A stretch of 51,898 nucleotides of DNA from Mizuhopecten yessoensis (Eukaryota): positions 1-51,898 of the forward strand of contig NW_018479811.1 in NCBI RefSeq assembly GCF_002113885.1, in the 5' to 3' direction. A program made the position numbers and the translations under genes. The first letter of the stretch is position 1. The number at the start of each line of letters is the position of its first letter. Below, piece by piece: positions 1-51,898 of this stretch. Below the pieces are notes generated by a model, which saw only the letters and a list, made by a program, of their open reading frames with translations, made no database searches and had not been told where the DNA came from.

Positions 1-48
1 TATTAATATTATATGGAGTTTGGTAGGATAATATAATGTCTAAGTAGC

Positions 49-97
49 AGTGACGTTTCAGGAGAAATCGTATTACAATGGCAAACTGGCGGAAGTG
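49..97 (+). promoter_or_regulatory. Conserved proximal motif block: TGACGT (CRE-like), TTCAGGAGAA (TTC-N4-GAA, STAT-like), GCGGAAGTG (ETS-like)
   Basis: AGTGACGTTTCAGGAGAA is identical upstream of all four A ATGs (about 49, 24420, 37104, 47161), even in the more divergent A2. Function is inferred only. Confidence 0.3.
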
Positions 98-144
98 AAC
101 ATCAGTTTATGTTTGTGATTATATTCAACCACTCAACGCCACAC

Positions 145-299
145 ATGGCTATCCCCAGACAAGATGGTATACAGGATATCAATGCTGACCTACTTGATGA
201 TGTTTCGAACCAACCACCACCACTTCCTCCAAGAAAACCATTGAAAACTCAAGTGAAACTTACTGAAGAACAACATCGAAATAGAAAATCAAATCCCAG
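145..299 (+). CDS. Gene A1 exon 1 (MAIPRQDG...PPPLPPRKP...NP); proline-rich N-terminal exon of a ~686-aa IDR + NHL propeller protein
   Basis: ATG at 145 is conserved in all four A copies (an in-frame upstream ATG at 109 is an alternative start). Donor CCCAG|GTATGT at 299/300. Length 155 nt (phase 2), identical in all A copies and in frame with exon 2. Confidence 0.8.
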
Positions 300-1532
300 G
301 TATGTCAATTGTTTTATTAATCAAAAGTATACTACTATTTTAAATAAGCAACGAACGAATATACAAAATATGTAAGAGTAAATGTTTGAGGATTCATTGA
401 AGACGCATCTTTCTAAACGTGTCACATACTTGTAAGTGTGGTACCTTTTAGGAATACTGGAGCATTCCATTGCGAGTTATTGTTAAGTACGAACCACATC
501 GTTTGAGCACACTTATTACATGTACGAAATCGTGCTTGAAAAGAAGTCAATTTGAAATTAAAAAGGGGAATGTGTGGAAAAAGAGTTGGATAGGCCCAAT
601 AAGGTTTGCTATCAATGTGTTCAGCTGTAGAAAACTAATTTCGTTAATCCCTGGACGTTCGTTGCAAAAGCATTTTACTCTGGAGAACAGTGTTAATGTG
701 TGTTCACTGTAGAAAAATAATTCACGGTCCTGTAGAGTTATAAACGGGTGTCACTTTGGAGTACGAATTCGATATATTTTCTGTGCTTCAAAAGGTGTTT
801 TACTGTATATAATGAACTATATAAGGGTATGGAAAACCAATCTCCTACAAGTGTCCCTTGCGCTTCGCTTCATTCTCATAGTAAACACAACATATTAAAA
901 ACCCCACAAAAAACGACACACAACGAATCCATACGAGACTGTTCGCTCACAATAGTGCAGTAATATATAGAAATAAATTGTATAAAATAGTTTTGTGTAT
1001 TAAATAGTGTTTTGGAGAATGTGGTATTACGTAGAAATAAATGCCTTAAGTACAGGAAAAGACAAATGTATAGTGATATTCATCATCGATAAGTTATGAA
1101 ATATATTGTGGTGAAGTTAAAAGTTAAGGTTCAATTTACGGATCACTATTGCAAACGACCAATACAACTTTATATATAATGTACGATAGGTTTCTTTTTT
1201 ACTATTCAATAATTCAGAAAACGACTCTTAAAATTGATTGTAAGGGGAAACTATTCTTCTTCTCTAATTCTGTTAGCACTCTTTTTCCTTAAAAAATTAT
1301 AGACATTTTATAACGTTTACATTACGTTCATAAACATGATAACCTTTATTAACGTATGCTTAAAACAATACATAATAACCAAAAATACAAGGTCTCGTTT
1401 CCGAATTGTACATATGAATTTTTATATTTAATTGAGGATTTAGATATGATTTGAACTGCAATAGACATATTCTGTAGACATAATTTATGTAGTATGTTGC
1501 TGATTCATATTTTGTGTTTGTTTTCCATATAG

Positions 1533-2874
1533 ACTGCCAAAAACCGTAAACTTAATGACCTTTCCAAACGACAATGAAGACACAAATAAATTAGCAGCAA
1601 GCTGGGATGTCTCTACTGAAAATACATTCGATAACATCATTCCAGAATGTACCCTTTTAAACCTAAGTGGCAATTCTGAAACCAACGAAACACACCACAA
1701 GACTTACTGTGGATTAGAAACAAACATGTCCGACAGCCTTGACAAGTATTTTATTGGCGATTTGTTCAAGAAATCTTCTGACTTGGATTCAGAAACAAGA
1801 CCCAGACTTTATACACCTGCTTTTAGTACATGTATCAAAGGTATTGAGGCCGTAAAATCTGCAAACAGTGTCGATTTACCAACACTGCCGGGAGAAAAAC
1901 AAAACAAAAGTGATGGTTTGGAAGTGGTAGATTCTAAGAAATCCATCACACACCTCACGAATACACCGTCACAGTCGTCGAAACCTAACAAAATGAAGTC
2001 GGACTCGGCAAGATTTAAAAGGTCGAGGTTGATTTTGACAGACTGCTTCGGAGAAAACAGTTTGTATACATTAGACCATATGAATCCAAAACTCACAGTA
2101 GAAAACGTTCAGGATAGTGACACTGAATCTGAAGAAACAGATGATATTTGGGACACGCCGACACCTAGACAACATTACGTGTATTTAAAAAAGCTCAGAG
2201 AACTGGAACAAGAAGTGAACCAAATAGAACAGCTTCAGAAAGATATAAGTTCAACCGAAACTCTGAAAATATCAAACATACATCGTCCTAAGTTTTCCTC
2301 TCAGCGATCATTGAGCGATAGCGATATCTATATTTCGTTGGATTTTGAAGACAACATGGTAGGTCAAGATATCCCTAAAGAAGGGATTGTAGTCCAAAGT
2401 GATAATCATGACATGAAAAAAACCGCGAGCATAGACAATATCAACAGATGGACAAAAAAGGTCGGATCTAGTACAACAAAACATGATCCACCTAGTATGG
2501 GAGCATCATCAAGCTTTGAAAATATCAAAACCAAGCCCACCAAGCTGTGTGGAAGAATAACTAAACGCGATAAAGACAATTCGGATGGAACATCTCAAAA
2601 ACTTTCAATCAAAGAAGACGCCCGGGCGGAGCTCTCATGTCCCTGTGAAAGACCGTGTGGACATGTTGAAAGGTTGGCGACAACACAAGGAGGTTTCATC
2701 TATGTTTCCTTCAAACAGTGTTCATGGGTTTCTTTGTACGACAATAAATACGAGAGAGTGTACCAGTTTGATACACCTGGCCGGGTGGATAGTCTGGCGG
2801 TGTCTTCCACCGGAGTCCTCTATGTCTCTTGTCCTTATCAGAAGAAGATTTGCATGTTGTCATCAAACCTTCAG
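1533..2874 (+). CDS. Gene A1 exon 2: long Ser/Asp/Thr-rich disordered region, short coiled coil, first blades of an NHL-like propeller
   Basis: Acceptor TTTTCCATATAG|A at 1532/1533 gives AG|A=Arg in frame with ORF 1555..2940. Donor CTTCAG|GTATGC at 2874/2875, phase 0. Blade-like sequences LATTQGGFIYVS and LAVSSTGVLYVSCP. Confidence 0.88.
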
Positions 2875-4650
2875 GTATGCGTCGAAAGACTTAAAATACC
2901 ACTTTTTCAAATGATAAATGTACGATCCAAAGTTTTGTAAATGCTTGTCTAGGTTGCATGAACATTTTGTTCCTATATCCTGGTAATTTAAATTCTAGAC
3001 TTCTGCCTTTCATTTATTCTCTTATTATTCCTAATATGACGTATCTATGTAAAAGCTCTCAGTATTTTGTAGGATATTGCAGAATGATCTGATCTCTTCA
3101 TGAAGCAATAATATATAATTATTTTGTTATGACTATTTTGTATATGCATGAAAACATATAAATAGAAAATGATTAGCAATATAGAATTTGAAATATCAAT
3201 ATAATTGGATCTTTCCACAATAAAATACATGTATATGTTAGAATCTTCCTTGGTCTAATTTCATATCACACTGTACACATTTGCATTCACGTTCTTAATC
3301 TATATATAGTCTATAGTTAATTTTCTTTTTTAGAGTTGGCTATGGTCCATCTTGTTAAATGATACAATCATAATAATGTCATATCCTATACAACATTCAG
3401 GGACTTTTGTTTAAGAACATTTGTGTTACATGAACATGAAAAGTGATATTTACGTGACTTCGTCACGGCTAATATCCTTTTCTCAGGTTCTTATAATCGC
3501 ATGTTTATCTGAACAAAAGTAATTAATTGATAAATAGCAGATGAGATTAGTTTATGTCAAAGTTTTGATAAACACATCGTGACAAGAGACGCATGTGGCG
3601 TTTAGCTTAAAAATGTATGTAAAAGGCTACCTACATATTAAAAAATAAACTGTTTACCGTAGATAACATGCTCAACTTCAGTTAAATTAGTGGCCACCTT
3701 CCCTCGCCTCTAATCCATTTAACTTTCAGGAACACATATCTTCTCTTTTTGTTGTAATATTTTGACAGTATTTGATGTTTAGTGAAATAATCTGTGTATT
3801 TATTTGAGTGTGTATATTTTTCGTGTTTATTTATTAAACCCGAACATTTTCTAACCGCGATAATTTCCCGTTTGCAGTAATTATGTTGATGTTGTAACAA
3901 ACGGAACAGATAACAACATTACTAGATACGCGAGGAGTGACATAGTCGTGATCGTTTAGGCCTGCCACTCGTGAATATGAAAAAATATCGCAATAACTTT
4001 GAACTTTCGTCATTGCAAGTACCAGAGAGTTATTGTAGTGCATTATAGTAATACGATCTTTAATGAAAACAGGAAGGGACTCGATTGAATGTGCATATCT
4101 CAGTTTATATTAATGAACTTCTGACTTTCGTTTGAATTGTTGCAGTGTAGAAGGAGTTTACATATCAAATTTAAGTGAAGCCTACATGTAAACATTCTGT
4201 TCGATTTTAAGAAAAACAAAAATGCAGTAAAAGTATTGTTCAAAACTAACATATCATTTAGGATGGTGTCTGATACGAGATCATCACCTCTCAACAGTCT
4301 GCATTGGCTGTTAATAATAGCTTCCTGGTATTTTCGAGTTTGTAAACATCACCTGTCTGTATCTATAGCATGCCTATAACTTAAAGTCAAACCTGCCTTA
4401 AGCACCCGCCTTCAAATGCCAATTGTTTGCAACTTAAATCAAGTATGTCTTTGAAACTAATTTTGTATAGCTAGAGTAAAACCTGCAAGCTATTGTTTCC
4501 TTTCGTGATGACACTCAAGCATATATAAACTGCATACAAAAGGGGGCCAATGAATTGTGTAAGAGCAAAGATAAAACGCCACTGTTTCCTTGCAGATGTT
4601 AATTATGTTTTTTGTATCTCGCTGTCCATTGTTTATTTCCTTTCTTTTAG

Positions 4651-5214
4651 TTGACAGTTCTGCACTCTTTCATCAAATTGTATCCACGCGGAGTTGCTGT
4701 ATCACCGGACGACGGCACCCTGGTAGTCTGTATGGCGTCTACGGCTGAGGGGTATTCTATGCCAGGTCCTTCAAAGAACAGTTGTCTGATGCGATTTCAA
4801 GGCGAAATCCCCAACAAAGCCGGACAAATTGTGAACAAAAGAAATCATTTTGGATACCCAGTAAAGGTAATCATTAACATGAATGGATTTATATTAGTGT
4901 CAGATTTCGGTTTGAGATGTCTGTTTGTTTTGGATAAAGGGGGAAATATGTTGCAGACGTTTCCTTTACTAGGAGGAGTGCCACTGTGGCATATACATGC
5001 TCTTACAAGTAACTCCGTTAGCTCGTTCTACGTTGTTCAAGGAGGAGCTGGAACACTGTCAATCACACGACTAGGAGAATACCTAGGAACCTTCGAGGAG
5101 ACATCGACATCAACTAAGTATGAACGTTTAGTAAAACGTACAGTTGAAACGGCTTCAATGAATACGGAGGGGCAGATAGTTCTAGCATCTGGAAATGTCA
5201 TCACACTCGTTTAG
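4651..5214 (+). CDS. Gene A1 exon 3: NHL-repeat beta-propeller C-terminal blades
   Basis: Acceptor TTTCTTTTAG|TTG, phase 0. YPRGVAVSPDDGTLVV and FGYPVKVIINMNGFILVSDFGLRCLFVLDKGG match the NHL repeat pattern. Stop TAG at 5212-5214, a few codons earlier than in the paralogs. Confidence 0.88.
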   Translation: MTVLHSFIKLYPRGVAVSPDDGTLVVCMASTAEGYSMPGPSKNSCLMRFQGEIPNKAGQIVNKRNHFGYPVKVIINMNGFILVSDFGLRCLFVLDKGGNMLQTFPLLGGVPLWHIHALTSNSVSSFYVVQGGAGTLSITRLGEYLGTFEETSTSTKYERLVKRTVETASMNTEGQIVLASGNVITLV

Positions 5215-7328
5215 CTCGTATACTAGTAATAAGGTGCGAAAAATGTCAGATTTCTTTTTACTGGAAAACAGTGACAAAAGTTGTTCGCTCAATTAGTGTA
5301 AATATAAGGGCAGATTTTTGGGCAGATTAAGCAGCCGCACATCATGCTACTAATCTTTTATGGTACTGTATAGGCGACGAACAATGTTGGATGCAAGTCT
5401 ACTATTATGTGATTGTGTTGACAACATAAATAGAATCCTGCTTACAGATAGAACATCTTTTGCCAGGTAAAAAACGTATTAGGGGCAGGTGAGGGACTAA
5501 ATAGACAGGCAAAAGTGACGCCCTGTGGTATATTCATATACTGTGATGCTTATTTGGTTTTACGGAATAGTGTACTCATACTTGTTTATTTATACACTAA
5601 TCTATAATATTGTTTATTTACATCTCTCCCTTGTTCAGCTTAGTAAACTCTAACTGCGTTTAATTTTTCGTAAACGCAGAGAAAAAAAGTCTCGGCGGAT
5701 TGATATTTGTTTCAAATATGACGCCGTACACGCTTCAGAGAGATAACAGTCCAATGGCACCATCTAGATACAGAGAACATATTCGGAATCCATTAGGTGT
5801 AACTATACAACGAAATAATGCTGACAAACTTATTATTCCAAGGATGCACATTCTCATATTTTTTTGGCGGTAACGTCAACAATGGCGGCTTTGTTCTGAA
5901 ACATTCGACAGCGTCACTCCATGATCAGTGTATCACTGCGCGTACATGACGACCATTGAAAATAAACAGATTAGTTCGAAGAGCTTCTCACATTGCTTAA
6001 TTTAAAAAAAAAAAAACATGAAAGGAAAAAAATACTGTTCACTCATATATCGATGAGGATTCATTGGAACTATATTGAATCATTAACACACTTTCTTAAT
6101 GATTGACCTTCATTTTGCCGGCGTATACGGTAGTATAAACGCAGCTATTAATGAACATATTCTTTATTTAGTGCTAACGTGCACCATATAATATGTCCGT
6201 TGCCAACTTCGTTAATATTACCGTATACGCCGTCAAAACGATGTTCATTTCTTCAATGCATTAAACCAAATCTTGGTAAGAAATTGGGTTTAGAAATTAA
6301 ATCAATGATACTGTATATGATATGCATTTTATATATATTTCAAACGAACTTTATCATGTAGACTTGTTGTAAGAAAAAAGGTTTCATATCATCAACAGTG
6401 TTAGAAATATGCATGACGTGGTGGATATTTTTGTATAATAAAGATCTATAGCGAACATAATCGTATATTTCCAAAAAAGATGGCGTTCTGGAAACTGAAA
6501 AGAAAATATCAGATTACATAAGTGCTACATGTAATGATATTACTGGTAATACTGAGCAATTAATTTGGAGTATTCAAACATTGAATCATGAAGAAGCCGA
6601 TAATTGACAAAAAACATGTAAGAAATATACATAAATCGGCATTATTAAAGTTGTAACAGTATGTTTATTGAAAGAGTGGCATGTAACTAATTCATATACT
6701 CTTGATCATAAAACCTACATCAGTGTATATGTGTATATGTTACGAAGGAAAATAAACAAGGGAAATAATTTAACTGTTGTTGTTTGTTAATTCCAGATAT
6801 GAGAAGTAAATACTTCCTTATACACATACGCCGTTGGATATAAATGTACATGAACAGCCTCGATTATAGATAGATAGAGGATCGCAATGACACGTTTCAC
6901 TTATACTTTATAATATGTATACATGAAAAACAAAATGTAGACTTTATGGAATATTCTTGATAATCAGAATACGGCAAAGTGATATTTAAGATAGAAAAAT
7001 AAAATGAATAGAAACATATTGTCAACTTCGTAAATAATTTGGAACTTTGATGTTTTCATTTGCCAACAAATGCATGGTTAAATCCAGTTATAATGGCGTT
7101 AGCAATATTACATCTGAAATTGATATTTTTATCGAATTAACATTGATCTTCAAAGGTTAAGTTTTTAAGTCTTATGTCTTCACTTTAAGCATATAGATGC
7201 CCATACATCATAAAACCGTACCAATATACGCTTATGTGAATTTTTTAGACGTTTATAATTAGTTGTTAAATATGACAGATTCCTAAATACATAATATAAC
7301 ATAAAGTGATGAAGGTCTCTGGACAATA

Positions 7329-7696
7329 AAATGATTGTATTATTTGACATGCGTCCTGCTTGCTATTCTAGATCAATTAAAAGCATTAAGATTTTGGAGA
7401 CAGATATCAATTATTTTCGGTAATATGAATTTATATATTAAGTTATAAAATTATATTTTCAAACAATTTATCACAATGCAAGAAATTAATTTTGAGTGTC
7501 TGTTTCAGTGCGGAATGCAAGTGCTTATTCGTGTATTGTTTACAGTCATGTTATAGTATCCGTTTAATTATTAGGCGACGTAACATAACTTCCTTTTTTC
7601 TAGAACATTCCTATGCGGCAGACTTTCTGACTCTGACGACAATTTTAATTGATCTAGAATAGAAAGCAGGACATATATCAAATTGCACAATCATTT
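7329..7696. repeat. MITE-like foldback with ~54-bp inverted arms
   Basis: 7329-7382 is the imperfect reverse complement of 7643-7696 (...CTATTCTAGATCAATTAAAA / TTTTAATTGATCTAGAATAG...). Confidence 0.7.
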
Positions 7697-8274
7697 GTTA
7701 TAATTCCTTCAAAAAAAAAAAATCATTTTCAAATCCTTCTTTCCCTTGCAAATGGATAATGCTTTCAAGCATAACGTATATCTATAATGGACCTGTTGCC
7801 CTAAACTCAGTTGTTAAAATTCCAATAAGATTCTATCTGATGAAGACATGCGTATAGAAATTATCATTAATTGTTTAAGTTTATAAATTGATATAAATAC
7901 TGAAACTTATAACCATCAGACGATAAAGAGAGAATAGACCTCTTTAGCTAACTAAGCTCAAAGCTACTTTCCCAATGAGTCCGGATCAAAGGTCTAACAT
8001 TGTAAACACATGTTAAACATGTAGATGATCCTGATCACTGATTCCATCATTTGAGTCATCACCTCGTTTTGAAAGATATCCTACTTAAGTGCGGAAATTG
8101 CCACGAAATTTTAACGTTCTAAATATATATTCTTTATCTCTATGTGTACTATGAATTCGTGCTTAGTTTTCTCAAGACATTTATTTATATATATTTTTTA
8201 TAAATTGTTTTATCACATAATGTACTGTGTTATCCAGTGAATATACTCTTGTCAAAAACTCTTCAAATTTCATA

Positions 8275-8436
8275 TTAAATTATCTTACACTCGTTTTCAT
8301 TTACATGTAATATGTAATTGATGAAACTCGTCACGATTTTTCCATTTTAGCTCGCCAGAGGCTCGCTTAATTGATTTTTTTAGACACTTTTCATAAATCT
8401 CATATGAAATGGAAACTCATGTTAGATCCTTTATAT
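8275..8436. repeat. Degenerate long hairpin centred on CTCGCCAGAGGCTCGC (possible transposon terminus)
   Basis: Left arm TAAATTATCTTACACTCGTTTTCATTT...GATGAAA imperfectly complements right arm TTTCATAAATCTCATATGAAATGGAAACTCATGTTAGATCCTTTA. Confidence 0.4.
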
Positions 8437-9154
8437 AATGCTTGCTTTTTTGTCACGGATCAGTATCCATCACAAAGTCATTTTAAAATAGAACAGAAAA
8501 ATAATGTTTGCAATATTTGTTAAAATTTCACATTCATGTACCTTGACAATGTATGGCATCGATCTTTCCTATAGTTTGCAAATAGTGCTCGTGTAAGGTT
8601 TTCATTCACAGTAAATAGCAGTGACTGATATTCACTGATAAATGGCATTCCCAATATAAGAAAGATAAGGGAGGGAATTACCATACTTAATGAAAATATG
8701 AGTAAGTGTACACCAGTTAACAGACAAGGAAATAGAAAGTAATAGAAATATTGATACGCGTAAAACCACAGTTAGGTTTAGTCTGTCAGTAAAACCTGTT
8801 TCCGTCCCTTTGTCGCCTCAGTTCGTATGTGTATAATATGATATATTTATTATATACATCAAATTATTGTAAACTTCGGCAGAGCTGAACACTGAAGAGG
8901 CAGACCAATATGTAGTTCGTGTTTTTCTTTATCTTTCGACCGGTGACATTTTCGAAGAACCATTGAATTTTCTGTAAATGCTCGACCTTATGTCTAAGAT
9001 CAACATTTCCAATTTATACTTGATCCTCGGTTTCTACACGAAGAGTATCCATTGTCCAGAAGGATATATTTCATCAGGAAGTGCTAGCTAACATTTTGTG
9101 ATTAATATCAAGAGAGGATTACTCACATACCGTAGGAAACTAATCTCCCTCGAC

Positions 9155-9402
9155 ATGTTTGATCCCAAGTCCCCGGATCGTAGTGACTGGGATTCCAAAA
9201 GTACTCTAATACTCCAAGATAGTCCACCTCCTGTTCCACCAAGAAAGAAAATTGATCCGAAGTCCCCGGATCGTAGTGACTGGGATTACAAGGGTACTCT
9301 AATATTCCCAGATATTCCACCTCTAGTTCCACCAAAAAAGAAAATAACCAATCAAGTAACGATTCGAGACGTTCTGTATGAAGAGGATGTATTAAAGTGC
9401 AG
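9155..9402 (+). CDS. Gene B exon 1: two tandem 31-aa repeats each ending in PPxVPP(R/K)KK
   Basis: ATG at 9155. Donor TGCAG|GTATGT at 9402/9403. Length 248 nt, phase 2, as in the A genes. 93-bp direct repeat at 9161-9253 and 9254-9346. Confidence 0.75.
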
Positions 9403-10159
9403 GTATGTAAATGCTGATAAAATGTATAAGGATCGGCATTCATTTTGACGGCGCATGCCGTTACCTTGTAGTTTGAGTATATTCTGACTCAGTTTAAATG
9501 AAACACTACTTTGAGTTCCAATATACGTTGTTACCAATAAGGTGTAAATTGATAACGGGATTATATAGGCACCTTTCCCTTTCAGCTGTATTCTTCCTTT
9601 GTTTTGGAACACTTTAGACAAACACGTTTAATTCCTTTGGCTGAAAGTCCCAATACCAATGGTGTTTTTCTAGATTGGCAATGTCTGTAAGTAAAAAATG
9701 TGTTCTGTGTTCCCGTTTCTGTATCGCCTTTATATTATTTTTAACAGGCCCTGCCTTGCTACGTGTATTTAGTGATTCTTATACATGTATCTGAAGGATA
9801 TTCGATCGTTAAACAAAAACAACAACAATTTAATGACTGGAAATAAACAACAACTTAAACCCACCATATATGAAATATAATTCTTTAAGAAATTACAAAA
9901 TGGTAGTATACAAAGGGTGGGGTTGGGTAGGGGTTGGAGGGAAAGTTTAAAACTCTTCATTCACTGTCTGCCAACTCAAGCAATAGCAATGGTGTATCGC
10001 GTGACTGACATTGAGAAGACTACTTCGGTTTAAAAAAAAAAAAACGTTTTCTATTTTAGTTTTAATTAATAAAAAATAATGCTTTGTTCCGTGTGATATC
10101 ACCATGAGTGTGATAATAAATTGTATTGTATTGATTATTATATCTTTCATACATTTCAG

Positions 10160-11777
10160 TCGGGCAGGCCAAACCAATGCACAAAGAGTTTCGATCGATC
10201 TTATTACATTTGAGGACGAGCTAGAAGCTGGAGAATCGACACCAATCAGTTCCAAATGTTCCGAAAACTCGAGGAAATTGGATAGTAGAAATCCGGAACT
10301 TTTTCAGTCGATAAATGTCGCCAAGTCAGAAAAGAAACAAATCCAAGATACATCGAGCCGTGAATCATTCATGATAAATCTTGATATGTTTTTCAAAGAT
10401 GATTTGTTCAAATCCCCTTTTAATGCCGTCGATTCAGAGAGTAAAAATGTTCAGCAACCCTCTGAATTTTTCACCTTTTCACCTAAGGAAGGAACCTTGC
10501 AACATGTGAGTGACGATGCTGCCATGAATCCATTTACTTCAGTGACAGATGGTTTGATCTGGAATCCATTTAATCCAGCTACTTCTGAGGACGAGAGTGG
10601 CTATTTGGTACCCAAATCATCACAACAGTATGAAAGAGCTGCTTTTAATTCCGGAAACAACACACAATCAAGAGTGTCTGAACCGAGGAAATGGTCATCG
10701 AGTAATCCTTTTCAAAAGGAGAATTTTGCGTTTGAATTACAATTTCCTGACGACAACAAAATTGAAACACTCAACCCAAAAGCGTTCGAAAGCTGTCTAC
10801 TGNAACAATTTGGTCCATGGGAATATGATGACGTCATTTCATACAAAGGAAATTCTGGGCGACACGTGAGAGATGAATTGGTCTTGAATCCATTTGTTCC
10901 AGCTACTTCTGAAAACGAACAGACGAAAGAGACAAATGCATGTCAATATTCCATCGGTGGTGTTTTCGATTATTCAAGAATGCGTGAACATCAATAACGT
11001 AAACATAATGAAGACGAGAGTGGCTATTTCGTACCCAAATCATCACAACAGTATGAAAGAACTGCTTTTAATTCCGGAAACAACACACAATCAAGAGAAA
11101 AACACCAAAGAAAGGAGCTTTCAGACAACGAGGAAGACGACTACATACGGATGGGACCTGCAAGAAATACCGAGTTTTCCTGCGAGTACAAATCACACCA
11201 GAATAAAGTCGACGAAAACCAGCGACGCCATCAAAAAGCTGATTTAAAATCTGACACCGTCGAAAATACAGGAATATCCGACACCTGCCGTCGAAGTCTA
11301 TTGTCCCAACGTTCGCTTAGTGACAGCGCTATATATAAGGGAGTCGATGTTGACGACAACAAGACGCGAACCTGTGGGAAGTACGAGCACAGTGAAAGAA
11401 AGCAAGTGAAAACATCTTCAAGCAAAGATAACATTGAATGTAAAGCAAAAAGAAGCCTTTGGTCTCGAATAGCTAAATGTATTGTAAAAAACTCCAAACA
11501 AACATCTACAGAACATTTAAATTGGCAAACGAAGCTCGTTTGTGCATGTGGGGGTTCATGTGAACGAATAGACAGTTTGGCGTTATCATCAGATGGACAC
11601 ATATGGGTGTCGTTCCTCCACTGTTCCTGGGTATCAGTGTATGTCCACGAATACATTCCCGTTCGTAAGTTTGACGCTGGATGCATAGTTGACTGTCCAG
11701 CTGTATCCCCGGCTGGTGTGCTTTACATCTCTTGTCCAATGAAGAAGCAGATTCTGATGCTCTCCAAAAACCTCGAG
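10160..11777 (+). CDS. Gene B exon 2: motif-rich disordered region plus first NHL-like blades; one in-frame TAA at 10995-10997 (possible pseudogene or base error)
   Basis: Acceptor CATTTCAG|T gives AG|T=Ser in frame. ORFs 10104..10997 and 11151..11840 are in the same frame, separated only by one TAA. Donor CTCGAG|GTATGT at 11777/11778, phase 0. SQRSLSDSAIY and LYISCP are shared with the A genes. Single N at 10803. Confidence 0.75.
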
Positions 11778-13392
11778 GTATGTGATTATATCAGTTTATT
11801 CTACTTAGATACATTTGAATGTGCTTGTGATTACCATTAGATGTTTACAGTTTCATTGCTATGGCGCTTTATACCACTTATAGATTTACTAAACATCCAA
11901 ATGACTATGAATGTAATATTAAAGATATTTAATATTCAAAATTACAATGAAAAGGTTCATAATGTATATTATCTCACAAATATCCTAAAATACTAATTAA
12001 AAAACATTTTTGGTGAAATATTAATATTGTCATTACTTCATCCTTGTACGCTATTGATAAATAACAGTATGTTTTTAGTTTTGCTGTCCATTAAGTAAAT
12101 TTATTTTATTTCTACCTAACAGTACCTGCGGTAATGGCAGCGTTGCGTTACTTAACGTTTGAAGCTATAGGTCGATTTGTAGGGATATGTGTTAACCAAA
12201 TGATTCAAAATAGAATAATATTAAAATAATCTATAGAAACAAAACAGTACAGATAAATTCGTTTATACCTGTTAAAGTTTTATAAGTTTTTTCTTCCAAT
12301 AATATATTTATTATGTAAATACCGTTGTAAATGTTTGTATTTGATACTAAACGGGTGCCTTCGTGGCGCATTGAATAGCAGGATAACAGAAAAAGAATGA
12401 TGTAGCTAAAGGTTTTCAGGGTTTTGTTTTATGAGGGAGGGATTTCATAGTGACTTTGATATACACCGGTATTAAAGAAAAATCCGGAACCCAGTACTTC
12501 AGTACCGATTTCATGTTAAAGATAATGTAATTGTAATGATTCGGATTGTACTTTTGAACTATCATTATGTTTAAATTAATTCGAGTAAAAAAATAAATAC
12601 ACCATGTCACACAATTTAAAAAAAGTATGTATCATTGTTATCTTATTCTTTTTTCTTTATCTTGTAAGCTGGAAAGAGCAAAATTCATACTTTTATATAA
12701 TATTAAAATGACTTTACCAATTCTAGAGGTTTGCCAAAAATGTGCACGTAATTCTTTATTGATTTACTTCTGATAAGGTCGAATTCAATTCTATGTAATA
12801 CATGTCACCAAACTACAATTTTCACAATTTAAGATTGTGTTCTTCCAAAGTGGGCGAAACTGATTCTCACCTGTTATTATACAATTCTGTTTGTTTCTCA
12901 GGGGGTTTAACTTTAGATATATAGATTGATATATTCATTCTGTACCAGACAAATATAAAGGTACATTTATCCTTTGTTTAGATAAATTAAAAATACAAAC
13001 ATTACTATGTTACTAATGATTCAGGATTTGCCTTTATCTAACAGATAACTCAATCGAAACCGAGACTTAAAAAAGCCTCAATTAATCCAATACTTCCTCC
13101 TTTCGAGATGTGTCCTTACTTCATGGGTGTACACGTTTCTATAAGAGCCAGAAACATATGCCAATCATCTAGTTTCTCTTCAACAATTAATGTTTCGTAA
13201 GGTTTCACAAAAGACGTTTACTTTTTTCCATCCCGACGTTCATTTCCTACTTGATTTTTTTTTCAAATTTCATGATATTGTCTATATTTCTTTTATTTAA
13301 ATAAAATGCATATTTGCGTACATTATCCACATTCGATTTGGCATTCATGATGTTAAATTTAAATCGAAACTAAAGATCTGTTTTTATTACAG

Positions 13393-13962
13393 TTGATTAT
13401 AATGGGCCAGTTCAATAAACTGCATCCAAGGGGTCTTGCAATATCCCCAATAGATGGAGCTGTGGTCGCCTGTATGACGTCACAAATGGTCGGAAACGTC
13501 ATGAAAGGTCCATCAAAGAATTGTCTGATGAAATTTCCAGGAAAAAAAGCAAACGAAAAAGGACAAGTTCTGAACAAAGAACACTTTCTAGGATATCCTT
13601 TGAGGCTCGCTATCAATGTCAATGGATATATATTAGTTTCAGATTTCGGTTTGAAATGTATTTTTGTTGTAAGTCAAGAGGGACACATGTTGAACGTCTT
13701 TTCGACTGTGGGAGATAGACTTTTTTGTCAGGTGCATAGCCTTACAAGTGGTCATGGAGAGTCGTTCTACGTTGTTCATGGTGGACGTGGTCAATTGTCC
13801 ATCACTCGACTAGGCGAATACCGGGGCACCGTGGTCGAGACGGCGACATCGCGACGACTAGATCCGGATATTTATTGTAAAGTTAGAGCAACTGCAGTGG
13901 TACAGAATGGTCAGCTTGCAGTCACATCTGGAACTATTATCAAATACGTTTCTCCGGATTGA
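13393..13962 (+). CDS. Gene B exon 3: NHL-repeat beta-propeller
   Basis: Acceptor TTTTTATTACAG|TTG, phase 0. HPRGLAISPIDG and FLGYPLRLAINVNGYILVSDFG are colinear with A exon 3. Confidence 0.85.
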   Translation: MIIMGQFNKLHPRGLAISPIDGAVVACMTSQMVGNVMKGPSKNCLMKFPGKKANEKGQVLNKEHFLGYPLRLAINVNGYILVSDFGLKCIFVVSQEGHMLNVFSTVGDRLFCQVHSLTSGHGESFYVVHGGRGQLSITRLGEYRGTVVETATSRRLDPDIYCKVRATAVVQNGQLAVTSGTIIKYVSPD

Positions 13963-15651
13963 TAACTCCATTTTTGCAGTTTCGGATATAAACAGGGTTT
14001 TCCTGTATGAAATTAATTGTTAGAAGCGACATAGGTGATTAGGGTCAATATGATGTGTTATTGTGTACATTTAAGTTGAAGTAACCCGAACTAACTACAC
14101 AAGTGCGGGTTAGTTATTAAGGTCAAGTGCATTTTTAATACACGTATAACAGCATTTTAAGTGCGATATAGAATAATTTAGTCATGAGAGGGAAACAGAT
14201 GATTATGCATGTGTTATGTAGAGAAAGATGCGAACTATATTTTGTGCAATGTAGCGAAGAGCCCTGCCTCTAGTTCTATTAACATGTAATCACATTACTA
14301 AATTTGCTAACGCGTTGATAAATCTTCAACACTGTGTGTTTTCGTATTTTTTGACGGACAACGGGAAATTTATCGTCTTTTATTACGTAGTGCACATGCA
14401 GGGCAAACCGTTATGTGACAGGTAACTACCGAATTAATTAATCATCCGGTAGTTAAGGAGTCTATTTTCAAATCAAACTAGTTGACCTCCTGAAATGCTT
14501 ATAAAGCCGCAAAAATACGACCTTTTGAATGAGATTACCAAAGCTGCATAACGTCGGCTGCTTTATCTGGAAAGGTTTTTGGGTTTTATATGTTGACTGA
14601 AGATAATAGGGTTGTATTGTGCCTTTAGAAATACGCAGTCTGTTATTGAGAAAACAAAAATAACATTGAAGTCATGCATTTGTTAATTCAAAGCTACATT
14701 TTTACTCTTAACACTTTTCTACCGTAATGGTTATCTCCCTTATTCTAACATTTATATCATAGTGGTACTTCTGGCTGATTAGCTTGGCCTACGTCTTCGA
14801 TGTTTGTTTAGAATGAATAATTGTAGTAGACATGTTTTTAAATCGATTACATCTTGGTATCCGACCCCAAAGGTACTATTTGACGAATTATGTTCTTTAT
14901 CGTACAGGACAACACATGTAGAGTACCCGCAGATAATTTCGATTATTATATTTCACTTTGTGGGCCATAATTTAACAAAGTGCGATCTTTAAAATTTTAT
15001 TTATCAATGTATTACTCTACATCATTTATGGAGTAAAAACAGTATCGCTCGGTTTGCAGCTTTCCTTTCCAAGATCTGACATTTCTGTTTGTTTGCACGC
15101 AAGTACCCGTTCATGGGTAGATCACTAGTCAACTCAGTTGGTGCATGACCTAACCGTATTGAAAACATGCAGTCAAAATCCAATACAACCAGAATGTCTT
15201 CTATCATTTATGTAATTTACTGTCGTTTAACTCGATGTGGCATGTATTGACTAGCCGTATCGTGTGGTGTCAATTGATCCTGCCTTTGTTGTAAGGTAAT
15301 TAAATATCTTAAAACTGTTAGCATTGATTAAAATAAATCCATATATTTTAAGAGGAATGCTTTATTTTCTTAAGCATTAACTATTTACACCAATGAAATG
15401 TTAAAAAACAGAAACAGAAAAAGAAATGTAATAATTTAGGAAATGAATGACTAAAATAGTTCTATAGAAAAAAACTACTTTATTTGACATTTATCTATTT
15501 TCAGTTGCATGCTAAAAATTGAAAAATGTTTTTTTTTTACAATGCAAAATAAAATACAGTCTTGTAAATATTGGTTTATTTCGTTTTTATTTGAAATCTG
15601 CCACCCAAAATACGACAAAATTGTACAAACATAAACTTACATAATTTTAAA

Positions 15652-16124
15652 TTAAGAAGAATCACTTTGAGCCATGTCCATTTCACCAATCAGATGTCCG
15701 ACGAAAGTACCATAAACCTTATTTTTCTGGCCAAAGAGGGTGAAGCTCTGGTCCTGTCTGACCTGGACGAAAACTCTCTCCCCTTTTCCGACGAAGACAA
15801 TGACAGAGTTACCTGCAGAGGTATGGCTGCTGTAACCGGCCAGAGAAACAAGGAGCTCTGTATTTTTAATCAGTTCCAGCCACATCGCGTGATCAGTATT
15901 AGAATCGTAGGCATGAAAATCAAATTTGTAAATTCCTGATTTGGGAGCAGTAAACACTCCAGTGTTTCTGTCGTATCCACCTCCAAGGTTGGTAAAAATC
16001 TTGTCATATCTAACAGTATCACCGGAGTTCCCTGTCACTGTGCGTGTAAGCGCTGCAGCGAATGCAACCACGTGTTTGTCGTCATGATGATCGTTATATG
16101 TCTGCGATGCAGTTGTTGAGGGAC
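15652..16124 (-). CDS. C1q-domain-containing (C1qDC, secreted globular-head type) protein, exon 2: gC1q domain
   Basis: Typical gC1q motifs VAFAAAL, YDKIFTNLGGGYDRNTGVFTAPKSGIYKFDFH, GERVFV, TFVGHLI. Minus-strand acceptor TTGTCTTTCTTAG|GT, phase 1. AATAAA (minus) at 15575-15580 downstream of the stop. Confidence 0.92.
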
Positions 16125-16797
16125 CTAAGAAAGACAAAACGTAGAATTAGTGCTTATATAAATAGTAGCTATCACGTTTTAGTAGCATGTCCATCGTAAG
16201 ATGAAACTCGTATATGCTCATAAGTGAGTCATTATTTGTAAATTAGAATACTAAATTTAACATGTAAAATTTAAACTTGTATATAATTTAGTGAAATCTG
16301 ACATGACCTTGTGACTGATGATGTAAAATAACTACTTTAAAACGATAAAAGGAAGTATCTATTTAGAGGGATACAACCAAAATTCAAATATATGATTAAA
16401 CACTCAGGAAATGACTAAATGTGTGGCCTCTCCAGACACACTTAACGTAAGTGTATGAATACACTTGAGCTGATTTTACCGTAACAACAACTTCCTTATT
16501 GCCAATTTGCTTAGGGGAAACGCATTTTAAGAAAAAGGGAATTTATAAATAAGAATGGGGAAAAAGACTGGGGTAACAAGAAACCAACGAAGATAGAGCA
16601 TCGGGATACAAGAAGTCGAATCAGCAATTGTTCCTCCCCAGGCCCCTCCCTAATGAACGATAGGAAATTGGTGGGACAGAGAACAAGATTGAGGCAAACT
16701 GAAGTCACACATCAAAGTATAAGCTCCCGTATCGTTCTCTGTATTGTGGAAATGTACAATAATACTTTACATTGACGTAACACAAGGAAGAATTTAC

Positions 16798-16942
16798 TCG
16801 TACTCAAATTTACATTTTTAAAGGAGTCGGATGTCCTGATGACACAGAAACAGTGGTTTTTACACCGTAGTTCATATAGTGACAATGCGAAATCCAATCT
16901 GTAGAAAAATAAAATGACAACAAAGAATATAGGCAGCATCAT
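16798..16942 (-). CDS. C1qDC exon 1: signal peptide plus short linker (MMLPIFFVVILFFYRLDFALS...)
   Basis: Hydrophobic N-terminus. Phase-1 donor A|GTAAAT at 16798/16797 (alternative A|GTACGA at 16804) is compatible with the phase-1 acceptor at 16124, giving a protein of about 205 aa. Confidence 0.7.
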
Positions 16943-17741
16943 GTTTTCAATAATTATTTTGTTTAATTACGGTAGCAATATTTTATTATGATATATATCT
17001 AAGCCAACACTGTTCATTCACTTGTATATATGTAAATGTGTTTTTATTGTCATCGCTTAATAGGTAACTCTCGGCGCCGTTCATCTGACCGATACAACGT
17101 ACAAACTTCATTGCCCCGTGAACAGACCACGCCACCGTATGTATCGGCAAACCTCGGGTGTTTTATCTACGCTTACAGAAATAGCCACTGAGGAGTTCCG
17201 AATGGATTTCCCACCGGTCGGACCAATGTTGTCGAAGCCCCTTAACGGCCCTCAATCTGTTTCAGCACAATCTGTTTCAAACTTAAACTATGACGTGTTC
17301 GACCGAAAGTCTTTTTCATATAGAAAAAAAAAAAAAAAATGTTAACGTTTTTTCTTTAATGGTTGATTACGTGCATGCCCTAATTGTGCTTTAATTGAGG
17401 GAAAATATGACCGCTCTCTCCGACCCACAAAATTGAGTACATCTAATGACAAGTTACCTTAAACGTACTTGTAGGACGTGAGCATATAGTCACGCGGGTG
17501 TATGAGTTGTACGTGACGTTAAATATTGTCTTATTTCGCATGGAAGGAGACACGTGATGATTTATATTTGACATGAATTTGATTCGTCGAGCCAACAAAT
17601 AAATTATCTAATCAAATATTGATTCTTCAATCTTCCTTATGTAAGGTGAAGTCCTTTTAAATATGTGAGTCATAGATGGGTTTCCACTTTATACTTTGTA
17701 TATAAGGTAACATACAAACAAGTAATAAGGAAATTATTCCA

Positions 17742-18881
17742 ATGGATATACGTACATGCAAAATCGATTTGTCTCGTACAAATTCTTACAATCCTTATCG
17801 TCCCTCAGAAGGTAAACCAGAGCCTACCCTTGATCTCAACAAATATTTCAGTCAGAACAGCATGTTCCGTTTGACAAATGAAGATCCGGACTATACATCC
17901 AATACAGTGACAGACCGGCATTGTACACATTCTCATCAATGGTTTAAATCTGGCGATGACGACGATGTTCTTACACCGGAATTAGTCTCAAATACCAAAT
18001 CTAGTCAAACAGATTTCGATTCAAACGAAACTTTGCTTTCCCAACGTGTATGTGAGTTTGATCCTTTATTTATCGATTTCAATGAGAGCCACGAAACACA
18101 ATGCAAATTAAATGATCCCGATATTCTGACATTGACAACGTTTTTTGAAGCAGAGAAAGATTACAATGTTGCAGACGACATTTCGGAAGCTGACAAAGGT
18201 GTACTAGTAAATCTGAACGAAGATTCCTTTAGCAGCACAAGTGACGGATGCCAGTACACAGACCAGGACTTGCTGGAAGTATTGCAATCATTAGAAGAGT
18301 CCATGGATGGAAATGATGAACCGCCCGTAGCGGAAAGTGTAGAACAATTGTCACCAGTGGATGACACAAACAAAACATTTCTTAAAGGGTGTCGTCTATC
18401 AAATCACAGACTTGTTTATTCCTCACACGATAGCAGTGACGACGAGGATGAAACGTTTGTTAAGGTTCCAAAAAATATATTAAAGGATAATCAGTTATCA
18501 AATTTCTGCATGCATCAACGATCCCGGATAGTTACAAGTGATATTCGGCGCGTCAACAAAACGAGATGGTCAGATGGATTACTGAATAAAATCGTCACGA
18601 GAAAGGGACAAAAGAAGGAGAATTCTTCTCCTTACTTTCTTGCGACAAAATTCACGCCATCGGGGCAACTGATATCTAATATCTTACCAAACAAAGACGG
18701 CAGTATGTGGATTACATTCCAAAACAGTAATGTCATCAAACTTTATGATTACCATGGCAACGCTATCGACTCCGTTGATTTGAGAATGCCTATTGACGAC
18801 GTTACCAGCTCTAGAGACGGCAATCTATATATATCATGTCCGAAGTCAAGGCGTATCAAAGTACTTACCAGGACACTGCAG
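17742..18881 (+). CDS. Gene C first identifiable coding exon: acidic disordered region plus first NHL-like blades
   Basis: ORF 17742..18890. ILPNKDGSMWITF and VTSSRDGNLYISCP blades. Donor CTGCAG|GTAGGG at 18881/18882, phase 0, at the same position as in A and B. An upstream exon cannot be excluded. Confidence 0.82.
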
Positions 18882-19853
18882 GTAGGGTGAAATTTTTGAG
18901 TTGGTTGATACATTAGAATCATAGCCTATAGACAGATATATTCAGCCGAAATATTCTTAAACGTGTGTCTCCTAATAAACGCCGGACACTTACACTTAAT
19001 ATAGCATCGTTAGTATGTTAAATTTCAACATCCATTTGTATCATTTTGATATTCTTTAATATAGAGGAATTACAGATATTACATTCAGGCTTACATAATT
19101 TAATAGAAAAAATGTGTGCGCTTATCATAAATTTACTGCTAAGCGGTACATGTACTAACGAATTAACAGCATTTTTTCGATATATACCGGATAACCCCTA
19201 AACTTATCTTTGTTTTTACTTTTGTTTGGATTTGAAATACATGCACCACATTTAAGCATTTCTGATAACAAAAACTAAATAGATAATGTTCAGGTTATAC
19301 AACATCACATGAATAAAGCCTACAATAGAAGGAATAGTCGACATACATTTTTTTCTGTTCACGTTTTACCATAAATCTATATGTTTATGTGACAAGTTAA
19401 CGATATTCCTTTGACATGACATTTTAAAGTGACAATATGGTTTCCCCATCATCTACTTTGAAATATTTACATTTGTTCTGCATCCTGTCATTGCAATGCG
19501 ATGCGAAGGCAAATGCTGTGACTATAACACCACTGCTATTGTAACGTCATCAATATCGTTTGTGACGTCATCAATTTCGTTGTTGTCAACAATTAATTTG
19601 CTGTTGAAAGAACTGTTCTAAATAACTTAACAACGTATAACTACAATGTCAAAATATGAATAATGAATATTTTAGCAAATATTGGTCTAGTCCTATAACA
19701 CAAATGTCTATAGCTAATCCTGAGAAATTTATTAAGTTTGTGATCAATATCAATGTGTGTTATAGAACAGTAAAAAACATTTGCTAAATCATTCATTGCT
19801 TAAATAAAATCATTAACGCAACATAATAACATACAGAATATTTATGTTGACAG

Positions 19854-20558
19854 TTGTACACTCTAGTGGTGACGCCGGCCTTCGTCCGAGGGATAGCTGT
19901 TAGTCCAGTGGACAACTGTCTGATTGCCTGTATGGTGCCGGACCTCACTTATCAACCGGGACAGGATTGTGGTTGTCACAGCGCATGCTTGATACGTTAC
20001 TCTATCCGAGAACATTGCCTGGCATGTTCCAGAAATACAGACTCTGGTCGTTCCCAGCCTTCGGGATCAAAGGTCGAAGGTCAATCAAACAACAAAAGGA
20101 GCAGTAGTACCAGGTGTATTTGTTCGCAAGATGTTTATTGTGTTAAGGGTTCAAAGGTCACTCAAGATAACTTATTTAAATATCCTTTCCGCGTCGCTGT
20201 GAATGCAAATGGGGATATTGCTGTATCTGATCATGGCAATAGAACAGTGCTTCTTTTATCCGACGCGGGAAGCTTGTTGGGAAGGTTTAATCAATCAAAT
20301 ATGAGATTACTAGCTAACCATGCTCTCAGCTATGACGTCAACAATGACCTAATCATTGTACAGTCTGGTAGGAAAAATATTCTACGAATACGAAGTCATT
20401 ACGATGGTTCTACCACCGTTAATAAATCAACCGTGACGGAATTGGAATCACAGATCGTGACAGCCGCGGCGATAGATTCCGAAGGGATATTGCTAGTGGT
20501 AACAGGTCGGACATTGATCAAGGTACTCAAAAAAGGACTCACTGAGCCAATCCACTAA
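19854..20558 (+). CDS. Gene C last exon: NHL-repeat beta-propeller with a Cys-rich insertion
   Basis: Acceptor GTTGACAG|TTG, phase 0. Canonical NHL repeat FKYPFRVAVNANGDIAVSDHGNRTVLLLSDAG. Confidence 0.86.
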   Translation: MYTLVVTPAFVRGIAVSPVDNCLIACMVPDLTYQPGQDCGCHSACLIRYSIREHCLACSRNTDSGRSQPSGSKVEGQSNNKRSSSTRCICSQDVYCVKGSKVTQDNLFKYPFRVAVNANGDIAVSDHGNRTVLLLSDAGSLLGRFNQSNMRLLANHALSYDVNNDLIIVQSGRKNILRIRSHYDGSTTVNKSTVTELESQIVTAAAIDSEGILLVVTGRTLIKVLKKGLTEPIH

Positions 20559-21097
20559 CAGATACATTTGACTTTAATGGCAACACATATGGTGGATCGA
20601 AATAACCTGGTTTTCTCGAACTAATAATAATAATATGAATGACATATGAATATCGGACATCAGTTACCGCATGTCACGGTCTTTCTCCTTTAAACGCGAG
20701 TCCTAGTGTATCGCTATAACCGGGACACCATATGTTACCTCCATAAAGTACTGCAAAAGCATATGGTATCAAACTTAATTCATCCTCCTTGCATCATTTC
20801 CTCAGCGTTCTAAGCATAACATGTTTTTCCTATATCGATTCCCGTTTTGCTCTTTTTACCTACACCAGAAGCACTTGTTTCGCTTCCCATTACTCAGTTT
20901 TTAATATCTTTGCTTATTGGTGAATAAACACTAAATATAAGGTAATGTAAAGCACCTCATTGCCATGTATTTCTTACTTAAAAGCAAATGACGGCGGAAA
21001 AGGCTTCAGAAGCAAGTTATGAAACCTTAGTCTGAAATTTAAGTCACAGACTACCACTCAGTACCCACATACCATTAGTCATTTGTCAACAGACAAA

Positions 21098-21554
21098 AGT
21101 CAGCAGACATCAGATAACAGACACTAGTCAGCAGACATCAGATAACAGACACTAGTCAGCAGACATCAGATAACAGACACTAGAGTCAGCAGACATCAGA
21201 TAACAGGCACTAGTCAGCAGATATCAGATAACAGGCACTAGTCAGCAGATATCAGATAACAGACACTAGTCAGCAGACATCAGATAACAGACACTATAGG
21301 CAGCAGACATCAGATAACAGACACTATAGGCAGCAGACATCAGATAACAGACACTAGTCAGCAGCCATCAGATAACAGACACTATAGTCAGCAGACATCA
21401 GATAACAGACACTAGTCAGCAGATATCAGATAACAGACACTAGTCAGCAGACATCAGATAACAGACATTAGTCAGCAGACATCAGATAACAGACACTATA
21501 GTCAGCAGACATCAGATAACAGACACTAGTCAGCAGACATCAGATAACAGACAC
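21098..21554. repeat. Minisatellite, about 16 copies of a 28-bp unit AGTCAGCAGACATCAGATAACAGACACT (some 30-bp variants)
   Basis: Directly visible tandem array. The unit is two related 14-mers sharing the core CAGACA. Confidence 0.95.
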
Positions 21555-22638
21555 AAGATATAGACATTAGTCAATAAACACTAGTCAATAGGCATTGTGC
21601 ATTGGACACCAGTCATTTAATACTAGTCATGAGCGTAACTTTGTCTTGATATTTTCCTGGAATGTTTCGGACCAGAAGTGAAACTTATAAGGCGCGTGCA
21701 GAGTTGATATAACGCGTGAAGAACGGGTCTGGCTGGGACACGGTCTATGCATGGCTAACAGTATCACACATACAAAACAACCGAGATTACAAACACGTAT
21801 AGAATAAACATTTTAAACAATAACTCCGCGTCTTGAAATATATGAAAATAGAACTGACTTTCGTGCCTTGCAATACGATAGAGCACCCGGGTAGTCGAAC
21901 AAACGTCCACCGCCATAAGCAATAATCAATGAGAAAAATTCAAGTTACTTCGATTCTATTAAGTTAATATCTCAAGACAGATAACATTAATAATAAATCG
22001 AAATTGTTTTCCTTGGATACCGTTCAAACCTAAATGCCCAGTCAGTTGTGTCTATTCAATAACTTTAAACAATCATATGTCTTTTGTGTAGACGTTATGA
22101 AGGTTTGGTCCTCAAAAATATACCTATATTAACTGGAGCTGATCAAACAGACTGTGTCATTCAAATATATCATAAATACCATACAAAACAGTTCAATACT
22201 TATATTTACGTTTGCTCTGCCTCTTATGTTCTTTTTTAACTTATAATTTGTATTCAAAATTTAAAATGCCCGCCTTATCGACAGTCCACACAATTTCGTT
22301 CAATAGTTTAAACAGCGTATTGTCGCGTGCTGATTGGAAAACAAAGTAGTACTTTGAAATTTTAACAAACACTTCAATTTTAATCCACAATTCAGTATCA
22401 ATACAATTGCGTATGATATGTCTTTTATTATTTTTGGAAGTTAATTTGAACTTTTCTCTTTGCTCATTTTGTGAAGAATCCAGGCGTGAATGTATTTGTT
22501 GATTGTATGGGAACCTGACAATAGTCGGTAAATTCTATAACATCCTCCTTATTTGACATGTCGTCAGAAACTGAGGAATGGTGTATGCGAGACGCGTGAA
22601 ACTGATAGCGTTTGAAGTGAGTGATCTTGCGACGGAGC

Positions 22639-22761
22639 ACAGGTTCGTTACAAATGTCTGAAATGTTTATGTGTGTTGTGACTCATATCAGTAGGTCTGT
22701 AATATATGTGTCAGTAGGTCTATAGAATATGTGTATTTCAGACATTTGTAATGAAACCTGT
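22639..22761. repeat. Short foldback element, arm ACAGGTTCGTTACAAATGTCTGAAAT
   Basis: About 26-bp inverted arms (22639-22664 and 22735-22761). Related arms occur at 26101-26215. Confidence 0.65.
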
Positions 22762-24510
22762 TCATCAGTGCAGTGTAACAGACGATATTTCTGATAAATT
22801 GCATGAGCGTTAAAATTGTTTTCATTGCCGGCATTGGTGATTTCAACTGATGTGCATTTTGTACGATATTGCAGACATTGGTCTTGTTTTCGTTGTAATA
22901 AAAGTTTTTTTAATTTAATTATTTATTTTGCACATAAATTTACAATGGTATTGTCAAATCTCACAATGCCTGGCAGCGATATTTCAGCTGCCGTCATGTT
23001 TATTTATATTGGACATTGTAGTTCCGGTCAGTGTTGTATTAATACGCTAAGGCTATATAGTGACAATGCCATGCAAATGTAAATATATCTGGTTGTATCG
23101 TAATTTGCAACGTCTACGCGATATGTGCACATTAGTTCAGTTACTTGGAACCATATGCGTTTGCAGTATTGTATATAAGTCATCACGAATCACACCCTAC
23201 ATCTGTATATTGTCCTTTTACATGCTGATCGAGATCAACAGACTTTGCATAATAAAGCATAGAAAACAATTTATTGTATTCAGAAGATTATCTTGATATA
23301 TTTTCATCAGCTCATGCTAAATGAATAATTAAATAACGGTAAGGTAAATATATTATCGATAAGAGGAAGTATCATTACATGGTAGGTTGATGAAACTCTA
23401 CCAGAACACCTGGTATTATTCTCATCTTTAAGAATGGTGTCTTCTTGTAGACGAGTTTTTATCATAACAGAGGTTATTGATACAGCACAGTATAATGTGC
23501 AGATCAAATATCTTACGCATTATGAACAAGATGATTGCTATTACGAAATCACTTCCATTATCAGACGTCGCCCTAACGCAATACAGTGTAATGTAAAAGT
23601 ATTTAGCAGACTTGTCCTATGACACACATGCTTTAATCCTGGATATGGACAAACACTTCTATAGCAGCCGTCGCAGTAACGAGTTTGTAAGAGAGGTATC
23701 TGTACTGTAAACAAGACATGTTTTGACTGTGAAATGCAAGGAATAATAAATGAGAGGTAAACAAAAATAAAGTCGGAAAGACAAGCCTCTAATATAATAG
23801 ATGTTTAACCCTGGCACAATTTGTACCACCATACTTTTATGTAACGAAACCTCTAAAATATAGATTTTATTTAGAAAATCGTTATATTTTTGGAAAGACA
23901 AACTTCCTTCATTCAGTAATACTTTCCTCTGGAAATCAAAGTTTAATGAATATTCCTTAGTCATGAATTTCCTTAATACTGTGACATGTGTAATTTATAA
24001 TATTTGAATCAGTTTGTGTACATTTAACGATTTCTCTATGTACATTTATGCGGAAGTAATGGTACGGCGTCGTTTCAGAAAACACCCCTCCGTTAAATAA
24101 GGAAACGAAAACTCTGTTGTTTTTAAGACAAAGATAAGGTTTCAGTCAGCCATTGTTTTAGCTTAGAAACCTCACTCAATGTTATTGTTCCGGTACACAA
24201 ACACTTCAACAATGCACATACTCTGGTGATCACGTTATCGGGAGTTGTACTTATTTGGCAGCGATTCTTTATTCATCTTACACGACTTCATCGTATAATG
24301 GATTTGCACGACAAGGGATGTGTATAGATGATAAGTATAGTATAATCCTGCTTTTGTTCCGTTGGCATATATATTGATGTAATATTTATGTTGGTAGCAT
24401 ACAATTATGTCCTAGTCCCAGTGACGTTTCAGGAGAAGTTATTCTACAGTGACATACTGGTGGTAGCGAACATATGGTTGTGAATGGTATTCATCCACAA
24501 AACGTCACAC

Positions 24511-24665
24511 ATGGCTATCCCCAGACAAGGTTGTATACAGGATATCAATAATGACCTACCTGATGATCTTTCGACCGACCCGCCACCGCTTCCTCAAAGA
24601 AAACCATTGACAACTCCAGAGAGGTTTTCTGAAGAACAACATCGAAATGGAAAATCAAATCCCAG
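24511..24665 (+). CDS. Gene A2 exon 1 (PPPLPQRKP)
   Basis: Paralog of 145-299. Length 155 nt. Donor CCCAG|GTATGC. Confidence 0.8.
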
Positions 24666-25907
24666 GTATGCTTATGAATAGACATATCACTATTTTGAAT
24701 AAGTGAATATTGAATATGCAACACCTGTAAGTGTAAAATATGTATTTTATCCCTCTTCTCACTAAACTCCCGTTAAAGCATTGATTAATCGGAGTTGGAG
24801 GCGCATCTTTATAAACGTTTTACAGATTAGGACGTGTGGTACCTTTTGGAAATGTTAAAGAAGAATCGTTGATTTAGACACACTTCGTTTGAGAACACTT
24901 ATAGCATGTTCGAAACCTTGCCTGAGACGAGGCTAATTGCTAATTTAACACCAAAAGAGGTATGTCACTATGCAAAACAAATTGTATACGCCTTAGAAAG
25001 TGTGCTACATGTATAAATGTGTTTAGCTGCAGAAGACTAATTGCATGAGTCCCTAGAAGTTCGCTATCAAAGCATGTTTACTCTAGAGAACAATGTTAAT
25101 GCATTTCACTGTAGAACTAATTCAGAGGTTCTGCTGTGTTCGTTATAAACGGGTTTCACTTATGAGCATATTTTTTTTGTGTGTTTCAAAACGTGTTTTA
25201 CGGTTTGTACTTAACTATATAAGGATATGGAAAATTGTTTTTTCCAACAAGCTTCCATTGCGCTTCGTTCCATTCACATCCGTTATTGATGCACGGTTCC
25301 TTTTTCTTCCCCTCGAGTCTGTAGTCATATTTGTATTGTAATGCCATTGTGATACCCTGTGCCGAAAGTAGCTATGAATAACAGTTGAAAAGTCGTGTGT
25401 TAGTTTTGGAGAAAAAAATTGTTATTAAAAAATATCACCACTGAATCTTGAAGATGTCTTCAGCGGTCAGTTAATCAACAAATCCGCACTTATATACTGT
25501 TGTGATACTTAGTAAACATAGCAACATACAGAAATTCCCATAAAACAACGACATATAACGGATGTATTTGCTCATAATATTTTCCACAAAAAAACGTTTT
25601 AATTTAATGAAATTATCAAATTCATGGACAACTGGCGACATATTAGTTCAGGAGACGGAACTATATGTTTATTATTCTATCACATAACGATGTGGAAGTA
25701 AGTTTTTTTAAGAAAGTTGCTTGAGTTGTTTTCAAGTTTATAAAGTTTTTATGAGTTTATAAATAGAACAGTATATTTTAAAACAATCAGACCACTTCAA
25801 ACGCTACAACCCAAATTCATTATAAACAATAGATGACACCGGACTTATGTAGTTGAAGACTGATATATTTATTAATATCAACTCATTTAAGATTTTCCGT
25901 GTACGTG

Positions 25908-27322
25908 TCCAGTGAGTACAAAACGTCATGAAAACGTTGCAGTTACGTCAGGACACAACGTTGCATTCAGGTAACAGTAACGTTGCAATAAGTTTGCTGG
26001 ACGATTTCCTGTAACGCTCGTGTGTAGCATTTTGACAACGTTTTATTACTGTTGTACATACGTTGTCGCCACGTCTCATTTATAATCAAATCTATATGCA
26101 ATTACAGGGGATCGTTACAAATATCTTAAATATATACACATATGCTTTGTTGATATGAGTCACAGCACATCAGCATAGCATATGTATATAAGACATTTGT
26201 AACGAACCCTGTAATGCAATAGAATAACAGCAACAAACACAGCGTAACAAAGGTGAATTTTTTTATTGGCAGTTTGAATACGTTTGTAAATATCACCTAC
26301 TTAAGTTAATAAGTGTATAAGGTTTTTCGTTCAGTCTGCATTTTGACAAAGTGCACTTAATTTTTTTGGACTTACCATTAGCACAGATCATTGATCTTGA
26401 ATATTTACTAGCACGAGAATGCATATGTGTCGAACACACGCTCTCTCGATTTGTTTGTAAACAGTTATTAAAAGTGTCAAAATGCAAACTGTACCAAAAA
26501 ACTTCAACAATTACCTACCTAACGAAGTTGATATTTAAACATCTTCAAGCATTCAGACTGTGAAGATAACTATTAACAATTATCCAGTTTGGGTGACTCC
26601 CATTGACCAGTGGTCAGTTTGTCCAGTTTGAATCGAATGGGCAAACAGACAACTGGAAATACAGAATACCGCGCAAATCTTTGTGTTATTCTTTTCTTTC
26701 CGTCTTTATACACCAATTTAGACATTAATATATAAATTATCTTTTATTTATGATATCTTTAAGCAACTTGGATGCTATCGATGTCAACAATAAACAAAAA
26801 AGAATGTATTTTATTGTATATAGGATGCTGCCCTCTAGCGGATCAATTTGCAAAATAAGGGGAGACATGACCAAAGTGCTTTCGTTATATCGCTGCTTCA
26901 GTAAGGACAGCTTTATCGTTATTGAAATGTTTGTGAGGCATTACTGGGATAATGTTTTTGTTAATGCAATATTTCAAAAAAGTTCTCACTTTTAAAAATA
27001 TATTGTTATATACAGTAGTTAATATCACGTTTATTAAATTAAAGTAAATAATTCCCGGATACATCTCAGTTTTACTCAATCATCTCGTTACGATCATTAT
27101 GTGTTATACTGATCATACAAATTACAAAGTATTATCGTTTCTTTTTATTTGAAGTGATTTGATCATAATTACTGTAAACTTATTAAGGAACCTTAGTTAT
27201 TTTCAAACGTTGCACAGACATTTGGAACAAGACGTCCTCATAACGTTGTTTTTAAGTCGCGGACGTTGTGACCAGAATAAGACGTTTTCCGGACGTTCTC
27301 TGGACGCAGTGTGTCCACTGGG
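25908..27322. mobile_element. Non-autonomous TIR DNA transposon, (T/C)CCAGTG...CACTGGG termini, 2-bp TG TSD (animal EnSpm/CACTA-like), in A2 intron 1
   Basis: Absent from the paralogous A4 intron (about 48803-48870 is continuous). TG lies on both flanks (25906-25907, 27323-27324). Subterminal clusters of ACGTT/GACGT motifs at both ends. The superfamily call is an inference. Confidence 0.7.
26101..26215. repeat. Short foldback of the same family, nested in the 25908-27322 element
   Basis: ATTACAGGGGATCGTTACAAATATCTTA / TAAGACATTTGTAACGAACCCTGTAAT. Confidence 0.6.
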
Positions 27323-28348
27323 TGGCTTCTTTAACAATTTCAAACAAATGTACCAAAATAGATCTGAGCGTTTAACAGTGTTTTAGACAAGAATGTAATT
27401 GATAGGAATACATGTCTGTCCGAAAAGGGGAAAAACAAATACATATTGATATGCATCACCGGCAACTTATCGATCATATTGCGGTAAAGTTAAAAGATAA
27501 GGTTCAATGAACGGTTCACTAATTCAACCGGCAAATACATTTGTTTTCTACAGTGTACGCTCGTTTGCTTTTTTATTATTCAATAGTTAAGCAAACTACT
27601 CTTAAAATGAATTATAAGAGGAAAATTGTTCTGCATTATAGTAAATATAAAGCTGCAATTCGTTTAACTTTATTATATTTCGGGGAAACATTGTGCATGA
27701 TTTAACGATTATTAAACCTTTCTCTTAACATCAGACATCACGATTGACTCTTAACTTCAACAAGGTTATATTACCTTAGAGGTTATATCTTTTATATTAT
27801 TTATATATATATGAAAAGTGATACAAAATAAGTACATAAAAAGTCAGGGTTTGTTGTTCACTATCTGTCTCTAAGTCGAGTAAAGACAAGTACTCTTGTT
27901 TCCATGCAGACCCCCTTATTGATCTTAAAATGAAGAAAACTTCAGATCGCCAAAATTCAAATATGTGTTTGTTAGTATGCTGATGTGCACGTCTGTCATT
28001 TTAGTTTTGATCAAGTAAAAATCTACCAATGAAGCAAAACGTCCCTACAATGTCGCACACTTTTTCCTTAAACAAATAATAAAAACATGATCACCTCAAT
28101 TAAAGTATGCTTACGGCACTACATACGCATGTACTAACCAAAATACCAAGTCTCATTTTTCAAATTATATATATAAATTCCGATATTTAATTATGATCTA
28201 ACATATGTTTTATCACTCAGTTGACAAAAGGTGACCATATCATATTTCAGGATATTCAATGAAGTCCCTGCATACATATTCCTCCGAAAGTGAGGAAGAT
28301 TTTCTAAAGCGTTGCTGATTCATTGTTCTGTGTTTCTATTCCATACAG

Positions 28349-29684
28349 GCTTCCAGAGACCTTGAACCTAATGACCTTTCCAAACGACGATGAAGACACA
28401 AATGATTTAACAGCAAGCTGGGTATGCACTGGAAATTCCTTCGATAGTGCCATTTCAGAATGTCCCCTTTTAAACCTAAGCCACAGTTCTGAAACTGACG
28501 AAATACACGATAAAATTTACTCTGGATTAGAAACAAACATGTCCGACAGCCTTGACAAATATTTTATTGGCGATTTGTTCAAGAAATGTTTTGATTTGGA
28601 TTCAGAAACAAGACCCAGACTTTATACACCTGATTTTAGTACATGTATCAAAGGTATTGATGCCGTAAAATCCGCAAACAGTGTCGATTTACCAACACTG
28701 CCGGGAGAAAAACAAAACCAAAGTGATGGTTTGGAAGTGGTAGATTCTACGAAATCCATCACACATCTCACGAATACACCGTCACAGTCGTCGAAACCTA
28801 ACGCGATGAAGTTGGACTCGACAAGATCTAAAAGGTCGAGTTTGATTTTGAAAGGCTGCTTCCGAGAAAACAGTTTGTATACATTCGACCCTATGAATCC
28901 GACAATCACAGTAGAAAATATTCAGGATAGTGACACTGAATCTGAAGAACAGGATCATAGTTGGCACACGCCTAAACCTAGACAACAAGACATGTATTTA
29001 GAAAAGCTCAGAGAACTAGAGCAAGAAGTGAACCAACTACAACAGCTTCAGAAGGACATAAGTACAACCGAACCAGGACTACTAAACATTCAAATTCCTA
29101 AGTTGTCCTCTCAAAGATCTGTAAGCGATAGCGATATCTATAATTCCATTGAGTTGGAAAACAAAATTGAAGGTCGAGATATCAATGATAAACTAAATGT
29201 AATCAAAAGTGATATTCATGACATGAAAAAATCCTCGAGCACAGACAATATCAACAGGAGAACAAATAGAGACAGATCTAGTACATTAAAATATGACCAA
29301 TCTGGTATTAAAGCATCATCAAGCTTTGAAAATATCAAAACCATGGCCACAAAGCTGTGGGGGAAAATAACTAAATGCGATAAAGACAGCTCTGACGGAA
29401 CATCTCAAAAGCTTTCAATCAAAGTTGACGCCCGGGTGGAACTGTCATGTCCATGTGAAAGATCGTGCGGACGTGTTAAAAGGTTGGTGACAACACAAGG
29501 AGGGTACATGTGGGTGGCCTTCATTCAGTGTTCCTGGGTTTCCTTGTACAACAATAGACACGAGAGAGTGTACAAGTTTGATACACGTGGTTGTGTGGAT
29601 AGTTTAGCAGTGACTGCGACCGGAGTCCTCTATGTCTCGTGTCCTCTACAGAAGAGGATCATCATGCTGTCATCAAATCTTCAG
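28349..29684 (+). CDS. Gene A2 exon 2 (disordered region plus first propeller blades)
   Basis: Acceptor CCATACAG|G, phase 2. Open frame within ORF 28323..29753. Donor CTTCAG|GTATGC. Confidence 0.88.
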
Positions 29685-31311
29685 GTATGCGTTGATACTT
29701 TTTCGTCAATTCAAAACCATGAAATACTTGCTTTATTATGGCAGTTTTCTTAAATAAACACTTGTTATGTTTATTGCAATATGACTAGTTTGTATATGCA
29801 TGAAAATAGGTAAATAAACAGTACGAAATAGCCATCATTATGGAATGAAAAATATCAATAGAATTGGATCTTTCCACAATATCATACATGTATGTTTTAG
29901 AAACATCCTTGCTATTATTTCAAATCACACAGAACATGTGCATTCCAGTTCTTAATCTATATAGATAAAGATAGCTGACACAATCTTATTCTGACGACAT
30001 CTCTAATGTAGAATCATACCAACAGACGTCGTCATTATACACAAGTCGGCAAGGTATTACATATAACATGGTACCATATCCCCTGCGTCCTAATTTGCTT
30101 AATTATTACCCCTCAGAAGTCAGTTATTTGTGATGTTTACTCCTGTTTTATTATTTTTAGAAACATCAGGTACATATTTACATTATAACGTCACTCTTTT
30201 TGTAACGTCACAATATAAAGCTGTTTGCAAAATGCAGTATTTTTTTCTTGATGATTAGCTCACGGTAAATCTGGTTTAATGATACAATCATAATAATTTC
30301 ATATCCTATACAAGAATCCGGGACTTTTGTTTTCGTGAATATGTGTTAAATGAACATGAAAAGTGATATTTACGTGACTTCGACACGGCTAATATCGTTT
30401 TCTCAGGTTCATATAATCGCATGTTCATCTCAACAAAAGTCCATCATTGATAAATAGCAGATTGGATTATTGTATGTCAGTTTTGATGAAGACATTGTGA
30501 CAGGAGACAAATCTGATATTTAGCTTTTAAAATGTATTCAATTTCTACATTCATCATATAAATAAACGATCTGTTTACCGTAAATAACATGTACTTGCTA
30601 AGTTGAATTCGTGGTCACCTCGCCTCATATCCATTTAACTGACACTCGTGACTATGAATAATATCGCAATAACCTTGAACTCGCGTTATTGCAAGTACAA
30701 GGAAGTTATTGCAGTTGTAGTACAGCTTTTTATTAAAAAAAACAGGAAGGGTATAACCTGAATGTGTGTATCTCAATGTACATTTAGTAACTTTTGAGTT
30801 CCTTTTCAGAAGTCTTAGGGAAGAAGTAATTTATATATTACAAATTTAGTTAACCCTATATATTCTGTTCGATTTGAACAAAGTCATATTGCTGTAAAAT
30901 AATTGTTAAAATCTAACGTATCATTTAGGATGGTGTATGATGTGTTATCACTACTTCTCTATAACGATCAAGTGTCTATATTGTTTTAACTATATACTAC
31001 TTGGTATTTTCGATTGTGTAGACACCACCTCTCTGTAACTACAGCATACCTATACATTAAAGTCAAACCTGCCTTAGGCACTCTCCTTGAAATGCCAAGT
31101 GTGTATAACTTAAATCAAGTAGCCTTGGAGACCAAATTTATATACCTAGGGTAAAACCTGCAAAAGATTGATTCCATTTATGATGACACTGTAGCATGTT
31201 CGTACTGCAGACAGCAATTAGGATTATGTAAGAACAAAGATAAAATCCCACTGGTTCCTTCCAGATCTTTATTGTGATTTTGAAATCCACTTTTTATTTT
31301 CTTTCGTTTAG

Positions 31312-31887
31312 ATGACAGTTCTGTGCTGTTTCACCAAATTATATCCACGAGGAGTTGCTGTATCCCCGAACGACGGCACCCTGATAGTCTGTATGGCGTC
31401 TCAGACTGTGGGGAATGTGATGAAAAAGCCTTCAAAGAACAGTTGTCTGATGCGATTCAAAGGCGAAACGCCAAACGAAACCGGAACAATTGTGAACAAA
31501 GGGAATTATTTCGGATATCCGGTAAAGGTAACCATTAACATGAATGGCTTTTTATTAGTGTCAGATTTCGGTTTGAGATGTCTGATTGTTTTGGATCAGA
31601 GGGGACATTTGTTGAAAAAGTTTTCTTCACTAGGAGGAGTTCCACTGTGGCATGTACATGCTCTTACAAGTAACCCAGTTAGATCGTTCTGCGTTGTTCA
31701 AGGAGGAGCTGGAACACTGTCAATCACACGACTAGGAGAGTACCTAGGAACCTTCGAGGAGACATCGACATCAACTAAGGATGAACGTTTAGTAAAACGT
31801 ACAGTTGAAACGGCGTCAATGAAAACGGAGGGGCAGATAGTTTTAGCATCTGGAAATATCATCACACATGTTTCTCTCGTGTATTAG
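31312..31887 (+). CDS. Gene A2 exon 3 (NHL propeller); complete protein about 688 aa
   Basis: Acceptor TTTCGTTTAG|ATG. Near-identical to A1 exon 3. Confidence 0.88.
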   Translation: MTVLCCFTKLYPRGVAVSPNDGTLIVCMASQTVGNVMKKPSKNSCLMRFKGETPNETGTIVNKGNYFGYPVKVTINMNGFLLVSDFGLRCLIVLDQRGHLLKKFSSLGGVPLWHVHALTSNPVRSFCVVQGGAGTLSITRLGEYLGTFEETSTSTKDERLVKRTVETASMKTEGQIVLASGNIITHVSLVY

Positions 31888-32448
31888 TAATAAGGTGCGG
31901 ACAATGTGAGAATTTTTTACAGGGAAACAGTGACAAAGGTTGTTCGCTCAATTAAGGTAAATATAAGGGCAGATGTTAGGTCAGATTAAGCAGGCTCACA
32001 TGCTCCTCATCTTGGATGGTACTGTATAGGCGACGAACAATGTTGGATGCAAGTCTACACTTATGTGATTGTGTTGACAACATAAATAGAATCCTGTTAA
32101 AAGTTAGAACAGCTTTTGCCAGGAAAAAAAGTATCAGGGGCAGGTGGGGGACCAAATAGACAGGCAAAAGCGAAGCCCTGTGGTATATTCATATACTGTG
32201 ATGCTTATTTTGTTTTACGGAATAGTGTATTCATACTTGTTACTTTATACACAAATCTATAATATTGTATATTTACATCTCTCCCTTGTTCAGCTTACTA
32301 AACTCTAACTGCGTTTAATTTTTCGTAAACGCAGAGAAAAAAAGGCTTGGCGGATTGATATTTGTTTCAAATATGACGCCGTACACATTTCAGAGTTCAA
32401 TGACACAGTCTAGATACATAGAACATATTCGGAATCCATTATGTGTAA

Positions 32449-33239
32449 ATATTTACATTTGGTGTGTCAAAGCCCTTCTATGTTACTACTAAAGTACTGC
32501 CAATAGCAGCTTCATCTTATGAGACTATAACTGAAGTTGGTCTTTGTACCTCCGAGCGACTTAACATTGTCACTATCGAACTTATCGGTATCTTCTTCTT
32601 TGATCCCGAACACCAGCTGCCTGTCTCAAGTGTCTGTGAGATCAACAAACAATTTTACGCCTGGATTTTTCACCAATTCAACCTTCTCCGGTTGCACGAT
32701 CAACATCAACAACATGCCGGACTGCAAATATAACTCTGACCTGATTACTGCGGGCTTCCGTTAAGTGCGTGCGCCTGATATAGGTCGCAAAAAAATCGGA
32801 ATATTTTTACGACACTTAATTAGTTACTTACAAAATGTTATTTGTTACTATTTTATGAATTGAGAATATGATATATATGTATAAATTAAAAACAAATGAA
32901 TTATTAACGAAAGTTGCGGAGCCTTTTCAATTTTGTATTGGAAATAGCCCGTGACGTCAGCTGTTATCTTTGTGCCGTTCTAGATATTGACTTGACCTAA
33001 CGGTAATAAGTGGGAAATTTGAAAGTTGGAAAAGACATAAGTTATTTTTTGCAAATTCTCATTCCGGAAATATATATATAAGCAATAAACTGCATAGATG
33101 TGGCAGAGCAGCTGGTATAACTGCCACATGTGTCCCAGACAAACTTGTCATGGTGCGCTAGTGCGCACCATTCAGTTTGTCTGTGACACATGGCAGTTAT
33201 ACCAGTTGGTCTGCCACATTTATGCAGTTTATTGCTTAA
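32449..33239 (+). mobile_element. Insertion ending in a ~160-bp near-perfect hairpin (33079-33238); possible Crypton (tyrosine-recombinase transposon) 3' remnant
   Basis: The paralogous site at about 5795-5810 (AGGTGTAACTATAC) is uninterrupted, and TAA is repeated at the junctions. Arms TAAGCAATAAACTGCATAGATGTGGCAGA... and ...TCTGCCACATTTATGCAGTTTATTGCTTA. Residual frame FFTNSTFSGCTININ. Confidence 0.55.
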
Positions 33240-34675
33240 CTATACAATGAAAAAAGCTGACAAACTTATTATTCCATGGATGCATATTCACATTTCTTTG
33301 GCGGTAACGTCAACAATGGCGGCTTTGTTCTGAAACATTCGACCGCGTCACTCCATGAGCAGTGTGTCACTGCGCGTACATGACGACCATTGTCAATGAA
33401 CAGAATAGGTCGAAGGGCTTCTCACATTGCTTAATTTAAAAAAACATGAAAGGAAAAAATACTGTTGTTCACTGCGTATTTTCAAAATTTACTCATATAT
33501 CGTTGAGGATTCATTGGAACCATATTGTCCTAGCAACCACGGCTACTGTAGTTACTATCGGGGCAACCCTTGATCTTCATTTCGACCGCGTATACGGTAG
33601 TATAAACGCAGTTAGCAATGAACATATTCTGTATTGAGTGCTAACGTGCATAATATATATGTCCATTGCCAACTGCGTTAATATTACCGTATACGCCGTC
33701 AAAACGAAGGTCAATTCTTAAATGCATTAATCCAAATCTTGGTGAGAAATTGGGTTTAGAAATTAAATCAATGATACTGTATATGTAATTTTGATAATGT
33801 ATATGATATGTATTTTATGTATATTTCAAACGTACTTCATCTTGTAGACTTGTTGTAAGAAACAAGGTTTCATACCATCAACAGTGTTAGAAATACGATT
33901 ACGTGGTGGATATTTTTGTATGATAAAGACGTATAGCGAATGTAAACGTATATTTCCAAAAAGGATGGCAGTTCTGGAAACTGAAAAGAAAATATCAGAT
34001 GAGATAAGTCCTAATGATATCACTGTTAATACTGAGCGATGAATTTGGATGATGCAAACATGGAATCATGAAGAAGCCGATAATTGATAAAACAACATGT
34101 AAGAAATATACATATATCGGCATTATGAAAGTTGTAACAGTATTTTTAATGAAAGAGTGGCATGTAACTAAATCATATAATCTTGATCATAAAACCTACA
34201 TCAGTGTATATGTGTATATGTTATGAAGGAAAATAAACAAGGGAAATAATTTAACTGTTGTTGTTCGTTAATTCCAGATGTGAAAATTAAATACTTCCTT
34301 ATACACATACGCCGTTGGATATAAATGTTCATGAACAGCGTCGATTATATATAGATAGAGGATCGCTATGAAACGTTTCACTTATACTTTAATATATATA
34401 TATACAGGAAAAACAAAAACTAGACTTTATGGAATGTTCTTGATAATTACAATATTACATCTGAAAATTATATTTTTATCGAATTAACATTGATCTTCAA
34501 AGGTTAGGTTTTTAATTCGTATGTCTTCACTGTAAGCATATAGATGCCCTTACATCATAAAACCGTACCAATATACGCGTATGTTAGTTATTTAAACGTT
34601 TATATTTAATTGTTAAATATGACAGATTCCTAAAAACATAATTTAACATATAGTTATGAAGGTCTCTGGACAATA

Positions 34676-35046
34676 AAATGATTGTGTTATTTGACATATG
34701 TCCTGCTTGCTATTCTAGATCAATTAAACGGAATACGATTTTTGAAACAGATATTAATCATTTTCGGTAATATGTATATATATATATTAAGTTTTAAAAA
34801 AATATTTTCAAACAATTGATAACAATGCCACAAATTCATTTTGAGTATCTGTTTTGGTGCGGAATGCAGGTGCTGATCCGGATATTGTTTACAGTCATGT
34901 TATAGTATCCGTTTAATTTATTAGGTGACGTAACATAACTTCCTTTTTTCTAAAACATCCCTATGCGGCATGCTTTCTGACTCTGAAGACAATTTTAGTT
35001 GATCTAGAATAGAAAGCAGGACATATGTCAAATTACATAATCATTT
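34676..35046. repeat. Paralogous copy of the 7329-7696 foldback element
   Basis: Same arms at the same position in the duplicated spacer. Confidence 0.7.
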
Positions 35047-35969
35047 GTTATAATTCCTTTATAAAAACGTTTTCAAAGCTTACTTTCTCTTGCACATGGA
35101 TTATGCTTTTCCAACATACCGTATATGTATAATAGGCCTGTAGCCCTAACCCCAGTTGTTAAAATTCAACCAAGTTTTTGAAGGCAACTTTCTTCGCTGG
35201 AATTAATTAAGTTGTTTTCTTTCTAAATACATGTACTAGCTTACATTTCTAGTATCAGTCGACTGGACGAATGTGGCTGAAACTTTCAGACGACCATACT
35301 TGTGTCCACGAGAACAAAAGTGTTAGGCCCTGATAGGACATGAGTTGGACATGAGAAACGGACTTATCGGTCTCAGATTTCTGTATTTTTGAGTATTACG
35401 TATGAAATTAAGAAAGACAAAGTATCTTGTATACATGTTGGTTGATACAAAGATTTAGATTAAGAACCTGCTGTTACAATTATAGTGATGTGCGAAAAGA
35501 GGCCACCTAAGCTATCAATTAATGCGTTATTTCAAAAAGAATTACCTATATCAGAATTACATATTATATTAGAAGACAACCTGTGTCTTGATACAACACA
35601 ATATGATGTACAAACATCAATTCATCACACCATGCACAAAATTATTGCTTTTATGAAACCAGTCCTGTTCTCAGACGACGTTCTAATGCAATACAGTGGA
35701 AAGGAAAAAGATTGAGCAGACTGGCATTATTTTTTCCACATTTCTTTAACATAACGAAACCCCTATAATGAAGATTTATTTAGGAAAACGTTATAATATT
35801 TATTATATATAATATAGACAAACTTCCTCAACGTCAGTGATATTTTCCTCTGGAAATCTAAAGTGAAAGAAGGTTCCTATATTTTTTAAACTTTTTCTTC
35901 ATGTTGGTAAGTATGGATGAATCGAGTCATTTCGATACACATATAACAACGATTGTACATATGCTTACA

Positions 35970-36419
35970 GGGACCGCAGAACCAAATGATTTTCCATAGA
36001 CGATAGTGTTAACGTTTACCACTGTCATGGCTAAACGGGGTTATCCACACTGGTTTACCTGCCCTCAGTTTGAAGAATATCATCTCACACAAATAATAAA
36101 ATATTTAAAAATTATGCCTATTTTAACTTTTTTTTGGGGGGCCGCCATTTTGTATTGAATTCGGCACCAAAAATTGACCAAAATTTACAACAAATTACAC
36201 ACTTAATAAACTCCTCCAGACAAAAGCAGGCGTCAATTATTTATTTTTTATACATTTTACATCTGTATATATATATTGCTCAACCAACACATACAACTTT
36301 TGAAACTTCTACCACCTAAATATCCAACCAGCAGGCCCCGAGGCATTCACCTTCCTATTAAATCTTCTGCCCAAAATGGAAAAACCCACAATCATTTTTT
36401 GATTTGATTCCGTGGTCCC
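35970..36419. mobile_element. MITE, 450 bp, TIR GGGACC(G/A)C(A/G)GAA(C/T)CAAAT, TSD TACA
   Basis: Imperfect 18-bp TIRs. TACA at 35966-35969 and 36420-36423. Empty site GCTTACAGCGTAGCC at about 46601-46615. Confidence 0.8.
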
Positions 36420-36503
36420 TACAACGTAGCCAAACTCGAAATCGATTTTGTGGACAACTCGTACACATTTTACACCTTTGTGTCATATGCTTCACTGGTC
36501 ATT

Positions 36504-36555
36504 TGTCTGATGAAGATGGCAAGGTACATATCGTACTAGTCATCGAAACGTCACA
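36504..36555 (+). ncRNA. Minimal (Penelope-type) hammerhead ribozyme motif
   Basis: TGT-CTGATGA-A-GATGGC...GTCATC-GAAA-CG-TC-ACA: core boxes, 6-bp stem II extended by GTAC/GTAC, palindromic ACGT stem III, 3-bp stem I. Confidence 0.6.
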
Positions 36556-37199
36556 TAGAAAACTGTATTGGTCGTAAATAAAAGGACTTTTCATAATTAA
36601 TGGAAGAAGGTTCCAATGTGATGAACTTTCGTGAAACTGTGACCTGTGTAAAATGTAATATTTAAAGCAGTTTGTGTAGATTTAACGAAATGTCCTATGT
36701 ACATGTATACGGAAACAAAGACGCAGTGTCGTTTCATAGAACAACAACACTACACTAAAAAAGGAAGGTGAAACTATACTTTGACATATTACGCAATAGA
36801 ATTATATCATTATACAACAGTGTACATGCTCTGGTGATCACGTTACTGGAAGTTGTAAGTATTAAGCAGTGAGTCATCTCACATGACTTCATTGTACACT
36901 GTGTATTAACGACAAGGGGTTTGTATAGTTGCTACAAATAGCATGTAAGATCATTAACACTTGTTAATACTTTGTAAACATCTGTGTAAACATCTGTGTG
37001 TAATTGTAAACTATAATCGCATATTCGTGTAGTATTCTCCTGATATTGTCTCCTTGGCATATATATTAATATTATATGTAGGATAATATAATATCTAAGT
37101 CGCAGTGACGTTTCAGGAGAAATTTTATTACAATGACAAACTGGCGGAAGTGAACATTAGTTTATGTTTGTGATTATATTCAACCACACAACGCCACAC

Positions 37200-37354
37200 A
37201 TGGCTATCCCCAGACAAGATGGTGTACAGGATATCAATGCTGACCTACTTGATGATGTTTCGAACCACCCACCACCACGTCCTCCAAGAAAACCATTGAA
37301 AACTCAAGAGAAACTTACTGAAGAACAACATCGAAATAGAAACTCAAATCCCAG
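37200..37354 (+). CDS. Gene A3 exon 1 (PPPRPPRKP)
   Basis: 155-nt paralogous exon. Donor CCCAG|GTATGT. Confidence 0.75.
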
Positions 37355-38883
37355 GTATGTCAATTGTTTTATTAATCAAAAGTATATTACTATTTCAGAT
37401 AAGTAAAGACCGAATTAACAAAATCTGTAAGAGTAAAAGCCAGAGGATTCATTAAAGACGCACCTTTCTAAACGGTTCACATATTTGTAAGTGTGGTACC
37501 TTATGGGAATATTGGAGCATTCCATTGCGAGTTATCGTTAAACAAGACACTCCTCGTTTGAGCACACTTATTACATGTACGAAATCGTGCTTGAAAAGAA
37601 GTCAATTTAAAACAAAAAGGGGTATGTGTGGAAAAAGAGTTGTATAGGCACCAGAAGGTTTGCTATCAATGTGTTCACTGTAGAAAAATAATTCAGAGGT
37701 CATGTGGAGTTATAAGAGGGTTTCACTTTGGAGTACGAATTCAATATCTTTTCTGTGCTTCAAAAAGTGTTTTACTGTATATAATGAACTATATAAGGGA
37801 ATGGAAAATAAATCTCCTACAAGTGTCCCTTGCGCTTCATTCTCATAGTAAACACAACATATAAAAAATCCCACAAAAAACGACATACAACGAATCCATA
37901 CGAGACTGTTCGCTCACAATAGTACAGAAATAAATGCCTTAAGTACAGGAAAAGACAAATGTATAGTGATATTCATCACCGATAAGTTATGAAATATATT
38001 GTGGTAAAGTTAAAAGTTAAAGTTCAATTTACGGATCACTAATACAAACGACCAATACAACTTTATATATAATGTACGATAGGTTGCTTTTTTACTATTC
38101 AATAATTCAGAAAACGACTCTTAAAATTGATTGTAAGGGGAATACTATTCTTCTTCTCTAATTCTTTTAACTTAAGAATATTTCGGAGAAATGTTGTGCG
38201 TAATTTTACAATTATTAAATCACTCTCATAACACCGATGTCGTAACTGTGTTTCAAAATTGATTAGTTTTTATATGCAAATCATTGACTTAGAAATTCAA
38301 TGAAGTTGCATTTCTTTGTAAGCCTTATCTTTTATATTACGTTTTATTTGTAATTGATAGATAACAGTTTTTAGATAAAAAGTGATACAGAGTTAGTAAT
38401 TAAGAAGTCAGTGATTGGTATTCCTTTTAGTATACAATGTGTCTCCTAGTCGAGGAAAGATAACTACTCTCATTTCCATGAAGATCCCTTATTGATTATG
38501 AATGAAGAAAACTTCCGATCGCCAAAACTCAAATATGTGTTTGTTGGTATTATAATTTTAATGTGTATGCCCGTCGTTCTAGTTTTGAAAAAGTAGAAAT
38601 CTACAAATTCAGCAAAACGTACCAAAGCACTCTTTTTTCCTTAAAAAAGGAAATACATTTTATAACGTTTACATTTCTTTCATAAAAATGATAACCTTTA
38701 TTAACGTATGCTTAAAACACTCATAATAATCAAAAATGCAAGGTCTCGTTTCCGAATTATGCATATGAATTCTTATATTTAATTGAGGATTTGGATATGA
38801 TTTAAACTGCGATAGACATATTCTGTAGACATAATTTATGTAGTATGTTGCTCATTCATTTTCTGTGTTTCTATTCCATATAG

Positions 38884-39951
38884 ACTGCCAAAAATCGTGA
38901 ACTTAATGACCTTTCCAAACGACAATGAAGACAAAAATAAATTAGCAGCAAGCTGGGATGTCTGCACTGGAAATGCATTCGATAACAACATTCCCGAATG
39001 TACCCTTTTAAACCTATGTGGCAATTCTGAAACCGACGAAACACACCATAAGTTTTACTCTGGATTAAAAACAAACATGTCCGACAGCCTTAACAAGTAT
39101 TTTATTGGCGAGTTGTTCCAGCAATCTTCTGATCTGAACACAGAAACAAGACCCATGTTTTATACGCCTGATTTTAGTACATGTAGCAGAGGTATTGATG
39201 CCGTACAACCCGCAAACAGTGTCGATTTACCAACTCCGCTGGGAGAAAGACAAAACAGACAAAGTGATAGTCTTGAAGTGATAGATTCTACGGAATCCAT
39301 AACGCATCTCATGCATACACCGTCACAGTCGTCGAAACTTAACGCGATGGAGAATCAGTCGGACTCGGCAAGTTCTATAAGGTCCTGTGCGTTTTTGAAT
39401 GGCTACTTCCGAGCTAACAGTATCTATTCATTAGATGATACGAATCCAATTAACTCAATGGAAACCATTCAGTATAGTGACACCAAATCTGAAGAAGAGG
39501 ACAATATTTGGGGCACGCCTAAACTTAGACAACAAGACTTGTATTTAAAAATGCTCAGAGAACAAGAAGTGAACCAAATACAACAGCTTCAGGGAGATAC
39601 AAGTACAACCAAATAACCAGGACTACTAAGCATTCATCATCCTAAGTTGTCCTCTCAACGATCTGTGAGCGAAAGTGATATTAATAATTCCATGGAATTT
39701 GAAAACACAGAAACAAGACCCATGTTGTATACGCCTGATTTGTATACATGTAGCAGAGGTATTGATCCTGTACAATCTGCTAATAATGTCGATATACCAA
39801 CACTGCCGGAAGAAAAACTTCAAAGTCAAAGTGATAGTGTTGTAGTGATAGCTACTACGAAATCCACCACGCATCTCTCGAATACACCGTCACAGTCGGC
39901 GAAGCCTAACGCAATTGAGAATCAGTCGGACTCGGCGAGTTCTAAAAGTTC
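38884..39951 (+). pseudogene. Gene A3 exon 2 (runs into the assembly gap): in-frame TAA at 39614-39616 and an internal 567-bp duplication
   Basis: Acceptor CCATATAG|A. ORFs starting at 38897 and 39647 share a frame around one TAA. NTETRPM(F/L)YTPD recurs at 39137 and 39704. Confidence 0.65.
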
Positions 39952-40667
39952 NNNNNNNNNNNNNNNNNNNNNNNNNNNNNNNNNNNNNNNNNNNNNNNNN
40001 NNNNNNNNNNNNNNNNNNNNNNNNNNNNNNNNNNNNNNNNNNNNNNNNNNNNNNNNNNNNNNNNNNNNNNNNNNNNNNNNNNNNNNNNNNNNNNNNNNNN
40101 NNNNNNNNNNNNNNNNNNNNNNNNNNNNNNNNNNNNNNNNNNNNNNNNNNNNNNNNNNNNNNNNNNNNNNNNNNNNNNNNNNNNNNNNNNNNNNNNNNNN
40201 NNNNNNNNNNNNNNNNNNNNNNNNNNNNNNNNNNNNNNNNNNNNNNNNNNNNNNNNNNNNNNNNNNNNNNNNNNNNNNNNNNNNNNNNNNNNNNNNNNNN
40301 NNNNNNNNNNNNNNNNNNNNNNNNNNNNNNNNNNNNNNNNNNNNNNNNNNNNNNNNNNNNNNNNNNNNNNNNNNNNNNNNNNNNNNNNNNNNNNNNNNNN
40401 NNNNNNNNNNNNNNNNNNNNNNNNNNNNNNNNNNNNNNNNNNNNNNNNNNNNNNNNNNNNNNNNNNNNNNNNNNNNNNNNNNNNNNNNNNNNNNNNNNNN
40501 NNNNNNNNNNNNNNNNNNNNNNNNNNNNNNNNNNNNNNNNNNNNNNNNNNNNNNNNNNNNNNNNNNNNNNNNNNNNNNNNNNNNNNNNNNNNNNNNNNNN
40601 NNNNNNNNNNNNNNNNNNNNNNNNNNNNNNNNNNNNNNNNNNNNNNNNNNNNNNNNNNNNNNNNNNN
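39952..40667. other. Assembly gap (716 N)
   Basis: Run of N. Confidence 1.
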
Positions 40668-41589
40668 TCCTAAATTTACACCAACCACGATTGTTATCGC
40701 ACAACGTCGTCTATCGTTCGCACATCGTGCAAACATCGTTGCACAGATCGTGCACAGACCGTGCACAGACCGTGAACACTTCGTGTGAGCATCGAATGTG
40801 CGATCTCACAACTGTATTTTATCAAACAATGCGGATCAAAAAACAACACAACTACATATGGGAAGTGTGATCTAATCGTGGTGTTTTAGGCCTGACACTC
40901 GGAAAATGAACTATATCGCAATAACCTTGAATTTTCGTCATTGCAAGTACCAGGAAATCATTGTAGTATATTGTAGTAATACTTTTTTTTATTGAAAATA
41001 GGAAGCAACAAACTTGAATGTGTATGTCTCAATTTACATTCATGAACGTTTGACTTCCGTTTTAACTGTTGCAATGTAGAAGCAATTTACATATCAAATT
41101 TAAGTTAAACCTATACAATCTGTTCTATTTTAAGGAAATAGCTATGCTCTTGTAACGGTATTGTTAAAATCTTACATATCATTTAGGTAGGTGTATGATA
41201 CGAGGTCATCACCTCTCTATAACTACAAACTATCTACATTGTCTATAAATATGTAACTACCTGATATTTTTGGGGGTGAAGACACCCCTCTCTGCAACTA
41301 TATCATACCCGTTGTTTAAAGTCAAACCTACCTTAGGCACCCGCCGTAAAATTAAAATGTCAGGTGTAAAACTTAAATCAAGTAGCCATTGAAACTAATT
41401 GTACATACCTAGAGTAAAACCTGCAAGAGATTGCTTCCTTTTATGATGACACTGTAGCATGTTCCTACTGCATACAGCCACTAGGGGTATACTTAATTGT
41501 GTAACAAGGATAAAATCCCACTGTTTCCTTGCAGATCTTAATTGTGATTTTGTCATCTTGAAAACAAATGTTTATGTCCATTCGTTTAG

Positions 41590-41926
41590 ATGACAGTTCT
41601 GCGGTCTTTCACGAAATTGTATCCACGAGGAGTTGCCGTTTCCCCGGACGACGGCACCCTGATAGTCTGTATGACGTCTCAGCCTGTTGGGCATGTGATG
41701 GAAGAGCCTTCAAAGGACAGTTGTCTGATGCGATTCAAAGGCGAAACTCCAAACGAAACCGGAACAATTGTGAACAAAGGAAATTATTTCGGATATCCGG
41801 TAAAGGTAACCATTAACATGAATGGACTTTTATTAGTGTCAGATTTCGGTTTGAGATGTTTGTTTGTTTTGGATCAGGGGGGAAATATGTTGAGGACGTT
41901 TTCTTCACTAGGAGGAGGATCACTGT
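41590..41926 (+). other. Partial duplicate of A3 exon 3 (with upstream intron), cut at a single N; probable haplotype/assembly overlap
   Basis: About 41128-41926 repeats as 41928-42731 (offset ~805 bp) with scattered SNPs. The junction is the N at 41927. Confidence 0.7.
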
Positions 41927-42394
41927 NTTTTTTAAGGAAATAGTTATGCTCCTGTAACGGTATTGTTAAAATCTTACATACCATTTAGGTAGGTGTATGA
42001 TACGAGGTTATCACCTCTCTATAACTACAAACTATCTACATTGTTTATAAATATGTAACTACCTGGTATTTTTGGGGGTGAAGACACCCCTCTCTGTAAC
42101 TATAGCATACCCGTTGTTTAGAGTCAAACCTACCTTAGGCACCCGCCGTAAAATTAAAATGTCAGGTGTAAAACTTAAATCAAGTAGCCATTGAAACTAA
42201 TTGTACATACCTAGAGTAAAACCTGCAAGAGATTGCTTCCTTTTATGATGACACTGTAGCATGTTCCTACTGCATACAGCCACTAGGGGTATACTTAATT
42301 GTGTACGAACAAGGATAAAATCCCACTGTTTCCTTGCAGATCTTAAATGTGATTTTGTCATCTTGAAAACAAATGTTTATGTCCATTCGTTTAG

Positions 42395-42976
42395 ATGACA
42401 GTTCTGCGCTCTTTCACGAAATTGTATCCACGAGGAGTTGCCGTTTCCCCAGACGACGGCACCCTGATAGTCTGTATGACGTCTCAGCCTGTGGGGCATG
42501 TGATGGAAGAGCCTTCAAAGGACAGTTGTCTGGTGCGATTCAAAGGCGAAACGCCAAACGAAACCGGGACAATTGTGAACAAAGGAAATTATTTCGGATA
42601 TCCGGTAAAGGTAACCATTAACATGAATGGACTTTTATTAGTGTCAGATTTCGGTTTGATATGTTTGTTTGTTTTGGATAAAGGAGGAAATATGTTGAGG
42701 ACGTTTTCTTCACTAGGAGGAGGATCACTGTGGCATGTACATGCTTTTACAAGTAACCTCGTTAGATCGTTCTACGTTGTTCAAGGAGGAGCTGGGACAC
42801 TGTCAATCACACGACTAGGAGAATACCTAGGAACCTTGGAGGAGACATCGACATCAACTAAGTATGAACGTTTAGTAAAACGTACAGTTGAAACGGCTTC
42901 AATGAATACGGAGGGGCAGATAGTTCTAGGATCTGGAAATATCATCACACATGTTTCTCTCATGTATTCGTTATAA
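42395..42976 (+). CDS. Gene A3 exon 3 (NHL propeller, full length)
   Basis: Acceptor TTCGTTTAG|ATG. 193-aa open frame, near-identical to A1 and A2 exon 3. Confidence 0.8.
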   Translation: MTVLRSFTKLYPRGVAVSPDDGTLIVCMTSQPVGHVMEEPSKDSCLVRFKGETPNETGTIVNKGNYFGYPVKVTINMNGLLLVSDFGLICLFVLDKGGNMLRTFSSLGGGSLWHVHAFTSNLVRSFYVVQGGAGTLSITRLGEYLGTLEETSTSTKYERLVKRTVETASMNTEGQIVLGSGNIITHVSLMYSL

Positions 42977-43553
42977 GGTGCGGATTGTCAGACATTTTTA
43001 ATGAAAAACAGTCATAAACGTTGTTCGCTCTATTGTTGTGAAACGTTGGACAGATTTTGCTAAGGTTAGGATTAAAGAAACTAAACATGCTCTTCTTCTT
43101 AGATGGTATTGTATAGGAGGCGAACTGTATTTTATAAATCGACAATAAAGTAAAATATCAGTTAGATCATCAGCTTTTGTCAGAAANTTCATACCATCAA
43201 CAGTGTTTAAAATATGCATTACGTGTGGTGGATTCTTTTCATATGAAAAAGATGAATGGCGAATATCAATGTATACTTCCTCAAAAATGACAGGTTAGGA
43301 AACTGAAAAAATAACGGATGTCATAAATCCTTATGATATAGCTGTTCTTACTTGTACATAAGTTTGATTATTCAATCACCGAAAAACAAAGAATCCAATA
43401 ATTGAAAAGACAGGTGGGAAATATACAGAAATCGGCAATATTTAAGTTGTAACTGTATTGTTATTGAAACAGTGGCATGTAACTCAATCATATACTCCTG
43501 GCCATTGAACCTTCATATGAACATATGTTATGAAGGAAAATAAATTGAGTTTG

Positions 43554-44878
43554 TATACACAAAATACAAAAACAAGTTTATACACAAACTGTACCCTTTA
43601 CTACAAATAATTTACACACATAATTTTGATCAACATTTTTAGGTTTCAGTATATATCATACAATGAGAACAGTGACTTCAGGCTACTAACTTAGTATCAC
43701 AGACTTGCGTATTTTATTATATAATACCATCTTACACAGCCCACAGAGCATGTGTGTATAAATACAGATCAGCATGTCCATGCATGACCACAGTGTAAGT
43801 ATAGTGATAGGTGAAGGTCATTGACCAAGATCAGCACATGTAGCCAATCAGCGCACAGGAATGTAGATAAGGCAAAGGTCATTGACCACTGGTCAGCATC
43901 AGCATATTAGTCAATCAGGTTGCAGGAATAATGCGCGGCAATTAAGATAATTAACATGAACTGCGTTACCAAAGTCAGTTTTAAAATGTTCTTGCTGGGT
44001 GAAAGACGTATCACCATTAGAAAGCTCAACTTCATCGAACCGCCACCATCCCCAGCCACCAGCCTTTATTCATCTATATATATATATTTTATATAAACAA
44101 GTTATTTAGGAGTTAATGTTCTTCCAACAGGTACTTCACGCATAATATTAGGAGCTGGCATGATATATAGCTAACAGGTCTTAAGGGGCTATCCACTTCT
44201 CAAAAACCATTTCGGCTTTTACGGGATATTGTTACGTTCTTTGGCCCCAAGTGTTATATTACTAACTATTCAAAAAGTATACATGTGTAGTATACAATCA
44301 GGCTGTTTAAACGACTCACGGCGAAGAAACCCTTGAGACTCACGGCGATTGGGCTGGTCTGTACAGCTGTCGGACCTGGCAGTCTGGTTGTATCTAATTA
44401 GTGGAGTTCGGGTTCATCGGATCGAGTGTGGCACATGTGTTTTCTCTTGAGACTCACGGCTCTTGGGTGGCTCACCTCTCGTGACTCGCGGCTCGAATAC
44501 AGTTTTACATACTCGGTCTATAATCCCCATGCATACTCCTAGTAATTCAGCCTCTGTGACATGACGGCAACAGTATATAGATATTGCATAATATCATATA
44601 ATATCATGTCATTCCCAGTGGGTTAAATTACCGTTAGCTTAAAATATGCCAGCCCCCATGTAAAGCCAAATGTTAAATATTTGTATGTGTTGATGTATTA
44701 CAATGTTATGTAATGATAATAATAGTGTCTGGGATTGACAGAGGGAGTGATACAGTTGTATTATATAGGATGACAGAGCAGTGCGTGTGATGAATGTATA
44801 CATGACCTACTATCGTTTAACATGTTTAAATTTAATCATATGTATAAACTTACACTACACTTTTGTTGTTTGTGTATA
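43554..44878. mobile_element. ~1.3-kb TIR element (TATACACAAA...TTTGTGTATA) with internal direct repeats
   Basis: Interrupts GAAGGAAAATAAA|CAAGG, which is continuous at about 6744-6765 and 34225-34245. Imperfect terminal inverted repeats. Internal GACTCACGGC repeats. Confidence 0.6.
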
Positions 44879-47256
44879 GACAAGGAAAATAATTTGATTG
44901 TTGTTGTTTGTTAATCCCAGATGTGAGAAATAAATACTTCATTATACACATACGCCGTTGGTTATAAATGTACATGTACAACCTCGATTATAGCTAGATA
45001 GATGATCGCAATCATACGTTTTATTTGTTTTACTGAAACTATAATTTATACATAGTCATATAGAATATAAATGTAAACTTTGTGGATTGTTCTTAATAAT
45101 TAGAATGGAGCCAAGTGATATTTTATATACAAATTCATCACAGGAGGTATGGTTACATCCAGGGTGGATGGCGTTAGCACCTTTATACATATGTATATTT
45201 AAGTTATGTTTTTATCGAGTTTACATTGATCTTCAAGGTTATACTGTATGTACAAAATCAACATTTAATATAGACTTTTGTGTTGGTGAATATTATGTGA
45301 TATGAACCTACCATGCATAAGTCGAAGTAAAGCCAAGGTCAATATCACTTGTTCAGGTCCAAATCTTTTAACTGAAGGCTAACGTGTTTAATACTCTCCG
45401 GATAAGTACCAATGACGTACATTCATATATCTCTCAACTTTTTGAGGTCGAGCACGAAATACAAGTTTGATCACTTGTAAATTATTCATTACAATTGCCA
45501 AATAATTAAATAAAAATGAATTAAACTGATTTATACTCATTCCTACATTGTCCTACAAGTGAAAAGAAAAGGGTTTTATGTTAGTTGCCGTCATATGCCT
45601 GTTTCTGATTTAAATTTCCCGTCGACAGATGATCTGTTTTAAGAGGGGTTGCAATCAAGCTGTATGCATGTCTGTTTCCAGATAGGTACCGATAAACCTA
45701 ATGAGGGGGTAAGGCTTGTTGAATTATGATTTATATTTTGATATTTCAAAATGTCATCTGTACTTCATTCCTCAGTAACCGAATCAAGTGCGTTGCCTGT
45801 GGTAGCACTTAACTGATCGCTGAGTCTGTTCTTAGTATCAAATGGTGTAGATAGTAACACTCTGTTAACATATAACACAGTCTTCTGGTGGTGAGGAATT
45901 TTGCTATCCATATAATCAGGATAACAATTTCAACCCTCAAATGACAGTTCCACTTCATAAACCATTGTTACAATTCTTTTATAAATAATACATTTTTAAA
46001 GGTAACTTCCCAGTGTATAATGATGATGCAATCCAATATAACACATTTGTCTAGTTAGGGTGTGAATGATAATAGAAATGAGGCCCTAAAAGCAGTTGTT
46101 CAAATAACACCACGTGTTTGAAGGTTACTTTCTGTCCTGAATTTCCTTCATTTGTTTTGTTACTAAATACTAGCTTACATTTATAGCAATTTAAAGTGGC
46201 TTACATTTTCAGACGACCATACGCGTGTTTTAAAGAACAAAGGTTTTAAGCCCCCTACAGGACATGAGTTGGACATAAGATACAAAATTATCTGCCGCAG
46301 TGTTCTCCGTTTTTAAACAATACGTATGAAATTAAGAAAGGCAAAATATCATGTATACTGGTTTGTTGATACAAAGATGTAGGATATGAACTTGCTGTTA
46401 CAATTATAGTGATGTGAGAAAAGAGGCCTACCAAGATATCAATTAAGGCATCATACAACAAAATACATTACCGATATCAGAATGACACCAGGAAATCTAA
46501 AGTGAAAGAAGGTTCCTATATTTCTAAATACTTTCTTTAGGTTGGTAAGTATGGATGAATCGAGTCATTTCGGTACATATATAACAACGATTGTACATAT
46601 GCTTACAGCGTAGCCGAAATCGACATCGATTTTGTGGACAACTTTCGTGAAACTGTGACCTGTGTAAATTGTAATATGTAATTAGTTTGTGTAGATTTAA
46701 CGAAATGCCATTTTTACATGTATATGGAAACAATGCTACAATGTCCTTTCAGAGAACGACGCTACGCTAAATAAGGAAATAGAAACTATGTTGTATTCGT
46801 TTCGGAAATGAGGTCTCAGTCAACGATTGTTTAGCCTCGACAATATCATTGTTCCAGTATACAAATACTTCAACAGTGTACATAGTCTGGTGATCACGTT
46901 ACCGGGAATTGTAAATATTAGGCAGTGATTCTTCTCACATGACTTCATTGCACACTGTGTATTCACGACAAGGGGTTTTATATAGTTGATACAAATAGCA
47001 TGCAAGGTCATTAACACTTGTGCATGCGTTGTAAACATCTGGAGGTGTGTGATTGTTAACTATAATCCCATATTCGTGTAGTATTTTCCTGCCATTGACT
47101 CCGTGGCATATATATTAATATTATATGGAGTTTGGTAGGATAATATAATGTCTAAGTCGCAGTGACGTTTCAGGAGAAATCGTATAACAATGGCAAACTG
47201 GCGGAAGGGAACATCAGTTTATGTTTGTGATTATATTCAACCACACAACGCCACAC

Positions 47257-47411
47257 ATGGCTATCCCCAGACAAGATGGTATACAGGATATCAATGCTGA
47301 CCTACTTGACGATGTTTCGAACCACCCACCACCACGTCCTCCAAGAAAACCATTGACAACTCAAGGGAAGCTTACTGAATAACAACATCTAACTAGAAAA
47401 TCAAATCCCAG
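47257..47411 (+). pseudogene. Gene A4 exon 1 with in-frame GAA>TAA at 47380-47382
   Basis: 155-nt paralogous exon with intact donor. CTT ACT GAA TAA CAA here versus CTT ACT GAA GAA CAA in A1 and A3. Confidence 0.75.
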
Positions 47412-49755
47412 GTATGTCATTTTTTTCTATTAATCTAAAGTATACTACTATTTTGAATAAGCAAAGAACGAATATACAAAATATGTAGGAGTAAACGTTA
47501 GAGGATTTATTGAAGACGCAACTTACTGAACGTTTCACATATTTGTAAGTGTGGTGCCTTATGGGAACACTGGAACATTCCATTGCGAGTTATCATTAAG
47601 AAGGAACCACTTCATTTGAGCACATTTATTACATGTACGAAATCGTGCTTGAAAAGAAATACATTTCAAACATAGAGGGGTGTGTGTGGAAAAAGAATTG
47701 TATAGGCCCCATAAGGTTTGCTATACAAGTGTTTAGCTGTAGAAAACTAATTTCATCAATCCCTAGACGTTTGCTATAAAAGCATTTTACTCTGGAGAAC
47801 AGTATGTATTAATGTGTTTCACTGTAGAAAACTAATTCAGTGGTCCTGTGGAGTTACAACGGGTTTCATTTTGGAGTACAAATTCGATATCTTTTCTGTG
47901 CTTCAAAAAGTGTTTTACTGTATATAATTAACTATATAAGGGTATGGAAAAACAATTTCCTACAAGGGTCCCTTGCGCTACGCTTCATTCTCTTCTTTTT
48001 TCGATGCTTAATCTCTTTATTTTGAACTCAAAGCCATAGTCATGATTGCATCGCAACCATATGTCGGTGTCTTGTGTAGAAAGTAGCGACAATGTAAATA
48101 ATTGTCGAAAAGTCAAGAGTTCGTTTCGGAAAACTTTTTGTGTTATTAATAAAATGAGATCTACTGAATCGCTAATCTATTATTAGCAGTCAGATATTTA
48201 TTATTTAACTCAAATACTTTTATAATAAATCCGAACTTATATACCGTTGTGATTTTCGACCTAGTAACAACAACATACAAAAAATCCATAAAAACGATAC
48301 ACGACGAATTTATACGAGAATGTTAACTCACAAATATTTTCTCAAAAACAATCTGACGTATACATTTAATTAAATTATTATTTTCATGGAAAACTGATGA
48401 AATAATAGTTGATGGTATTCCATTTAAGGAGACAGGCATATACGTTTATGATTCTATCGCCAAACTTTGTGGAAGTAAGATTTGTTCAAGATCGTATTGT
48501 TTGGGGCATTTAGAAGTACCGTTGGGAAGGATCGAAGACCGCAATGTATTCGTGTATATATCACAGAAAAGCCTGCAAAGATGATATCATATATAAAACA
48601 TAAGTCACGAGTGATTAAGATGTGCTATCTCATGTATAGACGATATTTGTTAGATAAAATAATGTATAAAACGGTACCTGTAAATACTAGTAGTAAAAAA
48701 AGGTATTGGATTAGAAGTAGAAGGCTTCAAACGATACAACCCATACTCATTATAAACAATAAATGACACTGATCTTAGGTAGTTAAAGACCGATATATTA
48801 ATACTCATTTAAGATATTCAATATATGTGTCTTCTTTAAAAGTTTCATACAAATTGTACAAAATAGTTTTGTGTATTTAACAGTGTTTTGGAAACTGTGG
48901 TAATGTGTAGAAATAAATGCCTTAAGTACAGGGAAAGACAAATACATAGTGAGAGTCATCACCGATAAGTGAAAGATAGTGTGGTAAAGTTAAAAGTTAA
49001 GGTACAATTTACGGATCACTAATACAATAATTCAGAAAACGACTCTTAAAATTGATTTTAAGGGGAAAACTATTCTTCTTCTGTAAATCTTTTAATGTAA
49101 GAATAGTTCGGAGAAATGTTGTGCGTAATTTTACAATTATGAAATCACTCTCATAACACGAATATCGCAATTGTGTTTCAAAATTATTAGTTTTTATATT
49201 TTTTATATTATATTACGTTTTATTTGTCATTAATAGATAACAGTTTATAGATGAAAAGTGATACAGAGTTAGTCAATTAGAAGTCAGTGTTTGGTATTCC
49301 TTTTAGTATACCATATGTCTCCTAGTCGGGGAAAGATAACTACTCTCATATCCATGAATACCCCTGATTGATTATGAATGAAGAAAACTTCCGATCGCCA
49401 AAACTCAAATATGTGTTTGTTGGTATGCTGATTTTAATGTGCATGTCCGTCATTCTAGTTTTAATAAAGTAGAAATCTACAAATTCAGTAAAACGTACCA
49501 AAGCACTCTGTTTCCTTAAAAAATGATAGACATTTTATAACGTTTACATAATGTTCATAAACACGATAACCTTGATTAATGTATGCTTAAAACAATACAT
49601 AATAACCAAAAATACAAGTTCTCGTTTCCGAATTATGCATATGAATTCCTATATTTAATTGAGGTTTTAGACTCTAAACTCCTATAGACAAATTCTGTAA
49701 CCATAATTTATGTAGTATGTTGCTGATTAATTTTCTGTGTTTCTATTCCATACAG

Positions 49756-51103
49756 ACTGCCAGAAACCGTGAACTTAATGACCTTTCCAAACGGCAATGA
49801 AGACACAAATCAATTAGCAGAAAGCTGGGATGTCTGCACTGGAAATGCATTCGATAACATCATTCCAGAATGTACCCTATTACACCTAAGTGGCAGTTGT
49901 GAAACCGACGAAACACACCATAAGTTTTACTCTGGATTATAAACAAACATGTCCGACAGCCTTGACAAGTATTTTATTGGCGATTTGTTCAAGAAATCTT
50001 CTGATTTGGATTCAGACACAAGACCCAGACTTTATACACCTGATTTTAGTACATGTAGCGAAAGTATTGATGCCTTACAACCCGCAAACAGTGTCGATTT
50101 ACCAACACTGCCGAGAAAAAGACATCAAAATCAAAGTGACAGTTTTGAAGTCATAGATTCTACGGAATCAATAACGCGTTTCATGAATACACCGTCACAG
50201 TCGTCAAAACTTAACGCGATGGAGAATCCATCGGACTCGGCAAGTTCTGTAAGGTCCGGTGCGTTTTTTGATGGCTACTTCCAAGTTAATAGTATCTATT
50301 CATTAGATGATAAGAATCCAATAAGCTCAATGGAAACCATTCAGGATAGTGACACTAAATCTGATGAACAGGACGATATTTTGGATACGCCTAAACTTAG
50401 ACAACAAGACTTGTATTTAAAGCTCAGAGAACTGGAAAACGAAATGAAACAAATAGAACAGCTTCAAAAAGATATAAGTTCAAACAAAGCTCCAGGACTA
50501 CTTAACATGCATCATCCTAAATTGTCTTTCCAGCGATCTGTGAGCGAAAGCGATATATGTAATTCCATGGAATTTGAAGACAAAATGGAAGGTCTGGATA
50601 TCAATAATGAATTAAATGTAATCGAACCTGATAATCATGATATAAAAAAATCCACGAGCATAGACGATATCAACAAGAGGACAAAAAGAGACAGATCAAG
50701 TACACTATTACATGATCAACCTGATATCAGAGCATCGTCAAGCTTTGGAAATATCAAAACAAAGGCCACAGACCTGTGGGGTAAAATAACTAAATGCGAT
50801 AAAGACACCTCTGACGAAACATCTCAAAAGCTTGTAATCAAAGTAGACGCCCGGGTGGAGCTGTCATGTCCATGTGAAAGATCGTGTGGACCTGTTGAAA
50901 GGTTGGCGACAACACAAGGTGGTTACATCTATGTTTCCTTCAAAAAGTGTTCGTGGGTTTCTTTGTACAACAATAAACACGAGAGAGTGTACCAGTTTGA
51001 TACACGTGGTCGTGTGGATAGTCTGGCGGTGTCTGCGACTGGGGTCCTCTATGTCTCGTGTCCTCATCAGAAGAAGATTATCATGTTGTCATCAAATCAT
51101 CAG
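49756..51103 (+). pseudogene. Gene A4 exon 2 with in-frame GAA>TAA at 49940-49942; exon 3 expected beyond the window end
   Basis: Acceptor CCATACAG|A. GGA TTA TAA ACA AAC ATG here versus GGA TTA GAA ACA AAC ATG in A1 and A2. Open from ATG 49949 to the donor CATCAG|GTATGC. Confidence 0.75.
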
Positions 51104-51898
51104 GTATGCGCTAAAAACCTTGCAATACCACTTTTTTGAATGATAAATGTACGATACAATGAATTTTAAATGCTATTTTCTTGTCTAGGTTGCATGAATA
51201 TTTTGTTCCTGTATGCTGGTAATTTAAATTCTAGACTTCTGCCCTTTATTTATACTCTTATTATACCTATCATGACGTATTTTTGTAAAAGCTTTCAGCA
51301 TTTTGTAGGATATTGCAGAAAGATCTGATCTCTTCATGAAGCAATAATTGAGAATATGCATGAAAATATATTAATAGAAAATAATTAGCATTATAGAAAT
51401 ATCAATAGAATTGGATCTTTCCACAATAACATACATGTATGTGCTAGAATCTTCCTTGTTTTAAGTTCATATCACACTGTACACATTTGCATTCACGTTC
51501 TTAAACTATATATAGTCTTAATCTATATATAGATAAAGATAGCTAACACAGTCTTATTCTGAAGTCGTCTCCAATAAAAACAAAATCATACCACCACACG
51601 TCGTCATTATACACAAGAAAAAAAAAGGTCGGCCCGCATTATGTATTACATGGTATCATGTTCCTCTACGTCCTCATTGGCTGAAAACATTATCACGCAA
51701 ATGTCATTGATTTGTGATATTGACTCCTGTTTTTGTATTATTTTGGACACATCGGGTAAATACTTACATTATAACGTCACTCCATTTGTAACGCCTGACA
51801 AATGCAGTTATTTTTCCTATGGCGATTTGCTTATGGTCCATCTGGATAATATTTAAGTTCATTTAATCTCATGTTTACCTGAACAAAAGTCCATAATT

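What the first reader, a model, noticed from the sequence alone, without database searches (positions are those of the whole stretch)
145..51103. Tandem family of RING/B-box-less NHL beta-propeller proteins with motif-loaded disordered arms: candidate uncharacterised adaptor system
Seen in sequence: six same-strand genes share an intron at the same propeller position (phase 0 after L(Q/E)), and five have a phase-2 intron after a PPxPP(R/K)K exon. They encode roughly 300-500 aa of low-complexity sequence followed by NHL-type blades. Established knowledge: NHL propellers usually sit behind RING/B-box/coiled-coil modules (TRIM2/3/71, Brat), and such genes are expanded in bivalves. No RING or B-box Cys/His pattern is present here. 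Small islands persist across divergent paralogs: class-II SH3 ligand PxxPxR, LDKYFxxDLF / LDMFFKDDLF / LNKYF, SQRS(L/V)S(D/E)SxI, and an LWx(K/R)I(T/A)K helix before the propeller. Inference: a lineage-specific scaffold family coupling a ligand-binding propeller to SH3/phospho-signalling or trafficking, evolving by birth and death.
Basis: partly seen in the sequence, partly recalled or inferred. Interest (0 to 1): 0.8.

Follow-up and report, generated by a model that had tools for sequence, protein, structure and literature searches.

The report
Scallop-only motif-armed NHL propeller genes
Six tandem scallop genes, three apparently intact and three with premature stops, encode a family seen only in scallops: a roughly 400-residue disordered arm with a few conserved docking motifs, fused to a TRIM-type NHL beta-propeller with no ubiquitin-ligase module; it is probably an adaptor, but its function is untested.

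Summary
The window is a whole Mizuhopecten yessoensis scaffold with six same-strand paralogs. All share a phase-0 GT..AG intron at one propeller position. Five also have a 52-codon first exon, carrying PPxPP(R/K)K, that ends in a phase-2 intron. Transcript contigs join both introns of gene 1 exactly as predicted.

The C-terminal 270 residues fold with high confidence as a six-bladed NHL propeller (pLDDT 87; Z about 27 to TRIM2/3, Brat and Thin). Residues 1-404 are predicted disordered except for one 30-residue helix. I found no RING or B-box. In-frame stops lie upstream of the start codons.

Named relatives occur only in four scallop genera and are all "uncharacterized". They form three old subtypes. 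The motif islands are conserved across genera. Type 2 (gene 2) also carries 4-6 NPF motifs, which are EH-domain ligands.

Gene 5 also runs into the assembly gap, and its last exon is duplicated across a single N. Gene 6 lacks its last exon because the scaffold ends.

The adaptor or trafficking role rests only on sequence motifs. The scan had already noted the endocytic look of gene 2's arm on this same window, and RING-less NHL families on other DNA of this genome.

The parts
145..299 (+). g1 (type 1) exon 1: start codon, class II SH3-ligand motif PPPLPPRK at 217-237, phase-2 donor
   Evidence: exon 1-exon 2 joint 299|1533 in RNA contigs of X2; in-frame TAA at 34-36 upstream
1533..2874 (+). 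g1 exon 2: disordered arm (LDKYFIGDLF 1738-1767, second LD-like motif 2044-2067, helix YLKKLRELEQE from 2182, SQRSLSDSD 2299-2322, LCGRITK 2545-2565) and propeller blades 1-2 from about 2629
   Evidence: transcript contigs cover it
4651..5214 (+). g1 exon 3: propeller blades 3-6 and the stop codon
   Evidence: Pfam NHL 22.9 bits; joint 2874|4651 in X2
9155..9402 (+). g2 (type 2) exon 1: a 93-bp tandem duplication gives two SH3-ligand motifs (PPPVPPRKK and PPLVPPKKK); phase-2 donor
10160..11777 (+). g2 exon 2: arm with LDMFFKDDLF (10380-10409), four NPF motifs (10527, 10563, 10704, 10887), SQRSLSDS (11304-11327), LWSRIAK (11457-11477) and blades 1-2; in-frame TAA at 10995-10997; single N at 10803
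   Evidence: the near-identical copy P0155 has Leu at the stop position
13393..13962 (+). g2 exon 3: propeller blades 3-6
   Evidence: part of annotated protein P0008
17742..18881 (+). g3 (type 3) first coding exon: arm with LDLNKYFSQNSMF (17835-17867), no SH3-ligand exon, blades 1-2
   Evidence: ortholog P0013 has the same layout
19854..20558 (+). g3 last exon: blades 3-6 with a Cys-rich insertion of about 41 residues in the blade-3 loop
24511..24665 (+). g4 (type 1) exon 1, with PPPLPQRK at 24583-24603
   Evidence: in-frame stop 9 codons upstream of the ATG with no AG between
28349..29684 (+). g4 exon 2: arm (LDKYFIGDLF 28551-28580, helix from 28995, SQRSVSDSD 29109-29132, LWGKITK 29355-29375) and blades 1-2
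   Evidence: equals annotated protein P0001, 688 aa
31312..31887 (+). g4 exon 3: blades 3-6
   Evidence: Pfam NHL 27.3 bits; structure models
37200..37354 (+). g5 (type 1) exon 1
38884..39951 (+). g5 exon 2 up to the gap: TAA at 39614-39616, then a second, in-frame copy of part of the arm running into the gap
   Evidence: annotated P0006 ends at the stop
39952..40667 (.). assembly gap inside g5; the rest of exon 2 and its donor are not in the read letters; not filled
41590..41926 (+). g5 last-exon copy a, cut by the single N at 41927
   Evidence: 41128-41926 is 97% identical to 41930-42731, so an uncollapsed assembly overlap is likely
42395..42976 (+). g5 last-exon copy b, complete
47257..47411 (+). 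g6 (type 1) exon 1 with an in-frame TAA at 47380-47382
49756..51103 (+). g6 exon 2 with an in-frame TAA at 49940-49942; the last exon lies beyond the scaffold end

Best explanation
This is a tandem cluster of a scallop-restricted (Pectinidae) gene family.

Shown:
- Each protein has no signal peptide, RING or B-box.
- It has an acidic, disordered N-terminal arm of about 300-600 residues.
- It ends in a basic six-bladed NHL propeller whose nearest relatives by sequence and fold are TRIM-NHL propellers.
- Three subtypes predate the split of four scallop genera: type 1 = g1, g4, g5, g6; type 2 = g2; type 3 = g3.
- Type 1 has multiplied in M. yessoensis and is decaying in part: g5 and g6 carry stops, as does the type-2 copy g2.

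Inferred:
- The proteins act as adaptors. The propeller would hold a still unknown ligand.
- The few conserved islands of the arm would recruit partners. These islands are a textbook class II SH3 ligand at the N-terminus, one or two LD-like amphipathic motifs (LDxYFxxDxF), a short coiled-coil helix in type 1, a basophilic/CK2-type serine cluster (SQRSxSxSD, which fits a 14-3-3 site) and a basic helix before the propeller.
- Type 2 adds 4-6 NPF motifs. With its SH3 ligand, this gives the two kinds of ligand that EH/SH3 endocytic scaffolds such as intersectin and Eps15 read. Type 2 would then work like stonin 2: an N-terminal motif arm plus a C-terminal cargo-binding domain.
For: Gene models and splicing. 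RNA joints at both g1 introns.

Fold:
- AF2 propeller model: pLDDT 87.4, pTM 0.89.
- Foldseek: Brat 1q7f, E 3e-13, TM 0.75.
- VIA-align: Z 27.4-27.7, rmsd 2.9 A over 254-258 residues to Thin, TRIM3, TRIM2 and Brat.
- Sequence profile against solved structures: TRIM3 2.8e-17, TRIM2 3.6e-16, TRIM71 1e-14.

Disorder: in the full-length model, residues 1-265 and 291-404 have pLDDT below 50, with helices at 262-291 and 379-393. The arm has pI 4.4-5.0 in seven of eight proteins (6.35 in P0155) and GRAVY about -0.9. The propeller has pI 8.5-9.5 in seven of eight members (7.56 in P0011).

No RING or B-box. Stops upstream of the ATG.

Distribution:
- The profile search of 1.84 billion proteins gave 11 hits at or below 1e-30, all of this family.
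- It then dropped to about 1e-25 for generic NHL proteins. Of the ten I scanned, six were RING and/or B-box plus NHL proteins.
- Named members come only from M. yessoensis, Pecten maximus, Argopecten irradians and Ylistrum balloti, and all are 'uncharacterized'.

Three subtypes, each with three or more genera.

Motif conservation: only 32 of 409 arm positions are invariant across four genera, and they cluster in the islands; the propeller has 90 of 279.

NPF: 4, 4 and 6 copies in type 2 of three genera against 0.05-0.13 expected. None of 2000 shuffles reached the observed count, and the flanks differ.

Selection: dN/dS is 0.28-0.31 in blades 1-2, 0.50-0.77 in exon 3 and 0.57-0.93 in the arm.

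Stonin 2 layout and NPF-EH binding: PMC2174325.
Against: - No binding or localisation data exist, and all partner assignments rest on 3-10-residue motifs.
- Type 1 and type 3 have no NPF.
- No member has clathrin-box, DPF/DPW or FxDxF motifs above chance.
- The annotated A. irradians and Y. balloti type-1 models lack the SH3-ligand exon. This may be an annotation gap; I did not check it.
- The NPF copies partly arise from internal repeats, so they are not fully independent.
- The basic propeller fits an RNA-binding role equally well.
- Recent paralogs are only weakly constrained.
- No paper mentions these loci.
Confidence: 0.5

Rival explanations
1. The proteins are RNA-binding regulators of the Brat/LIN-41 kind without the E3 module. 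The basic NHL propeller binds mRNA elements, and the arm recruits effectors or controls localisation.
For: The closest folds and sequences are RNA-binding TRIM-NHL propellers: Brat, TRIM71/LIN-41 and Mei-P26. Propeller pI is 8.5-9.5 in most members. NHL domains recognise RNA through positively charged surfaces that evolve fast (PMC5908797).
Against: TRIM2, TRIM3 and Thin score as well as the RNA binders. Identity to any of them is only 14-17%. I could not map charge onto the top face. One member has a neutral propeller, pI 7.6.
Confidence: 0.2
2. The family is a diversifying intracellular recognition repertoire, like the other tandem RING-less NHL arrays noted in this genome. The propeller loops recognise variable, for example pathogen-derived, ligands, and the arm signals.
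For: Tandem multiplication with pseudogenes. dN/dS in exon 3 (0.50-0.77) is higher than in blades 1-2. Paralog differences and the type-3 insertion fall in the blade-3 loops. A C1q-domain gene lies inside the cluster. The scan has similar notes for other arrays.
Against: No pairwise dN/dS exceeds 1 in the propeller, and I ran no site-wise test. Only a handful of copies exist, against the very large B-box/NHL families. Three old subtypes are kept one-to-one across genera, which points to fixed rather than variable ligands.
Confidence: 0.15
3. The genes are decaying remnants of TRIM-NHL genes that lost their N-terminal modules and are transcribed but have no function of their own.
For: Three of the six copies have premature stops. 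dN/dS in the arm is 0.57-0.93, and 0.9-1.9 in exon 1 over about 150 sites.
Against: Full-length intact orthologs of all three subtypes persist in four genera. The motif islands and propeller are conserved. dN/dS is 0.28-0.31 in blades 1-2. g1 gives correctly spliced transcripts.
Confidence: 0.07

Closest known systems
TRIM-NHL proteins (Brat, TRIM2, TRIM3, TRIM71/LIN-41, Thin, Mei-P26)
   Same: Both end in a six-bladed NHL propeller. These are the best matches by fold (Z about 27, TM 0.70-0.75) and by sequence profile. The nearest non-family database hits include RING/B-box/NHL proteins.
   Different: There is no RING, no B-box and no long coiled coil. A disordered arm of about 400 residues carrying short motifs takes their place, so no E3 ligase activity can be expected. 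Propeller identity is only 14-17%. A conserved phase-0 intron splits the propeller after blade 2.
RING-less B-box/coiled-coil/NHL arrays of the same scallop genome
   Same: Both are tandem, lineage-expanded NHL propeller genes without a RING in M. yessoensis.
   Different: Those families, as the notes describe them, keep the B-box and coiled coil and are very large. This family has neither, numbers only a handful of genes, and has three conserved subtypes.
Stonin 2 and other motif-armed endocytic adaptors (epsin, Numb, Dab2)
   Same: The working layout is a long disordered, proline-containing arm with NPF motifs plus a folded ligand-binding domain. In stonin 2 the arm is N-terminal and the binding domain C-terminal, as here (PMC2174325).
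   Different: There is no homology. The folded domain is an NHL propeller, not a mu-homology, ENTH or PTB domain. Only type 2 has NPF motifs, and no AP-2 or clathrin motifs occur above chance.
Other RING-less NHL proteins (NHLRC2, NHLRC3, teneurin NHL, PAL)
   Same: An NHL propeller used outside the TRIM context. Teneurin and PAL appear lower in the fold list, at Z about 24.
   Different: From my own knowledge, those are thioredoxin-fused, secreted or extracellular proteins. This family has no such domain and no signal peptide, and it is closer to TRIM-type propellers.

Membership tests
NHL-repeat beta-propeller (Pfam PF01436) | Six four-stranded blades closing into a propeller | tested here: met
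   AF2 model with pLDDT 87.4 and pTM 0.89, all-beta with 23 strands. Z 27 and rmsd 2.4-3.0 A over 245-258 residues to solved NHL domains.
NHL-repeat beta-propeller (Pfam PF01436) | Sequence match to the NHL repeat model above the curated cut-off | tested here: met
   g4 exon 3 scores 27.3 bits and g1 exon 3 22.9 bits against a cut-off of 20. g2 (17.6) and g3 (14.9) fall below it. The family profile hits TRIM3, TRIM2 and TRIM71 NHL chains at 1e-14 to 3e-17.
TRIM / RBCC (TRIM-NHL subclass) | N-terminal RING finger | tested here: not met
   No RING pattern in any of the six frames of the window. No Pfam RING hit in the exon translations. In-frame stops lie upstream of the ATG in g1, g4 and g5. 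The transcript joints of g1 add no such exon.
TRIM / RBCC (TRIM-NHL subclass) | B-box zinc finger | tested here: not met
   No B-box pattern and no Pfam B-box hit. By contrast, B-box hits are clear in the outgroup proteins P0021, P0022, P0031, P0036, P0041 and P0065.
TRIM / RBCC (TRIM-NHL subclass) | Long coiled coil between the B-box and the C-terminal domain | tested here: inconclusive
   Only one helix of about 30 residues (262-291 of P0001, pLDDT 54-75) with a leucine heptad pattern, conserved in type 1. From my own knowledge, this is far shorter than a TRIM coiled coil.
EH-domain ligands / endocytic adaptor arms | Multiple NPF motifs in a disordered region, conserved in orthologs | tested here: met
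   Type 2 only: 4, 4 and 6 NPF in M. yessoensis, P. maximus and A. irradians against 0.05-0.13 expected, with none of 2000 shuffles reaching the observed count. There are none in types 1 and 3.
EH-domain ligands / endocytic adaptor arms | AP-2 or clathrin motifs (DPF/DPW, FxDxF, clathrin box) | tested here: not met
   Counts are 0 or 1 and not above shuffled expectation in all nine proteins.
EH-domain ligands / endocytic adaptor arms | Physical binding to EH-domain proteins and a role in endocytosis | not testable with these tools
   Needs pull-down, yeast two-hybrid or localisation experiments.
Class II SH3 ligands | PxxPx(R/K) core in an accessible region, conserved in orthologs | tested here: met
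   PPPLPPRK, PPPRPPRK, PPPLPQRK and PPPVPPRKK occur in exon 1 of five genes. The P. maximus type 1 and the P. maximus and A. irradians type 2 proteins have the same motif. The region has pLDDT of about 30-40. Binding was not tested.

The most novel reading that the evidence does not exclude
A scallop-specific class of sorting adaptor in which an NHL propeller serves as the cargo- or ligand-recognition domain, in place of the usual mu-homology, PTB or ENTH domain. An N-terminal arm plugs it into the EH/SH3 endocytic scaffold network (intersectin, Eps15) through an SH3 ligand and NPF arrays. The LDxYFxxDxF island shared by all three subtypes would be a new docking motif.
Probability: 0.2. Interest if true: 0.6.

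Novelty: new variant of a known kind. Interest (0 to 1): 0.38.

Why it matters
It shows a way in which the large molluscan TRIM-NHL stock can give rise to a different kind of protein. The ligase module is replaced by a disordered arm whose only conserved parts are short docking motifs, and three subtypes have been kept across the four scallop genera sampled.

If the adaptor reading is right, it would be a first case of an NHL propeller used as the recognition end of an EH/SH3-linked scaffold. It would also give a small, tractable set of motifs and a well-folded domain to test.

As it stands, this is an uncharacterised, taxonomically restricted family whose function is only predicted.

Tried and rejected
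- Weak Pfam hits in the arm (BORCS6, zf_Hakai, POTRA_3, MerR and DUFs, E 0.002-0.33, far below their cut-offs) were rejected as chance.
- The ESM Atlas search with the arm of P0001 gave no usable hit.
- Paper searches found nothing on this family, either by the six LOC identifiers (0 papers) or by scallop/NHL terms. The bivalve TRIM-NHL search gave no directly relevant paper.
- Raw-read run X19 laid no reads, so it is no test.
- The first dN/dS run gave absurd values for g6 because MAFFT dropped the stop symbol. That is how the g6 and g5 stops came to light. It was redone with X at the stops.
- In the tree script, the loci of scaffold C1190 (minus strand) were not parsed and are left out of the tree.
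- The organisms behind three more distant last-exon homologs (contigs of SRR8643648, SRR27895284 and JGI 3300005037) could not be determined. They keep the same intron position.
- Fits to FFAT, LIR, clathrin-box and beta2-appendage motifs were checked by eye for the LDxYFxxDxF island and rejected. The paxillin LD motif is only a loose resemblance.
- Joined spliced models were not built or searched. Exons were searched by reference, and the full-length proteins used are database entries (P0001, P0155 and others).
- The gap was not filled, and its letters were not looked up in other copies.


Full report
**What the window is.**
The 51,898 bases are a complete scaffold (C76484) of the Yesso scallop Mizuhopecten yessoensis. 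Proteins encoded here carry that species' NCBI names, all "hypothetical" or "uncharacterized".

**Gene structures.**
Mapping the annotated proteins back to the window and reading the junctions gives six + strand gene units.
- g1: 145-299, 1533-2874, 4651-5214.
- g2: about 9155-9402, 10160-11777, 13393-13962.
- g3: 17742-18881, 19854-20558.
- g4: 24511-24665, 28349-29684, 31312-31887. This is protein P0001, 688 aa.
- g5: 37200-37354, then 38884 up to the gap. Its last exon is present twice, at 41590-41926 and 42395-42976.
- g6: 47257-47411, 49756-51103. Its last exon lies beyond the scaffold end.

**Introns.**
- The propeller intron is phase 0 in every gene where it can be read. Donors are CAG/GAG|GTATG or |GTAGG directly after L(Q/E), or HQ in g6. 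Acceptors are pyrimidine-rich ...AG| directly before the first codon of the last exon.
- The first exon of g1, g4, g5 and g6 has 52 codons (MAIPRQ...PPPxPxRK...NPR) and ends AG|GTATG in phase 2.
- g2 has an equivalent exon with a phase-2 donor and a matching acceptor.
- The proline motif therefore sits 21 codons before the donor rather than at the exon's end.
- g3 and its Pecten ortholog start in the large exon and have no such exon.

**RNA evidence.**
I laid four runs on window 1-5300.
- Contigs of X2 join 299|1533 and 2874|4651 with GT..AG ends. These are exactly the two predicted g1 introns.
- Exon bins in X2 have depth 12-160. Intron 1 is empty, and intron 2 is empty or shallow (0-7).
- polyA raw reads of X24 reach 4651 from sequence that encodes the exon-2 end of the close paralog or allele P0004. 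The same splice is therefore used there.
- X19 gave no reads and is no test.
- The tissues are unknown. Only g1 was tested, because only one call was allowed.

**No hidden ligase module.**
- No RING or B-box Cys/His pattern occurs in any of the six frames of the window.
- Pfam finds none in the exon translations.
- In g4 and g5 an in-frame stop lies 9-13 codons upstream of the ATG with no AG between.
- In g1 a TAA at 34-36 is in frame with the ATG at 145, and transcript contigs cover this stretch.
- An in-frame ATG 9-12 codons further upstream could add a few residues, but no domain.

**The propeller.**
- An AlphaFold2 model of P0001 residues 410-688, built with an 11-row family alignment, has pLDDT 87.4 and pTM 0.89 and is all-beta.
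- Foldseek's best match is the Brat NHL domain (E 3e-13, TM 0.75). The Pizza6 designs and the TRIM2, TRIM3, Thin, TRIM71 and Mei-P26 NHL domains follow.
- VIA-align gives Z 27.4-27.7 at rmsd 2.9 A over 254-258 residues for Thin, TRIM3, TRIM2 and Brat.
- A family profile hits TRIM3, TRIM2, TRIM71, Thin and Brat chains at 3e-17 to 7e-11.
- Pfam NHL repeats pass the curated cut-off in g4 and g1, but not in g2 or g3.
- The domain is a genuine six-bladed NHL propeller of the TRIM type, at 14-17% identity to solved ones.

**The arm.**
- In the full-length model of P0001, residues 1-265 and 291-404 have pLDDT below 50.
- One helix (262-291, pLDDT up to 75) covers the conserved YLEKLRELEQEVNQL segment. 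A low-confidence helix (379-393) covers LWGKITK.
- The arm is acidic and hydrophilic: pI 4.4-5.0 in seven of eight proteins (6.35 in P0155) and GRAVY about -0.9. The propeller is basic: pI 8.5-9.5 in seven of eight members (7.56 in P0011).

**Distribution.**
- A profile search of 1.84 billion representatives found 11 proteins at or below 1e-30, all of this family.
- Scores then dropped to about 1e-25, where generic NHL proteins begin. Of the ten I scanned with Pfam, six were RING and/or B-box plus NHL proteins.
- Named members come only from four genera of Pectinidae: Mizuhopecten, Pecten, Argopecten and Ylistrum. All are "uncharacterized".
- Three short unnamed contigs carry more distant last-exon homologs. 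At least three of the four loci (P0017 twice, P0014) show an acceptor at the same position; the acceptor of the P0016 contig is not resolved. Their organisms could not be determined.
- A tree of the last-exon pieces gives three groups, each with three or more genera. Type 1 (g1, g4, g5) has support 97/97. Type 3 (g3) has 100/99. Type 2 (g2) groups at 86/95, below the tool's starred level. Types 1 and 2 together have 99/99. Members of C1190 were left out, and g6 has no last exon in the window.
- In Argopecten and Ylistrum the subtype genes have consecutive accession numbers, which suggests that the cluster itself is old.
- The word search found six M. yessoensis type-1 clusters against one in P. 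maximus.
- Scaffolds C1190, C3578 and C4560 carry copies that are about 80-97% identical over non-coding flanks, with best matches of 93-97%. Some of them are probably haplotigs.

**Motifs.**
Across type 1 proteins of four genera, only 32 of 409 arm positions are invariant, against 90 of 279 in the propeller. The invariant arm positions cluster in these islands:
- LDxYFxxDxF;
- a second copy, LNxYFRxDSxF;
- the helix;
- KLSSQRSVSESD;
- part of the NIKT...LW..ITK segment.

Other points:
- The N-terminal PPPLPPRKPL is identical in M. yessoensis and P. maximus type 1, and recurs in type 2 of three genera. From established knowledge, PxxPxR is the class II SH3 consensus, and I recall PPPVPPR as the Sos1 peptide bound by Grb2/Sem-5. 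That recollection is a lead, not a test.
- The LD-like island is the arm element most clearly shared by all three subtypes.
- Type 2 also has 4, 4 and 6 NPF motifs in three genera, against 0.05-0.13 expected. None of 2000 shuffles reached that count, and the flanks differ. [quoted passage not shown]
- Clathrin-box, DPF/DPW and FxDxF motifs are not enriched.

**Decay and assembly problems.**
- g2 has a TAA at 10995-10997 where its near-identical copy P0155 has Leu. About 20 codons are missing at the single N at 10803.
- g5 has a TAA at 39614-39616, where the annotated P0006 ends. It then continues in frame with a second copy of part of the arm, straight into the gap at 39952.
- The right flank of the gap, 40668-41589, matches no family protein in any frame and contains an 11-bp tandem repeat.
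- The rest of g5's exon 2 is therefore not in the read letters. Continuity and frame across the gap cannot be known, and I did not fill it or read it from other copies.
- The two g5 last-exon copies are 97% identical over 802 bases ending exactly at the N at 41927. This looks like an uncollapsed assembly overlap.
- g6 has TAA stops at 47380-47382 and 49940-49942.
- g1, g3 and g4 are open throughout.

**Selection among the recent type 1 copies.**
- Blades 1-2: dN/dS 0.28-0.31.
- Last exon: 0.50-0.77.
- Arm: 0.57-0.93.
- Exon 1: 0.9-1.9 over about 150 sites.
- The differences in the last exon fall mainly in the long blade-3 loops. There type 3 carries a Cys-rich insertion of about 41 residues.

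**Reading.**
Shown: a Pectinidae-restricted, transcribed family of RING- and B-box-less proteins with a disordered, motif-bearing arm and a TRIM-type NHL propeller. It has three old subtypes, and type 1 is undergoing birth and death.

Inferred: an adaptor role. This reading is most specific for type 2, where the SH3 ligand plus NPF array matches what EH/SH3 endocytic scaffolds read. That layout parallels stonin 2.

Rivals are:
- an RNA-binding role for the basic propeller (PMC5908797);
- a diversifying recognition repertoire like the other NHL arrays noted in this genome;
- non-functional remnants.

The scan had already flagged the endocytic look of gene 2's arm on this same window. I reached the NPF count independently and tested it against shuffles and orthologs. 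I did not test the phosphotyrosine part of that note.

Exons were searched by reference, and the full-length sequences are database entries.

Noticed in passing
window 15652-16137 (- strand): An open frame encoding a C1q domain (Pfam PF00386, E 9.6e-21) lies between g2 and g3 on the opposite strand. It is unrelated to the NHL family.
   Followed up: partly
window 9159-9345: A 93-bp tandem duplication (89% match) inside g2 exon 1 duplicates the whole SH3-ligand segment, giving PPPVPPRKK and PPLVPPKKK in one arm.
   Followed up: partly
window 21088-21554: A 28-bp tandem repeat of about 16 copies (93% match) lies just downstream of g3. The copies of this region on scaffolds C1190 and C3578 carry it too.
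   Followed up: no
window 19854-20558; P0013, P0015: Type 3 propellers carry a conserved insertion of about 41 residues in the blade-3 loop, with an HCxxC...CxCxxxxxC pattern. It may be a small metal-binding or disulfide knot on the propeller.
   Followed up: no
window 39647-39951; P0002 residues 337-540: Part of the arm is duplicated internally in g5, and the 812-aa protein P0002 from another scaffold has a similar duplication. The arm therefore also grows by segmental repeats.
   Followed up: partly
window 10803, 41927, 43187: Single-N joints. At 10803 about 20 codons present in the near-identical copy P0155 are missing. At 41927 the N separates two 97% identical copies of about 800 bases.
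   Followed up: partly
G000 scaffolds C1190, C3578, C4560 (loci L002-L007, L010, L014, L016): These scaffolds carry copies of the same genes. Best matches are 93-97% identical over introns and flanks, and matches to other paralogs are about 80-90%. They may be haplotigs rather than extra loci, so the true copy number is uncertain.
   Followed up: partly
window about 11090-11160 (g2 arm); P0009: An acidic Tyr motif, DDYIRM in g2 and GEYITM in the Pecten type 2 protein, fits the YxxM pattern. This bears on the scan's separate note about phosphotyrosine signalling in this arm.
   Followed up: no
window 109-144, 24484-24510, 37164-37199: An in-frame ATG lies 9-12 codons upstream of the annotated MAIPRQ start (MFVIIFNHSTPH in g1; similar in g4 and g5). 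The true start could be slightly earlier.
   Followed up: no
P0001 residues 417-425 and family-wide: A conserved CPCxxxC cluster lies at the first strand of the propeller in types 1 and 2 but not type 3. The domain holds 10-15 cysteines in all.
   Followed up: no
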